From the NCBI GenBank assembly GCA_965228735.1, contig OZ245838.1, positions 6,592,001 through 6,656,000 on the forward strand: 64,000 bases of DNA. Reading direction: 5' to 3'. Source of the stretch: Planctomycetota bacterium (GTDB lineage Bacteria; Planctomycetota; UBA1135; UBA2386). Of this stretch, positions 1 through 64,000 are shown piece after piece (positions within the stretch are counted from its first letter, which is position 1; the number at the start of each line of letters is the position of its first letter). The notes under the pieces are model-generated. The model saw only the letters and a program-made list of their open reading frames with translations, ran no database searches and was not told the DNA's origin. Both the position numbers and the translations under genes were made by a program.

Positions 1-1
1 C

Positions 2-736
2 GTGCCGCTGACCGGTGCGTTGCGCGACCGTCTCGTCGAGCTGCGCGAACAGGCCGACACGGCGAAACTCGACGCGATGATCACGGCCGGACTGCTCGGC
101 CGCGAACGGCTGCGTCGGCTCGAGGATCGCGGCGTCGTGTTCGAGGTCGCGCTCGTGCGAATCGCGCAGGCGGGCACGCTGCCGAGCGTTGCCGAGTTGT
201 TGTCCGAGGTGCGCGCGGGTGGTGGGGTCGTCGCCGCCGGACCGGCGGGTGGCGGCGCTCCGGTTGCGGGGGCGGCCGCCGGCGGCGGCGATCTCAAGAG
301 TCGCGTGCTCGAGCTCGCGCGCGAGAAGGGCCTGCTGCGGGCGACGCTCGAACTCTGCGAGTTCGCCGACCCGGACAGCAGCGGCAAGGTCGTCGTGAGC
401 ACGCAGACGCCGCGCAAGATGCACCAGGACCGGCTGCAGTCACCCGACGTCCAGCAGCAGCTGCAGGGCTGGGTCCGGCAGGCGACCGGCGCAGACGTGC
501 GCGTCGAGGTCAAGATCGGCAAGGCCGACGCTGGTGGCGCCAGTGGCGGCGCCGGAGGTGCGGCGAAGGCCGGTGCCGCGTCGGGGCCCGCGAAGAAGCC
601 CGGAGCCGCCGCGAAGCGCGCCATGGGGCGCTTCGGCGGCCGTGTCGTCGACGTCAATCCGGACGACCGCGTGCAGAAGCAACCGCCCGCAAGCGACGAC
701 GGCGACGACGCGCCGGACGCGCCGCCGGAAGACTGA
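2..736 (+). CDS. dnaX: DNA polymerase III subunit gamma/tau, C-terminal part (5' end outside window)
   Basis: 'RGVVFEVALVRI' resembles the end of the collar domain, followed by an Ala/Gly linker and a C-terminal 'AKRAMGRFGGRVVDV' typical of DnaX tails; ybaB-recR lie downstream on the same strand. ATPase domain not in window. Confidence 0.7.
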   Translation: MPLTGALRDRLVELREQADTAKLDAMITAGLLGRERLRRLEDRGVVFEVALVRIAQAGTLPSVAELLSEVRAGGGVVAAGPAGGGAPVAGAAAGGGDLKSRVLELAREKGLLRATLELCEFADPDSSGKVVVSTQTPRKMHQDRLQSPDVQQQLQGWVRQATGADVRVEVKIGKADAGGASGGAGGAAKAGAASGPAKKPGAAAKRAMGRFGGRVVDVNPDDRVQKQPPASDDGDDAPDAPPED

Positions 737-766
737 CCGGACGGGTCGGCGCGTTCGTTTGGGGGT

Positions 767-2563
767 CTACTTCTCGGACAGGCAGTAGAGGCTCTTGTGC
801 CCGCGCAGGTAGATTGCGTCGCCGAGGATCACCGCGCTCGCGTCGAACGCGTCCGCCAGTTCGTTCGTCGCGACCTCTTCGAACGTGTGGCCGGCCTTGA
901 AGACCTTGGTCTGGCCTTCGCGCGACGTGACGTAGACGTGGCCGTTGGCGCCGACGGGTGACGCGTAGACCGTGCGCAGGCCGCCGAGGCGCTGGCCTTC
1001 GTAGTGCACCTCGCCGGTCTTGGCGTCGACGCAGGTCAGCACCGCGTTGTTGACGCGCAGGAAGTAGATGTCGTCGCCGTAGAGCAGGGCCGACGGCACG
1101 TACGACGTCGCGCGCGTGTGCTGCCACAGCACGTGCTCCGAATCGGTGAGATCACCGCGCGCGCCCGGCAACGCGACGGCCTGTAACATCGCGCCGCGGA
1201 ACCCGCTCATGAGGAACGCAACGTCGTCGCGGATGATCGGCGTCGGGATGGTGTTCACCGTCATGCCACCGAGCTCCCAGATTACCTTGCCCGTCTGCAG
1301 GTCGTAGCCGCGCGAGGCGGTGGTCGCGTTGATGATGATCTGCGGCTTGCCATCGACCTTCGTGATGACCGGCGTGGACCAGCTCGTGACCTCGTCGCGG
1401 TCCTGCTTCCAGAGCTCCTTGCCCGTGCGCTTGTCGAGCGCCGCGATGAACGACTGCTTCTCGTGGTCCCAGTTGATCACGACGATATCACCCCAGATCG
1501 CGGGCGAACTGCCCTCGCCGAACTGGTTGCGCGTCCGCATGTAGCCGTAGTCCTTCGACCAGAGCACCTCGCCCTTCATGTCGAGACAGTGGATGCCGCG
1601 CGAGCCGAAGTGAGTGTAGATCCGTTCGCCGTCGGTGATGGGCGAACCCGAAGCCTGCGAACCCGTCGAGTGGCCGCGCTCGTGCGGTACGGTGCGCGCG
1701 ACGCTCGTGCTCCAGGCCGTCGAACCGTCCTTGCGATCGAGCGCCATGACGCGGAAGTCGAAGACCTTGGTCAGCGGCTCCGGGGGGCGGCGGCCGCGGC
1801 GACCGCCGCGGCCGCCGCGGCCCGCGCCGTCGCCGATCGGTTCGAGCTCGGGCGCCTCGCCGTCCTCGTCCGTCTCGATGGCCGTCGTGAGGATGATGTG
1901 ATCGCCCCAGACGATCGGCGTCGCGTGGCCGAGGCCCGGCACGTCGACCTTCCACCGCACGTTCTCGTTCTCGCTCCAGGTCAGCGGCGGCGTCGTGCCC
2001 GGGGCGGCGCCGGACCCCTCCGGGCCGCGCCAGAACGCCCAGTTCTTGCTGCCGCCCTGCTGCGTGGTGGCGGCCTGCGGCACCGGATCCTGCTGGGTCT
2101 CTGCGGCCTTCGCCGGCATGCGCTCGAGGTGGCCGAACATGTGACCGCCGTAGCTCTTGCCCGACCAGACGCCGGCGTAGCGGTCACCGTGGAAGACCAC
2201 GCGCGCGCTGTAGGTGCCGAGCATCGGGAAGCCGACGTCGGTGACCTGGATGGTCGGCGTGTCGCCGGCCCACAGCACGTTCGCGCCGACGGGTAGCGTC
2301 ACGTCCTTGCCGTCGTAGCGGATCGTCGCGTCGATCTTCCACTTCTCGTCGCGCAGCTTGGTCGCCTTCTCGATGAGATAGGTCTCGGGCCGCGGCGGCC
2401 CGTCGTTGCCGTCGACGGTGAACCGGCCGACCATCTTGCAGCGGGACATGCGCTTCGCGAACGCGGCCTCGCGCGCGGCCTGCTCGGCGTCGTCCGACTG
2501 GGCGGACAGGAGGGCGGGCGAGAGAGAGAACGCGACGAGCGAAGCGATGGCGTGATACTGCAT
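767..2563 (-). CDS. Exported PQQ/BamB-like beta-propeller protein with an extra N-terminal beta-rich domain
   Basis: Signal peptide; NWAFWRGPEGSG motif; repeated W..SSP/TP blades; C-terminal 'ASAVILGDAIYLRG..LYCL'. Confidence 0.85.
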   Translation of the reverse strand: MQYHAIASLVAFSLSPALLSAQSDDAEQAAREAAFAKRMSRCKMVGRFTVDGNDGPPRPETYLIEKATKLRDEKWKIDATIRYDGKDVTLPVGANVLWAGDTPTIQVTDVGFPMLGTYSARVVFHGDRYAGVWSGKSYGGHMFGHLERMPAKAAETQQDPVPQAATTQQGGSKNWAFWRGPEGSGAAPGTTPPLTWSENENVRWKVDVPGLGHATPIVWGDHIILTTAIETDEDGEAPELEPIGDGAGRGGRGGRRGRRPPEPLTKVFDFRVMALDRKDGSTAWSTSVARTVPHERGHSTGSQASGSPITDGERIYTHFGSRGIHCLDMKGEVLWSKDYGYMRTRNQFGEGSSPAIWGDIVVINWDHEKQSFIAALDKRTGKELWKQDRDEVTSWSTPVITKVDGKPQIIINATTASRGYDLQTGKVIWELGGMTVNTIPTPIIRDDVAFLMSGFRGAMLQAVALPGARGDLTDSEHVLWQHTRATSYVPSALLYGDDIYFLRVNNAVLTCVDAKTGEVHYEGQRLGGLRTVYASPVGANGHVYVTSREGQTKVFKAGHTFEEVATNELADAFDASAVILGDAIYLRGHKSLYCLSEK

Positions 2564-2672
2564 GGCGAGATCGGCTCCTTGAGGCGATCCGGTGTACCCC
2601 TGGGGGGCGCCAGCGGAAGCGCCGCTGGCCGAGTCGGCAAGGGTTACTTACTTTCGACAGCTCGCGGCCCGT

Positions 2673-3947
2673 TCACCGCCAGGCGAACGCGGCGAGCCCC
2701 TGCAGGCCGCGCACGAAGACCTGATCGCCGTCGACCGCGAGATGGGCCCAGGTCTCCTCCTCCGCGACCTCCATCCGGCTCTCGATCTCGAGCTCCTCGG
2801 TGTTCGCGCGGATCATCAGCAGTTCGCCGGAATCGGTCAGCGCGAGCATGCGATCGCCCCGAGCGACGATCGACCAGTAGGTGTCCCCGAGCGGTTCGCT
2901 GATCCACGCGACCTCGCCGGCGGCGAGGTCGACGCAGCAGAAGCGCTTGCTGCGCAGATAGAGATACGCGTGGCCGTCGATCACGACCGGTGACGTCATG
3001 TTGCCCTGCGCGCGGTTCGTCCACGCCTGCTCGACCTGCATCGCCGGCGCGCCGTCGCCGCCCTCGGCGTTCTTGCTGACCGCGAAGTAGTGCGCGCGGC
3101 CGCCGTAGGCCGACGTGAACACGCCGTCGCCGAACGGCAGGGGCGTGAGGATGTTCATGCCGCGGAACGACTTGATGTCGACGCCCCAGAGCTCGTCACC
3201 TGTCTCGAGGTCGACGCCCGACAGTCGGGTTCGGCCCTGCACGATGATCTGCTCCTGACCGGCGATCGTCGCGATCACCGGCGAGCTGAACGCGCCCGCG
3301 TTCATCATGTTGTTGCCGTCGTCAGCGAGCCCGCGCCAGACCGACTCGCCGGTCGCGGCGTCGAGCTTGATCAGGCCGGCGGCGGTGTGCACGTAGACCG
3401 CGCCGTCGTGGACGAGGGGCGAACAGACGAAGCCGAACGGCTGCTTGGGCGTGCCGTAGCGACCCTTGAAGTCGACGCGCCAGTGTTCGTTGCCGGTCGG
3501 GGCATCGAGGCAGACGAGCACGTCGAGCATGCCGGCGACGTAGAGCCGATCGCCGTGGAGCGCCGGCGTCGCGCGGATCCACGAACCGTTGCGGGCCGCG
3601 AAGAACGGCACCTTCATCGCGCCCTCCCAGGTTGCCTCCCAGACCTTCTCCCCGGTCTTGCGATCGATGGCCCAGACGCACTCCTCGAACTGGTCGAGCG
3701 TCGCGGTCGTGTAGACCCGCTCGGCGTCGCACACGGGGCCCGAGTAGCTCTCGCCGAGCTCGACGTGCCACTGCCGTTGCAGGGTCTCCTTCGCCAACTG
3801 CTCGGGCCACTCGGCGCCGGCCGCTTGACCGTCGCGGGCCGGGCCGCGCCATTGGTTCCAGTGGTCGCCCTGGGCAGCAACGGCGGCGGTCAGAGCGAGG
3901 GCGAAGACGACGGCGGGGAGGACGAGGCGCGGGGTCGCGAGTGGCAT
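2673..3947 (-). CDS. Exported PQQ/BamB-like beta-propeller protein
   Basis: Start reassigned to ATG at 3947 (MPLATPRLV.. signal peptide); HWNQWRGPARDG motif and propeller blades. Confidence 0.85.
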   Translation of the reverse strand: MPLATPRLVLPAVVFALALTAAVAAQGDHWNQWRGPARDGQAAGAEWPEQLAKETLQRQWHVELGESYSGPVCDAERVYTTATLDQFEECVWAIDRKTGEKVWEATWEGAMKVPFFAARNGSWIRATPALHGDRLYVAGMLDVLVCLDAPTGNEHWRVDFKGRYGTPKQPFGFVCSPLVHDGAVYVHTAAGLIKLDAATGESVWRGLADDGNNMMNAGAFSSPVIATIAGQEQIIVQGRTRLSGVDLETGDELWGVDIKSFRGMNILTPLPFGDGVFTSAYGGRAHYFAVSKNAEGGDGAPAMQVEQAWTNRAQGNMTSPVVIDGHAYLYLRSKRFCCVDLAAGEVAWISEPLGDTYWSIVARGDRMLALTDSGELLMIRANTEELEIESRMEVAEEETWAHLAVDGDQVFVRGLQGLAAFAWR

Positions 3948-4009
3948 GCCGGCACTTCGGCCGGAACGGCGCCGCGGATGCACCCGATGCGGTCGGGTCG
4001 AAGCGGGCT

Positions 4010-7000
4010 CTATTCGGCGTGCAGGGCCCGGAGCAGCTGCCCCCGGGTCGCCAGGGCGCTCGCCAGGACGACCCAGAACGCGCCGCTGAGCGCGATCAGC
4101 GCCACGAAGCCGAGGAGCGGCCCGATGGCGACCGGGTCGGGCGACCGGACGACCGGGACGATCGCGAGGCCTGCCGCCACGAGCCCGGTGAGGAGGCCGA
4201 GGCCCAGCAGCAGCCCGTGTTCGCTCACGACGAGTCGGCGCACGTCCCGGCTCGAGAAGCCGACGGCCTGCAGGGTCGCGAGCTCGGCGCGGCGTTCGAG
4301 CGTGTTGCGGAGCACGACCACGCCGAGCCCGACCGTGCCGAGCAGCAGGCCGAGGCCGCCGAGCAGCTGGAAGATCGCGAGGTAGGTGTTCTGCACGGCC
4401 TGGAACGCGGCGAGCCGGTCGGCGGACTTCGTGAGCTCGAGTCCGAGGTCCGCCAGCGCGCGCGACAGCGACGTCGCGACCGCGTCCGCGCGTTGGGCAT
4501 CGGCGTCGACGAGGAACATGCGGAACCCCGTCGCCGACGGGAATCGTTCCCGCAGGTGCCGATCGGCGATGACGAGATTGCCCTGCAGGATCGAATCGCT
4601 CACCGTCGCGACGATGCGCACGTCGAACTCGTTCCCGGCCTCGTCCCGGTAGCGCAGCGCATCGCCGACGGCCTTGTGCAGGCTCCACGTCACGCTCGCG
4701 GCGTCGCCGATCGCCGGCACGACGTCGGGTCCGAGGTCCCGGTCGAGCAGTCGCCACGGGTTGTCGTCGCCCGCGTCACCCGTGACCGCGAACCGGAAGG
4801 CCTCGCGTTGCGCCAGCTGTTCCGGCTCGACGCCGACGAGCCGCGGGCTTTGCGGCGTGCTGAGGTTGAGGCAGCTGCCGTCGTCGCCGTCCTTGACGCG
4901 CAGCGGCACGATGCGTGCGCCCTGCAGATCGTCGTCGTCGAGCGCGTAGGCGTCGCGTCCGGCGGTGGTCGCGAGATCGCGCAGCACCGGCAGCGACGAG
5001 CGGCCGAACAGCGCGAACCCGCCCGTGCCCGACGCGCGCACGCTCGGATCGGTCGGCGGCTCGAGCCGGTTGCTCTGGACGGCGACGACGAGGAACGTGC
5101 CGCTCGCGAGCAGCGCGATCGTCGTGAGGCTCCGACCCGTGCGGCGCGAGCTGTTGCGCACGCCGAGCGCGGTGATCGTCGGCAGGCCCGCCGTGCGTTT
5201 CGCGGCGTGGCGCAGCAGCAGGTGGCGCGATGCGAAGATGCCGGCGATGAGCACGAGCGCACCCGCGCCGAAGAACGTGCCGGCGGTCGCGGCCGAGCTC
5301 GACCCTGCGGTCATCACGAGCGTGATCGCGCCGGCGAGTGCGATGACGGCGAGCCCGAGGCTCAGTCCACGCGGGCCCCGGGCACCGGGTCGTGCCGTGG
5401 GCGCCAGCGTACCGTCGCCCTGCAGCAGTTCGACGGCCGGCCGCCGGAACGCGCGGCGCAGCGTGAGCAGGATCGCGAGCAGCGCCGCGACGACCGCACC
5501 GATCGCGCCGCCCACGATCGAGCCCGGGACGAGGTGGGCCGTGAGCGTCGTCTGGCCGACCGCGTCCTGCCACAGCGACCCGAGGCCGGCGAGCACGGCG
5601 TGGGCGTAGCCGATGCCGAGCAGGGCGCCGAGCGTCGCGCCGACGCCCGCGAGCAGCAGTGCTTCGCGCACGAACAGGCCGCGCACCCTGCCCTCCGTGA
5701 AGCCGACCCCGAGCAGCAGGCCGACTTCGCGCCGGCGCTGTTCGACCCCGAACACGAACAGCAGCGCCGTGAGCATGAGCCCGGCGATGACGAGGAAGAA
5801 GCTCAGTCCGAGGAAGAGGCCGCCGAAGTCGGTCGCCGGCGAGCCTGCGGCGAGTGCCGGGCCGCGCAGGTCGCGGAAGAACAGCCCGAGTGCTTCGGGA
5901 TCGAGCTGCTGCGCGAGCTCGGTGCGCACGCGCGCGGCGGCCGGCGCGCTGAGCCGGATCGCCGTGAGGTTGCCGAACCGGTTGCCGAAGAGCCGCTGCC
6001 CGGCGGCGAGCCCGAGGAACGCCTTGGGCGTGCCGCGGTGTTCTTCCCAGTAGGCCTGGTCCTCGCCATCGAGCCGGTCGAGTTCGACCGGGATGCCCGG
6101 CTCCCAATCGCCGCAGCTGCGCGCTTCGGCGAGGCCCGGGAACGCCGGCATCAGAGCCGGGTCGAGCGCGGCATTCGCGAGCTCGACGATCGCGCTGACG
6201 CGCATCGTGTGGGTGCGTTCGTCGAGCTGCAGCTGCTCGTCCATGACGTAGTAGCTCAGCACGAGCTCGGCGCCGGGCTCGGCGCCGATGTCCTTGGCGA
6301 GCCAGTCGTGGATCACCAGCTCGTCGCCCTCCGGCGCGAGACTCGCGGTCGCGGCGAGCGGCGCTGCGGGAGCGGTCGCCGGGTCGAGCGGCCCGAGTGC
6401 GGTCACCGTCGAGTACGGCGTCACGCGTTCGCCGGCCGCGATCGAGTTCACGAAGTAGGTGAGGATCGCCAGGCCGTCGGGCGCGATGGCGCGAACGGTG
6501 TCGCCGATCGCGGGATCGAGGAAGACGCGGCCGCTCGTCAGCGCGTGGATCTCGGGGTTCGTCGCGCTGCCGTCGAGGTCGGCCGGGATCGGGCCGAGCT
6601 CGAGCTCCGCGTCCGCGAGGGTCCAGTGGGTGCGCAACGCCCGGTCCGCGGCCGCAGGCGTCGCATCGATCGCGAGCAGGTTGGCGCGGTCCTCGAGTTC
6701 GAGCTCGGCGTTGAGCCACGCCCGGTCGAGGAACACGTTGAACGGCGGCACCTGGCTCGCCCGCAGACCGAAGCGGCCGAACTCGTCGTCCTGCAGCACG
6801 CGGTCGACGGTGACGCGCAGCGCGAACGCGACGTCGTCGACGGTCGCCATCGTGGCCTCGCGCGGCATGAGGCTCGGACGCTCGACGCGCACGACGAACT
6901 CGTCGCCGGCGTCGATCTGCAGCTGGCGCGCGAGTCGCACGTTCACGAACGCGCGGCCAGGTGGGATCGCGGTGACCGCCGATGCCCGGGCTGGCGCCAT

Positions 7001-7375
7001 CGCGAAGAAGCGTGTGTCCACGCCGTAGACGTCGACGAGACCGGTGCGCAGTTCGGTCGGCCCCTGTTCGTTGCCCTTGCGGCGGCTGGTGGCCACGCCC
7101 GGCAGCTGCACGATCGGCGCGCACGTGCTGCCCTCGATCGCGGCTGCGATCCGATCCGCGAGCGCGACCGTGACGAACCGGTCGCCCGCGGTCAACGCCG
7201 CGTCGAACCCGCCGATCCGTTGCAGTGCCTGCTCGCGCAGGCTGAGCCGTACGGAGTCGCCGACGGTGAGCGCGCCGACGAGCACGGTCGCGGCACACAG
7301 CACGCCGAGGACGACCCCGACTTGGGTGCGCCAGTAGTGCCGCAGGCTGGCCTTCGTCAGGCGCCAGGCATTCAT
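4010..7375 (-). CDS. Large MacB/FtsX-family ABC transporter permease (two FtsX repeats)
   Basis: N-terminal TM, large periplasmic domain, 'EQRRREVGLLLGVGF' and 'ERRAELATLQAVGF' FtsX motifs. Confidence 0.9.
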   Translation of the reverse strand: MNAWRLTKASLRHYWRTQVGVVLGVLCAATVLVGALTVGDSVRLSLREQALQRIGGFDAALTAGDRFVTVALADRIAAAIEGSTCAPIVQLPGVATSRRKGNEQGPTELRTGLVDVYGVDTRFFAMAPARASAVTAIPPGRAFVNVRLARQLQIDAGDEFVVRVERPSLMPREATMATVDDVAFALRVTVDRVLQDDEFGRFGLRASQVPPFNVFLDRAWLNAELELEDRANLLAIDATPAAADRALRTHWTLADAELELGPIPADLDGSATNPEIHALTSGRVFLDPAIGDTVRAIAPDGLAILTYFVNSIAAGERVTPYSTVTALGPLDPATAPAAPLAATASLAPEGDELVIHDWLAKDIGAEPGAELVLSYYVMDEQLQLDERTHTMRVSAIVELANAALDPALMPAFPGLAEARSCGDWEPGIPVELDRLDGEDQAYWEEHRGTPKAFLGLAAGQRLFGNRFGNLTAIRLSAPAAARVRTELAQQLDPEALGLFFRDLRGPALAAGSPATDFGGLFLGLSFFLVIAGLMLTALLFVFGVEQRRREVGLLLGVGFTEGRVRGLFVREALLLAGVGATLGALLGIGYAHAVLAGLGSLWQDAVGQTTLTAHLVPGSIVGGAIGAVVAALLAILLTLRRAFRRPAVELLQGDGTLAPTARPGARGPRGLSLGLAVIALAGAITLVMTAGSSSAATAGTFFGAGALVLIAGIFASRHLLLRHAAKRTAGLPTITALGVRNSSRRTGRSLTTIALLASGTFLVVAVQSNRLEPPTDPSVRASGTGGFALFGRSSLPVLRDLATTAGRDAYALDDDDLQGARIVPLRVKDGDDGSCLNLSTPQSPRLVGVEPEQLAQREAFRFAVTGDAGDDNPWRLLDRDLGPDVVPAIGDAASVTWSLHKAVGDALRYRDEAGNEFDVRIVATVSDSILQGNLVIADRHLRERFPSATGFRMFLVDADAQRADAVATSLSRALADLGLELTKSADRLAAFQAVQNTYLAIFQLLGGLGLLLGTVGLGVVVLRNTLERRAELATLQAVGFSSRDVRRLVVSEHGLLLGLGLLTGLVAAGLAIVPVVRSPDPVAIGPLLGFVALIALSGAFWVVLASALATRGQLLRALHAE

Positions 7376-8082
7376 CGCGGTTGGCCCGCGGGTGCTGCGG
7401 CCCCGGCGAGGACGCCGTCACGCAGTTCGATCGCGCGACTCATCCGGTCGGCGAGGCGGCGCGAGTGGGTGACGACGAAGAGCGCCACGTCGTGTTCGCT
7501 GTTGAGCTCGACGAGTAGCTCGCCGAGTCGGTCGGCGCCGCGCTCGTCGAGCGACCCCGTCGGTTCGTCCGCGAGCAGCAGGCGCGGCCGGTTGACGAGC
7601 GCGCGCACGACGGCGACGCGTTGGCGTTCGCCGCCCGAGAGCTCGGCCGGGCGGTGATCGAGTCGGTCGCCGAGTCCGACGTCGTTCAGCAGCGCCCGGG
7701 CGCGGTCGGGCGCGGCCTTGCGTACCGCGGTATCGGACAGCGCGAGCGTCGGCACGAGCACGTTCTCGAGCGCCGTGCACTGCGGCAGGAGGTGGTGCGA
7801 TTGGAACACGAAGCCGATCTCCCGGCTGCGCAGCGCGGCGAGTTCCTTCGCCGACAGTTCGCCGAGATCGCGGCCGTCGAACCGCACCGTGCCGGTGCTC
7901 GGCGGCAGCAGCCCGCCGATGAGGTTGAGCAGCGTGCTCTTGCCGCAGCCGGACGGCCCGAGCACGGCCACCGACTCGCGCGCCGCGATCGTGAGGTCGA
8001 CCCCGCGCAGCACCTCGGTCGTGGGGCCGAACGTCCGCGTCGCGCGCTCGACCTCGACGAGTGGCCGGTCGGCGGTCGTCAT
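7372..8082 (-). CDS. ABC transporter ATP-binding protein (LolD/MacB type)
   Basis: Walker A GPSGCGKS, signature LSGGERQRV, LADEPTG; ATG at 8082 overlaps the upstream stop. Confidence 0.93.
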   Translation of the reverse strand: MTTADRPLVEVERATRTFGPTTEVLRGVDLTIAARESVAVLGPSGCGKSTLLNLIGGLLPPSTGTVRFDGRDLGELSAKELAALRSREIGFVFQSHHLLPQCTALENVLVPTLALSDTAVRKAAPDRARALLNDVGLGDRLDHRPAELSGGERQRVAVVRALVNRPRLLLADEPTGSLDERGADRLGELLVELNSEHDVALFVVTHSRRLADRMSRAIELRDGVLAGAAAPAGQPR

Positions 8083-8612
8083 TTGGGCGCCTGTTGCGAC
8101 GGGGCCTGTTGCGATGGGGGCGTGCCGGGTTTCGCGCCGGCCGGTGCCGGCTTGTAGAGCGTCACGAGCAGGCCGCCGGTCGCGGCGAGTGCGATGCCGA
8201 GCAGGAACCGCCAGTCGAGACTCCCGAAGCCGCCCGTCGGCGGGTGGACGGCGATCGCGACGAACGCGTTCACCATCGGCGCACCCGCGAAGATGATGGA
8301 CATCACCGCGGCGGGGTGACCCTTCGCCCCGAACGCGAGCAGCACGCCGAACGCGCCGATCGCGCCCATGATGCCCGCGACGAGCGACCAGGTGACGGCC
8401 TTGGGCGGCATCGACCAGGACGCGCCGGCGAACCACAGCATCGCGGCCGGGGCGAGCACGGCGATGAGGAAGTAGGCGATGCCGACCCAGAAGAACGCCT
8501 TGTAGCGCCCGTTCTGCGGGTCGCCCATGGCGACCTGGCCGGTGTGCAGGAGCACGCCGTAGAGCCCCCAGCTGACGACGGTGAGGAGGGCGAAGAGGAT
8601 CCAGGTCTGCAT
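8079..8612 (-). CDS. Small multi-pass membrane protein, EamA/DMT-like
   Basis: About 5 hydrophobic helices; 'WILFALLTVVSWGLYG' start typical of DMT members. Confidence 0.65.
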   Translation of the reverse strand: MQTWILFALLTVVSWGLYGVLLHTGQVAMGDPQNGRYKAFFWVGIAYFLIAVLAPAAMLWFAGASWSMPPKAVTWSLVAGIMGAIGAFGVLLAFGAKGHPAAVMSIIFAGAPMVNAFVAIAVHPPTGGFGSLDWRFLLGIALAATGGLLVTLYKPAPAGAKPGTPPSQQAPSQQAPK

Positions 8613-8653
8613 GGTCTCAGTCTGCTCGGGGTATTCGGGGGGCGCAAGGTTTG

Positions 8654-9958
8654 TCAGCGGGGGGCCGCGGCGACGGTCTCGCAGATCGCAGCGACCTCGC
8701 GCGCCATGCGCTCGGCGGTGAAGTGGGTGCGAACGGATTGCCGGCCACGTTCGCCGAGGGACCGGGCGAGCACGTCATCCGAGAGCACTGTCCGGAGGCC
8801 GTTCGCGAGCGCTGCCGCATCGCCGGGTTCGCACAAGAGTCCGCCGCCCGTCGCCTCGAGGATCTCGGGGAACGCGGCGTGGCGCGGCTGCACGACGGGC
8901 ACGCCCGCCGCCATCGCCTCGAGCACGTAGAGCCCGAACGACTCGCCGTAGAGCGCTGGCACCGACATCACCGAGAGGGTGCGCAGGAACTCGAGCTTGG
9001 TCGGACGATCGATGTTCGGCAGGAAGTCGACGCGGCCCGCGGCGCCGTTGGCCGCGATGCGGTTCTCGAGCTCAACGGTGAACGCTTCGTCCTCGCGCAG
9101 GCGCACGCCGGCGACCCGCAGCCGCACGTCGGCGAGCGCGGGATCGGCGGTCAGTTCGAGGAACGCGTCGACGAGCACGTCGAGGCCCTTGTCGCGGCAC
9201 ATGCGCGCGAGGTAGCCGATCGTACGCGGGCGGCGAGCAGCCGCAGGCTCCGCCGGTTCCATGATGTCCGTGCTGTCGATGCCGTTGTGCACGACGTGCA
9301 GGCGGTCGGTGGCGGGGCCGAGGCGCTCGCGCATCACGTCGCGATACGAGTGACTCACCGCGATCAGCGCGTCGACCTCGGCAGCCCGCTCGCGCAGAGT
9401 CTGCCACGCGGCGTCGCGGTCGCGCGGCGGCAGCATGTCGAGGAACGGCTGTTCACCCTGCAGCGTCACGACGACCGGGACGCCGAGTGCCTGGCGCAAC
9501 GGCCGCGCGACGCCGACGAGCATCGCGTTGCTGACGATGACGACGTCGGGCGTTTCGCCGGTGCTGATCCAGCGCACGAGCCGGTCGATCTCCGTCTTCT
9601 GGCGGCCCTCTTCGCCGCGCAGCAGGGACACCGTCATGGCGCCGAGGTCAGGGGCGTCCGTCATGCTGCCGCGGTTCGCGGCCCAACGCAGCAGCCCCGG
9701 CCGATCGAGCCAGTTGCTGACGAAGCGCGGCAGCAGTCGGGCGAGCCCGCTCTTCTGCTGCAGGTAGACGTTGATGCCGCCCATGCGGATCGCCGGCTCG
9801 ATCCCCGTGCCGTCGGTCTCGATGACGAGCGGCAGGTAGAGCGGCGCGACCCGCACGTCGTGGCCGAGGCCGCGCAGCGCGTCGCCGAGCGCGATGTCAC
9901 GCAGGCAGCTGCCGCAGAAGAAGTTGCCGGTGCCCGGGGTCAGCAGCAGGACGCGCAT
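8654..9958 (-). CDS. Glycosyltransferase family 4 (GT-B)
   Basis: 'VVHNGID', 'KGLDVLVDAF', 'ESFGLYVLEAMAAGVPVV' GT4 signature; N-terminal CGSC motif. Confidence 0.9.
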   Translation of the reverse strand: MRVLLLTPGTGNFFCGSCLRDIALGDALRGLGHDVRVAPLYLPLVIETDGTGIEPAIRMGGINVYLQQKSGLARLLPRFVSNWLDRPGLLRWAANRGSMTDAPDLGAMTVSLLRGEEGRQKTEIDRLVRWISTGETPDVVIVSNAMLVGVARPLRQALGVPVVVTLQGEQPFLDMLPPRDRDAAWQTLRERAAEVDALIAVSHSYRDVMRERLGPATDRLHVVHNGIDSTDIMEPAEPAAARRPRTIGYLARMCRDKGLDVLVDAFLELTADPALADVRLRVAGVRLREDEAFTVELENRIAANGAAGRVDFLPNIDRPTKLEFLRTLSVMSVPALYGESFGLYVLEAMAAGVPVVQPRHAAFPEILEATGGGLLCEPGDAAALANGLRTVLSDDVLARSLGERGRQSVRTHFTAERMAREVAAICETVAAAPR

Positions 9959-9961
9959 CGG

Positions 9962-12043
9962 CTACTCGTCGCCTCCGGCCGGCGCGCGGAAGGCCCAGAC
10001 GCGCTTGTCGCCCGCACCGACGACGATCATACCGTCGATCACGGCGGGCGAGCTGAAGATCGGGCGACCGATGTCGTAGTTCCAGACCTCGTCGCCGGTC
10101 GCGAGTCGCACGAGGTAGAGCCGGCCGTCGCCCGACCCGAAGACGACCTTGTCGCCGCAGATCACGGGCGAGCCGTCGACCTTGCGGCGAGTCTTGAACG
10201 TCCAGAGCTGCTTGCCGGTCGCGCGTTCGATGCAGTGCAGCTGCTTGTCGCGGCTGCCGATCACGATGTGATCCTCGGCGATCGCGGGCGACGAGACGAA
10301 GCCCTCGCGGCGGTTGCTGTAGGTCCACTCCGTCTCGCCCGACTCGAGATGAACGCGCAGGAACTCGTTGCCGTAGTGCCCGAACCAGGCGCGGTCGTTC
10401 GCGAGCGCGACGGAGCCCGCGACCTGGCAACCCTGCCCGAGGTCGATCCGGGTGATCGGTTTGCCAGTCGCGGCCGCGACGAGGTGCAGGCCGGCGTCGC
10501 AGCCGCCGAATACGACCTCGCCGCCGGCGATCGCCGGCGCGCCGTGCACCTGGTCCGTCGTCTCGTAGACCCACTGCTGCTCTCCCGCGGCGTCGACGCA
10601 GTAGACGCGCGCGTCGTAGCTCGGGACGACGATGCGCAGCGCGCCGCCTTTGAGCCGGAAGTAGTTCGCACCGCCGAGGATCTGGTCCTCGGTCTGGAAC
10701 TTCCAGCGCAGTTCGCCGGACGCGGCGTCGAGCGCGTAGAGGTGGCTGTCGGACGAGCCGATGTAGACGACGCCGTCGACGACGAGCGCCGGCGCCTCGA
10801 CCATGTCGCCCGTCGGGAATGCCCAGCGCCGCTGACCGCTCCGCAGGTCGATCGCGTAGACCGAGTTGTCGGTCGAGCCGACGTAGACGAAGCCGCCCGC
10901 GATCACGGGCGACGACATCACCTCACCGCCGGTCTCGAACTTCCACGCGACCTCGGGCGTGTCCGAGAGCGCGCCGCGGGCGACGCCGTGCAGCGACGGG
11001 TTGCCGCGGTAGTGTGGCCACTCGCCGAGCGGTGGGGGCACGGCCGGGGTGTCCGCGACCTCTGGCTCGCTCGCGGCCTCGGCTTTGGCCGCTTCGTCGA
11101 GCAGCGGCGAACGGAACTCGTATTTCGCGAACAGGCGTTCCCGCAGCGCGTCGATCTCCGCGCGGGTCGCCTTGCCGCCGGACAGCTCCTTCTGCAGCGC
11201 CGGGCGCACGCGATCGAGCTCGGTGACCTGCTTGTCGAGCAGCTGGATCAGGTGGTAGCCCGTGCTCGAACGAACGGGTGCGGAGACCTCGCCGACGGCG
11301 AGCCGGCGCACGGCGTCCGCGAACGATTGCCCGAACCGCACGAAGTTGTAGCGCGGCAGCACGCCGGCCTCCGAAGCCGTCGCCGCGTTGCGCAGCAGAC
11401 GCCGCGTCGTGCGATCGTCCGACTCGCGCAGCAGCGCGTCGAACGACTCGCCGTTCTGCAGTCGGGCGTGCAGCCGCTTCGCGCGCGCCTCGGCGTCCTG
11501 CCGGCGGTCGTTCACGAGCACGTGCCGCACCTTCACCCGCACGCCGCCCTCGCCGTACCGATGTTCGAACAGCGCCTGCACGCGCGCGGGGTCGACGCTG
11601 CGGGCGGCGGCGACGAGCGCGTCGATGCGCAGGTCGCGCAGGGCCTCGGTCGCGAACCGGGCGCGCAGACGAACGTCGGCGACCTCGCGGTCGGAGGCGA
11701 GGCGCCGGCGCGAACCCATGGCGCGCGCGAGGGTGGGGGCGCTGCGCGCGATGCGGCGCTTCTCGCACTCCGCAGCGAGCAGGATGTCGAACGCGAGCTC
11801 ACGGATCTGCCGCGGCCCGGCGCGGCCCGGCGCGAGGTCGCGCTGGTAGCGGTCGAACGTAGCGCGCGTGATCGGGCCGGCCGTCGTCGTGGCGACGATC
11901 TCCGAGCCTTCCGCCGTTCCGCCCGTGGCGGGGTCGGTCGAGCAGAAGAACCCGCGGGACGGGTCCAGGTGGACCTCCTGGGCCAAGCCTTGGGCGAACG
12001 ACGCGAGCAGCGTCAGTGCGAACAGCCGTAACGTGCGGGTCAT
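9962..12043 (-). CDS. Exported parvulin-type PPIase (SurA-like) fused to a BamB-like beta-propeller
   Basis: Start at ATG 12043 (signal peptide); 'VRHVLV..SFDALLRESDD..GEVSAPVRSSTGYHLIQL' rotamase motif; 'EWPHYRG' then regular W-x-F-x-T..SSP blades. Confidence 0.85.
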   Translation of the reverse strand: MTRTLRLFALTLLASFAQGLAQEVHLDPSRGFFCSTDPATGGTAEGSEIVATTTAGPITRATFDRYQRDLAPGRAGPRQIRELAFDILLAAECEKRRIARSAPTLARAMGSRRRLASDREVADVRLRARFATEALRDLRIDALVAAARSVDPARVQALFEHRYGEGGVRVKVRHVLVNDRRQDAEARAKRLHARLQNGESFDALLRESDDRTTRRLLRNAATASEAGVLPRYNFVRFGQSFADAVRRLAVGEVSAPVRSSTGYHLIQLLDKQVTELDRVRPALQKELSGGKATRAEIDALRERLFAKYEFRSPLLDEAAKAEAASEPEVADTPAVPPPLGEWPHYRGNPSLHGVARGALSDTPEVAWKFETGGEVMSSPVIAGGFVYVGSTDNSVYAIDLRSGQRRWAFPTGDMVEAPALVVDGVVYIGSSDSHLYALDAASGELRWKFQTEDQILGGANYFRLKGGALRIVVPSYDARVYCVDAAGEQQWVYETTDQVHGAPAIAGGEVVFGGCDAGLHLVAAATGKPITRIDLGQGCQVAGSVALANDRAWFGHYGNEFLRVHLESGETEWTYSNRREGFVSSPAIAEDHIVIGSRDKQLHCIERATGKQLWTFKTRRKVDGSPVICGDKVVFGSGDGRLYLVRLATGDEVWNYDIGRPIFSSPAVIDGMIVVGAGDKRVWAFRAPAGGDE

Positions 12044-13197
12044 CGCAGCGCAGCCTCCAGGATCGAGCGCAGCTCGCCCGAGGTGACGGTCCGCGGGTTG
12101 AACTGCGCCGTCCACTGCGTCGCGGCGGCGGCCGCGAGGTCGTCGAGCGCCGACTCCGGCACGGCGGGGAGCGTGCGTTCCGCAAGCTCCACGAGGGTCA
12201 CGAGCCGCTTGACGAAACGAGCGTAGGCCTCGCCGTCGTCGACGTGCGTGTCAGCGAGCGCGGCGCCGCGAGCGAGGTGCGCGTACATTGCCTGCGCACC
12301 CGGCTCTTCCGCGTTGAACCGGACGACGAACGGCAGCAGCGCGCCGACCGCGACGCCGTGAACCACGCCGAACCTCTGCGTCAGTGGGTTCGCCAGCGAG
12401 TGCGCCGCGCCCAGCATGCTGTTCTCGATCGCGATGCCGGCCCAGGCCGACGCGTGCAGCATCCCGGCGCGCGCCACGAGGTCGTTCGGGTCCTCCAGAA
12501 CGCGCGGGAAGTGCTCACTGACGAGCCGGAACGCCTCGGTCGAGCACGTCGCCGACATCGGCGTGCGGGCGCGCGTCACGGCGGTCTCGACCGCGTGCGC
12601 GAGCGTGTCGAGGCCGGTGCACGCCGTGACGAAGCGCGGCATCGTCACCGTGAGCGTCGGGTCGAGCACCGCGATGCGGGGCGCGGCCTGCGGATCGCCG
12701 CACGCCATCTTGCCGTGATCGTCGCTGTTGGTGATCAGGGCGAACGACTGCACCTCGCTGCCCGTGCCGGCCGTCGTCGGCACGGCGATGAGCGGCAGCA
12801 GCTGCCCCTTCGCGGTGCCCTTGCCGCGGTAGTCGCGCATGCGCCCGCCGCCGGCTGCAACGAACAGCGCGCCCTTGGCCACATCGATCGCGCTGCCGCC
12901 ACCGACCGCGATCACGAGATCCGTCGCGGGGTCGAGCGCCTGCCGGCAGCGCTCGACGTCGTCCTCGGTCGGGTTCTCCGCGGCATCATCGAAGCGGTCG
13001 ACGGTGAGACCGGCCTGCTCGAGGCAGCGCTGCGCGCGGTCCGGATGCCCCGCGGCCGCAACGCCCGGGTCGGTCACGAGCAGCACGCGCGTGGCCGACA
13101 GCTCGCGCGCGAGGTCACCGATCCCGTCGACCGCGTTCTCGCCCAGCACGAGCCGGGTAGGGCACTGGAACTGCGGGTGCGATCCCGGCGCGGTCAC
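12040..13197 (-). CDS. Iron-containing alcohol dehydrogenase
   Basis: GGGSAID, PTTAGTGSE, GLDTLAHAVE, AHSLA..HG metal ligands; GTG start 13197 preceded by AGGAG. Confidence 0.92.
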   Translation of the reverse strand: MTAPGSHPQFQCPTRLVLGENAVDGIGDLARELSATRVLLVTDPGVAAAGHPDRAQRCLEQAGLTVDRFDDAAENPTEDDVERCRQALDPATDLVIAVGGGSAIDVAKGALFVAAGGGRMRDYRGKGTAKGQLLPLIAVPTTAGTGSEVQSFALITNSDDHGKMACGDPQAAPRIAVLDPTLTVTMPRFVTACTGLDTLAHAVETAVTRARTPMSATCSTEAFRLVSEHFPRVLEDPNDLVARAGMLHASAWAGIAIENSMLGAAHSLANPLTQRFGVVHGVAVGALLPFVVRFNAEEPGAQAMYAHLARGAALADTHVDDGEAYARFVKRLVTLVELAERTLPAVPESALDDLAAAAATQWTAQFNPRTVTSGELRSILEAALR

Positions 13198-13205
13198 CGC
13201 TGCTC

Positions 13206-14636
13206 CTACCAGCCCTGGGCGCGCTGGATCGCGCGGCGCTCGTAGAGGAACTCGAACAGGTTGCCCTCGTGCGGCTGGTCCCACTCGACGTGCGACGTCG
13301 GCACGGGCCCGACGTTGAGGCGGTCGACGTGGTGCGACCGCGACAGCTCCGCGAGCAGGTCCTCGTCCTTGGTGATCGCGGTCACGACGAGGCTCGGGCC
13401 GAGGTCCTCGACGAGCCGGTCCGCGGGTACCTCGACGACGCTCGCGAATGGGCAGAGGAACTCGGTGCGCGCGAGCGGGTGCTCGACGTCGTCGCAGCGC
13501 ACGACGGTCGGCAGCAGGTACTGGCGGCCGCTGTGTTGGACGGCGCGCGGGCCGTCGCGGTGCGCGGCGCTCACGTCGCGGGCGCCGCTCCGGATGCCGT
13601 CCTCGATGCGCGCGTCGATGAACTCGGCCATCTTCGGGTTGGCTAACGCGGACAGCGACGCATCGTCGGCGTCGGGTGCGGTGGGGGCGCGGTTCTTCAG
13701 TTCGGCGGCCAGCGCGTCGGCGATCGCGTCGCCGTGCTTGCTGACGAAGATCGAGGACGCGTTGACGCAGCTGCGACCGCCGTTGTCCGCGACGGACGCG
13801 GCGAGCACGGGCAGGTACTCGCGCCAGTCGTCGATCAGGTCCGGACCGATGACGACCTTGCTGCGGCCAGGGCCGTGGATCTCGATGCGCGGGTCGTGGG
13901 CCCACGCCTTGGTCACGGCCTCGTCGCCGAACAGCTGCGTCCGACCGCAGCGTTCGAGGATGACGCCCGAGCCCTCGTGGTCGGTCGGGTAATAGCTGAA
14001 CGCTTCGCGTGGGCAGCCCGCCGCGATGAACGCCTGCATGATGCGCAGCGGCGTCCACGGTTCTTCGCGGCCCGGCTTGAGCACGACCGGAATGCCGAGC
14101 GCGATCGCGGGCATCCAGATCGAGTTCACGCCCGGCGAATTGCTCGGCAGGATGACGCCGAGCGCATCGGTGGTCGGCGCGTAGTAGACCGGCACGTCGC
14201 CGTGGCTGCCGAAGCCGGTCTCGACGACGGCCGGGTCCATGCCGCGCGTTAGGCCGCGCAGGATGCCCGCCATGCCGTCGAAGACCGTGAAGATCTTCTG
14301 CATGTTGCGGCGCACGAGCACGTGCGGCAGTCCGCTCGTGCGGCTCAACGTCGTGACATGGTCCTCGGCCGACTGCGTCGCGCCTTCACCGTTGAGCGGC
14401 AGCTCGGCGGTCATGAACAGCTCGCCGGCCTTCTTGCAGATCTCGAGCAGCTGCGCGCTCGACAGCGCCCGCAGCGTCTTCGCCGCGCGATCGGCCTTCT
14501 TCAGGTCGCGCTTGATCATGCCGGCGTTGGCCTGACTGATCACGGCCACGACGTCGTCGCCGCTCAGCAGCTCGTTCTGCTCGAGGCTGGTGTACTCCTT
14601 GCCGGCGCGCAGAACGGGGATGTGCGGAGCGCTCAA
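13206..14636 (-). CDS. Aldehyde dehydrogenase-fold acyl reductase, GriD/EhpG-like
   Basis: ILPSNSP (Asn), GRSCVNAS (catalytic Cys), GPGRSK in place of ELGG; TTG start overlapping the stop of the GriC-like gene. Confidence 0.75.
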   Translation of the reverse strand: MSAPHIPVLRAGKEYTSLEQNELLSGDDVVAVISQANAGMIKRDLKKADRAAKTLRALSSAQLLEICKKAGELFMTAELPLNGEGATQSAEDHVTTLSRTSGLPHVLVRRNMQKIFTVFDGMAGILRGLTRGMDPAVVETGFGSHGDVPVYYAPTTDALGVILPSNSPGVNSIWMPAIALGIPVVLKPGREEPWTPLRIMQAFIAAGCPREAFSYYPTDHEGSGVILERCGRTQLFGDEAVTKAWAHDPRIEIHGPGRSKVVIGPDLIDDWREYLPVLAASVADNGGRSCVNASSIFVSKHGDAIADALAAELKNRAPTAPDADDASLSALANPKMAEFIDARIEDGIRSGARDVSAAHRDGPRAVQHSGRQYLLPTVVRCDDVEHPLARTEFLCPFASVVEVPADRLVEDLGPSLVVTAITKDEDLLAELSRSHHVDRLNVGPVPTSHVEWDQPHEGNLFEFLYERRAIQRAQGW

Positions 14637-15673
14637 TAGACCCCCTCGACGATCTTCTCCTTCTCCGCCTCGAACGGCCGCACCTCGCCGACGCCGTCCC
14701 ACGCGTACTGCTCGCACGGCTTGCGGCGAAGCGCCTCGTCGCGCTCGAGGAAGCGCGGCATGAAGAACTCCTTCGTCAGCGTCGTGAGCTCGACGCGGCC
14801 CCAGTCGTCGTAGTCGACGACGTTCTCCGTCTGCTCGGGGTCGACGACGCGCAGCACGGCGCGCGGCTGCGGCGCGTAGTAGGTGATCGAGTAGCCGTCC
14901 GCTGCGAAGTCGGGCTTGTGGGCCGCGAGGCCCATGAGCGTGTTGCCGTAGGTCGGGACGAACTCGACCTCGCCCTCGAGGACCTCCTCGCAGATGAACC
15001 GCGTGTTCTGCGGCGTCATCGTCGTGCCGCCGCAGAAGACGCCCTTGATGCCGGCCTCGGGGATCGACGTGCGTTCGCCGAGCTCCTCGAGGAGCTTGGG
15101 CGTCGTGAACAGCGCGGCCACGTCGCGGTGCTGGATGATCGACATCGCCTGGTCGACGACGTGCGCCATGTAGGCCTTGGCCTGGTCGAACTCCTTGTTC
15201 CTGATCAGCTTCTTCACCCAGCGCGGGTCGAGGTCGACGAAGTAGCACGATGAGCCGCGGAAGTTGGCGAGGTGCTCGATCGCGAGCCGGAGGCGCCGCG
15301 GTCCCGTCGGGCCGACCATGAGCCACGCGCCGCCCGGCGGAAACGCCGCGTCGCTCAGCGTCGCGGAGAACTGCTCGTAGTCCGTCTTGTAGTCCTCCCA
15401 GTTGATGCGCTGCTTCGGCATCCCGGTCGTGCCGCCGGTCTCGAACACGGTGAACGGCCGGCCCTCGTACGCCTTCGGGATGAAGCGGGCGTGCGGCTCG
15501 GTGCGCAGCAGCTCGCCGTCGAAGTGGGGGAAGCGCGTGACGTCGGCGAAGCCCGTCACCTCCTCGGCCGGGTTCCAGCCACTGGCCTTGGCCCAGTCGA
15601 GCCAGTGCGGCGTGCCGGTCTCGGGCGAGAAGTGCCAGCGCACGATCTCGCAGAAGTGTTGGTCGAGGTTCAT
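14633..15673 (-). CDS. GriC/EhpF-like adenylate-forming enzyme (arylcarboxylate reductase component)
   Basis: Motifs recalled from EhpF/GriC: WHFSPETG, ETGGTTG.PK P-loop, D.DPRWVK, YGNT, ERD, C-terminal EGVY. Confidence 0.8.
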   Translation of the reverse strand: MNLDQHFCEIVRWHFSPETGTPHWLDWAKASGWNPAEEVTGFADVTRFPHFDGELLRTEPHARFIPKAYEGRPFTVFETGGTTGMPKQRINWEDYKTDYEQFSATLSDAAFPPGGAWLMVGPTGPRRLRLAIEHLANFRGSSCYFVDLDPRWVKKLIRNKEFDQAKAYMAHVVDQAMSIIQHRDVAALFTTPKLLEELGERTSIPEAGIKGVFCGGTTMTPQNTRFICEEVLEGEVEFVPTYGNTLMGLAAHKPDFAADGYSITYYAPQPRAVLRVVDPEQTENVVDYDDWGRVELTTLTKEFFMPRFLERDEALRRKPCEQYAWDGVGEVRPFEAEKEKIVEGVY

Positions 15674-15675
15674 CG

Positions 15676-15839
15676 CTAGTGCCGTGTACCGGAAGTCACC
15701 TTGTAGATCGCGAGGTCATTCGCGTTCCTGGCAAGGAGCGATCCGCAGGAGTATTGGTGGATACGCCGAGGACGCGCGACGCAGCCAGGGGCGTGAAGGG
15801 CCCGCGAACTACAAGGTGACTTCCGGTACATGGCACTAG
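15676..15839. mobile_element. MITE-like element with 37-bp terminal inverted repeats at a CTAG site
   Basis: 15676-15712 ctagtgccgtgtaccggaagtcaccttgtagatcgcg versus 15803-15839 reverse complement: 35/37 identical; CTAG at both ends. Confidence 0.8.
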
Positions 15840-17377
15840 GGACTGAGGTCGGGACGGTCGAAGAAGCGGTCGATGGTCTTGTCCGATGGGGGTCGGGTCA
15901 CGAGGCTGACGACCACGAGGGTGACCGTGGATGCCGCGATCATGACCGTGACGGGCATCATCCCACCGATCAGATAGTCCTCGCCGGCGCGTTCACCAGC
16001 CAGAGTTGGCGCCAGCAGGCCGTCGTAGAACAGGACGGCCCAGGTGACCCCGGCGACGAGGACCGCGGCGATCGCGCCCGCGGCCGTGGCCCGGCGCCAG
16101 TAGACGGCCGCGACGACGAGCGGGAACAGCGCCGCGAAGCCGCTGAAGCACCAGACCGCGAGGTCGAAGACGTTCGGCGGCGGGAACAGCGACAGTAGGT
16201 ACGTGACCGCGACGATCGCGAGGATGAAGAGGCGACCGAGGCGGACCTTCTGGGCCTCGTCGAGCCGGGCGCCCATCCGGTGGGCGACGATGTCGTGGGT
16301 GAAGATCGAGCCGAGGCAGACGAATTGCGAGTCGAGCGACGACATGATCGCGGCGAGGATGCCGGCGAGCAGGAGCCCTTCGACGAACGGGTTGCTCAGC
16401 TGGATGCCGACCATCTTGGCCAGGATCGCGTTGCTGTTGCCGCCCGGCGCCTCGATGCCGGCGCCCGCCGCCCAGATGCCGATGAGCACGCACGGCGCCC
16501 AGACGATCATGATGAACAGCGGGTGGGCGACGACCGTCATGCGGAACGTCTTCGCGCTGCGGGCGGTCAGCCAGTGCTGGAACAGGTGCGGGAACATGCC
16601 GACCGACAGCGGCACGAACATGTAGGACAGGAACTGCAGGTGGCCGATCTCGCCCTCGCGTGCGAGCAGCTCGGGCCGGTTGTCCAGCACGTTCTGGCTC
16701 GCGGCCTCGACGCCGCCGAGCGAGTCGCTGATCAGGTAGAACGCGAGCAGGCCGACGAGCATGAACACGATCGTCTGGACGGCGTTGGCGAGCGCCGCGG
16801 CGCGCACGCCGCCCGTGAGGATGTAGGCGAGCACGACGCCGCAGACCACGAGACCCGTGATCCACGGCTGCACACCGGCGATGCCCTTCACGACCGCGCC
16901 CGCGCCGACGATGCCGATCAGCAGATACGGGATCACGAGCCCGACGAGCACCGGGAACAGCAGGTAGCCGAGCGCGTTCGACTCGAACCGGCCGCGGAAG
17001 AACTGGATCTGCGTGACGTAGTTGTGCTTCTTCCCGATCGCCCACAGCTTGATGCCGACGAGGAAGAACACGAGCGAGTGGATGATGCCCGACGCCGACG
17101 CCATCAGACCGTAGACGCCGATGCCGGCGTCGTAGGCCTTGCCGGTCGAACCGACGAGCGCGAACGCGGTCATCGTCGTGCCGAACACGCTCATGAGCAG
17201 CAGGAACGGCCCGATCGAGCGGCCCGCGACGAAGTACTCGCCGGCCGAGCCGCGCGAGCGACGGCTGTTGACCATGCTGAAGAGCAACAGCAGCGCGAGG
17301 TAGCCGGCGACGACCCAGAGCGGGGTCGTGCTCTTCTCGGCGGGGGCCTGCAGCGTGGCGAGCAGGTCGGCGATCAT
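15836..17377 (-). CDS. Sodium:solute symporter (SSS family)
   Basis: About 13 TM helices; 'YFVAGRSIGP', 'GGVRAAALANAVQ', 'AAIMSSLDSQ'. Confidence 0.92.
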   Translation of the reverse strand: MIADLLATLQAPAEKSTTPLWVVAGYLALLLLFSMVNSRRSRGSAGEYFVAGRSIGPFLLLMSVFGTTMTAFALVGSTGKAYDAGIGVYGLMASASGIIHSLVFFLVGIKLWAIGKKHNYVTQIQFFRGRFESNALGYLLFPVLVGLVIPYLLIGIVGAGAVVKGIAGVQPWITGLVVCGVVLAYILTGGVRAAALANAVQTIVFMLVGLLAFYLISDSLGGVEAASQNVLDNRPELLAREGEIGHLQFLSYMFVPLSVGMFPHLFQHWLTARSAKTFRMTVVAHPLFIMIVWAPCVLIGIWAAGAGIEAPGGNSNAILAKMVGIQLSNPFVEGLLLAGILAAIMSSLDSQFVCLGSIFTHDIVAHRMGARLDEAQKVRLGRLFILAIVAVTYLLSLFPPPNVFDLAVWCFSGFAALFPLVVAAVYWRRATAAGAIAAVLVAGVTWAVLFYDGLLAPTLAGERAGEDYLIGGMMPVTVMIAASTVTLVVVSLVTRPPSDKTIDRFFDRPDLSP

Positions 17378-17658
17378 TCGTTACCCCCGCTGCCGCTGCT
17401 GTTGCCGCTGTCGTCACTCTCAGAAGCCCACTCCTCGATGTGGGAGGGCCACGCGAACTTCACGACGAGCAGCCACGCCGTCGCGGCGCCGACCGAGATC
17501 AGCACCTGGAACAGCAGGCCGATCGGCACGAACCCGAACACGAGCGTGCGGTCGTCCCAGTACCAGAAGTCGTAGTGCAGGACCGCGAGCACCACGACGA
17601 GCAACCAGGCGAGGATCCCGGCACCCGAGATCCTCCGGCCGGAGTGCGCATCGCTCAT
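17374..17658 (-). CDS. Small two-TM SSS accessory protein (DUF3311-like)
   Basis: Two TM helices with 'HYDFWYW..LVFGFVPIGL'; coupled to the symporter gene. Confidence 0.75.
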   Translation of the reverse strand: MSDAHSGRRISGAGILAWLLVVVLAVLHYDFWYWDDRTLVFGFVPIGLLFQVLISVGAATAWLLVVKFAWPSHIEEWASESDDSGNSSGSGGNE

Positions 17659-19220
17659 TTGCCCTGCTTGTCGCCGTCGGTGGTGGCGATCGCGTAGAGG
17701 TGCGTGTGCGTTGCCACGTAGAGCGTGCCGTTCGCCGCGATCGGCGAGCTGAAGATCGGGGTGCCGAAGTCGATCTCCTTGACCTGCTTCTTGTCGAGCG
17801 TCTTCTTCGCGGGGGCGGAGACCAGGAAACCGTCCTCGATGCCGACGTAGACGCGGCCGTCGGCGACCAGCGTCGAACCCCAGATGTGCGCGCTCGTGTC
17901 GTAGCGCCAGTGCAGCTTGCCGGTCGCGACGTCGAAGCAGTAGAGGAAGCCGGAGTAGTCAGCGATGAACAACATGTCCTCCCAGATCGACAGCGTCGTC
18001 ATGGACCGGTTGATGTCGTTGTAGCTCCAGACCTCCTTGCCCTCGTGATCGACGCACACGAGGTTGCCCACGCCCTCGCCGTGCTCGGGGTCCTGACCGA
18101 TCGCCGTGTAGACGCGGCCGTCGTGCACGATCGGGGTCGCGAGCACTTCGCTCGGGCCCTTCGCCGTCGCGTACTTGCGCGGCTTGCCGTCCTCGTCGAA
18201 GCGGTAGCGCTTCGGGTTGCAGTCGTACTCCCAGACCTTCTTCAGGACCTGGAAGCCCTCCTCGTCCGGCACGGGCTTCGGGTCGAACGCGTAGAGCACG
18301 CCGTCCGGACCGCCGAAGATCGCGAGCTTGACCGGGCCCTTCTCGAGCCAGGCCGGGGACGACCAGTTGCTGTGGAAGATGTGCTCACCGAGGCCCGAGG
18401 CCTCTTCGCCGATGAGCTCGCCCGTGTTCTTGTCGACGACGATCATCGACGGGGCGTTCGGCGCGGGCGTCTCGACGTGGCCGTAGTCGACGCCGTTGCT
18501 CGTCGAAGTCCAGACCTGGTCACCGACGATCATCACGGAGCAGCTCGTGATGTTGTGCGGGAACACGCCGCACTCGTCGATCATGTTGAGCTTCCAGATG
18601 ATGTCGGCGTCGGTCTTGCTCACCGCCATCGGCGGCTTGCCGTTGTCGGGGAAGTACTTGCCCTCGTCCTGGAAGGGGCCGTCGTTGCCGTTCTCCATCC
18701 CGTTCACGTCGAGGCACATGACCTCGCAGCGGTTGGTCACGAGGTAGACGCGGTCGCCCTCGATCGCCGGCGAGCTGCAGATGCCGAGGAACTCCCAGTC
18801 GCTGACCTTGCCGGTGCCGAGCTTGGGCACGTTGAGCTGCCAGATGAGCTCGCCCGTCTTCTCGTCGAGGCAGTAGACGCACGACCGGTCGCCCGCGAAG
18901 CGCGGGTCGCGCGGCGTGTCGTTGTTGGTGCCGACGTAGACGCGGCCGTTGGCGACGGTCGGGTTGCCGTAGCTCTGTGAGCCGAGCTTGGCGACCCACT
19001 TGACGTTCTTCGTCGTCGCCATGTCGATCTCCTCGCTGTCACCCTTGTAGGTGCCCGGGTTGAAGTCGACGGGCAGGCCCTTCACACCGGGCGCGACCAT
19101 GTTGCGCGCGGCGGTGCGGCCCCACATGGGCCAGTCTTGGGCGGCGGCCATGGGCGCGGTCAGCGCGCCCAGCGCACCGATGCCAACGAGGGCGAACAGT
19201 CGATTCTTCAGATCAGTCAT
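17655..19220 (-). CDS. Exported PQQ/BamB-like beta-propeller protein
   Basis: Signal peptide, QDWPMWGRTAARN, propeller blades. Confidence 0.88.
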   Translation of the reverse strand: MTDLKNRLFALVGIGALGALTAPMAAAQDWPMWGRTAARNMVAPGVKGLPVDFNPGTYKGDSEEIDMATTKNVKWVAKLGSQSYGNPTVANGRVYVGTNNDTPRDPRFAGDRSCVYCLDEKTGELIWQLNVPKLGTGKVSDWEFLGICSSPAIEGDRVYLVTNRCEVMCLDVNGMENGNDGPFQDEGKYFPDNGKPPMAVSKTDADIIWKLNMIDECGVFPHNITSCSVMIVGDQVWTSTSNGVDYGHVETPAPNAPSMIVVDKNTGELIGEEASGLGEHIFHSNWSSPAWLEKGPVKLAIFGGPDGVLYAFDPKPVPDEEGFQVLKKVWEYDCNPKRYRFDEDGKPRKYATAKGPSEVLATPIVHDGRVYTAIGQDPEHGEGVGNLVCVDHEGKEVWSYNDINRSMTTLSIWEDMLFIADYSGFLYCFDVATGKLHWRYDTSAHIWGSTLVADGRVYVGIEDGFLVSAPAKKTLDKKQVKEIDFGTPIFSSPIAANGTLYVATHTHLYAIATTDGDKQGK

Positions 19221-21495
19221 TGGGAGTCACCGAGATGTTGTCGAGGTAGACCCGGAAGCGGCTCTGCGGGGTGAAGCCGTATACGCCGGGCGCGCCGTGC
19301 GTGTTGGCGATCGGCACGTCGACCTCGAGCGTCCAGGCGTCGGGTTCTTCAGTGCCGCGTTCCCAGGCCTTGGCGCGCACGACGCCCGACCCGTCGGAGT
19401 TGACGTCGACGCGGCTCTTGAGGGTGTACCACTTGCCGGGCTGCCAGCGGAAGCGAACGCTCTCCTTGAGCAGCTCTTCGTTGGACGTGATCTCGAGCTT
19501 CTGGTGGTTGCCCTTGAGCACGATCTGGTAGCGCTGGTTGATGATGCCGGGGTTGCTCTTGATGCGGCGGTTGCCGTCCGTGCGGACGTCGGCCTGCACC
19601 GTGTAGTTCTGCATGTCCGGGTGCCCGATCATCGTGATCGTGCGCTGGAACAGCGGAATGTCGAGCGTGCGCGCGAGGACCTTGTCGCCGTCCACGTCGC
19701 GCACCTCCCACTTGTTCTTGGCGCCGATCCAGTGCGCGGGCGGGTCGTCGAACATGACGCCGGCTTCCTTCGGGTGGGGGCGCAGGGTCGCGCTCTCGAA
19801 GTCCTCGGCGATGGGCGTGTCGGCGACGATGCGAATGCGGGCGGTGCCGGTCAGGTCGCCGACCGTCGCCTTCAGCAGGCCCGCCATCGGCACGGCGTCG
19901 CGCGCGATCGTGAGCTTGCCGCTGCGGTCGATCGTCACGCCCTTCGTGAGCTTGCCGCTCCACTGGATGTCTTCGTTAGCTGGACCCTCGGCCGGATCGG
20001 CGACCGTCGCGCCGTTGCCGTCGAGGCTGCGCACGCGGAACTGCACGGTTTCGCCCTGCCTCATCAGGATGTCGGCGGGAATGACCTGCAGCTGCGCTGC
20101 GGCGCCGACCGGCGCGGGCTGCGCCATGACCGGGGCTGCTGGCACGGGGCCGCCCTTGCCGGCGAAGCAGTAGAGCGCCTTCGTCGTGTGTACGTAGATC
20201 CGGCCGCCGCAGATCGCGGGCGCGCCCAGGCAGTTGCCTTCGAGCTGGCGCTCGGCGATCACGTTCGGCTTCTCGTCGGTCGGCTCCACGATGAAGAGCG
20301 TGCCGTTGTTCATCGGCACGTAGAGCCGGCCGTCGCCGAACGCGGGGGAGGCGTGGATCTGGTCGGGCGCGAGCTTGTGCTCCCAGTAGATCTTGCCGGT
20401 GTCGGCGTCGACGCACGCGAGCTCGCCGGTCGCGACCGTCTGATAGACGCGGTTGCCCGCGAGCACGGGCGAGCTCGTGAACGCGACGAGGTGGTTGCGC
20501 CACGCCTCGTCGGCCTTGCCGAGGTCCTTCAACGACCCGTCGGGTGCCGGCGGGCTGCCGCGCCGGATCGCGACCATGCGACCGGCCGTCGAGTCGTCGA
20601 GGTTCTCCTTGCCGTGGATCGCGATGACCGTGTCACCGTGCACGACGGCGCTGCTGCTCATGCCGCCGGTGCACATCGGGAAGCGCCACAGCGGCTGTCC
20701 GGTGCGCACGTCGACGCACGCGAGGTGGCCGCCCGAGCCGCCCGCGTACATCACGCGCCGGCCGTTCTCCCAGTCGAGCACGGGCATCGTGAACGAGATG
20801 TCCTTCGGCGGCCCGCCCGGGGTCGACGACCAGACGTTCTCGCCCGTCTCCTTGTCGAACGCGAAGAAGCGCTCGCGCGCGGGGCCGTGCGGCCCCCAGC
20901 CCGACGTCGTGCCGTGGATGATCGCGAGCCCGCTGTCGATCACGGGCGAACCGGTGCGGCCGTTGGGGAACACGAGCCGGCCGAACTCGGAGCCAGTCGC
21001 GTGCTGCCAGCGCAGGTCGCCGTCCCGCGTGAACGAGCAGAACAACCCAGCGGACGTGAGGCAGAACACGTTGCCGGTCTCGGGGTCGACCGTCGGGCTG
21101 CCGATCGAGAACCGGTAGTAGATGATGTCCGTGAGGAAGTGCTGGAAGCGGCGTTCCCAGATGCGTTCGCCGGTTGCCGCGTCGAGGCACAGCAGCACCT
21201 CCTCGAGGTTCTTGCCGTCGCCCTCGTACCCGAGCGTGTAGAGTCGCCCGTCGTGGACGACCGGCGTGCCACGGCCCGCGAGGTCGTACTGCCACGCGAG
21301 GTCGTCGAGCTGCGTCGGCAGGCCGATCTCACGCGAGGTGCCGTTCTGATCGGGGCCGCGCCAGCTGAGCCAGCTGTGGGTCGCGGTGGCCGGGTTCTGC
21401 GCCTGGGCCATCGTGCAACTCGGCAGCGCGAGCGTTCCGGCCGTGAGCAACGTGGCAACCGTCGCGGAGCTGGCGAAGAGCGAGCGGAGAATCAT
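19213..21495 (-). CDS. Exported beta-propeller protein with C-terminal Ig-like and beta-sandwich (lectin-like) extension
   Basis: SWLSWRGPDQNG and blades, then about 300 extra beta-rich residues; start ATG 21495 or 21504; possible lipobox LPSC. Confidence 0.82.
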   Translation of the reverse strand: MILRSLFASSATVATLLTAGTLALPSCTMAQAQNPATATHSWLSWRGPDQNGTSREIGLPTQLDDLAWQYDLAGRGTPVVHDGRLYTLGYEGDGKNLEEVLLCLDAATGERIWERRFQHFLTDIIYYRFSIGSPTVDPETGNVFCLTSAGLFCSFTRDGDLRWQHATGSEFGRLVFPNGRTGSPVIDSGLAIIHGTTSGWGPHGPARERFFAFDKETGENVWSSTPGGPPKDISFTMPVLDWENGRRVMYAGGSGGHLACVDVRTGQPLWRFPMCTGGMSSSAVVHGDTVIAIHGKENLDDSTAGRMVAIRRGSPPAPDGSLKDLGKADEAWRNHLVAFTSSPVLAGNRVYQTVATGELACVDADTGKIYWEHKLAPDQIHASPAFGDGRLYVPMNNGTLFIVEPTDEKPNVIAERQLEGNCLGAPAICGGRIYVHTTKALYCFAGKGGPVPAAPVMAQPAPVGAAAQLQVIPADILMRQGETVQFRVRSLDGNGATVADPAEGPANEDIQWSGKLTKGVTIDRSGKLTIARDAVPMAGLLKATVGDLTGTARIRIVADTPIAEDFESATLRPHPKEAGVMFDDPPAHWIGAKNKWEVRDVDGDKVLARTLDIPLFQRTITMIGHPDMQNYTVQADVRTDGNRRIKSNPGIINQRYQIVLKGNHQKLEITSNEELLKESVRFRWQPGKWYTLKSRVDVNSDGSGVVRAKAWERGTEEPDAWTLEVDVPIANTHGAPGVYGFTPQSRFRVYLDNISVTPND

Positions 21496-21644
21496 GGGGA
21501 GCATGGAACGGGGCGTGGGGGCAGATGGCACGAGGTTTCGCAACAGTTGACCCACAAGTTACTTGCCCACGACGTATGGGCCGGTCGAGCGCTCGGGGTC
21601 GGGTGCGTGGCGAGGGCGCTCGGGAGGCTGTTACGGCCGTTCGC

Positions 21645-22928
21645 TCAGTTCGGTGAGGAGATGCACCACAGGTGCTCGTGGGTGCGCAGGAACAGCTCGC
21701 CGCCGGCGGCGGCCGGCGTCGAGTTGGTGTCCTCGCCGAGCTCGTTGCGGGCGAGGACGACGAGTTCTTCGCGGTCGGGCGCGAACACCGTCGTCGTGCC
21801 GTTCTGGCCCATGAGGTACAGCCGGTTGCCGGTGGTCAGGACGGAACCCCACGTCTTGCCGCGCGTGACGCGCGAGCGCCAGTGCTGCGTGCCGTCCTTC
21901 GGATCGAGGCACCGCACGAAGCCGTCCATCTCCGGCACGAAGATCGCGCCGTTCTCGAACACGGCCGATGCGCAGTTCGTGATCGACTCGGGATGCAGCC
22001 ACTCGCGATGGGTCGCCGTCACGTCGCCGGTGCCGTCGAGCCGCACGCCGAGCATGGGGCCGACGTAGCCGCCGAAGATCGCGCACAGCTCGCCGGCGAT
22101 GACCGGCGAGCTGTAGGTCAGGTCGCCGCGCGAACTCGAGACCCCGCCGCACTCCCAGGCGATGGAGCCGTCCTTCGCGTCGTAGGCCACGAGCCGCGTC
22201 GGCTGGCCGCAGAGCACGAGGTCGCGATTGCCGACGCGCTGCACGAGCGGCGTGTGCCACGAACCTGCGAGTCGCTTCTTCTCGACCTGCTCGGGCGTCA
22301 GGTGCGGCGGCTCGTCGGTGCGCCACACGGTTGCGCCGGTCTCGCGATCGAAGGCGGCCACGAACGACGTCTCGCCCGGACCGGTGTGGAGCAGCACATG
22401 ATCCCCGTGCAGCACGGGCGATGTGCCGTGCCCCCATTGGTGGCGGAACTCACCGAGATCGCGGCGCCAGAGCTCCTTGCCGTCGAGGTCGTAGCACAGC
22501 AGCCCCGCGCTCGCATGCCACACGATCACCCGGTCGCCGTCGCACGCGGGCGTCGTGCTGCAGTGCGGGTTGGTCTGGTGTGTCGGCATCGCGCGGTCGA
22601 GCGTGACCGTGCGGCGCCAGAGTTCCTTGCCCGAGCTCTGATCGAAGCACAAGAGCGACCGCCCGCGCCCGTCCTCGTCCTCGGCCATCGTGAGGAACAC
22701 GCGACCTTCGGCCACGATCGGGCTGCCGTTGCCTGCGCGGGCGAGGGGTGTCTTCCACTTGACGTTCTTCGTCGGGCTCCACTCGAGCGGCAGGTTCTGC
22801 GCCGGCACGCGGCCGTCGCCGGTCGGGCCGCGCCATTGCGGCCAATCCTGCGCGTTGGAGCGGGCGACGAGCAGCAGGAGGCCCGCGGTGGTGCAGGCGA
22901 GCGTGAACGCGGGGTGATGGCGCGGCAT
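21645..22928 (-). CDS. Exported PQQ/BamB-like beta-propeller protein
   Basis: Signal peptide, QDWPQWRGPTGDG, C-terminal 'STPAAAGGELFLRT..LWCI'. Confidence 0.88.
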   Translation of the reverse strand: MPRHHPAFTLACTTAGLLLLVARSNAQDWPQWRGPTGDGRVPAQNLPLEWSPTKNVKWKTPLARAGNGSPIVAEGRVFLTMAEDEDGRGRSLLCFDQSSGKELWRRTVTLDRAMPTHQTNPHCSTTPACDGDRVIVWHASAGLLCYDLDGKELWRRDLGEFRHQWGHGTSPVLHGDHVLLHTGPGETSFVAAFDRETGATVWRTDEPPHLTPEQVEKKRLAGSWHTPLVQRVGNRDLVLCGQPTRLVAYDAKDGSIAWECGGVSSSRGDLTYSSPVIAGELCAIFGGYVGPMLGVRLDGTGDVTATHREWLHPESITNCASAVFENGAIFVPEMDGFVRCLDPKDGTQHWRSRVTRGKTWGSVLTTGNRLYLMGQNGTTTVFAPDREELVVLARNELGEDTNSTPAAAGGELFLRTHEHLWCISSPN

Positions 22929-22959
22929 CCCGTCATCGGACGGGGAATGCCGCGTGCCG

Positions 22960-24315
22960 TCAATCCGACTCGGGGGCGATCGCGACGAGCTTCGTCCGCG
23001 TGCGGTAGAGCAGCATCCCGCGGGAGATCGCGGGTGTCGCCATGACCGTTTCGCCGAACTCGTGGACGCCGAGCAACTCGAACTCCGGGCCGGCCTTGAC
23101 GACGTGCACGTCGCCTTCCTCGCTCGAGTAGTAGAGCTTGCCGTCCGCGGCGACGCCCGAGCTCGTGTAGCCGAAGCCGGCCGTCAGCCGTTCGCGGTAG
23201 TGCTGGGTGCCCGTCCTGGCGTCCCAGCACGTGATCACGCCGTTGTCGCGACAGACGTAGAGTTCGTCGCCGTAGACGATCGGCGTCTGCATGTAGGCGC
23301 CGAAGCGCTTCGAGCTCCACACCATCTGCTTGCCGTCGGCTTCCATCGACAGCTCGCCTTTCGAGTTCGCCGCGACCGCGAGGATCTGCGTGCCGCCGTG
23401 CGAGCTCGTGAGGAAGAACATGTCGTGCGCGACCGCGGGCCGCGGCACGGGCAGGTCGCCCTTGCCCGCGAGCCACCACAGCGGTTTGCCCGAGTCGAGG
23501 TCGTAGCCGCCGATGTGCTTCCAGCCGTTGAGCACGAGCTGCCGGCGACCCTCGCCGATGTGCACCGTCGGCGTGCACCACGTCGACTTCTCGGCGCGAT
23601 CGGTGCGCCAGACCTGCTTGCCGGTCGCGACGTCGAACGCGGCGACGAAGCTGCCCTCGTGCGCGTCGGCCTGCACGTAGACGCGGCCGTCGTGGATGAT
23701 CGGCGAGCTCGCCCAGCCCCATTGCGCCTTGGGCATCGCGAAGAAGCACGAGTCGAGCACGCCGAAGTCCTTCGACCAGAGCTTCTCGCCCGCGACGGTG
23801 TAGACGTGCAGCCCCTCGCTGCCGAGGAACGTGGCGACGTGCTCGCCGTCGGTGGCCGGCGTCGATGCCGCATGCGTTCCCTTGGGGTGCCGCGGGATCG
23901 CGGGCTTGCCCCGCCACACGCTCTTCGACCAACGGACTTCCCCGCTCTTGCGATCGACGCAGAGCAGCTGGAAGTCGAACTCGGAGTCGTCCTCGACGGG
24001 GCGGATGTCGCCGTAGAGGCCGACCTTGAGCTCCTCCTCGCCCTCCTTGTCACCTTGCCGGATCGAGGTGTTGACGAACACCATGTCACCCCAGATCACC
24101 GGCGAGCTGTGCGACAGACCCGGGATGGCGGTCTGCCAGGCGATGTTCTTGCCCGACTCGACGTCCCACTCCGTTGCGGTCTCGAAGCCTTCGGCGACGC
24201 CGCGCCCGTGCGGGCCGTGGAAGCCCGGCCAGGCGGTCTCCGCGTCGGACTGCGCCGGCAGCGCACCGAGCGTGAGGGTCAGGAGAGAGCATGGAGCGGC
24301 GAGTCGGGCGTTCAT
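22960..24315 (-). CDS. Exported PQQ/BamB-like beta-propeller protein
   Basis: Signal peptide, AWPGFHGPHGRG, HSSPVIWGD blades. Confidence 0.88.
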   Translation of the reverse strand: MNARLAAPCSLLTLTLGALPAQSDAETAWPGFHGPHGRGVAEGFETATEWDVESGKNIAWQTAIPGLSHSSPVIWGDMVFVNTSIRQGDKEGEEELKVGLYGDIRPVEDDSEFDFQLLCVDRKSGEVRWSKSVWRGKPAIPRHPKGTHAASTPATDGEHVATFLGSEGLHVYTVAGEKLWSKDFGVLDSCFFAMPKAQWGWASSPIIHDGRVYVQADAHEGSFVAAFDVATGKQVWRTDRAEKSTWCTPTVHIGEGRRQLVLNGWKHIGGYDLDSGKPLWWLAGKGDLPVPRPAVAHDMFFLTSSHGGTQILAVAANSKGELSMEADGKQMVWSSKRFGAYMQTPIVYGDELYVCRDNGVITCWDARTGTQHYRERLTAGFGYTSSGVAADGKLYYSSEEGDVHVVKAGPEFELLGVHEFGETVMATPAISRGMLLYRTRTKLVAIAPESD

Positions 24316-25580
24316 CTGCGTTCACCTTGGGGCCGGCCGAGCGCCAGCAGTTCGGTCTCGGTGCGAATGTAGAGGCGGTCGTGCGCGATCGCAGGCGTCG
24401 CGCAGGTGGGGCTGCCGAGGTCGAGCTCGCCGAGCGGCGTGTGCTCGTCGCCGGTCGCCGAGAACGTGCGCAGCGTGCCGGCGCGGTCGCAGACGAAGAT
24501 CGTCTCGCCGTTGGTCACGGGCGAGCTGAAGTAGCGCGCGTCGGTGCGTTCGCGCCACAGCTCGTCGCCGGTGTCGGCCTGCAGACACACGGCGTAGCCG
24601 CTGTCCGAGAACCAGAAGTAGCGCTGGCCGATCGCGATCGCCGCCGGCACGTAGGGCAGGCCGCGGCGCGGGCGATACGCGATCGCGGGCTCGGTCGCGC
24701 CCGCCTTGCCGAGGTCGAACACGGCGCACTCCTTGCCGGCGTTGCCCGCACCCGTGTTGACGAACAGGCGGTTGCCGCAGCGGGTCGGCGTCGCGATGAA
24801 CCGGTACTTGAAGCCCGGGTCGGCCTGCCAGCGCAGTTCGCCGGTCGCGGGTTCGATCGCCGTGAGCCCGTGCGCCGAGCTGGCCACGAGCAGGAACGGA
24901 TCGCCCGTCTCCGGTTCGAACAGCAGCGGCGGCGAATACTGCGCCCAGCGCGCGTTCGCCTCGCGATCGATCCGCCAGACCGGTTCGCCCGTCTTGCGAT
25001 CGAGCGCCGTGAGGAAGCTGTCGGGGCCCTGGTTCTCGTTCGCGATGATGACGAGATCGCCGCACAGCACGGGCGCCATCGCGCTGCCGTGGTTGCTCTT
25101 GAACGTGCCGAGCACGTGGCGCCACGCCTGCTTGCCGTCGTGATCGAACGCAGCCGCGACCAGGTCGGCGCCGTCGGTCCACAGCCCGTAGACCGCGTCG
25201 GCGTCGCAACACATCGTCGCGCTCGCGAAGTTGTTGAGCTTGTGCTGGTCGTGGGCCTCGAACTCGCGGCCCGCCGTCCAGAGTTCGTTGCCGGAGTCGG
25301 CGTCGAAGCACACGACGGCTCGGGTCGAGCCGACGATCCGGGTCAGGAACACGCGCTTGCCCCAGAGAACGGGCGAGCTGTGGCCGACGCCGCGGAGTTC
25401 GGCGCGCCAGCGGATGTGTTCGGGCGTCAGGTCGCCGGGCAGGTCGAGCTGGCCGTGACCCTGGCCGCCCGGCCCGCGGAAGCGCGGCCACTCCTGCGCG
25501 GTCGCGCGTCCCGAGACGGCCGCCGCGAAGACCGCGGTCGACGCCGCGAGCAGAACTCCGAGAACGCGGTCTCGCATCAT
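24312..25580 (-). CDS. Exported PQQ/BamB-like beta-propeller protein
   Basis: Start at ATG 25580 (ATGA overlap); QEWPRFRGPGGQG; blades. Confidence 0.88.
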   Translation of the reverse strand: MMRDRVLGVLLAASTAVFAAAVSGRATAQEWPRFRGPGGQGHGQLDLPGDLTPEHIRWRAELRGVGHSSPVLWGKRVFLTRIVGSTRAVVCFDADSGNELWTAGREFEAHDQHKLNNFASATMCCDADAVYGLWTDGADLVAAAFDHDGKQAWRHVLGTFKSNHGSAMAPVLCGDLVIIANENQGPDSFLTALDRKTGEPVWRIDREANARWAQYSPPLLFEPETGDPFLLVASSAHGLTAIEPATGELRWQADPGFKYRFIATPTRCGNRLFVNTGAGNAGKECAVFDLGKAGATEPAIAYRPRRGLPYVPAAIAIGQRYFWFSDSGYAVCLQADTGDELWRERTDARYFSSPVTNGETIFVCDRAGTLRTFSATGDEHTPLGELDLGSPTCATPAIAHDRLYIRTETELLALGRPQGERR

Positions 25581-27031
25581 TTCGCCCCGAGCTTGTAGAG
25601 GTGTTCGTCGGTGCGCAGCCAGATGCTGCCGTCGACGAGCGCCGGCGTCGCGAAGCACGTCTCGCCGAAGTCGGCCTCGTGCAGCACCTCGAGCGTGCCG
25701 GCGCGCAGCACCGTGAGGATGCCGGCCTCGCTCAACAGGTAGACCTTGCCGTCGCCCGCGACCGGCGCGGTGAAGTAGGCATCGCCCGCGTGCCCGACCC
25801 GTTCCTTCCCCTGCAGTTCACCGCTCTCGGCATCGAGCGCGGTCACGAGGCCGCCCTGGTCGGCGGCGAGGTAGTAGGTGCCGCCAGTGACGAGGGGCGA
25901 CGGCAGCTGCGGGATGGAGCGGTAGTACTGCCACAGCACGTTCTCGTCGGTCATGTCGCCCTCGCCGCCGACCTTGACGGCGATCGCGCAGTTGACCGCG
26001 GCGAGCGACAGTCGCAGGAGGTGCCACTCGCGCGCGTCGAGCACCTTGTCACGGTTGCTGTCGACGAAGCCGGCGTAGCCGCGCGCCCGCCGGTCCGTGA
26101 GCTCGGCGGCGTCGATCTTGCCGTTGTCGTTGCTGTCGAACTGTTCGAGCGCCGCCTCGAACTCGGGCAGGTCGAGCTGCCGGCCCTTGTTGTTGATCGG
26201 GCTCGCGAAACCGTGGATCCAGAGCGTGTCGTCGAGCAGCACGGGCACCGACTTCATCTCGCCCGCGAGGCCGCGGATCCACCACACGCGCTTGCCGGTC
26301 TGCACGTCGTAGGCGTCGAGCAGGAACGAGCCCGCGAGGATGAACTGCTTGGCCCCGCCGTCCGGCTGCCACAGGACCGGCGTGCAGTGGCCGCTCACGG
26401 CGTCGGGTCGCGCGGTCTTCCAGAGCACCTTGCCGCTGTGCTTGTGGATGCCGAGCACGTAGCTGTCGACGCCGTCGTCGCACGGCACGATCGCGACGTC
26501 GTCGATCAGGATCGGCGACGCGCCCATGCCGTACGCGTTGTGGAACGGGCCGAGCGGCAATCGCCAGCGTTCGTTGCCGTCGTGGTCGTAGGCGAGCGCG
26601 CCGAACTCGTCGAAGAACACCACGACGGTGTCCGCGTCGACCGCCGCTGATGCCGCGGCTGGACCGTTCTTGCCGTGAAACTTCGTCTCGCGTTCCCGCG
26701 GTGCCTCCTGCTGCCACACGGTTTCGCCGGTCGCCCGATCGACCGCGATCGTCCAGAGCTTGCCGTCTTCGAACGCCGTGAGGAACAACCGCGTCGGACT
26801 GAACGTCGGTGAGCTGTGACCCGGCGGGAATGCGCGCTTCCAGATCACGTTCCGTTCCGGCCCGACCTCGGCCGGATACGTGCCGCCAGTGGCGAGCCCG
26901 GTGCCGTTCGGGCCGCGGAACATGTTCCATGGCGAGGTGCCGTCTTGAGCGGCACCGTCCTGGGCGCCGAGCGTGGCGAGCATCAGCAGGGCGGTGATCG
27001 GCGGCAGGGCGCGGCGCGCGAGCGAGATCAT
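25577..27031 (-). CDS. Exported beta-propeller protein with an inserted EF-hand pair
   Basis: PWNMFRGPNGTG; loops DSNDNGKIDAAE and DSNRDKVLDARE. Confidence 0.88.
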   Translation of the reverse strand: MISLARRALPPITALLMLATLGAQDGAAQDGTSPWNMFRGPNGTGLATGGTYPAEVGPERNVIWKRAFPPGHSSPTFSPTRLFLTAFEDGKLWTIAVDRATGETVWQQEAPRERETKFHGKNGPAAASAAVDADTVVVFFDEFGALAYDHDGNERWRLPLGPFHNAYGMGASPILIDDVAIVPCDDGVDSYVLGIHKHSGKVLWKTARPDAVSGHCTPVLWQPDGGAKQFILAGSFLLDAYDVQTGKRVWWIRGLAGEMKSVPVLLDDTLWIHGFASPINNKGRQLDLPEFEAALEQFDSNDNGKIDAAELTDRRARGYAGFVDSNRDKVLDAREWHLLRLSLAAVNCAIAVKVGGEGDMTDENVLWQYYRSIPQLPSPLVTGGTYYLAADQGGLVTALDAESGELQGKERVGHAGDAYFTAPVAGDGKVYLLSEAGILTVLRAGTLEVLHEADFGETCFATPALVDGSIWLRTDEHLYKLGAK

Positions 27032-27115
27032 GGCGGGAGAGTAGGCGGCGCGGGCCTCGCCTGCACGTTCGCTTGCCGCGGACAGGAACGATGCCCGGCC
27101 GCCGTTGCAGGGTCG

Positions 27116-27547
27116 TTACGACAGGCGCTCGGCGGGCACGGCCTCGATCGCCGCGTCGATCGCGGGCGGCATCGCCACGGCGCGCAGCGTGCCGTCCGCG
27201 GTCTTCTCGATGCACACCGCCGTGATCGTGCCGCGCGCGACCTCTTCGCCGGCCAGCAGGAACCGCGTTTCGTAGACGATCGCCTTGCTGCGCTTCTCGC
27301 GCACCAGCAGGTGCAGTTCGACCTCGTCCTCGTAGCGCAGGGGCCGCTTGTAGTCGCACGTGGCGTTGCGACGGGCCCAGCCGAACGCCGCGGTCCGAAC
27401 GTCGCCGTGCACCGAGTAGCCGAGCGAGCGGAAGAACGCGTGCTCCGCCTCTTCCATGTACCGGAAGTAGTTGGAGAAGTGCAGGATCCCGGCCATGTCG
27501 GTCTCGGCGAACGTCACCGACCGTCGCATTCGGAACTCACTCGCCAT
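27116..27547 (-). CDS. Hotdog-fold acyl-CoA thioesterase (YbgC/4HBT family)
   Basis: 'FAETDMAGILHFSNYFRYMEEAE' and 'CDYKRPLRYED'. Confidence 0.9.
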   Translation of the reverse strand: MASEFRMRRSVTFAETDMAGILHFSNYFRYMEEAEHAFFRSLGYSVHGDVRTAAFGWARRNATCDYKRPLRYEDEVELHLLVREKRSKAIVYETRFLLAGEEVARGTITAVCIEKTADGTLRAVAMPPAIDAAIEAVPAERLS

Positions 27548-27553
27548 GACGAC

Positions 27554-28864
27554 TCACGCGTAGCGCACGGCGCGGTGTTCGGCCGGAAAGAACTCGTGCA
27601 GCAGCCGGTCGATCTCGAGCATCGCCGCGCGCCGCACGGTGATCGCATCGCCGCTCACCTCGAAGTGGCCATCAGTGACGTGCTTGTCGAGCGCCCTGCC
27701 GAACCGCTGCGTGACCTCGACGCCGAACTTGCTGCGGAAGTAGCCCGCGTCGACCTGGCCGAGCTTGAGCTGCAGGATGAACTCGCGGATCAGCCGCTGG
27801 TCGTCGTCGAGCGGCAGCGCGCGATGGATCGGCAGCTCGCCGGCCTCGACGCGCTCGACGTAGGGCAGGAAGTCGTGCTCGTTCTGGAAGTGGATGCCGC
27901 CGACGTGCGAGAACGACGCGACGCCGAGCCCGAGCAGGTCGGCGCCGTGCCACAGGCCGTCGCGGTAGAGGAACTGCGCGTCGCCGCGCTTGGCCGTGTA
28001 GGCGCTGCCGATCGTGTAGCCATCGGCCTCGAGCGCGCGGAACGCCTCGTCGACCCAGCGCCGCTTGGTCGCCCAGTCGGCGACGGGGGCCACCTCCTCG
28101 CCGCTGTCCTTCATCCGGCGCGCGACCGTCGTGTTGAACGGGATCTCCATCTGGTAGATCGTCACGCTGTCGGGCTGCAGCTCGATCGTGCGTTCGATGC
28201 AACGTTGCCAGTTGTCGTCCGTCTCGCCGATCATGCCGGCGATCAGGTCGATGTTGATCTGCGGGAAGCCGACGTCGCGCGCGGTTCCGTAGGCCTTGTC
28301 GATCTCCTTGGCGCGGTGCGCGCGGTTGTTGCGTTCGAGGATCTCCGGATCGAAGTTCTCGACGCCGAGCGACAGCCGCGTGATGCCGAGGTCCTTCAGC
28401 GCCTTGATCTTCTTCTCCTGCAGCGTGCCCGGCTCGCACTCGAACGTGATCTCGCGCGCGGCGTCCCACGGCAGGTGCTCCTGGATGCCGGCGAACAGCT
28501 CGGTGAGCTGATCGACCGACAGATAGCTCGGCGTGCCGCCGCCGAAGTAGACGAAGTCGATCGGGCGCCCGGCGACCGCGGCCTGCTGCGCGTAGGACTT
28601 CGCCTCCTGCACGACCGCGCTCGTGTAGCGCCGGACCTCGTCGCTGTTCTTGTCCGTGTAGACCCGGAAGTAGCAGAAGTCGCAGCGCTTCCGGCAGAAC
28701 GGGATGTGGACGTAGAGCCCGAACGGGGTGCCCGGATCCGGCGGCTCGGCGAAGCGCGCGCGAGCAGCGGTGGCGTGCTCGGGCCGCCACACCGAGAACG
28801 GCGGATAGTTCGCGACGAAGTAATTCCCCGTCGTCGTGCTGTTGGCTTCGGAGTCGGAGGCCAT
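27554..28864 (-). CDS. HemN-like radical SAM enzyme (possible class C methyltransferase-type)
   Basis: LYVHIPFCRKRCDFC (CxxxCxxC), YFGGGTPS, RLSLGV, NIDLIAG, GLGVASFS, HemN C-terminal domain. Confidence 0.88.
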   Translation of the reverse strand: MASDSEANSTTTGNYFVANYPPFSVWRPEHATAARARFAEPPDPGTPFGLYVHIPFCRKRCDFCYFRVYTDKNSDEVRRYTSAVVQEAKSYAQQAAVAGRPIDFVYFGGGTPSYLSVDQLTELFAGIQEHLPWDAAREITFECEPGTLQEKKIKALKDLGITRLSLGVENFDPEILERNNRAHRAKEIDKAYGTARDVGFPQINIDLIAGMIGETDDNWQRCIERTIELQPDSVTIYQMEIPFNTTVARRMKDSGEEVAPVADWATKRRWVDEAFRALEADGYTIGSAYTAKRGDAQFLYRDGLWHGADLLGLGVASFSHVGGIHFQNEHDFLPYVERVEAGELPIHRALPLDDDQRLIREFILQLKLGQVDAGYFRSKFGVEVTQRFGRALDKHVTDGHFEVSGDAITVRRAAMLEIDRLLHEFFPAEHRAVRYA

Positions 28865-28890
28865 ACGCGCATCCTATACCGCCAGTCGTT

Positions 28891-28975
28891 GCCGTACGGT
28901 ACCTGGTTCATGCTGCCAGGGAGCACGCGGCTCCGCTGCGTGCTCCCTGGCAGCATGAACCAGGTACCGTACGGC
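28891..28975. repeat. Palindromic intergenic element, family A copy 1
   Basis: Perfect 38-bp inverted repeat (28891-28928 / 28938-28975) containing CCGTACGGTACCTGGTTCA. Confidence 0.9.
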
Positions 28976-28996
28976 TAACGCGATACCCATCCCCGT

Positions 28997-29893
28997 CTAT
29001 CGCGGCACGCCGAACGGCAGCGCATCGAGCGCCGAACCGGGCAATCGGTGGATCGTGTACGCGAGCCCGGGCCGCACCTGGGTCGCCGTCGAGATCGGGA
29101 TGCCGAGGAAGCGGGTCGTCGTCGTGCTGCCGACCTCGGTCGGGACGTAGCCGCGGAAGACGCCGATGACCTCGAGGCGTTCGGTCTTCGCGTTCCAGAG
29201 CATCGCGGGGCCGCCGGACATGCCGCCGAGCTCGAAGTGGCCGCCCGCGGCGAACCAGTGGCGGGCGCCCGGGTCGGTGTCGCGGATCGTGGCCGGGATC
29301 GACGGTGCCCGCGCGGTGTGGTCGACGCGTTGGTCTTCGAAGAACCCGGCCGCGTAGCCGACGAGGAGGACTTCGTTGCCGACCTCGGGCCGCCAGTTCG
29401 CGGCGCGCGCCGGGGCGTGGATGGGGGCGATCGCCGTCCAGCGCGGCGCTGCCGCGCGCAGGATCACCCAGTCGCCGTGCGGGGTCTCGGGGTCGCCGGA
29501 TGCGACGACCGTGACCGCGACCTCCTCGCCGGCAACTCGCAGCGGGACCGTCTGCTCGACGTCGGTCGGCGTCGTGCGCGTCATGTGGGCCGCGGTGAGC
29601 AGGTGATCCGGCGCGATGATCGTCGCCGTGCCCTGGGTTCGCGCCCGCAGGTTGACGATCGCGACGACGGGCGCGAGATCGGTGTCATTCACGTGCTCCG
29701 GCGTCCGGTCGGCGAACCGGGTCGCGAGCGGCGGATACGCGCCCGCCGCGCTGCCGGGGCCGGTCGCACACGCCGTTGGCAGCGTCAGGGCCATGGCAAC
29801 GGCCAGGGCGGCGGCCAGGGCAGGGGTCAGAGCAGGGGTCAGAGCGACGGCTACGGAACCGGACCGACCAGCGCGACGGACGAACGGGAACAT
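28997..29893 (-). CDS. Trypsin-like serine protease, probable lipoprotein (start uncertain)
   Basis: LTAAH, GDWVIL, GMSGGP triad motifs; LPTAC lipobox-like. Confidence 0.75.
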   Translation of the reverse strand: MFPFVRRAGRSGSVAVALTPALTPALAAALAVAMALTLPTACATGPGSAAGAYPPLATRFADRTPEHVNDTDLAPVVAIVNLRARTQGTATIIAPDHLLTAAHMTRTTPTDVEQTVPLRVAGEEVAVTVVASGDPETPHGDWVILRAAAPRWTAIAPIHAPARAANWRPEVGNEVLLVGYAAGFFEDQRVDHTARAPSIPATIRDTDPGARHWFAAGGHFELGGMSGGPAMLWNAKTERLEVIGVFRGYVPTEVGSTTTTRFLGIPISTATQVRPGLAYTIHRLPGSALDALPFGVPR

Positions 29894-29957
29894 CGGGGTG
29901 GTGTCAGATTCTCGTCTCTGAGTTTGGTCTCGCGCGATCATGTACCATCATGCCGCG

Positions 29958-31193
29958 ATGAGCGCGCCCGGTGAGGAGCCAGATTTCGATGTCGTCGTGA
30001 TCGGCGGCGGGCCCGCGGGTGCCGCCGCCGCCGCACTCGTCGCCGCGCAAGGGCACAAGACCGCGCTGTTCGAACGCCAGTCGTTCCCGCGCTTCCACGT
30101 CGGCGAATCGCTCGTGCCGGCCGTGAACCAGACGCTCGATCGACTCGGCCTCCGGGGTCGGATGGACGAACTCGGCTTCGTGCAGAAGCATGGCGTGCAG
30201 TTCTACACGCCGAACGGGCCGAGCCGACCGTTCTACTTCAGCGAGGTCGACGATCCGGCGCTGCACAACACGTGGCAGGTCCACCGCAGCAAGTTCGACG
30301 CGATGCTGCTCGAGCACGCGCAGAACCGCGGCGTGCACGTCGAGACCGACACCCCGGTCGTGCATGCGCTGCGCGACGGGCCCGCTGTGACCGGCGTTCG
30401 CGTGCGGCATCTCGACGAGAGCGAGCAGAACGTGCGCGCTCGCATCGTGCTCGATGCGTCGGGGCAGAAGGGCATCGTCGCGTCCGACCTGACGCAGCAT
30501 CAGGGCGTGCCGGGGCTCGAGAACACGGCCGTCTACGCCCACTACCGCGACGTGCCGCTCGATCCGGGCAAGGACGCCGGGTCGACGCTGATCTATCGCC
30601 TCGACGCGCGATCGTGGATCTGGTTCATCCCGCTCGAAGGCGTCGTGAGCATCGGCCTCGTGACGTCGGCGCGCGAGATCCTGCGCTTCGGCCAGGACCG
30701 CAACGCGATCCTCGACACCGCGATCGCGCAGTCGGAGCACCTGAGCGAACGGCTGCAGTCCGCCACGCGCGCCGGTGAGGTCCGGGTTGCGCGCGACTTC
30801 AGCTACCGCGCCCAGCGCGACGGGGGGCCGGGTTGGGCCCTCGTCGGCGACGCGCTCGGCTTCATCGATCCGGTCTATTCGACCGGGCTGCTGCTCGCGA
30901 TGAAGGCGGCGGAGACCGCCGCGCTCGAAGTGACGTGTCGGCTCGCGAGCGACGCCGCGCACCCGGACATGCAGGGCTTCTCGGCGCCGTGGCAGCAGTC
31001 GTTCGACCGCTTCCTGCCGCTGGTCCGCGCGTTCTACACGGAGGACTTCCGCTTCGGCGAGGTCAGCAAGGAGCCCGCGCACCGCAAGGGCCTCGTCGAT
31101 CTGCTCACCGGGCTGACGGACACGCAGGAGGCCATCGACGTCACCGAATTGATACGCCGGCTGCTCGGTGACGAGGTGACGGCGGACTCGTAG
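29958..31193 (+). CDS. Flavin-dependent halogenase-like oxidoreductase
   Basis: GGGPAG FAD motif, FPRFHVGESL, GFVQKHG (conserved Lys), WIWFIP (WxWxIP), GDALGFIDPVYSTG. Confidence 0.82.
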   Translation: MSAPGEEPDFDVVVIGGGPAGAAAAALVAAQGHKTALFERQSFPRFHVGESLVPAVNQTLDRLGLRGRMDELGFVQKHGVQFYTPNGPSRPFYFSEVDDPALHNTWQVHRSKFDAMLLEHAQNRGVHVETDTPVVHALRDGPAVTGVRVRHLDESEQNVRARIVLDASGQKGIVASDLTQHQGVPGLENTAVYAHYRDVPLDPGKDAGSTLIYRLDARSWIWFIPLEGVVSIGLVTSAREILRFGQDRNAILDTAIAQSEHLSERLQSATRAGEVRVARDFSYRAQRDGGPGWALVGDALGFIDPVYSTGLLLAMKAAETAALEVTCRLASDAAHPDMQGFSAPWQQSFDRFLPLVRAFYTEDFRFGEVSKEPAHRKGLVDLLTGLTDTQEAIDVTELIRRLLGDEVTADS

Positions 31194-31196
31194 AGT

Positions 31197-32675
31197 GTGG
31201 TCTCCCCTTCCCGGAGACCAACGTTGCGCCATCCCACGTCGACTCTCGTTCGTTCGTTCGCTTTCCTGACGCTGATCGGCAGCGTTGTTGCCGGCCTCCT
31301 GCCCGCGCAGGATTGGCCGCATTGGCGCGGTCCCGAGTACGACGGTTCGACGACCGTGACCGGACTGCCCACGACGTTCTCCAGGACCGAGAACGTGAAG
31401 TGGCAGACGGCGATGCCCGGCCCGGGTGCGAGCACGCCGATCGTCGTCGGCGATCGCATCTACCTCACGTCGGTCGACAGCGAGCGCGAGCGGCTCGTCG
31501 CCATGTGCCTCGATCGCAAGAGCGGCGAGGTCGTCTGGCAGCACGATGCGGGCAGCGGCTACAAGGAGCGCGAGGGCGCCACGCGAATCGCTCGCGGCAG
31601 CCGCACGCGGGCGACGTTCGCGTGCCCGTCGGCCGTGACCGACGGCGAGCACGTCGTGTTCTTCTTCGGCAACGGCGATCTCGTCGCCTACCACTGTCAG
31701 GGCGAGAACGACGGCGCCGAGGCCTGGCGCCGCAACGTGCAGGCGGACTACGGCAACTTCGCGTTCAACTGGACGTTTTCCGCGAGCCCGACGTACCACG
31801 ATGGCCTCGTCTATCTGCCCGTTCTGCAGCGCGACGAGCCGATCCAGCGGCGGCGCCGCGGGGGGCGCGGTCGGCGCGGGCCGCAGGACGGGGGCGCGGA
31901 CGGCGAGCAGCCGGCGGAGGCGAAGCCGCCGGCGATCGACTCGTTCCTGCTCGCGATGGACCCAGCGACCGGCAAGACGGTGTTCAAGCACGTGCGGCCG
32001 TCGCCCGCCAAGGTCGAGTCGCTCGAGTCCTACACCTCACTCATTCCGTACACCGACGCGGACGGCAACGCACAGCTGTTGCTCGCGGGCGGCGACGTGC
32101 TCACCGGCCACGACCCGAAGACGGGCGCGGAGCTCTGGCGCTGGGGGACCTGGAACGAAGGTCACCGCGAACGCTTCTGGCGGCTCGTGCCGAGCGTCGT
32201 CACGGGGTCCGGCATGGCCCTGGTCTGCGCGCCGAAGCGCGCGCCGGTCTACGCCATCCAGCTCGGCGGGAAGGGCGAGCTGCCGAAGGAAGCGTGCGCG
32301 TGGCAGAGCGAGGGCCGGCCGAACCCGGTCTCGAGCGATGTGCCGACGCCCGCGTTCGAGGGCGGCGCGTTCTACGTGCTCTCCGACGTGCGCGCGGCGC
32401 TGTCGAAGGTCGACGCCAGGACCGGCAAGGTGCAGTGGACGACGAACCTGCCGAAGGAGCACCTCTGGCGCGGTTCGCCGACGGTCGCGGATGGCAAGGT
32501 CTACTGCATGAACCACAACGGCCTCGTCGTCGTCGCCGACTGCGACACCGGCGAGATCGCGCACCAGGTCGCGATGGGCGACGAAGGCGACGACCACACG
32601 CGCAGCACGATCGTCGCCGCGCACGGCGCGCTGTTCATCCGCACGAACGGCGCGCTCTACTGCCTCGCGCGGTAA
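31197..32675 (+). CDS. Exported PQQ/BamB-like beta-propeller protein (start may be slightly downstream)
   Basis: Signal peptide, QDWPHWRGPEYDG, blades, C-terminal 'GALFIRT..LYCL'. Confidence 0.88.
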   Translation: MVSPSRRPTLRHPTSTLVRSFAFLTLIGSVVAGLLPAQDWPHWRGPEYDGSTTVTGLPTTFSRTENVKWQTAMPGPGASTPIVVGDRIYLTSVDSERERLVAMCLDRKSGEVVWQHDAGSGYKEREGATRIARGSRTRATFACPSAVTDGEHVVFFFGNGDLVAYHCQGENDGAEAWRRNVQADYGNFAFNWTFSASPTYHDGLVYLPVLQRDEPIQRRRRGGRGRRGPQDGGADGEQPAEAKPPAIDSFLLAMDPATGKTVFKHVRPSPAKVESLESYTSLIPYTDADGNAQLLLAGGDVLTGHDPKTGAELWRWGTWNEGHRERFWRLVPSVVTGSGMALVCAPKRAPVYAIQLGGKGELPKEACAWQSEGRPNPVSSDVPTPAFEGGAFYVLSDVRAALSKVDARTGKVQWTTNLPKEHLWRGSPTVADGKVYCMNHNGLVVVADCDTGEIAHQVAMGDEGDDHTRSTIVAAHGALFIRTNGALYCLAR

Positions 32676-32692
32676 CGAACGTCGGGTAACCG

Positions 32693-33217
32693 TTACCGCG
32701 CTTCGGTCGCGCCCTGCAGCACCCGCCGGGCGCGCGCGAGGCGGGAGCGGACCGTGCCGATCGGGACGCCGAGCGCGATCGCGATCTCCTCGTAGCTCTT
32801 GCCGGACGACTCGAACAGGTGCAGCACCTCGCGCTGCTCCGGCGTCAACGACTCGCGCGCGGCGGCGAGGGCCTCGCCGAGCTCGTGCGCGACCGCGACG
32901 TGGATCGGGTTGTCGCACTCGTCGTGCAGCTTGCAGTGCGACGACGCCACGTGCTCGTGGTGGCGCCGGCGGCGAACGGTCCGACGCAGGTGGCGGCTGC
33001 GGTGCACGACGGCAGCCGCGAGCCAGTAGCGCGGGTCCGCGGGCGGTTCGGGCTGCGAGACCAGCGCGAGCAACGCCTCTTGCAGCGCGTCCTGGGCGAG
33101 GTGGTCGCAACCGAGGAAGCGTCGCGCGATGCGCAGCAGCCGACGCAGGTCGGCGTCGGAGAGATCGGGAAAGTCAGGTTCACCGCGAAGCGGCGCGGCG
33201 AGTGTGGAAACCGACAT
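32693..33217 (-). CDS. ECF sigma-70 factor with His/Cys-rich linker
   Basis: Region 2 'AQDALQEALL..YWL', region 4 'SYEEIAIALGVPIGTVRSRLARAR'. Confidence 0.9.
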   Translation of the reverse strand: MSVSTLAAPLRGEPDFPDLSDADLRRLLRIARRFLGCDHLAQDALQEALLALVSQPEPPADPRYWLAAAVVHRSRHLRRTVRRRRHHEHVASSHCKLHDECDNPIHVAVAHELGEALAAARESLTPEQREVLHLFESSGKSYEEIAIALGVPIGTVRSRLARARRVLQGATEAR

Positions 33218-33301
33218 GCGGTCACCCGTGGGGATTCAGTGCAGCGGGAACGGCCGGTGCGCCGCAGGCGTGCGGACGCAGTCAGCGCTCGAAGCGAGAA
33301 C

Positions 33302-33784
33302 TCAGGCTTCGGCTGCCGCCGGGGGCGCGCGCGATGGTGGGATCCGGACCGGTCGCGCCCGGGTCTGCGAGGTCACGTCGACGCGGTCGTGGTCGAGCGC
33401 TCCGCGGGCGAGCTGCCAGTCGACGCTCGGCGCGAAGCCGCATGGCGTGCCCATCTCGAGCTCGCATGCGAAGCACACGTGGCCGCACTCGGTGCCGTCC
33501 TCGACGCTATCCGTGCCGCTCGGCACTTCACGTTCAGCTGGCCCGTGATCGAGGCCGCAGCTGCACTGGTGGACCGGTGCCCCAGTAGCGCTCGAAGCCG
33601 CGATCGAACCCGCAGTCGAATCCGCAGTCGAATCCGCTGGGGCGTGGCCGTGATCGTGCCCGCAGGCGTGGGTATGCAGGCCCGGCAGCGCGATTCGCAA
33701 TGCGATCGCGAGCAACGCCAGCCCCACGAACAGCCGGGCGAAGCGGCGCTCGAGGCGGTGGGGGTTGCGGGTCGGGTTGGCCAC
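33302..33784 (-). CDS. DUF2946/CruR-like protein: signal anchor, His/Cys motifs, CxxC, C-terminal RAPP
   Basis: Hydrophobic N-terminus, HTHACGHDHGH, HQCSC, HVCFAC, ends PPSRAPPAAAEA. Confidence 0.75.
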   Translation of the reverse strand: MANPTRNPHRLERRFARLFVGLALLAIALRIALPGLHTHACGHDHGHAPADSTADSTAGSIAASSATGAPVHQCSCGLDHGPAEREVPSGTDSVEDGTECGHVCFACELEMGTPCGFAPSVDWQLARGALDHDRVDVTSQTRARPVRIPPSRAPPAAAEA

Positions 33785-33794
33785 GGGGGCAAGG

Positions 33795-33823
33795 AGGTTA
33801 CGACCGCCGACCCGGCTTGGGAA
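33795..33823 (-). promoter_or_regulatory. Putative sigma-70 promoter for the DUF2946-like/ECF pair
   Basis: TTCCCA-17 nt-TAACCT on the minus strand, 10 nt before the GTG start. Confidence 0.45.
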
Positions 33824-33871
33824 GGGGTGGAATGGCCTTCAGGCCCACAGCACCGGCCCGCGACCGGCTTC

Positions 33872-33904
33872 GATTTCGTGGAACTCGCGAGTCGCAGCGG
33901 CACT
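33872..33904 (+). promoter_or_regulatory. Putative ECF-type promoter upstream of the secretin gene
   Basis: CGATTTCGTGGAACTC...CGGCACT; GGAAC-16 nt-CACT; similar motif before flp. Confidence 0.4.
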
Positions 33905-33912
33905 CCGGCCGC

Positions 33913-35934
33913 GTGACGGTGTCCCCTTGCTTTCGTTCGCGGTTCTCGCGTTTCCTGCGCTCCGGGGCCGCGATCCTCGGCGCTGCGGCCGTCTTCGGCG
34001 GGCCGATCGTCGGGTTCTCGGGCGCTGCCGTCGCTCAGGGCGAGACTCCTCCCGAACCGCGCATCGTGACGCTCGGCACCCACCAACGGCTGCCGTTCGA
34101 CCGCGACGTCGAGCGCCTGGCCGTCGGCAGCGACACGGTGCTCACGGTCGACCTCATCAACACCCGCGAGGCGCTCGTGCTCGGCGGCTGCATGGGCACG
34201 ACGACCGTCCTCGTCTGGTACACCGACGGCACCTACGAGTCGCTCCTGTTCCGCGTGCAGCGCGACCTGTCCGTGCTGCAGCGCGCCCTGCGTGACATCT
34301 CACCGGGTGTCGTGGTCGAGATGGCCTCGGATCGGAACGCGCTGGTCGTGCGCGGTGTCGTGCCCGATGAACTGCGCCGTCAGGCCGTGCTGCGCGCCGC
34401 CGACAACTACCTCGCGGCCGGTGCGCCGCTCGACGTCGCGGTCGGTGCGCGCGACGCGTCGACGGCCGCGACGGAGCCGGCCGAGGTCCAGCTGTCGGAT
34501 CCGAGTCGCGAACCGGCGTCCCAAGTCATCGACCTGCTGCGTCTCGCCGAACTGCCGACGACCCTCGAGGACCGCATCCTCGAGGCGATCCGACCGATCG
34601 CCGGTCCCGACGTGCAGGTGCGCCGCCTGCAGCGCAACCCGCTGCGCGACGACGAAGAAGACGTGCTCGTGCTCGAGGGGTCCGTGCCGGACCAGATCGC
34701 GCTCGTGCGCGCGATGCAGCTCGCGGCGCAGCTGTTCCTCGGCGATTCCAACGCGGCGAGCGCGAACCGGAACGCGATCCAGGTGCTCGCCGACGAAGCG
34801 GGCGGCTTGCTCGGGCAGCGCGGCAACCTCGGCGGTGGCCAGGGCGCCGGTCAGGGCGGCCAGGGCGGTGGCTTCGGCGGCGGCGGGCAGGGCGCGGGTG
34901 GCTTCGCCGGTGGCGGCGGCGTCAACGTGCAGCGCAACGAGATCCAGCGCAACCTCGGCCGCGCGACCATGCTGTCGATGGCGCGCGGTCGGATCCTGTC
35001 GTTCGTCGAGGTGCGCGATCGGCCGCAGGTGCGGGTCGCGGTGCAGTTCTTCGAGATCGATCGCGATCGCCTGTTCCAGTTCTCGTCCGAGATCCAGGGG
35101 CTCGTCTCGGACTTCGACCAACCGCCGCTCGTGCCGGCCGACGTCGCTGGTCGCATCCAGCCGACGCCCGCGAACGTCGGCGCGTTCTCCGACAGCGACG
35201 TGCAGGCCGGCCTCGCGTCACTGACGCGGGGCTTCAGTCAGCAGATCCAGGTGAGCGGCCGGCGCTTCGCGCTCGACACGCTGCTGCAGGCGCTCGAGGC
35301 CCGCGGGATCGCGCGGCGACTTTCGGGTCCCGTGGCGACGGTGCTGAACGGTGAGACCGCGCAGTTCCAGGTCGGCGGCGAGATCCCGGTGCCGCAGGCG
35401 TTCACGCCCGCGGCCGGCGCGAACGCCGGGCTCGGCACCTTCGCCTCCGTCGACTTCCGCGCGTTCGGCGTCGGGCTCGGCATCCGCCCGCTGGTCGGGG
35501 CCGACGACGACGTGACCCTCGACCTGAGCTCGATCGTGTCGCAGCCGGATCAGATCCTGACGACGGTCGTGCGCGACGCGACGGGCACCGACCCGCAGAC
35601 GACGGCGTTCTCGACGCGCGCGCTGCGCACCAACGCGCGCCTGCAGGACGGTCAGAGCCTGCTCATCGGCGGGCTCGTCTCACGCTCGCAGCAGAGCGAC
35701 GTGTCGAAGACGCCGATCCTCGGCGACCTGCCGCTGCTCGGCTGGTTGTTCCGCTCGACGAACGACACCTACGGTCAGTCGGAGCTGTTCGTGCTCGTGA
35801 GCCCGAGCGTCGTGCGGCCGCCCGTGCCGGGCAGTGATCTGTGGCTGCACCCCGGGCTCGGCGAGACGCTGGCGGGGTGTCTGCCGAAGCGGCCTGCCGC
35901 CGCCGAATCGGGCGACACATCCGGCGAGGAGTGA
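33913..35934 (+). CDS. cpaC: Tad pilus secretin RcpA/CpaC
   Basis: N-terminal pilus-formation domain ('GTTTVLVW'), 'PQVRVAVQFFEI', 'GETAQFQVGGEIPVP', 'PILGDLPLLGWLFRS'. Confidence 0.9.
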   Translation: MTVSPCFRSRFSRFLRSGAAILGAAAVFGGPIVGFSGAAVAQGETPPEPRIVTLGTHQRLPFDRDVERLAVGSDTVLTVDLINTREALVLGGCMGTTTVLVWYTDGTYESLLFRVQRDLSVLQRALRDISPGVVVEMASDRNALVVRGVVPDELRRQAVLRAADNYLAAGAPLDVAVGARDASTAATEPAEVQLSDPSREPASQVIDLLRLAELPTTLEDRILEAIRPIAGPDVQVRRLQRNPLRDDEEDVLVLEGSVPDQIALVRAMQLAAQLFLGDSNAASANRNAIQVLADEAGGLLGQRGNLGGGQGAGQGGQGGGFGGGGQGAGGFAGGGGVNVQRNEIQRNLGRATMLSMARGRILSFVEVRDRPQVRVAVQFFEIDRDRLFQFSSEIQGLVSDFDQPPLVPADVAGRIQPTPANVGAFSDSDVQAGLASLTRGFSQQIQVSGRRFALDTLLQALEARGIARRLSGPVATVLNGETAQFQVGGEIPVPQAFTPAAGANAGLGTFASVDFRAFGVGLGIRPLVGADDDVTLDLSSIVSQPDQILTTVVRDATGTDPQTTAFSTRALRTNARLQDGQSLLIGGLVSRSQQSDVSKTPILGDLPLLGWLFRSTNDTYGQSELFVLVSPSVVRPPVPGSDLWLHPGLGETLAGCLPKRPAAAESGDTSGEE

Positions 35935-35980
35935 TGCGGTTACGGCGAGCCAGCACGGTCGTCGGACCACGTTTTTCGCG

Positions 35981-36013
35981 CGATTCGGGAACTCCCGTAC
36001 CCGCACCGGCACT
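35981..36013 (+). promoter_or_regulatory. Putative ECF-type promoter upstream of flp
   Basis: CGATTCGGGAACTC...CGGCACT; GGAAC-17 nt-CACT. Confidence 0.4.
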
Positions 36014-36079
36014 AGCCCCGTGACGCGGGTGTTCGCGTCCCCGGTTTCCCAACGCCTCCCCGTCAGAACAACGACTCCA

Positions 36080-36442
36080 ATGATCAAGCTCCTGCAGAAC
36101 AAGAAGGGCTCCGCCCTCGTCGAATACGGCCTCCTGGTCGCCGGCGTCGCGCTCGTCAGCGCCGTCTCCGTGTCGATCTTCGGCCACAAGACCAACGACC
36201 TCCTGGCCGCGACCGCGACGATCCTGCCGGGCGCGCACGACGACGACAACGGCCCGATCGTCAGCGCCAAGCTGATCGAGACGACCCGCGACCCGAACAA
36301 CAACGACGCGATCATCCTCGATCCGGCCGCTGCGGCGACCGAAGCGCCGCGCCTCGGCAACAACCTGCTCGGCGCGAGTTTCAACGCCCCGGGCGGCTCG
36401 GGCAACGTGCTCGGCTCGACGCTCGTCATCGAGGCGAACTGA
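36080..36442 (+). CDS. flp: Flp family type IVc pilin with C-terminal extension
   Basis: KKG|SALVEYGLL Flp motif plus hydrophobic helix; 120 aa from ATG 36080. Confidence 0.85.
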   Translation: MIKLLQNKKGSALVEYGLLVAGVALVSAVSVSIFGHKTNDLLAATATILPGAHDDDNGPIVSAKLIETTRDPNNNDAIILDPAAAATEAPRLGNNLLGASFNAPGGSGNVLGSTLVIEAN

Positions 36443-36508
36443 GCCGTCGGGTTCGGACCACGACCGCGCTGTCCCGCGTGTCGTGGTCGTCGAACTCGTC
36501 GACTGCTC
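36441..36508 (+). terminator. Stem-loop after flp (terminator or mRNA stabiliser)
   Basis: gttcg-gaccacgac...gtcgtggtc-gt-cgaac inverted repeat directly after the stop; no U-tract. Confidence 0.45.
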
Positions 36509-36598
36509 GCGCGATCGCGGTCACCTCGATGCGGGGTGCCCGCGTTCGTGCGTTACGGGCGATCCCCGTGATTGCCGTCCCCAGCTGACCGACTCCCC

Positions 36599-37072
36599 AT
36601 GACTCCGCCGCTCGGACCGAACCTGGCCGCCTTCGCGCTGCTGCTGGTCGCGGTCTGGACCGACCTGCGCGGGCGGACGATCCCGGACACGATTCCGATC
36701 GCGATGGTCGTGCTGGCTCTTCTCGCGACCGCCTTCGGCTGGCACGCGGTGAGCTTCGCCGGACTCGGACTCGGCCTCGCCATCGGGTTCGGGCTCGGGG
36801 CGCTGTTGTTCTACGGCGGCGCGATGGGTGGGGGTGACGCCAAGCTGTGCGCCGGGCTCGGCGCGTTCTGCGGCTGGTCGCGGCTGCTCGAGGTGCTCTT
36901 CGCGACGGCGCTGTGCGGTGGGGTGCTCGCATACTGGGCGAAGCGTCGCGGTCAGCGCAGCCTGCCGTACGCGCCGGCGTTCGCCGCCGGCTATGCCGTC
37001 ACGGTCGCCATCGCGTGGACCCTGCCGCCGACCGGCGGCCTGTGGGAGCTGATCACCGGGAGGTCGACGTGA
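36599..37072 (+). CDS. cpaA: A24 prepilin peptidase TadV/CpaA
   Basis: 'WTDLRGRTIPD', 'MGGGDAKL', 'LPYAPAF'. Confidence 0.9.
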   Translation: MTPPLGPNLAAFALLLVAVWTDLRGRTIPDTIPIAMVVLALLATAFGWHAVSFAGLGLGLAIGFGLGALLFYGGAMGGGDAKLCAGLGAFCGWSRLLEVLFATALCGGVLAYWAKRRGQRSLPYAPAFAAGYAVTVAIAWTLPPTGGLWELITGRST

Positions 37073-37959
37073 TCGGTGCCGCGCGTCGTGTTGCGCGCGC
37101 TGCCGAACGCGGCGCCATCATGGTCGAGTTCGCGCTCGTTGCGCTCGTGCTCTACTTCCTGCTCGGTGCGCTGCTGTCGTTCGGCACGATGATCCAGAGC
37201 GCGCAGGTCGCGCAGGACGTCGCGCGACTCGGCGCGCGTGAGCTCGCGCTCACGGCGTTGCCCGCCGAGCTGACGTTCGAGGAAGCGCTCGATGCGACGC
37301 GCGATCGCGTGTTCGACCCGAACCGGCTCGTCGTCGATCTCGAAGTGCTCGCGGACCAGGGCATCGAGATCGAGGACTACTTCGCGACGCTGCCGTTGGT
37401 GAACCGCGCGCTGCGGCCGGTCTTCGTCTACGACGTCGTCGCTGGCCGCCGGCTGCTGCGCTTCCCCGGTGCGGTGCTCCAGTCGCCGGAGCCGACGGTG
37501 TTCAACGCCGGCCTGACGGTCGGCGTGCCGCTCGTCGTGCAGCGGGGCGCGGACGGCGAGACGATCCGCTGGCTGCCGATCGTCGAGGAGGTGCGGCCCG
37601 ATCCCGCCGATCCCGCAACGGGTTCGTTCTCCGCTGCGGCCACCGGCAGCGACCGCGCGTTCGTCGCGCTCCGCATCAACATTCCCGCGACGGCCGCGGC
37701 CCTCGCCGAGTACGACGGTCCGAGCACGTGGCCGCCGGCAACCAACGCGGGCCAGCCGCACGAGGTCGGGCCGGTGACCGCGCTCGCCGGGTCCGTGCCG
37801 CCGTACGGGACGCCTTTTGCCGGCGCCGTCAGCGAAGGGCCCGGCGCCATCGGCGGCGAGCAGGGGCTCGGCGAACTGGGCGCGCTCGGCACGCCCGTGC
37901 GCCCGTTCCGCCGCGTGTTCCTCGGCCAGGCGTTCTTCCGCCGCGAGGTCTTCCAATAA
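37069..37959 (+). CDS. tadE: TadE-like pseudopilin
   Basis: ERG|AIMVEFALV, 'ARLGARE'; GTG overlaps the upstream stop. Confidence 0.8.
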   Translation: MIGAARRVARAAERGAIMVEFALVALVLYFLLGALLSFGTMIQSAQVAQDVARLGARELALTALPAELTFEEALDATRDRVFDPNRLVVDLEVLADQGIEIEDYFATLPLVNRALRPVFVYDVVAGRRLLRFPGAVLQSPEPTVFNAGLTVGVPLVVQRGADGETIRWLPIVEEVRPDPADPATGSFSAAATGSDRAFVALRINIPATAAALAEYDGPSTWPPATNAGQPHEVGPVTALAGSVPPYGTPFAGAVSEGPGAIGGEQGLGELGALGTPVRPFRRVFLGQAFFRREVFQ

Positions 37960-37999
37960 CCGCCGCCGCCTCCTCCTCCCGACTCCAGCGATCGACATC

Positions 38000-39076
38000 A
38001 TGGCTTCCCGTCACCGTCCTGTTTCTCCGCGCACCCGGCCGCGACTGCGCTCGGCGTCGTGGTTGCTCGTGCCGATCGGCGGCTTCGCGCTGCTCCTGCT
38101 CGGCCTGATCGTCTACGTCACGGTCGTCGGCGAACTGCGGTTGCCGTTCGGCGACGGCGTCGTGTTCGCGTTCGGCAAGGAGGAGCAGAACGAAGCGAGC
38201 GCGAACGTGCGCACCCTGCCCGAGGGCACGGTCGGAGTGTTCGCGTGCCCGCGTAAGCTGCCCGCGTTCACGAAGATCACGCGCGATCACCTGCTCACCG
38301 CCGACGGGTTCCACACCGTTCCCGTCGTCGAGTCGGCCATCGAAGCCAACGGTCTGTTCGCGACCGACGTCGACGGTTTGAAGCGACTGCTCGGCCGCGT
38401 GCTGCGGCGCGAGAAGCCGGTCAACTTCGCGTTCAGCGAGGGCGACTTCCTGCCGGTCGGGACCAAGGCCGGACCGAGCGCCGGCATCCCGCCCGGCATG
38501 CGCGGCGTCTGGATCGACGTCGCGACGGTCCCTGGCCTCGCAAGTGCCTCGGCGGGGGATCGCATCGATCTCGTGGCGGCTTCGCAGGCGGCCGATCGTC
38601 CGCCCGCTGACCCGGGGCTGCTCGGCAACGTCGCCGACCCCGTGATGCGGGCGCGCGTGCAGATGCTGGCGACGCAGCCGCGCACTGGTGGCGATACGCG
38701 GTCCTGGGTCGTCGCGCGTCATGCGCTCGTCGTGCAGTCGATGCGACCGCGGCCGTCGAGCGTCGCGCCGAAGCCGGCGGCGGCCAACAGCAAGGGGGTC
38801 GAAGAGGTGTTCGTCGCGATGCAGCCGCAGGAGGTCGCGAAGTTCAGCCAGGCGATGGCCGAGGGTGCGACCCTCGTCGTGGCGCCGCGTTCGGGCCAGC
38901 CGGAGAACGAAGCCGTGGACGAGATCGAGGACGTCGTGCCGCCCGACCCGAGCGCGGCGCTGCGGGAGTTGCTCGTCGGCTCCTCCGGGACCCCGGCGAG
39001 CCTCGGCGTCGTCGAGGTCATCCGCGGTGAGTCGCGCGCGTCGGTGACCGTGCCGCGGGGGCAGGGGGGGCGTTGA
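38000..39076 (+). CDS. cpaB: Flp pilus assembly protein CpaB/RcpC-like
   Basis: N-terminal TM, SAF-like region, 'IPPGMRGVWI..GDRIDLV', C-terminal 'VEVIRG'. Confidence 0.78.
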   Translation: MASRHRPVSPRTRPRLRSASWLLVPIGGFALLLLGLIVYVTVVGELRLPFGDGVVFAFGKEEQNEASANVRTLPEGTVGVFACPRKLPAFTKITRDHLLTADGFHTVPVVESAIEANGLFATDVDGLKRLLGRVLRREKPVNFAFSEGDFLPVGTKAGPSAGIPPGMRGVWIDVATVPGLASASAGDRIDLVAASQAADRPPADPGLLGNVADPVMRARVQMLATQPRTGGDTRSWVVARHALVVQSMRPRPSSVAPKPAAANSKGVEEVFVAMQPQEVAKFSQAMAEGATLVVAPRSGQPENEAVDEIEDVVPPDPSAALRELLVGSSGTPASLGVVEVIRGESRASVTVPRGQGGR

Positions 39077-40371
39077 GCCGACGGGACGTGAAGCCAACCG
39101 GCGGTGCCGAGGAACGCGAACGGGGTGCGGTGCTCGTGCTCTTCGCGCTGCTGCTCGTCGGCATGTTCGGAATGCTCGCGGTGCTCGTCGACGGCGGGCG
39201 CCTGCGCGTGACCCGGCAGCAGATGGATGCCGGCGTCGAGCACGCCGCGCTCGAGGGTGTGCGCTTCAAGGACAGCGAGGGCGACGCGGGGCGTCGCCTG
39301 CGCGCTCGCATCGCGATGGCGCGGCAGTTTGACGACGATTTCGTCCTCGAGAACGGCGATCGCATCGGCTTAGGGGCCGGCACGGTAGCGATCGTCACGC
39401 CGGGTGCGCAGGCGCCGCTCGGTGGCCGTCTCGATGTGCCGTTGGCTCCGGTCGCGCGTTACTGGAAGCCCGATCCGGATCCAGCGAACCCTGAACCGCC
39501 TGACCCTGAGTCGGTCTTGCAGGACAACCTGGCCAACGCGACTCACGGAGACTTCGTTGCCGGCACCCACGATCCGGGTGCGGGAGAACCGATCGAGGAC
39601 GATCTGTTCCAGCGCAACGACTTCGTGGCAACGACGTTCGGCAGCTCGACCGCGGAACTGGCCGCGGCCCCAGCGTTCCTTGCACGCCTGCGACGCGCCA
39701 ACGGGCGGCTCGCGCTCGACCGCCAGCTCGGAGTGAGTTCGGCTGGTCCGCCGTTCGAGTATCTGTGGGCGCGCGGTAGTGCGTGGCGCGAACCGGGGCT
39801 GGGCGAGACCAACGCGAGTCGAGCGGATGGCCTCACCGTGCGCGCCGCGGCGATCGCGAGCACGGAACGTGCCCTCGTCGTCACGGCTTTGCCCGGCAGC
39901 GGCCTCGCGATGGCGCCGTTCGCGCTCAGGGCCGAGCCTGCCTCCAGCTGGTCGGGCACCCTCGTCGGTGACTCGCTGGTCGTGACCGTCGACTCGATCG
40001 GCACGTTGACGCTCGGCGGGCAGGAGGAGGGCGCCGTGTTCTTCGCGGCAGGCTTCGCACCTGTGGTCGGGCTCACAATCGCCCCGAGGCCGGGTGACGT
40101 TCCCTCGATGCCAGCTGGCCAGTTGATCGTACCGGTGTACGGGATCGTGGGCACGATCCGGCGCATCGCCGGATTCACTCTCGCCACTGCGACGCTTGTC
40201 GGTGACGAGTTGACCGTGATCCGAGTGCCTGGCGGCGTGCTGCCGGCCGGCGCTTCGGCCATCGCACCGGCAGCTCTCGACGCGCGCGTGGAGCTGGGGC
40301 GCGACCCGGCGCTGCGCGCGCTCCACCAGTCGTTTCCATTCCCCGTTCTCGCACCAGCTCTCCGCCGCTAG
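39073..40371 (+). CDS. tadG: TadG-like pilin-domain protein
   Basis: ERG|AVLVLFALLL..VDGGRL..QMDAG Tad N-terminal motif; TTG start. Confidence 0.72.
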   Translation: MSRRDVKPTGGAEERERGAVLVLFALLLVGMFGMLAVLVDGGRLRVTRQQMDAGVEHAALEGVRFKDSEGDAGRRLRARIAMARQFDDDFVLENGDRIGLGAGTVAIVTPGAQAPLGGRLDVPLAPVARYWKPDPDPANPEPPDPESVLQDNLANATHGDFVAGTHDPGAGEPIEDDLFQRNDFVATTFGSSTAELAAAPAFLARLRRANGRLALDRQLGVSSAGPPFEYLWARGSAWREPGLGETNASRADGLTVRAAAIASTERALVVTALPGSGLAMAPFALRAEPASSWSGTLVGDSLVVTVDSIGTLTLGGQEEGAVFFAAGFAPVVGLTIAPRPGDVPSMPAGQLIVPVYGIVGTIRRIAGFTLATATLVGDELTVIRVPGGVLPAGASAIAPAALDARVELGRDPALRALHQSFPFPVLAPALRR

Positions 40372-40373
40372 CG

Positions 40374-41555
40374 ATGTCCCGTCCAGTTCCAATGCTGTGG
40401 ATCGGCGACGATCCTGACCTTTCGACCGAGGTCGAAGCCGCGATCAGCGGGCTCTCCGATGTTCGCGTGCTGCCGCGCTTCGCGGACGACACCCGCGTCG
40501 GTCTGCGGCTCGCTCGCAGTCAGCAACCCGAAGTGATCGGGCTCGCGAACCTGCCGGCCGTCGGTGGGCTCGACGCGACGGTCGAAGAGCTGCGGCTGGC
40601 GGTGCCGGGTGCTGCGATCGTCGCGTTGCTCGATTCGCGGCGATTCGACAGCGGCGATGCCGAGAGTGCATTCCTCGTCGAGGCCACGCGCGCCGGTCTG
40701 CGCGACTTCCTGCGGCGGCCGTTGTCGTCGGCCGAGCTCGCGGCCTGCCTGCGGCGGCTCACCGCGGGGGCGGGGCGCGCGCAGTCGGGTGAGCAGGGGA
40801 CGGTGACCTGCTTCACGAGCAACAAGGGCGGTGTCGGCAAGACGACGCTCGCGGTGAACGTGGCGGCCGAGCTCGCGCAGCGCGAACCCGGCAGCGTGCT
40901 GCTCGTCGATGCGGCGCTGCAGCTGGGCCTCTGCGCGACGATGCTCGATCTCGAGCCGGCCGTGACGATGCGCGACGTCGTCGATCAGATCGACCGGCTC
41001 GACGGGACGCTGCTGCGCGAGATGGCCGAGACGCACGAGTGCGGTCTCGACCTGCTCGCGGCGCCGGGTGATGCCGTCGAAGCTGCCGACGTCTCCGAGG
41101 AACACCTGTCTCGCATCCTCGCCGTCGCGCGTGCGACCTACGATCATGTGATCGTCGACACGTTCCCGATGCTCGACGGCATCGCCATCGCCACGTTCGA
41201 CCGCGCCGACACGGTGTGGCAGGTCGTCGCGCCGACGGTGCCGACGGTGCTCGGCGCCGAACGGTTGATCGGCCTGCTCGAAGGAGTCGGCGTCGAACCG
41301 GCGCGCCAGCGCATCGTGGTGAACACCTCGGTGCCGTCGCACGCCGGCCAGCTCTCCGCGCGCGATGTCGCGACCCGACTCGGGCGTGACGTCGATATCG
41401 TGATCCCGTTCTCCCGAGCGGCCGTGGCCTCGTGCAACAGCGGCCGGCCCGTGGTGCTGGCGAGCGCGCGCTGGAGCGGTTTCCGCCGACGGGTTCGCGA
41501 GCTCGCGGACCTCCTCGAGCAACCGAACCGCGCCGCGCTGGAGGCCGTCGAGTGA
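40374..41555 (+). CDS. cpaE: CpaE/TadZ (atypical receiver plus MinD-like ATPase)
   Basis: KGGVGKTT, LLVDA, YDHVIVDT; N-terminal receiver-like domain. Confidence 0.88.
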   Translation: MSRPVPMLWIGDDPDLSTEVEAAISGLSDVRVLPRFADDTRVGLRLARSQQPEVIGLANLPAVGGLDATVEELRLAVPGAAIVALLDSRRFDSGDAESAFLVEATRAGLRDFLRRPLSSAELAACLRRLTAGAGRAQSGEQGTVTCFTSNKGGVGKTTLAVNVAAELAQREPGSVLLVDAALQLGLCATMLDLEPAVTMRDVVDQIDRLDGTLLREMAETHECGLDLLAAPGDAVEAADVSEEHLSRILAVARATYDHVIVDTFPMLDGIAIATFDRADTVWQVVAPTVPTVLGAERLIGLLEGVGVEPARQRIVVNTSVPSHAGQLSARDVATRLGRDVDIVIPFSRAAVASCNSGRPVVLASARWSGFRRRVRELADLLEQPNRAALEAVE

Positions 41556-43093
41556 CCGAGCCGCCGCCGATGCCGGACCCCGCGACTCCGGGTTCCGCGG
41601 GCGATTCGGGCACGAGCCGGAAGCGCGTCGATCGGGCGCTGTTCCGCGGTTCGCGGGCGGCCGACATGACGGCGCGCATCCGCGCGGCCAAAGGCTCGGG
41701 CGCCGCGCGTGCCGAAGCGACGCCGCGTCCGGCCGCTCGCCCCGAACGCCCCGCCACCGACTACGCGTCGGTCAAGGGCGAGCTGCAATCGCGCCTGCTC
41801 GAAGAACTGTCCGACCGCGAACTGCTCGGGGCGGACGAGGCCCGCATCGGCGCGTTCGTTCGCGAGTTCGCCAACCAGGTGCTGTCCGAAGAGGACGTGC
41901 CGCTCAACGAACGCGAACGCGAGCAGCTCGGGCGCGACCTGCTCCAGGAAACGCTCGGGCTCGGACCGCTCGCGCCGCTCGTGCTCGACCCGGCGGTGAC
42001 CGACGTGCTCGTCAACGGGCCGAACGACGTGTTCGTGGAGCGGCATGGGCGCTTGGAGCGCAGCGACGTGCGCTTCCGGGATGCCGAGCACCTACTGCGC
42101 GTGATCGAGCGCATCGCCGCGCGCGTCGGCCGCCGCATCGATCAGTCGGCGCCGATGGCGGACCTGCGGCTGCCCGACGGCAGCCGCGTGAACGCGACGA
42201 TTCCGCCGGTCTCCATCGACTACCCGACCCTGTCGATCCGCCGCTTCGGGCACCGCCGGCTGCGCAGTTCGGACCTTCTGCGCTACGGCTCGCTGAGCGA
42301 TCCGATGCTCGCGTTCCTGCAGGCCGCCGTCCGCTGCCGCATCAACATGGTGATTTCCGGCGGCACGGGCGCCGGCAAGTCGACGTTGCTCGGCGCGCTC
42401 GCCGAGGCGATCCCGTCCACCGAGCGGATCGTCACGATCGAGGACACGGCCGAACTGCTCCTCGATCAGCCGCACGTGGTGCGGCTCGAGAGTCGCCCGA
42501 CGAACTCCGAGGGCGCCGGCGAGATCACGATCCGACAGCTGGTGATCAACTCGCTTCGGATGCGGCCGGATCGCATCCTCGTCGGTGAGGTTCGCAGCGG
42601 CGAAGCGCTGGACATGCTGCAGGCCATGAACACCGGGCACGACGGCAGTCTCACGACGGTGCACGCGAACTCGCCGCGCGACGCGTTGAGCCGCCTCGAG
42701 ACCATGGTGCTCATGGCGGGCACGGAGTTGCCGTCGCGCGCGATTCGCGAACAGGTCAGCTCGGCCGTGCAGCTGCTCGTGCACGTCAGTCGCGGCGAGG
42801 ACGGCGTGCGGCGGATCGAGAGCATCAGCGAGATGACCGGCCTCGAGGGCGACACGCCGTTGCTGCAGGAGATCTTCCGCTGGCGGCGATCGGGTCGCGG
42901 CGAACGCCGCATCGAGGGCCGATTCGAGCCGACGGGCATCACGCCGCGCATCGCCGACCGGCTGCGGAAACGGGGCGCCGACGTGCCGCAGCAGTGGTTC
43001 CACGGCGCCGGCGCGGCGAGCCTGCACGGTGGCGGGGCCGACGCAACGCGCGAGGCCGACGGCGGCCATGCGGATCCGCGGGGGCGGTCGTGA
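41552..43093 (+). CDS. cpaF: Tad secretion ATPase CpaF/TadA
   Basis: [39 protein letters not shown]. Confidence 0.95.
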
Positions 43094-43857
43094 GCAGCAC
43101 CGCGATGGGGCAGCGGCCGATCGCGCGCGCTGCTCCCGAACCCGTGCGCGTCGGTCACGACGCGGCCCGCGGTCGCCTCTGGGTCGGCATCGTCGTCGGC
43201 ACGATCGTGGCGCTTCTGGTCGCTCTGCTGTGGGACCAGATCGAGGTCGCGATCGCGTTCGGCGCGCTGACCGGGGTCTTGGCGTGGATCGTGGACGGGT
43301 GGTCGGTGGCGTCTCGCACGATCCGGGTCGAGACCCAGCTGGCCGATGCGCTCGACCTGCTCGGCTCGAGTGTGGCCGCCGGCGTCGGCCTCGTGGAGGC
43401 AATGCAGGGCGTGGTGCGGGACGTGCGGCAGCCGTTGCGGGGCGTGCTGGCCGCGGCGGCCGAGCGGTTGCGCCTCGGCGATGACCCGCAGCGCGTGTTC
43501 GAGGAGGCGCAACGGGCGCTGCCGCTGTCGGCGTTTCGGCTGCTCACGCATTACCTCAGCGTCCAGTGGCAGAGCGGCGGCGCGATGGCGCCGGGCCTGC
43601 ACGCGATCGCCGAGACGGTGCGCGACCGCGTCAACCTCGCGCGGCGCATCCACAGTCAGAGCGCCGAGGCCCGCTTCTCCGTGCTCGGGATCCTCGCCGT
43701 CGTCTACTTCATCGCGATCCTCGCCTGGACCAACAGCCCCGAGCGCGTCGAGGACTTCGTGTTGTCCGAGATCGGTGGCGGCATCGTCGCCGGTTGTGTG
43801 TTCCTGCAGGCCGTCGGCCTCGTCTGGATGGCGCGGTTGACGCGGATCGAGCTGTGA
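43090..43857 (+). CDS. tadB: Tad platform protein TadB
   Basis: T2SSF domain '[12 protein letters not shown]', 'SAEARFS'. Confidence 0.85.
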
Positions 43858-44771
43858 CCTCTACCGTCGTCATCGCGATTGCTTCCGCGCTGGCGATCGC
43901 GTTGCTCGTAGCCTGGCTGCGGCAGCGTTCGATCCGGCTCGCGGCGCAGGAACGGCTGGCCTCGAGCTCGCTGAGTGGAGTGGCGTCCCGCCCCGTCGCC
44001 GTTTCGGGTGTGCCTGACGATGCGGTTGCGCGGTGGCTCTTCCTCGCGGGAGAACGCGGCCCCGGCGCGGTCGGTCGCTTCTGGTGGTCGACGACCGTGT
44101 TCGGTCTGGTGGGCCTGGTCCTCGGGCTGGTCGCGCTCGCGTCCGGGCTGCTGGGGCTCGTGAACGACGCGCTCGTCGGGATCCCGGGCCGCGTCGGCTA
44201 CCTGTTCGTGCCGATCGTGTTCCTCGTGCCCGTGCTGCTGCCGCTCACGTTCGCGGCGTGGCCGACGGCGCGGATCCGCCGGCGACGCCGAGCGCGGGTG
44301 CAGCTGCTGCTGCGCGATCTGTATCCCGTGCTCGAGCTGTTCGCGAGCCTCGCGCAGGCCGGGTTGGCGTTCGACGCCGCGCTGGCGCGCGTCTTGTCGA
44401 CGCTCGGTCCGGAGCAGCCACTCGGACGCGAACTGCTGACGTTCCAGGCGGAGGTCATGGGCGGCGCTGATCGCCCGGAGTGCTTCCGGCGGCTCGCGCG
44501 ACGGGTCGCGTTGCCGCAGATGAGCAGCTTCTGTTCGGCTCTGATCCGGGCGCACGAGGTCGGCATCGGCCTCGCGACCACGCTGCGGCGGCAGGCGGAC
44601 GACCTGCGCAGCGAACTTCGCGAACGGGCGCTCGCGCGCGCCCAGTCGCTGCCGGCGCGCCTCGTGTTCCCGCTGGTCCTGTGTTTCCTGCCGGGCATCT
44701 TCGTGATGAGCCTCGGTCCGGCGTTCTATGGCTTCCTCGTCGGTACTACCGGCTTCGGCGTTTCTCGATGA
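43854..44771 (+). CDS. tadC: Tad platform protein TadC
   Basis: T2SSF domain, '[23 protein letters not shown]'. Confidence 0.85.
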
Positions 44772-45454
44772 CTCTGTCTCGCGTACTTCCACTCTCCTCG
44801 TTCGCCGTCGCGCTCGCATTGACGTCGTGCGCCGTCTGGGATCCCGACTACGAGCCCGATCCCGACGTCGTTCTGCGTGACCTCGTGGACGGCCTCGACG
44901 ATCGCAGCGAGCCGCTGAACCCGGTCGAGCGGCAGCGCCTGCAGCACGCGATCGAACGCCTCGCCACGCGGCATCCGACCCACGTGCCGAGTCAGGTCGC
45001 GGCGGGCGCGTGCGCGATCGGCGCGGGCGAACCGCAGCGGGCGCAGGGCTACGTCGATCGCGCGCTGTCGCTCGAGCCGCGGCACGTCGAGGCGCGGGCG
45101 TTGCGCGTGCGCATCGCGGTCGCGGACGGCAGTCTCGATCTCGCGCGGCGCCTCGTCGACGACGGCCTGCGCCTGCGCCCGGACGCCGCCAGGCTGCACG
45201 AGTCCTCGGCCTGGCTACATCAGCTCGAGCAGCGCTGGGACGATGCGTTGGCCGCCCTCGACACCGCGGCCGAGCTCGACGCCCCGGCCTGGCGACTCGC
45301 GTTCCACCGCGGCCTCATCGAAGAACAACGCGGCAACCCCGAAGCGGCGGAGACCCACTTCCGCGCCGCGCTCGACGCGAACGAGAACTGCACGCCGGCA
45401 GCCCAACGCCTGAAGGCGCTCGTCGCCCAGCGCAAGATCGCCGAACGCCGGTGA
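44768..45454 (+). CDS. tadD: TPR lipoprotein, TadD-like pilotin
   Basis: Lipobox LTSC, TPR-like helices, last gene of the Tad locus. Confidence 0.65.
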   Translation: MTLSRVLPLSSFAVALALTSCAVWDPDYEPDPDVVLRDLVDGLDDRSEPLNPVERQRLQHAIERLATRHPTHVPSQVAAGACAIGAGEPQRAQGYVDRALSLEPRHVEARALRVRIAVADGSLDLARRLVDDGLRLRPDAARLHESSAWLHQLEQRWDDALAALDTAAELDAPAWRLAFHRGLIEEQRGNPEAAETHFRAALDANENCTPAAQRLKALVAQRKIAERR

Positions 45455-45456
45455 TG

Positions 45457-45527
45457 CCCGTACGGTACCTGGTTCAAACCGCAAGGCTGCGCGGCAGCCT
45501 TGCGGTTTGAACCAGGTATCGTACGGG
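45457..45527. repeat. Palindromic intergenic element, family A copy 2
   Basis: 34-bp arms with 1 mismatch, 3-nt loop; between convergent genes. Confidence 0.88.
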
Positions 45528-45529
45528 TG

Positions 45530-47734
45530 TCAGAAGACCAGGCGGCCCGTTACGCCCCAGGTCTGGGGGGTGCCGTTCTGGCCGACGAACTGGGTCGGGT
45601 CGGCCGGGTTGGCCTGGAACGCGATCGGCACGTACTCCTCGTCGAACGCGTTGTGCAGGAAGACGGCGAGGTCCCAGCCGACGTTGCCCACCTCGCCATT
45701 GGCACCGAGGCGGAAGTTGACGAGGTCGAACTCGTCGGCGCCGAGGTTGCCGGCGTCGTAGTAGAACTCGCCGGTGTGGAACCAGTCGGCGCGCGCGTAT
45801 GCGGCGACGTCGTCCGTCAGCTGCTGCATGTATTGACCGCCGAGGCTCGAGGTGAACTCGGGCGCGAACGGCAGGTCGTTGCCCGCGACGTTCTGGCCGA
45901 AGGAGTCGGTGAACGCGTCGAACTCGGTGTCGAGGAAGCCGGCGCTGCCGAAGACGGTGAAGCCGTCACACACCACGGCGCTGACCTCGAGCTCGACGCC
46001 GCGGCTCGTCGACTCGCCCGCGTTCGTGACATAGCCACCGGCGGTCGCGTCGAACTGGCTGAGCTGCATGTCCTGCCAGTCGATCCAGAAGAGCGCGACG
46101 TTGGCCTGGATGCGCTCGTCGTACCAGTCCGTCTTGGCGCCGATCTCGTAGGTCCAGCTCGTCTCGGTCGAGAACGACTCGTTGCCGGACGGCGCGGTGA
46201 GGTTGAATCCGCCGGCCTTGAAGCCGCGCGAGGCCGACGCGTAGGCCGTGACGCGATCGCAGACGTCCCAGCCGAGGCTCGCGCGCGGCAGGATGCGTTC
46301 GAACGCGCGGTCCTGATCCGTCGCGCTGACCGGCACGGTGAAGCCGCCGGACTGGAACACGCGCGTGATCCGCGCGTCGACCTCTTCGTAGTCGTAGCGC
46401 AGCGCGATCGTCGCTTCGAAGCGGTCGCCGAACGGCACGGCGAGCTGCCCGAACGCGCTGATCGCGAGGTTCTCGAAGTTGCCGCTCGCGTCGTCCTGGC
46501 CGACGTTCGTCACCGGGAACAGGATGCCGGCACCGCCGGGACGGAAGTCGTTGATGGCCGAACGCGTCGCGTCGCTGCGGAAGCCGCTCATGCCGACGAG
46601 CCAACGCGGGCCGGTCGCCGAGTCGGACGACTCGAAGCGGATCTCCTGGTAGATGTAGTCCTGCTTCTCGTTCGTGAAGCGGCGCACGCCGTCGAGCTGC
46701 GAGAAGTCGAAGTCGGCCGACTCGTCGATGTCCCAGCCCTGCGCCGAGGTGATCGACTTGAAGTCGAACTGCTCGCCGTAGTAGTCCCACACGACCGACG
46801 CGGACAGGATGTCGCGATCCGTCTCGCCGACGAAGTCCTGCGCGATCCGATACGGGTTGTTGCGCAGGCCGGAGGGGCCGCCGAGCGGCGCCAGGACGAA
46901 GCCACCGTCGCGCGTCTCCTCGCCGTGCAGAACCACGCGCACGACGGACGAGTCGCCGGCGTTCCACAGCAGCTGCGCCCGGCCGAACGCGCTGTCGCGC
47001 GAGTCGACGTCGCTGTTGGTCACCGTGTTGGTCGTGTAGCCGTCGCGCTTCTCGTAGGAGCCGCTGAAGCTGAAAGCGAGCTCGTCCTCGATGATCGGGC
47101 CGGTCGCGGTGACCTCGTGATACTGGCTGTCGTAGTTGCCGAGCGTCGTCCGGAAGTCGGCGCCGTAGTCGAACCGCGGTTGCTTCGTGATCAGGTTGAT
47201 CGCACCGCCGACCGTGTTCCGACCCCAGAGCGCGCTGTTCGGCCCGCGCATGATCTCGACGCGGTCGAGCCCGGCGAACGACAGGTTGGTGTTGCTCGTG
47301 CTGAGCTGCGGCACGTCGTCGACGAACGTCGCGACGGCCGGATCGCCCTCACCCGAGCCGACGCCACGGATGTAAGGAAAGCTCAGGCGCCGGGCCGAGA
47401 AGCCCGTGACGAACGTGTTGGGCACGTAGCGCGCGGCCTCGTCGATCGCGCGAATGCCGGCCTGCCGGATCGTCTCGGCCGAGATCGGCGTGATGCTCAT
47501 CGGCACGTCCTTGACGTTCTCATCGCCCCACTTCTGGGCGCTCACGACGATCGGCTCGGTCGTGCGGCGCGGTTCCTGACCGTCACCTGCCCCGGCACTC
47601 GGAGTGCCGGACGGGATCGGTGCATTCACCTTCGCCGGCGGATCCTGCGGCGGGTCCTGGGCGACGACGAGATCGGTGAGGGCGAGAGCGGCGGCGAGGC
47701 AGCCGCTCGTCGTGGCGAGGGAGGTGTGCGTCAC
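45530..47734 (-). CDS. TonB-dependent outer membrane receptor
   Basis: TonB-box-like 'EPIVVSAQK', plug 'RVEIMRGPNSALWGRNTVGGAINLIT', beta-barrel, C-terminal Phe; GTG start 47734. Confidence 0.92.
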   Translation of the reverse strand: MTHTSLATTSGCLAAALALTDLVVAQDPPQDPPAKVNAPIPSGTPSAGAGDGQEPRRTTEPIVVSAQKWGDENVKDVPMSITPISAETIRQAGIRAIDEAARYVPNTFVTGFSARRLSFPYIRGVGSGEGDPAVATFVDDVPQLSTSNTNLSFAGLDRVEIMRGPNSALWGRNTVGGAINLITKQPRFDYGADFRTTLGNYDSQYHEVTATGPIIEDELAFSFSGSYEKRDGYTTNTVTNSDVDSRDSAFGRAQLLWNAGDSSVVRVVLHGEETRDGGFVLAPLGGPSGLRNNPYRIAQDFVGETDRDILSASVVWDYYGEQFDFKSITSAQGWDIDESADFDFSQLDGVRRFTNEKQDYIYQEIRFESSDSATGPRWLVGMSGFRSDATRSAINDFRPGGAGILFPVTNVGQDDASGNFENLAISAFGQLAVPFGDRFEATIALRYDYEEVDARITRVFQSGGFTVPVSATDQDRAFERILPRASLGWDVCDRVTAYASASRGFKAGGFNLTAPSGNESFSTETSWTYEIGAKTDWYDERIQANVALFWIDWQDMQLSQFDATAGGYVTNAGESTSRGVELEVSAVVCDGFTVFGSAGFLDTEFDAFTDSFGQNVAGNDLPFAPEFTSSLGGQYMQQLTDDVAAYARADWFHTGEFYYDAGNLGADEFDLVNFRLGANGEVGNVGWDLAVFLHNAFDEEYVPIAFQANPADPTQFVGQNGTPQTWGVTGRLVF

Positions 47735-47893
47735 GGCGAGATCGGGCGAAACGAGTTCGCGGGCGGCGAACACTACGCAGTCGTGCGGTCGGTCGCGAGA
47801 CCGGCATTCGGGTTCTCGCGCTTCCTGGCTCATGCGTGACGGCTTCGTGACAGTGGCCGTGGACGTTCGCCCGAAACCGGGCATGATGGCGGG

Positions 47894-48220
47894 ATGGCCA
47901 GTGGATTCGGCGACATGAGCAGCCTGCTCAAGCAGGCCCAGGAGATGCAGCGCCGGCTGCAGGACACCCAGAAGAGTCTCGCGGAGCGCGTGATCGAAGG
48001 GTCGTCGGGTGGCGGCGCCGTCAAGGTGCAGGTCAACGGCAACCAGGAGCTCGTCGGCATCCGGATCGCGCCCGAGGCCGTCGATCCCGACGACGTCGAC
48101 GCGCTCGAGGACATGGTCGCCGGCGCGCTGCGCCAGGCGCTCGCCGAGGCGAAGACATTGCGCGACACCGAGATGGCCAAGGTCACGGGTGGGATGAACC
48201 TGCCCGGCCTCGGCTTCTGA
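47894..48220 (+). CDS. ybaB: YbaB/EbfC nucleoid-associated protein
   Basis: 'LKQAQEMQ..GSSGGGAVKV..DPDDVDALEDMV..TGGMNLPG'. Confidence 0.95.
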   Translation: MASGFGDMSSLLKQAQEMQRRLQDTQKSLAERVIEGSSGGGAVKVQVNGNQELVGIRIAPEAVDPDDVDALEDMVAGALRQALAEAKTLRDTEMAKVTGGMNLPGLGF

Positions 48221-48239
48221 CCGCGTTCGCCGCACGCCC

Positions 48240-48836
48240 ATGGTCGCCCGCGATCGCACGATCGAGACCCTCATCGAGCGCCTCAACCGGCTGCCGGGGA
48301 TCGGGCCGAAGAGCGCCGAACGGCTCGCGTTCCACCTACTGAAGATCGATCGCGACGAAGCGCTGCAGCTGGCGCGCGCGATCGAGGCGGTGCGCGCAGC
48401 CGTCCGCACGTGCAGCGTCTGCTTCAACCTCGATGCCTCGGATCCGTGCAGCGTGTGCGCGGACGACACGCGCGACCGCACGCTGCTGCTCGTCGTCGAG
48501 GATCCGCGCGAGCTCGCGCGCTTCGAGGACGTCGGGTTCACCGGCATCTACCACGTGCTGCAAGGTCGGATGTCACAGTTCGAGAGCATCGGGCCCGACG
48601 ACCTCACGACCTCGGCGCTGCTCAAGCGGGTGCAACAGGAGCCGCCCGCCGAGGTCTGTCTCGCGACCAACCCCGATCTCGAGGGCGAGGGCACGGCGCG
48701 CGTCCTGGCCGAACGGCTGCAGCCGCTCGGCGTGAAGGTCACGCGGCTCGCGCGCGGCCTGCCGGCCGGCTCGTCGATCTCGCAGGTCAGCAGTTCGATC
48801 CTCGCGGACGCGATCGAGGGGCGGCGCACGTTGTGA
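48240..48836 (+). CDS. recR: Recombination mediator RecR
   Basis: LPGIGPKSAERLA HhH, C4 zinc finger, ATNPDLEGEGT Toprim. Confidence 0.96.
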   Translation: MVARDRTIETLIERLNRLPGIGPKSAERLAFHLLKIDRDEALQLARAIEAVRAAVRTCSVCFNLDASDPCSVCADDTRDRTLLLVVEDPRELARFEDVGFTGIYHVLQGRMSQFESIGPDDLTTSALLKRVQQEPPAEVCLATNPDLEGEGTARVLAERLQPLGVKVTRLARGLPAGSSISQVSSSILADAIEGRRTL

Positions 48837-48849
48837 GGCCGCGACGGCA

Positions 48850-51444
48850 GTGAGCGCGCTCGAGCCGCTCCCGATCGACGACGTGTTGCCGGCGGTGCGG
48901 CGCGCCCTGCAGAAGGCCGACGATCCGCCGCTCCTGTTGCTCGCGCCGCCGGGCTCGGGCAAGACGACGCGCGTGCCGAGCGCGTTGCTCGACGTCGTTC
49001 CTGAAGACCAGCAGATCGTCGTGCTCGAACCGCGTCGGCTCGCCGCGCGGGCGGCAGCGCAACGCGTCGCCAGCGAACTCGCGACGAAGGTCGGCGACCT
49101 CGTCGGCTACCAGGTGCGCGGCGATTCGAAGACGAGCAAGCGCACCCGCATCCGCTTCGTCACCGAAGGCGTGCTCGTGCGGCAGCTCGTGCGCGACCCG
49201 TTCCTCGAGGGCGTCGCCGCCGTCTGCCTCGACGAGTTCCACGAGCGCAACCTCGAGGGCGACCTCGCGCTCGCGATGCTGCAGGAGGCGCGCACGACGG
49301 TGCGGCCCGATCTGCGGCTCTGCGTGATGTCCGCGACGCTCGATCCGGCGCCGCTGATCGCGTTCCTGCCCGGCGCACAGGTGCTCGAGGCCGACGGCCG
49401 GCTGCACCCGGTCGAGGTCGTGCACCTCGGCAGCGGCGGCGGTCGGGCGCTCGAGAAACGCATCCGCGACGGCGTCGAACGCGCGCTCGATGCGACCGCG
49501 GGCGACGTCCTCGTCTTTCTGGCGGGCGTGGGGGAGATCCAGCGCGCCGCGGACGAGCTCGCGCACTTCTGCGACCGTCGCTCGATCGATCTCCTGCCGC
49601 TGCACGGGCGACTCGACCCGCGCGACCAGGACCGCGCGATCCGGCCCGGCGACCGCCGCAAGGTCGTGCTCGCCACGAACGTCGCCGAGAGCTCGCTCAC
49701 GATTCCCGGCGTGACGGCCGTCGTCGACTCGGGCGAGGAGCGTCAGCTGCGGTTCGACCGCGGCCGCGGCGTCGACGTGCTCGAACTCGGTCGCATCAGT
49801 CGCGCATCGGCCGCGCAACGCGCGGGCCGCGCCGGTCGCACCGGGCCGGGCATCTGCTACCGCCTCTGGAGCGCCGGTGAAGAACGCGCGATGGCCGCGC
49901 ACGGCGTGCCCGACGTGCGCCGCATCGACCTCGCCGGGCCGGCGCTGCTCGTGCGGGCGTTCGCGGGGCGTGATCCCGTTGCGTTCGGCTGGTTCGAGGC
50001 GCCGGACCGCGCCACGCTGAGCGCGGCGGACCACCTGCTCGCGGAGCTCGGCGCCCTGGCGGACGACCGGCTCACGGAACTCGGCGAAGCGCTGCTCGAT
50101 CTGCCGCTGCATCCGCGCCTCGCGGCCGTCGTCGTCGCGGGCCGTCGGTTCGGCGGCGAGGTCAGCAAGGCCGCCGCGACCGCTGCGACGTTGCTGAGTG
50201 ACGTCGAGCAGCTGGGGCGCGGCCGCCCGGCCGACCGCCGCGTCGCCGGCGGGATTGCCAGCGGGATTGCCAGCGGGGGGAGCGACGAAGGCGCGGACCT
50301 CGAGGTCGCGACGGCGGCGTTCCTGCGGGCCGAAGAACGTGGGTTCCCGGCGCCGTTGTGCCGTGAGTTCGCGTCCACACCCGGGTCGGCGCGGCGCCTC
50401 GTCGCGATGCGCGACCGGCTGCTCGGGCACCGCGGCAAGGTTCGCGGCCGCGGCCGCGGCTCGACCGCGGGCAGCCTCGCGAGCTGCCTGCTGCGCGGCT
50501 TCCCGGATCGCGTTGCGTTGCGTTCGGCGTCGGCCAGCGACGGCGGCGGCGACCGCGCCGCGCTCATGGTCGGTGGTCGTGGCTTGCTCTTGCCGGCAGC
50601 GCTGGACGGTCACGACCTCGTGCTCGCGCTGCGGCTGCTCGAGACCGGGCGTCAACAACGATCCAAGGTCGTGCTCGGCGCGCCGCTCGACGAAACGGAA
50701 CTGCCCGGGATCGAGGACGTCGTCGTTGCCGAACTGGACGAACGGGCGGGCCGGGTCTTCGCGGTGCGCCAGCGTCGCTACCGCGATCTGCCGCTGACGG
50801 CGGCGCGCGGCGGCGAGCTGCCGCCCGGTGCTGCGGCCGAACGGCTGACCCCGCTGCTCACCGCCGAGCCCTGGCGCTGGCTCGGCGACGAGAAGGCGGT
50901 GGCCGATCTGCGGCGGCTGCTCGCGCGGATCGCGTGGTTGCGCGAACGCATGCCGGAGCTCGAACTGCCGGAGCTCGACGACGCGGCGATCGGCGCGGCG
51001 GCCGCGCAGCTGCTCGGCGACCGGACCAGCCTGCGCGATGTGCAACCCGGCCCGGTCGCGCGGCTGCTCGAGGGCCAGCTGTCGCCGCCTCAGCAACGCG
51101 CGTTGCGCGAGTCCGCGCCCGACAAGATCGACCTGCCGTCGGGTCGCGCGGCCAAGATCGACTACGCCGCGGCAGCCGGGCCGACCGTGGCCGCGCGGCT
51201 GCAGGAGTTCTTCGGTCTGCCGCGGGTCCCGGCACTCGCCGGCGGGCGCATCCCGGTCGTTCTCGAGCTGCTCGCACCGAACCACCGGCCGGTGCAGGTG
51301 ACGACCGATCTGGCGAGCTTCTGGACCAACCACTATCCCGCGATCCGTCGCGAACTGAGCCGGCGGTATCCGCGCCACAGCTGGCCCGAAGACCCGCTCG
51401 CAGCGACACCAGAGGCGCGACCGGCGCGCCGCCGCCGCCGCTGA
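48850..51444 (+). CDS. hrpB: ATP-dependent RNA helicase HrpB
   Basis: PGSGKTT, DEFHER, MSATL, QRAGRAGR, C-terminal 'YPRHSWPEDP'. Confidence 0.95.
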   Translation: MSALEPLPIDDVLPAVRRALQKADDPPLLLLAPPGSGKTTRVPSALLDVVPEDQQIVVLEPRRLAARAAAQRVASELATKVGDLVGYQVRGDSKTSKRTRIRFVTEGVLVRQLVRDPFLEGVAAVCLDEFHERNLEGDLALAMLQEARTTVRPDLRLCVMSATLDPAPLIAFLPGAQVLEADGRLHPVEVVHLGSGGGRALEKRIRDGVERALDATAGDVLVFLAGVGEIQRAADELAHFCDRRSIDLLPLHGRLDPRDQDRAIRPGDRRKVVLATNVAESSLTIPGVTAVVDSGEERQLRFDRGRGVDVLELGRISRASAAQRAGRAGRTGPGICYRLWSAGEERAMAAHGVPDVRRIDLAGPALLVRAFAGRDPVAFGWFEAPDRATLSAADHLLAELGALADDRLTELGEALLDLPLHPRLAAVVVAGRRFGGEVSKAAATAATLLSDVEQLGRGRPADRRVAGGIASGIASGGSDEGADLEVATAAFLRAEERGFPAPLCREFASTPGSARRLVAMRDRLLGHRGKVRGRGRGSTAGSLASCLLRGFPDRVALRSASASDGGGDRAALMVGGRGLLLPAALDGHDLVLALRLLETGRQQRSKVVLGAPLDETELPGIEDVVVAELDERAGRVFAVRQRRYRDLPLTAARGGELPPGAAAERLTPLLTAEPWRWLGDEKAVADLRRLLARIAWLRERMPELELPELDDAAIGAAAAQLLGDRTSLRDVQPGPVARLLEGQLSPPQQRALRESAPDKIDLPSGRAAKIDYAAAAGPTVAARLQEFFGLPRVPALAGGRIPVVLELLAPNHRPVQVTTDLASFWTNHYPAIRRELSRRYPRHSWPEDPLAATPEARPARRRRR

Positions 51445-51570
51445 GCCGAGCGCGACTGACCAATAGTCGGACGGTCTGCCAGGGCCGCTCAAGATCTGGA
51501 CGGAGGACGTCGAAAGTCTCCTTGCGGAGCACCTTTCCGCGTCACTCACACGTCCACGCCGGCCCCACGC

Positions 51571-53004
51571 ATGAGTCTCGAAGTCCGACTCGGACAGCGC
51601 CAGGAACAGCGCCTCGCCCTGCTGCCGCAGATGCTGCAGTCGATCGAGGTGCTGCAGATGGCGACGACGGATCTGCTGCAGTTCCTCGAACTCGAGGCCG
51701 AGCAGAACGAGACGCTCGAACTCACGGACGTCGCGCGGGCGGCGGACGAGTTCGGCGATGTGGCCGCCGCCGCGACGGAGGACGCGGCAGGGGACGAATC
51801 GGACGGCCGCGATCGCGGCGAGTTCGCCGGCGACGACGACTGGACTCCGCGGGCGCGGGGCGACGCGGGGGAGCCGGACGGCAAGCGCGCGTTCCTCGAG
51901 AACGTCGCGGACCGCGACGGCACGCTCGTCGACTTCGTGCGCGAGCAGGTCGCGTTCCGCGAAGTCCCGGACGAACTCGCGGCGGCCGTGGTGCAACTGA
52001 CCGAGCACCTCGACGAGCGCGGGTTGCTGCCGTTCCCGCTGCCCGATCTCGCAGCCGAGTTCGGGCTGCCGCTCGAACTGCTCGAGGAGGCCCGCGACGA
52101 ACTGCAGTCGCTCGAGCCGCGCGGCATCGGTGCCGCGGACCCGGTCGCCGCGATGCTGTTGCAGGCTGCCGGCGACCCCGACCTCGTGGTCATCGAGCAG
52201 CTGCTCAAGCAACACCTCGAGGCGCTCGGCAAGAACCGTTTGCCCGACGTCGCGCGCGAGGTGGACCTGTCGATCGACGAGCTGCAGGAGGTCATCGCGC
52301 GCATCCGCCAGCTCAATCCGCGCCCCGCTTCGGAGTTCTCCGACGAGGTCGCGCAGGCCATTCGCCCCGACGCCTACGTCGCGTTCATCGACGGTCGGGT
52401 CCTCGTTTCGCTCGACGACGCCGCGCTGCCGGGTGTCGGTATCGACGCGGAATACGCCGCGCTCGCGGCCGAGGCGACGACGGCGCGCGAGGTGAAGGAC
52501 TACCTGCGGCCGAAGCTGCGCTCCGCTCGCGAACTGATCAGCGCGGTCGAGCAGCGGCGCGAGACGCTGCTGCGCGTCGTGCACGCCGTGATGGAGCAGC
52601 AGTTGCAGTTCTTGCAGCGCGGCCGCGCAGCGATCGTGCCGCTGCGCATGAGCGACGTCGCGGACCGTCTCGAGATGCACACGTCGACCGTGAGCCGCGC
52701 GATCGCGGGCAAGCACGTCGCGACGTCTTTCGGCCTGTTCCGGCTGCGCGACTTCTTCGACGGCGGTCGGCTCAAGGGCGGCGCGGGCAGCGCGCGCGCC
52801 GGCCAGGGCCGCCTCGGCGTCGCGCAGCAGGTCGCGGATCTCGTGGCCGCCGAGGACAAGAGCGCGCCGCTCTCGGACGACGAGCTCGTCCAGGCGCTGG
52901 CGAGCAAGGGCGTGTCGGTGGCTCGTCGCACGATCGCGAAGTACCGCAAAGAACTGGAGATCCCGTCGAGCTATCGGCGCCGGCGCTACGGAGGAGATTC
53001 ATGA
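51571..53004 (+). CDS. rpoN: RNA polymerase sigma-54
   Basis: Gln/Leu-rich region I, 'HTSTVSRAI', RpoN box ARRTIAKYR. Confidence 0.96.
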   Translation: MSLEVRLGQRQEQRLALLPQMLQSIEVLQMATTDLLQFLELEAEQNETLELTDVARAADEFGDVAAAATEDAAGDESDGRDRGEFAGDDDWTPRARGDAGEPDGKRAFLENVADRDGTLVDFVREQVAFREVPDELAAAVVQLTEHLDERGLLPFPLPDLAAEFGLPLELLEEARDELQSLEPRGIGAADPVAAMLLQAAGDPDLVVIEQLLKQHLEALGKNRLPDVAREVDLSIDELQEVIARIRQLNPRPASEFSDEVAQAIRPDAYVAFIDGRVLVSLDDAALPGVGIDAEYAALAAEATTAREVKDYLRPKLRSARELISAVEQRRETLLRVVHAVMEQQLQFLQRGRAAIVPLRMSDVADRLEMHTSTVSRAIAGKHVATSFGLFRLRDFFDGGRLKGGAGSARAGQGRLGVAQQVADLVAAEDKSAPLSDDELVQALASKGVSVARRTIAKYRKELEIPSSYRRRRYGGDS

Positions 53005-53771
53005 CCTACAACCCGCTCTCGTACGGAGAGATCAACCTCGAGAAGAAGGCCGGCGGCGACCAGGCCGCGGCCGGCGCGGAATCGCCCGACGACATCCTGT
53101 TCCAGGACGCCGGACCGGGGGCCTCGTCGGCGGCGCCGTCGGCAGAGGGGAGCTGGGACAGCGGTGGAGCGGACTTCGACGAGGCGGGACCGAGCGGTTC
53201 GCCCCAGAACCTCACGGAGTTCGGCGCCAACATCCTCGGGGAAGAGACGCACCCGCACGAGTCCGCGCCCGGCCCGGGGGCGGCCTACGATCCGATGGGC
53301 GGGGCCTACGAGTCGGCGGGCGATGACTACGACGCGCCAGCCGGCGCGCCGATGGGCGGCCCGGCGTCACTCGGTGGGATGCCTGGCATGGACGAGCCCG
53401 GGGTCGGTGGCGGCGCGCCGCTCGCGGATCAGATGGGGCAGGGCGCGATGCCGGTGCCGCGACAGGAGCCCGAGTCGGTGCGCCAGCCCGCGCGGTCGCA
53501 GCCGAGCAGCCCGAAGGCACAGAAGAGCCAGCGAACCGCGAGCGGTCAGAGCGCCCAGCAACCGGGTCGCCGCAGCCCGCCGCGCCGCAAGAGTCCGGCC
53601 CGCCGCCGGGCGTCGCGCATGATGGCGACCGTAGTGCCCGCGATCCTCGTCGCCGCCGGTGGCGCGGGAGCCGGTTGGCTCTACATGATGCAGCAGAACG
53701 CGGTCATGGCCGGGATCACCGGTGGTGCCAGCCTCGTCGCCGCCGCGATGGGCCGCATCCTGTTCCGGTGA
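53001..53771 (+). CDS. Hypothetical protein: acidic low-complexity region plus two C-terminal TM helices
   Basis: GGAGG SD, ATGA overlap with the rpoN stop, open frame. Confidence 0.7.
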   Translation: MTYNPLSYGEINLEKKAGGDQAAAGAESPDDILFQDAGPGASSAAPSAEGSWDSGGADFDEAGPSGSPQNLTEFGANILGEETHPHESAPGPGAAYDPMGGAYESAGDDYDAPAGAPMGGPASLGGMPGMDEPGVGGGAPLADQMGQGAMPVPRQEPESVRQPARSQPSSPKAQKSQRTASGQSAQQPGRRSPPRRKSPARRRASRMMATVVPAILVAAGGAGAGWLYMMQQNAVMAGITGGASLVAAAMGRILFR

Positions 53772-53847
53772 CCGCGCGAGCGGGCCGCGCAATTCGCCCG
53801 ACGAAGGTTCCGCTGCGGGCCGCCCGGCGAATAGAACGACGCGGCCG

Positions 53848-54666
53848 ATGCCGACCGCGCTGCTGACCATCGCCTACGAGGGCACCCGTTATGCTGGCTG
53901 GCAGCGCCAGCTCGGCCAGCCCACGGTGCAGCAGTGCCTCGAGGAGGCGTTCGCCGCGATCGACTGCCCCGGGATCCACGTCGAGGGCGCGGGGCGAACG
54001 GACGCCGGCGTGCACGCGTTGGCGCAGTGTGCGCACGTTCGGCTGCCGCGGCCGTTCCCCGTGGAGCGACTGCCGATCGCGCTCAACACCAACCTGCCCG
54101 ACGACATCGCCGTGCGGGCCGCGCGTGCCGTGCCAGACGATTTCCACGCCCGCTTCTGCGCGCGCGGCAAGCGCTACGTCTATCGCTGCGTGGTTTCCCG
54201 GATCCGGCCGGCGATCGGGCGCAACCTCATGCACTGGGTGAGGCGACCCGTCGATCTGCACGCGATGCGAACGGCCGCAGCCTGCCTCGTCGGCGAGCAC
54301 GACTTCGCCGCGTTCGCCTCCAACCCGGGCTACCCGCGTCAGCGCGGCACGGTGCGCACGCTGCGCGCGGTGCACCTGCCGGCGACCCGGCACGGGTTCG
54401 ACTTCGCCGTCGAGGGCAGCGGGTTCCTCTACAACATGGTGCGGGCGCTCATCGGCTCGCTGCTCGAGGTCGGGTTCGGCAACAAGCCAGTGGCGTGGTT
54501 CCGGGAGGTCCTCGAATCGCGCGACCGCAACTTCGCGTCCACGACCGCGCCGGCGTCCGGTCTCTACCTGCTGCGGGTGCTCTACGCGCCGGACCTCTCG
54601 CCCGGGCCGGCGCCGCCGCTGATGCCGGGCCCCGCCGGGGAAGATGTCCCCGAGCTGGACGACTGA
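53848..54666 (+). CDS. truA: tRNA pseudouridine(38-40) synthase
   Basis: IAYEGTRYAGWQ, GAGRTDAGVHA, FLYNMVR, TAPASGLYL. Confidence 0.96.
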   Translation: MPTALLTIAYEGTRYAGWQRQLGQPTVQQCLEEAFAAIDCPGIHVEGAGRTDAGVHALAQCAHVRLPRPFPVERLPIALNTNLPDDIAVRAARAVPDDFHARFCARGKRYVYRCVVSRIRPAIGRNLMHWVRRPVDLHAMRTAAACLVGEHDFAAFASNPGYPRQRGTVRTLRAVHLPATRHGFDFAVEGSGFLYNMVRALIGSLLEVGFGNKPVAWFREVLESRDRNFASTTAPASGLYLLRVLYAPDLSPGPAPPLMPGPAGEDVPELDD

Positions 54667-54807
54667 CCGCCGCTTCGCCGACAGGATCGAGAACTCTTCG
54701 GCTACCGACGACTGCGTGCGAATAGTCCGGGGGATTCGCCCGTATCGGCCCATCGACCGTCGCTCACGTCTGACCGCAACCTCACCCTACGGGGACCCTG
54801 ACTTACG

Positions 54808-56622
54808 ATGAATGCACCTGTCCTGTTCTCTTCTCTGTTCGCGCTCGGCTGCGGCCTCCTGCCGGCCCAGGCGCCGCAACTGCCGCCGCAGTCCGCCGCC
54901 GACCTGCTGCCCGCGTCGACGTTCGCCGCCGTCCAGTTCGCCGGCATCGAGGCCTGCGCCGAGGCCGCCGAGCAACTGCCGATGGGAGCGGTGATTCGCG
55001 AGTTCCTCGAGAACGTCCCGGCCGCGACGCGCGCCGAGCACCTCGACGAACACCTCGACCGGGCCGCGCAGCACGTGCGCCAGACGCTGAAGCGCGTCGG
55101 CATCGCGCCGCAGGACCTGCAGGCGTTCCTCGGCTGCAAGCATGCGATCGGCATCGGTCGGCCGACGATCGAGGGCATGGGGCCGTCGTTCGCGTGGCTC
55201 GTCGAGACGGGCGGGGCGGAGAACGAGGCCGCGTTCGAGCGGCTGATCTCGGCGCTCGCGGGGCTCGGCCAGCGCGCCGGCGCGATCGGTCGCGCCAGCG
55301 AGGTCGAGATCGACGGCGCGCCCTTCCGGCTCTGGCGCGTCCAGGGGCACGTGCCGGTCTTCGTCGGCAAGGTCGGTTCCCACATGGTCGTGACCAACAG
55401 CCGCGGCTACGTGCGGGAGATCGGCGCCGTCGTCAGCGGTCAGCGGCAGAGTCTGCAGAAGGGCTCGAGCCTCGGCCGCGTGCAGCGCATGCTCGGCGAT
55501 GCCAACGTGCTCGCGTCGGTGTTCGCCAACACCAAGAAGCTCTGTTCGATGGCGGACCCGGTGCTGCCCTACGAGATCTCGGAATGGTCCGACGTGCTCG
55601 GCCTCGGCAAGCTCGACGGCATCTACGCGGCGACGGCCGCCGGTGGTGACGGCGCGGTCGAGATGCTGCACATCGGCATGAACGGCAGTCCCGACGGCCT
55701 CTTCAAGGTCGCCGCGAGCAAGCCGCTCGACTTCCACGTGGCGCGCTGCTTCTCCGAGAACACGGTCGCGTTCGCCGCGCTGCGCTGCAACGTGCCGGGC
55801 CTGATCGAGGCGTTCGACCGCTTCGTCGACCTGCTGCCGGCGGAAGCGCAGCACGAGATCCGGCACGAGCTGCACCGCGAGTTCGGTCGCGAGCTGCGGC
55901 GGGCGGGCTCGTCGCCCGAGGAGCTCCACAAGCTGCTCGACGCGTTCGGTGACCAGATCGCGTTCGGTCTGAGCCTCGAGCCGAGTGCCGTGCCGAAGCC
56001 CGAGATGCTCGTGCGCATCAGCGTGAACGATGCCGCGCCGATCAGCAACCTGCTGCAGCGCTTCGAGGCGCTGCTCACCGAGGAGGAAGGGCTCGCCTGG
56101 AAGAGCCGCAACGTCGACGGCACGACCGTGCGCTTCGTCAACGTGAACATCCAGAACGAGTTCAAGCTGTCGCCGTGCTACGCGCTGACCGAGGACGCGC
56201 TGATGATCGGTTCGGACACGGCCGCGCTCGTGCGCGCGCTGCGCAGCGACGATCCCGAGGAGAGCCTCTGGGGCCAGGACGACTTCGAGAGCGTGCGCAA
56301 GGACATGAAGGGCGCGTTCGGCGTGCTGCACCTGCGCCTGTTCCGCGCGTCGGAGCTCGGCTGGCGCACGGTCGAGACGATGGCCTTCCCGCAGATCGAC
56401 GCGCACGCCGACGAGCTCGGCTTCGACAGCGACGCGCTGCCGGACCAGGACCAGATGTCCGAAGCGCTCGGCTGCACGACGATCGGCGCGCACGTCGACG
56501 CCAAGGGCTACACGCTCGTCACGACCGGGCTGCTCGGCAACGGCCCGTGGCTCGCGCTGTTCGGCCGCCTCGCGGACGAGGTCCTCGCCCGCGCGTCCCG
56601 CACGCAGCCGAAGATCTACTAG
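54808..56622 (+). CDS. Exported hypothetical protein (DUF3352-like alpha/beta)
   Basis: Signal peptide, 'ADLLPASTFAAV' start, strong coding bias. Confidence 0.7.
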   Translation: MNAPVLFSSLFALGCGLLPAQAPQLPPQSAADLLPASTFAAVQFAGIEACAEAAEQLPMGAVIREFLENVPAATRAEHLDEHLDRAAQHVRQTLKRVGIAPQDLQAFLGCKHAIGIGRPTIEGMGPSFAWLVETGGAENEAAFERLISALAGLGQRAGAIGRASEVEIDGAPFRLWRVQGHVPVFVGKVGSHMVVTNSRGYVREIGAVVSGQRQSLQKGSSLGRVQRMLGDANVLASVFANTKKLCSMADPVLPYEISEWSDVLGLGKLDGIYAATAAGGDGAVEMLHIGMNGSPDGLFKVAASKPLDFHVARCFSENTVAFAALRCNVPGLIEAFDRFVDLLPAEAQHEIRHELHREFGRELRRAGSSPEELHKLLDAFGDQIAFGLSLEPSAVPKPEMLVRISVNDAAPISNLLQRFEALLTEEEGLAWKSRNVDGTTVRFVNVNIQNEFKLSPCYALTEDALMIGSDTAALVRALRSDDPEESLWGQDDFESVRKDMKGAFGVLHLRLFRASELGWRTVETMAFPQIDAHADELGFDSDALPDQDQMSEALGCTTIGAHVDAKGYTLVTTGLLGNGPWLALFGRLADEVLARASRTQPKIY

Positions 56623-56643
56623 GCCCCCGTACGGTACCGGCCC

Positions 56644-56736
56644 CCGTACGGTACCTGGTTCATGCTGCCGGCCGCGAGCGCGCTGCCTCGCGGGTGGCGT
56701 CTTGGCGGCCGGCAGCATGAACCAGGTACCGTACGG
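56644..56736. repeat. Palindromic intergenic element, family A copy 3
   Basis: 32-bp perfect arms (56644-56675 / 56705-56736); 17-bp tandem duplication at 56622-56655. Confidence 0.9.
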
Positions 56737-56785
56737 CCGGGGAGGGTCTTGCTCTTCGCGGCGTCTCGGGTTGCGATAGGGGTCC

Positions 56786-57022
56786 ATGGTCGACAGCCGA
56801 ACCGGGATTCGCCGAATCGAGGTGCTGCGTCGGGGCCTGCGGGCCAAGGCCAAGGCGGCCGGGGAGGCCGTGACCGTGCGCGCCGAGGATCTGCTCGCCC
56901 TGCTCGACGAGGTCGGGCGGCTGGCGCAGGGCAACGACCGGCTGCGGCGGCAGAACAAGCGCATGCGGCTGCGCACGCGGCGGGCCCTCGTCGGTGACGA
57001 CGCGGACGCGAACGTGAACTGA
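56786..57022 (+). CDS. Small hypothetical coiled-coil protein
   Basis: Fills the gap, typical codon usage, heptad-like 'LLDEVGRLAQGNDRLRRQN'. Confidence 0.55.
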   Translation: MVDSRTGIRRIEVLRRGLRAKAKAAGEAVTVRAEDLLALLDEVGRLAQGNDRLRRQNKRMRLRTRRALVGDDADANVN

Positions 57023-57049
57023 GCGCGCCGCGCGCCAGGTCTTCCTCGG

Positions 57050-57880
57050 ATGGCAGCCGCGAACGTTCTCTTCGTCCACTGGCACGCGGCCGAGGGTGAG
57101 GAGCGCGCCGCCAAGCTGCGCGCGCTCGGTCACGATGTCACGTTGCACTGGGACCGCGACGCGGGTTCGCAGCTCACGCGCGGTGTCGCGCGCGCGCTGC
57201 CGGATGTCGTCGTCGTGGACCTCGCGCGCCTGCCGTCGCACGGCCGCGAGGTCGCGGACTGGCTGTGGGGGCGCAAGGCCAGCCGGCACGTTCCCGTGGT
57301 GTTCGTCGAGGGCGATCCCGACAAGACCGAGCGGGCGCGTCAGCAGTTTCCCGCGGCGGTCTTCGCGCCGTGGAGTCGGGTGCGCGGCGCGATCACGCGG
57401 GCGCTGAAGAACCCGCCGGCCGCGGCCGGCGCGCCGGTGCGGAACCGGGCCGCGAGCTCGAGCGCGGCCGGTGCCGCCGGCGCCGGCTACTCGGGCACGC
57501 CGTTGCCGAAGAAGCTCGGCATCAAGCCGGACGCGCGCGCGGTCCTCGTGCGGGCGCCCCGCGGCTTCGCGGACACGCTCGGGGACCTGCCCGCGGGCGC
57601 CAGGGTCACGAGCCGACTCAGCGGCGAGTTCCAGGTCGTCGTCCTGTTCTGTCGCGCGCTGACCGAGCTGCGCGCCGACTGGTCCCGCGCGGTGCAGCAC
57701 CTCGCTGCGGGCGGCAGCCTCTGGATCGGCTGGCCGAAGAAGAGTTCGGGCAAGTTGACCGATCTCGACGGCAACGTCGTGCGCGCGTTCGGCCTCGATC
57801 AGGGGCTCGTCGACACCAAGGTCTGCGCGATCGACGAGATCTGGTCGGGCCTGCGCTTCCAGCGGCGGCGGTCGCGGTAG
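57050..57880 (+). CDS. Receiver-like domain fused to a DUF3052-like domain
   Basis: 'PDVVVVDL..VPVVFV' receiver fold; 'GYSGTPLPKKLGIK..WIGWPKK..GLVDTKVCAID..WSGLRF'. Confidence 0.72.
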   Translation: MAAANVLFVHWHAAEGEERAAKLRALGHDVTLHWDRDAGSQLTRGVARALPDVVVVDLARLPSHGREVADWLWGRKASRHVPVVFVEGDPDKTERARQQFPAAVFAPWSRVRGAITRALKNPPAAAGAPVRNRAASSSAAGAAGAGYSGTPLPKKLGIKPDARAVLVRAPRGFADTLGDLPAGARVTSRLSGEFQVVVLFCRALTELRADWSRAVQHLAAGGSLWIGWPKKSSGKLTDLDGNVVRAFGLDQGLVDTKVCAIDEIWSGLRFQRRRSR

Positions 57881-57962
57881 CCCACGGCAGCCGCGGGCCG
57901 GCGGTTTGCGGAGTTCGCGAACGCCCCGTATCGTCGTCCCGCCGGCATCCCCGGGAATCGTC

Positions 57963-58868
57963 ATGAAATCCAACGACCGCTTCCGCGTCGCGTTCCGTTC
58001 GCTGCTCGCCCTGCTGTTCTGTCTGTCCGTCGCGTTGCCGGCGCCGACGCAGGACGGCTACCCGCGCTACACGCCCGAGCGGACCGAGCGCAAGACCGAG
58101 AAGGGCGAGGACGGCAAGCTCGTCTGGGCCAAGTGGGAGTTCGAGAAGTGCCGCGCGTGCACGGGCACGGGCAAGGCCAAGTGCACGGTCTGCGAACGCA
58201 TGTTCGAGGAGGCCAACTGCCCCGACTGCAAGCGCACGGAGAAGCGCGAGATCGTCTGCCGGACGTGTGTCGGTGAAGGCCAGCTGCCGGACCCGCTGCA
58301 CAAAGTGCACTGTCCCGGCTGCGCCGGTGCCGGCTTCCTGTTCTGCACGGTTTGCAGCAGTGGCGGCAAGCTCAAGGTCAACAAGGCCAAGCGCGTGAGC
58401 GCCTGCCCCGCCTGCCGCGGCGACGGGATGTGGAAGTGCGAGGCCTGTGACGGCAAGCGGTTCGTCGGCGGCGCGAAGCTCAAGCCGTCGCTCGCCGAGT
58501 GCGAGGACCCGGGCAAGATCCAGGCTGCCCTCGACGTCGCGGACGAAATGCTCAAGGAGCTCGACAAGTTCAAGCCCGCCGGTGGACCGAAGGCGCGCAA
58601 GGAGGTCAAGGAACTCCAGCGCATCATCAAGATCGGCTACAAGGACTTCGTCGCGCTGAAGCCGTTCCACAAGCAGGTCGGCAAGTACATGGGCAAGATC
58701 TTCGCGGGCAAGCAGTTCGTGGCGGCGGCGGAGCACGAGTCCTACGCGATGAGCCGCATCAAGACCGCGATGGAGTACTACCTCAAGATGCAGAAGCAGA
58801 TGCTGACGGCGGCGAAGAAGCGCGCCGAGGCGAACGCCAAGATCGAGGAAGAGAACAAGGGCAAGTGA
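57963..58868 (+). CDS. Exported protein with eight CxxC(xGxG) repeats
   Basis: Signal peptide; CRAC, CTVC, CPDC, CRTC, CPGC, CTVC, CPAC, CEAC. Confidence 0.8.
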   Translation: MKSNDRFRVAFRSLLALLFCLSVALPAPTQDGYPRYTPERTERKTEKGEDGKLVWAKWEFEKCRACTGTGKAKCTVCERMFEEANCPDCKRTEKREIVCRTCVGEGQLPDPLHKVHCPGCAGAGFLFCTVCSSGGKLKVNKAKRVSACPACRGDGMWKCEACDGKRFVGGAKLKPSLAECEDPGKIQAALDVADEMLKELDKFKPAGGPKARKEVKELQRIIKIGYKDFVALKPFHKQVGKYMGKIFAGKQFVAAAEHESYAMSRIKTAMEYYLKMQKQMLTAAKKRAEANAKIEEENKGK

Positions 58869-61783
58869 GTCAGTTTCGCACCGCGGCGGCCGCCTTCACC
58901 GCGGCCGGTCTCCTCCTCGCCGCGGTCGCCGCGCAAGGTGTCGTCAATCGTTCGTTGCTCGCCGCGCCGGAGACCCCGGCCGCCGACGGACTCCGCACCG
59001 GCCCGGTCGCGATCGTCGACGCGGCGTCGCCGAGCGTCGTGCACGTCTACGTCGAGGTCGACGGACCGCGCGGCAAGTTCAAGATCGAGCGCTCGAGTTC
59101 GGGTGTCGTCGTCGACGCCACCGGGCTCGTGCTGACGTGGCATCACCTCGTCGCGGAAGCCGTCGGCGCGGCCGACAAGCGGGTCTTTGCGCAGCTCAAC
59201 GACGCGAGCAACACGTGCCTCCCCGCCGAGATCGTGCGGCAGGACGCGGCGACCGGCCTCGCGCTGTTGCGCATCGCGGCGCCCGCACGCGGGCTGCAGG
59301 CCATCGAGCTGGGGCCCGACCGCCCGCGGCCGGGCGAGGGCCTCGTGCTCGTCGCGCGGCCCGAGGGTGAGGCCGTGCTCGCGTTCGCCGGAGTCGCGAG
59401 TTCTGCGCTGATGCCGGTGACCGCGCACGGCGCCGAGCTCGGCCCGGACGCGATCTGCATGACCGACGCGCGCAACGACGAGCGCTGCGACGGCGCGCTC
59501 GCCGTCGACCGGTCCGGCCGACTGCTCGGACTGTTCGCGTCGGAGCACGTGCAGCAGGACAAGTCCGAGCCGACGCTTGCCGACCTGCAGCGTCCGAGCT
59601 TCGGTGTGGTGGTGAACGCGGGGACGATCCGGCGCGCGTTCGCTGCGGAGTTCGGCAAGGGGCAGAACGTGACCCTGCGGCAGGCGCCCGCGGCGGCCGA
59701 GTGCCGCACGGCGCGAGCGACGGCGACCATCGCTCCGGCCGTCGTCAGCGTCATGGACGGCGCCGGCGAGCTGCCGGAGTTCGCGGAACTCGATCCCGGG
59801 GTGAGTCGTCGTCGCGATGGTCTCGGCTCGGGCGTGATCGTGAGCAAGCGCGGTCTCGTCGTGACCAACGGTCACCTCGTGGGCAGCGGTCGCGCGACCG
59901 TGCGGACGATGGACGGCCAGTCGTTCCCCGCGAAGATCGTCGATCTGCGGCCGGCGATGAATCTCGCGCTGTTGCAGTGCGAGCTGCCGGCCGGCGTGAC
60001 GCTGCCGGTGGCCGAGTTCGCCGCCGATGGTGACGTCGTCGTCGGGGAGACCGTGGTCGCGGTGGGCAACCCGTTCGCGGCGGCGCCGGTCGTATCGGGC
60101 GGCGTGATCTCCGCGATTCGCAACGGCGGGCGCATCCAGGCCGATGCCGATCTCGGCAACCCCAACGCGGGCGGTGCGGTGGTCGACCTCGATGGTCGGG
60201 TGCTCGGCATCGTCGATGGCGGCATCGTCGATCCGCTCGAGCTGGCGTTCCTGATGCGCGGAGATCGGGTGACCAAGGAGAGCAACCTGTCGACGTTCGT
60301 CGGCATGCGCGCGGTTCGGCACGGATTCCGCCGCGAGCTCGGCGAGCTCGCGGATCCGACCGAGTCGATCGTCGCGCAGCCACCCGCGACCCCCGACAAG
60401 CGCGCGACGCCGCTGACCCGCATGATCGAGGCCAAGGCCTCGGCGATGCTCAACATCTACATCGCGGAGAACGTCGCGGTGCCGGACCCGGACGATCCGT
60501 TCGCCTCGATGGCGGAGCCCGAACTCGAGCCGCGCAGCCTCGGCTCGGGCGTCATCATCGATCGCAGCGGGCTGGCCCTCAGCAACTGGCACGTCGTCGA
60601 CGCCGCGGTCAACCCGGACGGCTCACCGCGGGCCGATCACGTGATCACGGCGCGCGTCTACGGCGGCAAGACCTACGCCGTCGAGGTGCTCGCGATCTCG
60701 CGTGAGGACGACCTGTCGCTCATCCGGCTGGTGCTCGAGCCGGGAGAGGAGGTGCCCGCGATCGAGCTCAGCAGTTCGAGCGACCTGCCGATCGGCGCGG
60801 CCGTCGCGGCGATCGGCAACCCGCACGGGCAGGCCAACACGATCACCTACGGCGTCGTGTCCAAGAAGGGGCACTTCACGCGGATTCGCGGGCGTTGGGC
60901 CAAGCTCGGTCCGCTCATCGAGACCGACGCGGCGATCAACGGCGGCAACAGCGGCGGCGCGCTCGTCGACATGCAGGGCCGGCTCGTCGGTATCAACAGC
61001 GCGGGCGGCGGCACGTTCACCAACCGCGGGTTCGCGATCGAGGTCGATCACGTCCGCGACGTGCTGATCGGCAAGCTGTTCTCGCCCTACAAGCTGCGCA
61101 GCGCCGACCTCGGCATGCGGGTGCTCGATGACGAGGGCAAGGTGCTCGTCATGGACATCGACGACCGCGGGCCGGCCGCGCGCGTCGGGGTTCGGGGCGG
61201 CGACCGGATCGTGTCGCTCGCCGGCACGGACATCACGTGGGGGCCGGGCTTCGCACTGACGCTGCGCGAGCTGCCCGCGAACGAGCCGGTGAAGCTCGTG
61301 GTCGAACGCGATGGCGAGCGCCACACGTTCGAAGTCGCGCCGATCGGCTACGCCGAGTGGGTCGTCGTCAAGCAGAGCAATCTGCTCTGCCGGACGTTCG
61401 GCTACCGCGAGAACGCCGACCGCGCGCGCGCCGCCGCGATCGCGCTGCACCGTGAGCTCACGGGCGACGCGACGGGCGCACCGCCGGTGATTCCCGAGAC
61501 GTTCGTCATCGTCGAGCGCACGTTCAAGGCCGGCGCCGACTTCGCGATCGAGCTGCAGCCGCAGGACCTGCTGCTCGCGGTCGAACTGCCCGGTCCGCGC
61601 GGTCGCGTGGTGACCGAACAGCTGCGCACCCTCGAACAGCTCCGCGATCTGTTCAACGATCGCACCCGCGGCAAGAAGGACGGCGTCGATCACTACAAGG
61701 TGCCGGCGGAGTACACCGTCCTGATCGACCGCGCCGGCAAACTCGAACGCGTGAAGGTCCGAGCCCGCCGCCTGCTCTGGTAG
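58865..61783 (+). CDS. HtrA/DegP-like protease with three trypsin-like domains and PDZ
   Basis: Three SGV(V/I)(V/I) blocks; third has NWH/DDLSL/INGGNSGG; PDZ 'GPAARVGVRGGDRI'; GTG overlaps the upstream stop. Confidence 0.85.
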   Translation: MSQFRTAAAAFTAAGLLLAAVAAQGVVNRSLLAAPETPAADGLRTGPVAIVDAASPSVVHVYVEVDGPRGKFKIERSSSGVVVDATGLVLTWHHLVAEAVGAADKRVFAQLNDASNTCLPAEIVRQDAATGLALLRIAAPARGLQAIELGPDRPRPGEGLVLVARPEGEAVLAFAGVASSALMPVTAHGAELGPDAICMTDARNDERCDGALAVDRSGRLLGLFASEHVQQDKSEPTLADLQRPSFGVVVNAGTIRRAFAAEFGKGQNVTLRQAPAAAECRTARATATIAPAVVSVMDGAGELPEFAELDPGVSRRRDGLGSGVIVSKRGLVVTNGHLVGSGRATVRTMDGQSFPAKIVDLRPAMNLALLQCELPAGVTLPVAEFAADGDVVVGETVVAVGNPFAAAPVVSGGVISAIRNGGRIQADADLGNPNAGGAVVDLDGRVLGIVDGGIVDPLELAFLMRGDRVTKESNLSTFVGMRAVRHGFRRELGELADPTESIVAQPPATPDKRATPLTRMIEAKASAMLNIYIAENVAVPDPDDPFASMAEPELEPRSLGSGVIIDRSGLALSNWHVVDAAVNPDGSPRADHVITARVYGGKTYAVEVLAISREDDLSLIRLVLEPGEEVPAIELSSSSDLPIGAAVAAIGNPHGQANTITYGVVSKKGHFTRIRGRWAKLGPLIETDAAINGGNSGGALVDMQGRLVGINSAGGGTFTNRGFAIEVDHVRDVLIGKLFSPYKLRSADLGMRVLDDEGKVLVMDIDDRGPAARVGVRGGDRIVSLAGTDITWGPGFALTLRELPANEPVKLVVERDGERHTFEVAPIGYAEWVVVKQSNLLCRTFGYRENADRARAAAIALHRELTGDATGAPPVIPETFVIVERTFKAGADFAIELQPQDLLLAVELPGPRGRVVTEQLRTLEQLRDLFNDRTRGKKDGVDHYKVPAEYTVLIDRAGKLERVKVRARRLLW

Positions 61784-61786
61784 AGC

Positions 61787-61901
61787 TGGCGATACCGAAC
61801 CCGTTTCGAATCCGCCACGGACGGAACGACTCAACCAGCGAGGGTGGCGAGCCTTGCCGCCGCGCTGGGGTGGCGGATTCGAAACGGGTTCGGTACCGCC
61901 A
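61787..61901. repeat. Palindromic intergenic element, family B
   Basis: 32-bp arms TGGCG(A/G)TACCGAACCCGTTTCGAATCCGCCAC, 1 mismatch, with internal hairpin; between convergent genes. Confidence 0.82.
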
Positions 61902-61913
61902 CGGTCATGTCGG

Positions 61914-63998
61914 TCACTTCGCGGTGAAGGTGCCCTTCGCGGACTGGTTGCGGCCGCCGTCGCCCCAGCTCCACTGGAAGCTCATCTGGCCCTTGAGCGG
62001 CTGCAGCGGCCAGAAGACGCACATGCCCGGGGCGGCGGTCGTGCGGATCTTGCCCTCGTAGCTGTAGATGCCCTCGACCTGCTGGCCGTCCTTGTCGAGG
62101 AGGGTGCACGTGATGCTCTTGCGGTTGGGCACGCCGCCCGTGCCGCCGAAGTGCAGCGTCAGGGGGAAGCCGACGACCTGCTTGTCGCCGTGGCCCGCCT
62201 TCTCGAGCCATTTCTGCAGGTCCGGCCCCATGTCCGCGACGTTGACCGAGCCGTCGAACAGCTGCCGCGGACTGTTGGGCCGCGGGAAGCACGACACCCC
62301 GCGCTTCTCCGGCACCGGGTCGCCGATCCCGCTGACCGCGTTGATCACCATCACCTTGCCCTGGATGAACATGCCGATCGATCGGATCGTGTTGTTGAGC
62401 AGCGCGTCGCGATAGCCCGGCTTGCTGACCCAGCTCTCGAACATCTTCTCGGCCTTGCTGGCGGCTGCGCGCGTCTCCACGAGCGCCATCTGCGCGAACA
62501 TGCTGCCGACGTAGCTGCCGCCGAGGGCGACGGACTGCGTGTGTTCGGCCGCCGGCCCGCGTTGGTCACCGTTCTGATCGAGGTAGGCCGCGTGCGCCTT
62601 GCAGCGGGCTGACAGATTGGCCGACCACTTGACCGGCGTCGCGTCGAACTGCTTGCGCACCTCGTTGAAGGCCTCGAGGAACTTGTCGACGCCCTTGCTG
62701 ATCGACTCGAGCGGCGGCGTGCGGTTCTGGATCGACTCGAGCACGGGCGACGCGCCCGTCCAGAAGTCCTCCCATTCCTGATCCAGCTGCGGGATCGTGA
62801 CGTCGGGATACTTCTTCTGGAACAGGGCCTCGAACTCGGCCGGCTGCTTGCTGCGCTTCTTCTTGAGCTCCTGCGCGATGCGATCCATCGCGCGCAGCAT
62901 CTCGGGGTCACGCCGCAGCATGTAGTCCGAGAACGACCACGCCTTGATGCGCTCGTCGTTGGTGAACGCCGCGGCGTCGCAGAACGGCAGCTGATTCGCG
63001 GGGACGCCGCCGGTGCTGCGCCACGCCATTTCGAGGCTGAGGTTCTTCCAGACGTCGAAGTCGGGGGACGCGTATTCCTGGTCCTCCTCGCTCGCCGTCG
63101 TGCCCTGCTGCTTCTTGAGGTCGACGGAGAACAGACGGTTGTTGTTGAACATCATGCCGACGAGCGTGTGGCCGATGCCTTCGCTGAAACCGTCCGCGCC
63201 GAAACCGGCGTAGATGGAAGCGACGTTGCGCACGCACGCATCGAACAGGGTCTGTCGACCGTTCGTCGCGCCGACGCGCGTCCGGCCGATGTTGGACGCG
63301 CTCGAGTGCTCGAGCTTCCACTCGAGGTCCGGCACCTGGTTGGCCTTGAGGATCTGCTGATAGGTCTTCTTGTCGGTGAAGAACGCCCAGTCGAGCGGCC
63401 ACGGACCGTCCTTGTAGCTCCAGGGGAACGCGACCTTGCAGACGCGCAGTGCGCGCTCGGCCCACTGCAGGGCTTCGAGCAGGTGCTCCTCGCTCTCGGG
63501 GTCGCCGTGCAGCGTGAAGTGCTCGGACCGGGCGGTGATGTAGGGCACCTGCGCGCCGAGCAGCGGTCGGCACTCGACGCCGTCGACGATCTTCGCCTCG
63601 TAGTCGATCTTCGACTGCTCCTCGACGGCCTGCTCGATCATCAGGCTGCGCTCGTAGAGCGTCTTCTCGAGATCGGTGCCGGACAGCGAGCCGACGGCGA
63701 CGTGGTCGAGCGCCTTCTCGGCCTCTTCGTCACCCTTGCTCCACCGCAGCACGAGCCGCCAGTGCTTGTCCGCCATGTCGCGGCGGTCGGCCTTCTGCCA
63801 CTTGCGGGCCTGGCTGCGGTGCTTGTTCGCGAGGTCCTTCTTGAGCTTGTCGTAGGCGCTGCGCAGCGGCTTGCCATCGGCGCCGCTGCCGGTGTCCTCG
63901 CGCGGGTACTCCTTGTCGGGATCCGGGTTCCAGCTGCTGCCGACCTTGACGTAGCCGAGGGACGTCCACGCGTCCTCGTTGTCGCTGTCGTAGAGCTT
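61914..63998 (-). CDS. Large hypothetical protein with C-terminal CAP/SCP-like domain (5' end beyond window)
   Basis: Frame stays open to the window edge; 'FNEVRKQF..PVKWSANLSARCKAHAAYL..WVSKPGYRDALL'. Confidence 0.72.
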   Translation of the reverse strand, partial: KLYDSDNEDAWTSLGYVKVGSSWNPDPDKEYPREDTGSGADGKPLRSAYDKLKKDLANKHRSQARKWQKADRRDMADKHWRLVLRWSKGDEEAEKALDHVAVGSLSGTDLEKTLYERSLMIEQAVEEQSKIDYEAKIVDGVECRPLLGAQVPYITARSEHFTLHGDPESEEHLLEALQWAERALRVCKVAFPWSYKDGPWPLDWAFFTDKKTYQQILKANQVPDLEWKLEHSSASNIGRTRVGATNGRQTLFDACVRNVASIYAGFGADGFSEGIGHTLVGMMFNNNRLFSVDLKKQQGTTASEEDQEYASPDFDVWKNLSLEMAWRSTGGVPANQLPFCDAAAFTNDERIKAWSFSDYMLRRDPEMLRAMDRIAQELKKKRSKQPAEFEALFQKKYPDVTIPQLDQEWEDFWTGASPVLESIQNRTPPLESISKGVDKFLEAFNEVRKQFDATPVKWSANLSARCKAHAAYLDQNGDQRGPAAEHTQSVALGGSYVGSMFAQMALVETRAAASKAEKMFESWVSKPGYRDALLNNTIRSIGMFIQGKVMVINAVSGIGDPVPEKRGVSCFPRPNSPRQLFDGSVNVADMGPDLQKWLEKAGHGDKQVVGFPLTLHFGGTGGVPNRKSITCTLLDKDGQQVEGIYSYEGKIRTTAAPGMCVFWPLQPLKGQMSFQWSWGDGGRNQSAKGTFTAK

Positions 63999-64000
63999 GA

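Follow-up and report, generated by a model that had tools for sequence, protein, structure and literature searches.

A propeller-rich operon in Planctomycetota represents the aerobic form of an apparently undescribed, widespread envelope system

The window, a 64,000-nucleotide stretch of a Planctomycetota genome, contains a 23-gene operon (positions 767 to 32675) belonging to an envelope system that is widespread and apparently undescribed. The operon represents its aerobic form, and anaerobes mostly carry an iron-sulfur (Fe-S) chain in place of these enzymes. The analysis establishes gene content, synteny, all-or-none co-occurrence with exported propellers, and two front ends that replace each other almost exclusively according to oxygen lifestyle. 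The reading we prefer, with a probability of about 0.4 and based on sequence comparison, is that both front ends would feed reductant to a common ABC-P3-GT4 hub that services the propellers, in this genome via a halogenated hydroxybenzyl shuttle. PQQ-like propellers, labeled BamB or AfsK-like in annotations and unexplained, number up to dozens per genome in Planctomycetes, Verrucomicrobia, and Acidobacteria, and no published description of the system was found in the literature searched, whose coverage mostly excludes subscription journals.

Layout of the operon

Gene order is kept across at least five phyla (Table 1), 9 of the 22 gene junctions are overlaps of 4 to 8 nt, and another 4 are spaced by 8 nt or less. 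The genome encodes 24 strong propeller genes (E < 1e-20), 10 of which lie inside these 32 kb compared to about 0.1 expected. The ten propeller genes, importer, enzymes, and exporters of the original prediction, along with their overlaps, were all recovered. Its label of a DMT-like exporter fared less well, as the four predicted membrane helices on which the label was based were accompanied by no Pfam or NCBIfam match. The claimed absence of PKS, NRPS, and terpene genes held among the 23 genes by Pfam and NCBIfam profiles, but the corresponding claim for pqq rests on a weak search; in this genome (93% complete) no pqqC match was found with a control that matched nowhere, and no pqqE match was above cutoff.

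Other candidate components were set aside. No conserved unexplained open reading frame of at least 60 amino acids, as expected of a RiPP precursor, was present inside the operon in 24 plus 160 neighborhoods, no structured RNA matched Rfam, and promoter and terminator scans gave chance-level results only. A DNA repeat array was rejected as part of the system because the direct repeats lie inside propeller genes, where they correspond to the repeats of the blades, and two long inverted repeats in the region are genome-wide elements. The trypsin-like gene had no match in any operon neighborhood examined, and its product is probably a passenger.

Table 1. Features of the operon and the nearby receptor gene, with window coordinates
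Feature	Coordinates	Strand	Evidence
P1, exported WPxxRG-type PQQ_2 propeller with extra N-terminal domain, variable client	767..2563	-	PF13360 E 2e-21; P7 subfamily
P2, exported propeller, variable client	2673..3947	-	PF13360 E 6e-39
Hub permease, FtsX/MacB-type ABC, 1121 aa, single chain	4010..7375	-	PF02687 twice
Hub ABC ATPase, LolD-like	7372..8082	-	TIGR02211 244 bits (cutoff 308); overlaps permease start
Front end A small four-helix membrane protein (177 aa), putative small-molecule exporter	8079..8612	-	No family match
Hub GT4 glycosyltransferase, N-terminal CGxC	8654..9958	-	PF00534
Hub P3 propeller (ACSF4-like), fused here to PPIase domain	9962..12043	-	PF13570 249 bits, above cutoff; Rotamase
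Front end A iron-containing alcohol dehydrogenase (Fe-ADH)	12040..13197	-	PF00465, PF25137; synteny
Front end A GriD/EhpG-like ALDH-fold acyl reductase, TTG start	13206..14636	-	PF00171 E 2e-23
Front end A EhpF/GriC-like adenylating enzyme	14633..15673	-	EhpF, PDB 3L2K, E 5.5e-44, residues 9-346
Front end A sodium:solute symporter (SSS)	15836..17377	-	PF00474 E 7e-42
Front end A DUF3311 symporter accessory protein	17374..17658	-	PF11755
Front end A P4, core propeller with invariant polar loop set	17655..19220	-	Alignment; AlphaFold2 model
Front end A P5, core propeller with C-terminal beta domains	19213..21504	-	Family match; alignment
P6, exported propeller, variable client	21645..22928	-	Family match
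P7, exported propeller, variable client	22960..24315	-	Family match
P8, exported propeller, variable client	24312..25580	-	Family match
P9, exported propeller with EF-hand-like insert, variable client	25577..27031	-	Family match
Front end A 4HBT/YbgC-type thioesterase	27116..27547	-	PF13279; Asp17 invariant
Front end A HemN-like (class C-type) radical SAM enzyme	27554..28864	-	C57/C61/C64 invariant
Trypsin-like protein, probable passenger	28997..29893	-	PF00089 E 1e-4
Front end A flavin-dependent halogenase-type enzyme	29958..31193	+	GxGxxG, K77, WxWxIP, FxDPVxSxG
P10, exported propeller, variable client	31197..32675	+	Family match
TonB-dependent receptor, 13 kb outside operon	45530..48547	-	PF00593 and Plug; true start probably near 47650

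Co-occurrence across genomes

Out of 301 Planctomycetota genomes surveyed, 106 were classed as system bearing by the presence of a CGxC-type GT4 or an SHC-like cyclase. Propellers of the WPxxRG type were detected in 22 of 22 tested system genomes (3 to 32 matches each) and in none of 54 genomes lacking both markers. The same division was evident within families: one genome of family f1 (G121) has 12 propellers versus 0 in four sisters, members of family f2 have 4 to 15 versus 0 in six others, and family f22 shows 9 versus 0 in two others. The giant FtsX-type permease followed this pattern (47/50 system genomes versus 0/30 others, with 4/4 and 5/5 in further sets).

The EhpF/GriC-like close class occurs in 71 of the 301 genomes. 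All 71 have the CGxC-type GT4 and 70 have the radical SAM gene, even where the genes are scattered, and these 70 are the only genomes in the survey with this radical SAM. All 24 genomes of family f8 fit this co-occurrence, with scattered genes in those examined, although related genomes are not independent and f8 alone supplies 24 of the 71. A more distant EhpF-like class (33 genomes, 29 to 37% identity) was rejected as a system component, as ten of its neighborhoods contained no system gene. The link between enzymes and propellers, which the original prediction had offered for refutation, thus survived, with synteny in several phyla and the 22/22 versus 0/54 division of propellers. Pattern scans of a species-level genome collection gave estimates of about 3,900 stretches for P4, 3,500 for GT4, and 2,200 for the wire ferredoxin, counts that refer to stretches rather than genomes.

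Propellers

All ten operon propellers begin with a signal-peptide-like stretch, as judged by eye. Their pairwise identity is only 21 to 34%, which points to old, separately conserved subfamilies and rules out recent tandem duplication; the "ten-propeller array" therefore stands as ten interleaved paralogues but not as a recent array. Eight of the ten change in number and position between genomes. Client propellers have in common four Cys positions and, at the N terminus, a WPxxRGP motif. A cofactor pocket common to all of them was not found: across 291 diverse sequences there was no shared polar pocket residue, no universal polar top-face residue, and no His column reaching 30%. Pocket residues are instead subfamily specific, and every subfamily shows its own conserved face. 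Clients also scored below cutoff against models for PQQ dehydrogenases (at most 82 of 480 bits for TIGR03075 and 61 of 650 for TIGR04528) and BamB (TIGR03300, at most 140 of 285 bits).

P4 and P5 are core propellers rather than variable clients. P4 was present in 50 of 50 reductase genomes versus 7 of 30 system genomes without reductase, and P5 adjoins it in 74 of 80 loci. Invariant polar loop residues in P4 (K133, D141, W142, H222, N223, H248, H283, W286, QDPEH 376-380, R405, W447, and E462) lie in inter-strand loops of a confident AlphaFold2 model (pLDDT 83.9, pTM 0.87), and P5 has four invariant Arg residues (78, 131, 183, and 212). No recognized redox cofactor motif was found in either protein. 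Some acidobacterial loci contain just P5-P4, or P5-P4-ADH-P3, and have no reductase in the vicinity.

These data bear on the earlier proposal that the pathway product is a ligand or cofactor of the propellers. The reductase is absent from 35 of the 106 system-bearing genomes, yet those checked retain propellers, so not every propeller can depend on the aromatic product; this, along with the lack of a shared pocket residue, weakens the proposal for propellers as a whole. An aromatic product may still serve P4 and P5 alone as ligand or cofactor.

The hub

The hub, comprising the giant FtsX-type ABC transporter, P3, and usually the CGxC-type GT4, likely matures or services the exported propellers. 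Prediction and conservation give the permease about 10 membrane helices, two large periplasmic domains, and an invariant periplasmic Cys835. LolC and LolE are separate permeases of about 400 amino acids each, whereas here a single 1121-residue chain contains two FtsX domains and the ATPase scores 244 of the 308 bits needed for LolD, placing the transporter outside LolCDE. In the glycosyltransferase, C15, G16, C18, E339, and E347 are invariant in 14 sequences and the E-x7-E motif is intact. P3 adjoins GT4/ABC in both system types.

Three further genes neighbor the hub in both types: one encodes an SHC-like cyclase whose DxDD motif is intact, and the others encode a prenyltransferase-fold protein and a DUF116-polyprenyl synthase. 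GT4 was found in 100 of 301 genomes and the cyclase in 77, of which 71 are GT4 positive and the other six all have propellers and permease. GT4 was therefore rejected as a universal marker, being missing from these six system genomes, one of which is a single 99%-complete contig. The cyclase module, in turn, is missing from this genome and 28 other GT4-positive genomes. Absence of GT4 from 6 and of the cyclase module from 29 system genomes indicates that hub chemistry is not fixed.

A relative of the TonB-dependent receptor encoded 13 kb from the operon adjoins the operon in three genomes (G121, G268, and G010) and is present in 8 of 80 P4 loci. It was detected in 5 of 28 system genomes without cyclase, 0 of 43 with cyclase, and 0 of 9 without the system. 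The receptor probably belongs to the system and likely acts as an importer; the idea that it generally stands in for the cyclase module was rejected, at only 5 of 28.

Enzymes of front end A

Front end A, the set of aromatic enzymes in this operon, likely makes a halogenated aromatic compound, judging from sequence families. In the ALDH-fold protein, whose gene overlaps that of the adenylating enzyme, C290, the catalytic Cys position, and N166 are invariant, and His254 takes the place of the general-base Glu of hydrolytic ALDHs. The radical SAM enzyme has a CxxxCxxC motif and matches HemN (E 2e-38) and NocN (E 7e-29), remaining below the curated cutoffs for HemN, HemW, and ChuW-HutW (196 of 325, 174 of 205, and 179 of 400 bits). 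Halogenase-type motifs, as defined in PMC12645471 (GxGxxG, WxWxIP, and Fx.Px.Sx.G), are conserved in 13 sequences along with K77, the catalytic Lys position by alignment to PDB halogenases. The ten best PDB matches of this protein were nine halogenases and one unnamed flavoprotein. It also matches QhpG- and LodB-type hydroxylases, below cutoff, and halogenation is its predicted activity.

Importer and probable exporter genes share the operon with the reductase. The small membrane protein has conserved W15, Y18, H23, and K38 and was found in 24 of 80 GT4 loci. The symporter was found in 44 of 80 P4 loci and DUF3311 in 40 of 80, with no symporter beside several operons (G154, G252, and G277).

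The acid-to-alcohol logic of the original prediction is supported at the level of sequence. Relatives have, in addition, genes for a chorismate-lyase-like protein and a PaaK-like ligase, both suggestive of 4-hydroxybenzoate. The chorismate-lyase-like protein has no Pfam match but does match PDB 2NWI (E 6e-4), which we take to be DUF98, and in its Atlas clusters at 0.94 to 0.95, PF04345 is assigned to 15 to 19% and PF01947 to 11 to 15% of members. A UbiC-like gene is absent from the genome studied here. Its one PaaK-like gene was not counted as the missing ligase, as it sits among acyl-CoA catabolic genes.

Two front ends that alternate with oxygen

A sister operon has the order P3-GT4-ABCa-ABCp-Px-W1-W2-W0-Px-W3-W4, and its products include a NuoEF-like flavoprotein, a protein resembling NuoG/GltD, a Fer4_5 polyferredoxin of the membrane, a ferredoxin, and an anchored NHL protein in which GCCNP is invariant. 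Marker W1 of this wire type was present in 28 of 30 reductase-lacking system genomes versus 5 of 50 reductase genomes, and in another set of reductase-lacking system genomes the Fe-S chain was found in 5 of 5. Heme-copper oxidase was detected in 49 of 50 reductase genomes versus 8 of 30 reductase-lacking system genomes, using a marker (PF00115) that also covers NO reductases. Since both front ends occur in 5 of 50 genomes and oxidase in 8 of 30 wire-type genomes, the swap is not strict. Use of NAD(P)H is the one predicted activity visibly common to both front ends. The alternation with oxygen is equally compatible with both front ends feeding a biosynthetic step rather than a shuttle.

Proposed mechanism and alternatives

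In the shuttle reading, relatives would produce 4-hydroxybenzoate with a UbiC-like lyase, and this genome, having no UbiC-like gene, would import it. Family chemistry suggests that it would be halogenated, probably as a CoA thioester, after which the radical SAM enzyme would add a C1 unit and the thioesterase would release the acid. The EhpF/GriC-GriD pair would reduce the acid to an aldehyde, spending ATP and NAD(P)H, and Fe-ADH would turn the aldehyde into an alcohol. More tentatively, the small membrane protein could export the reduced form, the P5/P4 pair could reoxidize the alcohol outside, and SSS/DUF3311 could bring the acid back in, closing the shuttle. Most speculatively, the electrons might drive reductive installation or activation by the hub of a thiol-, metal-, or lipid-linked group on client propellers. 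Such a shuttle would supply the periplasm with reducing equivalents, a role that in anaerobes is predicted for the Fe-S chain. A bolder form of this proposal, which we consider doubtful, is a new low-potential electron route to the periplasm that would serve the post-translational maturation of one of the largest orphan protein families in PVC and acidobacterial genomes. An ATP-energized shuttle of a halogenated aryl acid/aldehyde/alcohol made by the cell itself in aerobes, and an NADH-fed Fe-S wire in anaerobes, would both power the FtsX-type ABC hub, which would equip dozens of BamB-annotated propellers with a new redox group and so make them enzymes.

A possible but not favored alternative is a cofactor or modification pathway: GT4 would add a sugar to a halogenated, methylated hydroxybenzyl alcohol, the ABC transporter would carry the glycoside out, and propellers would bind it, or have it attached, as a quinone-like cofactor of a new kind, with anaerobes making the same or a similar cofactor via a low-potential-electron route. 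The PQQ and mycofactocin cofactor systems show all-or-none co-occurrence with a large client family, as seen here (22/22 versus 0/54), the propellers have a quinoprotein fold in a genome without detected pqq genes, and a TonB receptor common to both types suggests a salvageable molecule. However, wire-type genomes lack a UbiC-like gene (0/30), the reductase, and the radical SAM, leaving no visible route to the same aromatic, and the 291 propellers offer subfamily-specific pockets with no universal polar top-face residue. It is unlikely that the system instead builds an envelope lipid, with the hub glycosylating and extracting, in Lol-like fashion, a cyclized polyprenyl or aryl-prenyl glycolipid, the propellers serving as scaffolds or carriers in the manner of BamB, and a head group or reductant coming from the front ends. 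The hub-adjoining cyclase, which marks the system, its prenyltransferase-fold and DUF116-polyprenyl synthase neighbors, the LolD-like ATPase, and restriction of the TonB receptor to genomes missing the cyclase (5/28 versus 0/43) agree with this; but this genome and 28 other GT4-positive genomes do without the cyclase module, 23 of 28 tested such genomes also lack the receptor, and up to 32 divergent carriers for a single lipid are hard to account for.

Tetrathionate hydrolase and lambda-carrageenase are cofactor-free members of the propeller fold. Such PQQ-free enzymes (6L8A; PF25292), the presence of importers, and the separate conserved face of each subfamily would fit a catabolic or scavenging role, with propellers as periplasmic hydrolases or binding proteins and cytoplasmic enzymes disposing of imported aromatic acids. 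We judge this improbable, as the halogenase, class C-type radical SAM, chorismate-lyase-like gene, and ATP-driven acid reductase are biosynthetic, and free hydrolases would not vanish from every genome lacking one ABC permease. That a secondary-metabolite cluster merely lies next to a propeller expansion is barely credible, even with 8 of 10 propellers varying in number and position between genomes: genes overlap, order is kept in five phyla, co-occurrence persists when genes are scattered, and the propeller and permease presence/absence counts already contradict it.

Significance and relation to known systems

Tying a propeller family to one single-copy machine makes its function testable, as deletion of the permease should disable all clients together. 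If reductant is indeed what the front ends supply, the system would add a small-molecule shuttle and a new way of moving electrons across the membrane. A halogenated aromatic metabolite is also predicted to be widespread among abundant bacteria of soil and marine habitats.

The propellers share the fold of BamB/COG1520, but differ in their best score (140 of 285 bits), their absence from the 54 diderm genomes tested within this phylum, and their tie to an operon. In Planctopirus limnophila, 29 COG1520 paralogues are listed as bamB without an essentiality call (PMC10632474, supplement 1). Labels in that supplement, taken as those of the essential-gene figure, do not include COG1520, 0635, 1454, 1541, 0644, 0824, 1012, 1852, or 0591, and do include COG0438 (2), COG0577 (1), and COG1657 (1), a hint only, which assumes that this species carries the system.

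An EhpF-like enzyme (E 5.5e-44) overlapping a catalytic-Cys ALDH-fold gene resembles GriC/GriD of grixazone and EhpF/EhpG of D-alanylgriseoluteic acid biosynthesis, a likeness based on direct sequence comparison with EhpF. GriC makes an acyl-AMP that GriD reduces to the aldehyde (PMC10179220). Unlike those pathways, the operon has no phenazine or phenoxazinone core genes, Fe-ADH follows the pair, and exported propellers, ABC hub, and symporter surround it. Halogenated hydroxybenzoates do occur in the phylum, where the baa locus of Planctomycetales strain 10988 (3,5-dibromo-p-anisic acid) also places a chorismate-lyase-like gene beside a flavin halogenase (bioRxiv 10.1101/723874). By description, BaaB is about 44% similar to Bmp5, whereas the enzyme here is closest to the CmlS/ChlB4/PltA type, and the available part of that account does not mention a reductase, radical SAM, or propellers for baa.

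Like PQQ quinoprotein systems and mycofactocin, eight-bladed PQQ-type propeller clients track a dedicated operon, but here no pqq genes were detected, clients reach at most 82 of 480 bits and have no common pocket residues, two front ends are exchangeable, and no precursor peptide was seen among open reading frames of at least 60 amino acids. Sulfatases are matured by FGE in aerobic and anSME in anaerobic settings, an analogy in which one expanded exported family has alternative oxygen-dependent and oxygen-independent helpers; there is no homology, and each helper here is a reductive module of several genes linked to an ABC hub. The nos and mau operons (NosR or NosGH, NosDFY; MauMN) combine a periplasmic propeller with an ABC transporter and a Fer4_5 membrane polyferredoxin. 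The sister operon shares this combination, differing in that it uses another propeller family, many clients rather than one, an FtsX-type permease, and an aromatic pathway as the alternative.

Operon content and genomic setting

The host genome is a single 7.19-Mb contig (93% complete, 69% GC), and the closest named relatives of the window's genes are from Planctomycetota. The gene content given in the original prediction was accurate: of the operon's 23 genes, ten encode exported PQQ_2 propellers (P1 to P10), and the listed enzymes and transporters are present. The hub and transport genes encode an FtsX-type ABC permease (ABCp), its ATPase (ABCa), a small membrane protein, an SSS transporter, and a DUF3311 protein, while the enzymes are a GT4, an Fe-ADH, an ALDH-fold protein, an EhpF-like adenylating enzyme (here termed the reductase), a 4HBT thioesterase (TE), a HemN-like radical SAM protein, and a flavoprotein; a trypsin-like protein completes the set. 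Nine of the 22 gene junctions overlap and four more are at most 8 nt apart. The operon propellers share 21 to 34% pairwise identity and represent 10 of the 24 strong propeller genes in the genome. If the DnaX and ybaB-recR labels in the table are right, the operon, the Tad locus, and the TonB receptor separate genes that are usually neighbors, which hints that an insertion or rearrangement took place.

Coordinates of features in the window and at other loci
Location	Feature	Observation
Window, 2-736	First ORF	Presumably DnaX C-terminus; no Pfam hit
Window, 767-32675	Operon	
Window, 767-2563	P1	No Pfam match for N-terminal domain
Window, 9962-12043	P3	PPIase domain restricted to this genome and its closest relatives; P3 of other genomes about 380 aa
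Window, 15673-15842	Intergenic inverted repeat, 170 bp	REP- or MITE-like; three more genome copies, 90-98% identity
Window, 28891-28975	Intergenic inverted repeat	REP- or MITE-like; short palindrome family, about 60 genome hits
Window, 33700-43857	Tad/Flp pilus-like locus	Secretin, pilin, prepilin peptidase, CpaB/CpaE/CpaF/TadB-like (labels by sequence reading)
Window, 47894-48836	Genes after TonB receptor	Presumably ybaB-recR
G000:C1:4856000-4863700 (outside window)	Three dispersed client propellers	Adjoin two further genes, presumably a Cys-rich exported peptide and a DUF692-like gene
L067:11159-19159; L258-L259, L263, L267, L287, L293	Terpenoid module	Cyclase with DxDD; with CobW-like GTPase or radical SAM
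L246:11230-13278	PF19864-type radical SAM	Inserted between GT4 and ABC
L300:7872; L305:8682	Second radical SAM type	Beside cyclase in two GT4-less genomes

Conservation and co-occurrence

Gene order was compared in 40-kb neighborhoods around close-class reductase loci, 24 in all and drawn from 23 genomes. The order P5-P4-DUF3311-SSS-GriC-ALDH-ADH-P3-rSAM-halogenase-GT4-TE-DMT-ABC was mostly kept at 12 loci, rearranged or reduced at 5, and represented at 7 (five from family f8) only by the reductase gene, either alone or accompanied by ALDH and ADH. Relatives' loci also encode a chorismate-lyase-like (UbiC-like) protein, a PaaK-like ligase, and a MarR regulator, as well as a terpenoid module comprising an SHC-like cyclase, a prenyltransferase-fold protein, a DUF116-polyprenyl synthase, and a ferredoxin; some have a TonB receptor too. 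The operon also occurs at named loci of Verrucomicrobiota, Armatimonadota, Acidobacteriota, and Omnitrophota, where MAG labels may be wrong. P5 adjoins P4 at 74 of 80 P4 loci, and the reductase lies near P4 at 46 of the 80, many of which are on short contigs. Acidobacterial loci L160, L162, L171, L174, L163, L165, L168, and L170 have P5-P4-ADH-P3 with no nearby reductase, or just P5-P4, and several of these loci adjoin an ankyrin-repeat gene.

Genome distribution was counted in one identical draw of 301 Planctomycetota genomes. Matches to the EhpF-like query occurred in 104, comprising 71 close (E < 1e-60, at least 52% identity) and 33 distant. The CGxC GT4 was present in 100 genomes, including all 71 with a close reductase, and all 70 genomes with the radical SAM gene were among those 71. 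The SHC-like cyclase occurred in 77 genomes (71 GT4-positive and six others), and the 106 genomes marked by GT4 or cyclase were defined as system genomes.

Propellers were called with a profile built from seven window propellers (E < 1e-30; counts include operon propellers, and at most 59 or 43 candidates per genome were scored). In the first set, 16 of 16 GT4-positive genomes had 4 to 32 matches each, and 15 of 16 GT4-negative genomes had none; the one positive carries wire genes (described below) along with the permease, P3, and the cyclase module. A second GT4-negative set of 44 combined the first 40 untested handles with four picked for the cyclase, and matches were absent from all 39 cyclase-less genomes and numbered 3 to 29 in all five cyclase-bearing ones, each of which has the permease and a wire marker. 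Of 50 system genomes, 47 had the permease, the three misses being MAGs of 100 to 410 contigs, against 0 of 30 others. The claim that enzyme and propeller genes belong together was borne out both by synteny and by propellers in 22/22 tested system genomes versus 0/54 others. Because related genomes are not independent, Fisher tests overstate the association; splits inside families f1, f2, and f22 are better evidence.

The distant EhpF-like class (29 to 37% identity; 20 of 23 genomes in family f30) was rejected as part of this system, having a different gene context in all ten genomes examined (loci L086-L097; G180, G101, G275, G130, G086, G018, G108, G243, G044, and G210). Its conserved cluster of SDR, MMPL-like exporter, class III aminotransferase, U32-peptidase-like, and multiheme/cytochrome b genes (labels by sequence reading) looks like a separate undescribed system.

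Two alternative front ends

GT4-positive genomes lacking the reductase carry P3-GT4-ABCa-ABCp-Px-W1-W2-W0-Px-W3-W4, in which Px is a propeller and the Fe-S wire genes encode an anchored NHL protein with an invariant GCCNP (W1), a ferredoxin (W2), a Fer4_5 membrane polyferredoxin (W0), and NuoEF-like (W3) and NuoG/GltD-like (W4) proteins. Within 10 kb of 80 named W2 loci were W1 (79), W0 (77), a client propeller (77), W3 (57), and the permease (33); locus titles include Anaerohalosphaeraceae, Thermogutta, Verrucomicrobiota, Lentisphaeria, Bacteroidota, Calditrichota, and Marinimicrobia. Among system genomes, a fixed set of 30 without and 50 with the reductase was compared: W1 was found in 28/30 versus 5/50, whereas P4 (7/30 versus 50/50), the UbiC-like gene (0/30 versus 36/50), and a heme-copper oxidase (8/30 versus 49/50) showed the opposite bias. 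The window enzymes thus form the aerobic front end of a machine whose anaerobic counterpart works through an electron chain. Strain ZRK34 also carries this aerobic front end in complete form, at locus L108.

Enzymes and precursor supply

The ALDH-fold protein retains C290 and N166 and has a His at the general-base Glu position of hydrolytic ALDHs, a replacement that fits an acyl reductase. The radical SAM protein resembles NocN and scores under the HemN, HemW, and HutW cutoffs, and the GT4 has an intact E-x7-E plus the invariant CGxC. The adenylating enzyme aligns with EhpF over its whole length; in the related pair described in PMC10179220, the acyl-AMP formed by GriC undergoes reduction by GriD, which yields the aldehyde. 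All three halogenase motifs, as given in PMC12645471, and the Lys are present in the flavoprotein.

A model that matches UbiC-like genes elsewhere found none in the window's genome, nor was a dedicated PaaK-like gene or a cyclase found there; with these genes missing and a symporter and TonB receptor present, import of a precursor is likely in this organism, although the majority of genomes that lack the cyclase do not have this receptor. Orthologues of it occur in 5/28 cyclase-lacking system genomes (both front-end types), 0/43 cyclase-bearing, and 0/9 nonsystem genomes.

Propeller surfaces and the role of the pathway

The predicted P4 structure is confidently all-beta (pLDDT 83.9), with invariant polar residues, including His 222, 248, 283, and 380, in inter-strand loops that propeller topology would place on one common face. 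Conserved loops differ among client subfamilies, each having its own. Clients were aligned from 624 hits (469 near full length) as 291 representatives below 60% identity, which share an N-terminal W-P-x-x-R-G-P, structural G/W/D/P positions, four Cys columns (64 to 84%), and nothing else, no His column reaching 30%. PDB sequence searches with the propellers returned only generic fold members, and an Atlas search only unnamed BamB-family clusters.

NAD(P)H use tied to the envelope is the activity visibly common to both front ends, which favors reductant delivery. Both would deliver reductant to the hub (permease, ATPase, P3, and usually GT4) servicing the propellers, and the aerobic carrier would be a halogenated, probably methylated hydroxybenzyl acid/aldehyde/alcohol, a tentative reading given a probability of about 0.4. 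The gene architecture and the distribution across genomes are directly observed, and every chemical step of this pathway is one that we infer. Provision of a cofactor or modification is a possible but doubtful alternative: the few shared columns and lack of a common His argue against a single cofactor held alike by all clients and in favor of a docking or thiol feature common to them. A pathway to a special lipid is unlikely, and a catabolic role decidedly improbable.

Relation to known systems

Individual enzymes are members of known families, the operon as a whole matched no known system by its membership tests, and a search of the open literature returned no description of it. Analogies can be drawn with sulfatase maturation, mycofactocin, and the nos and mau operons.
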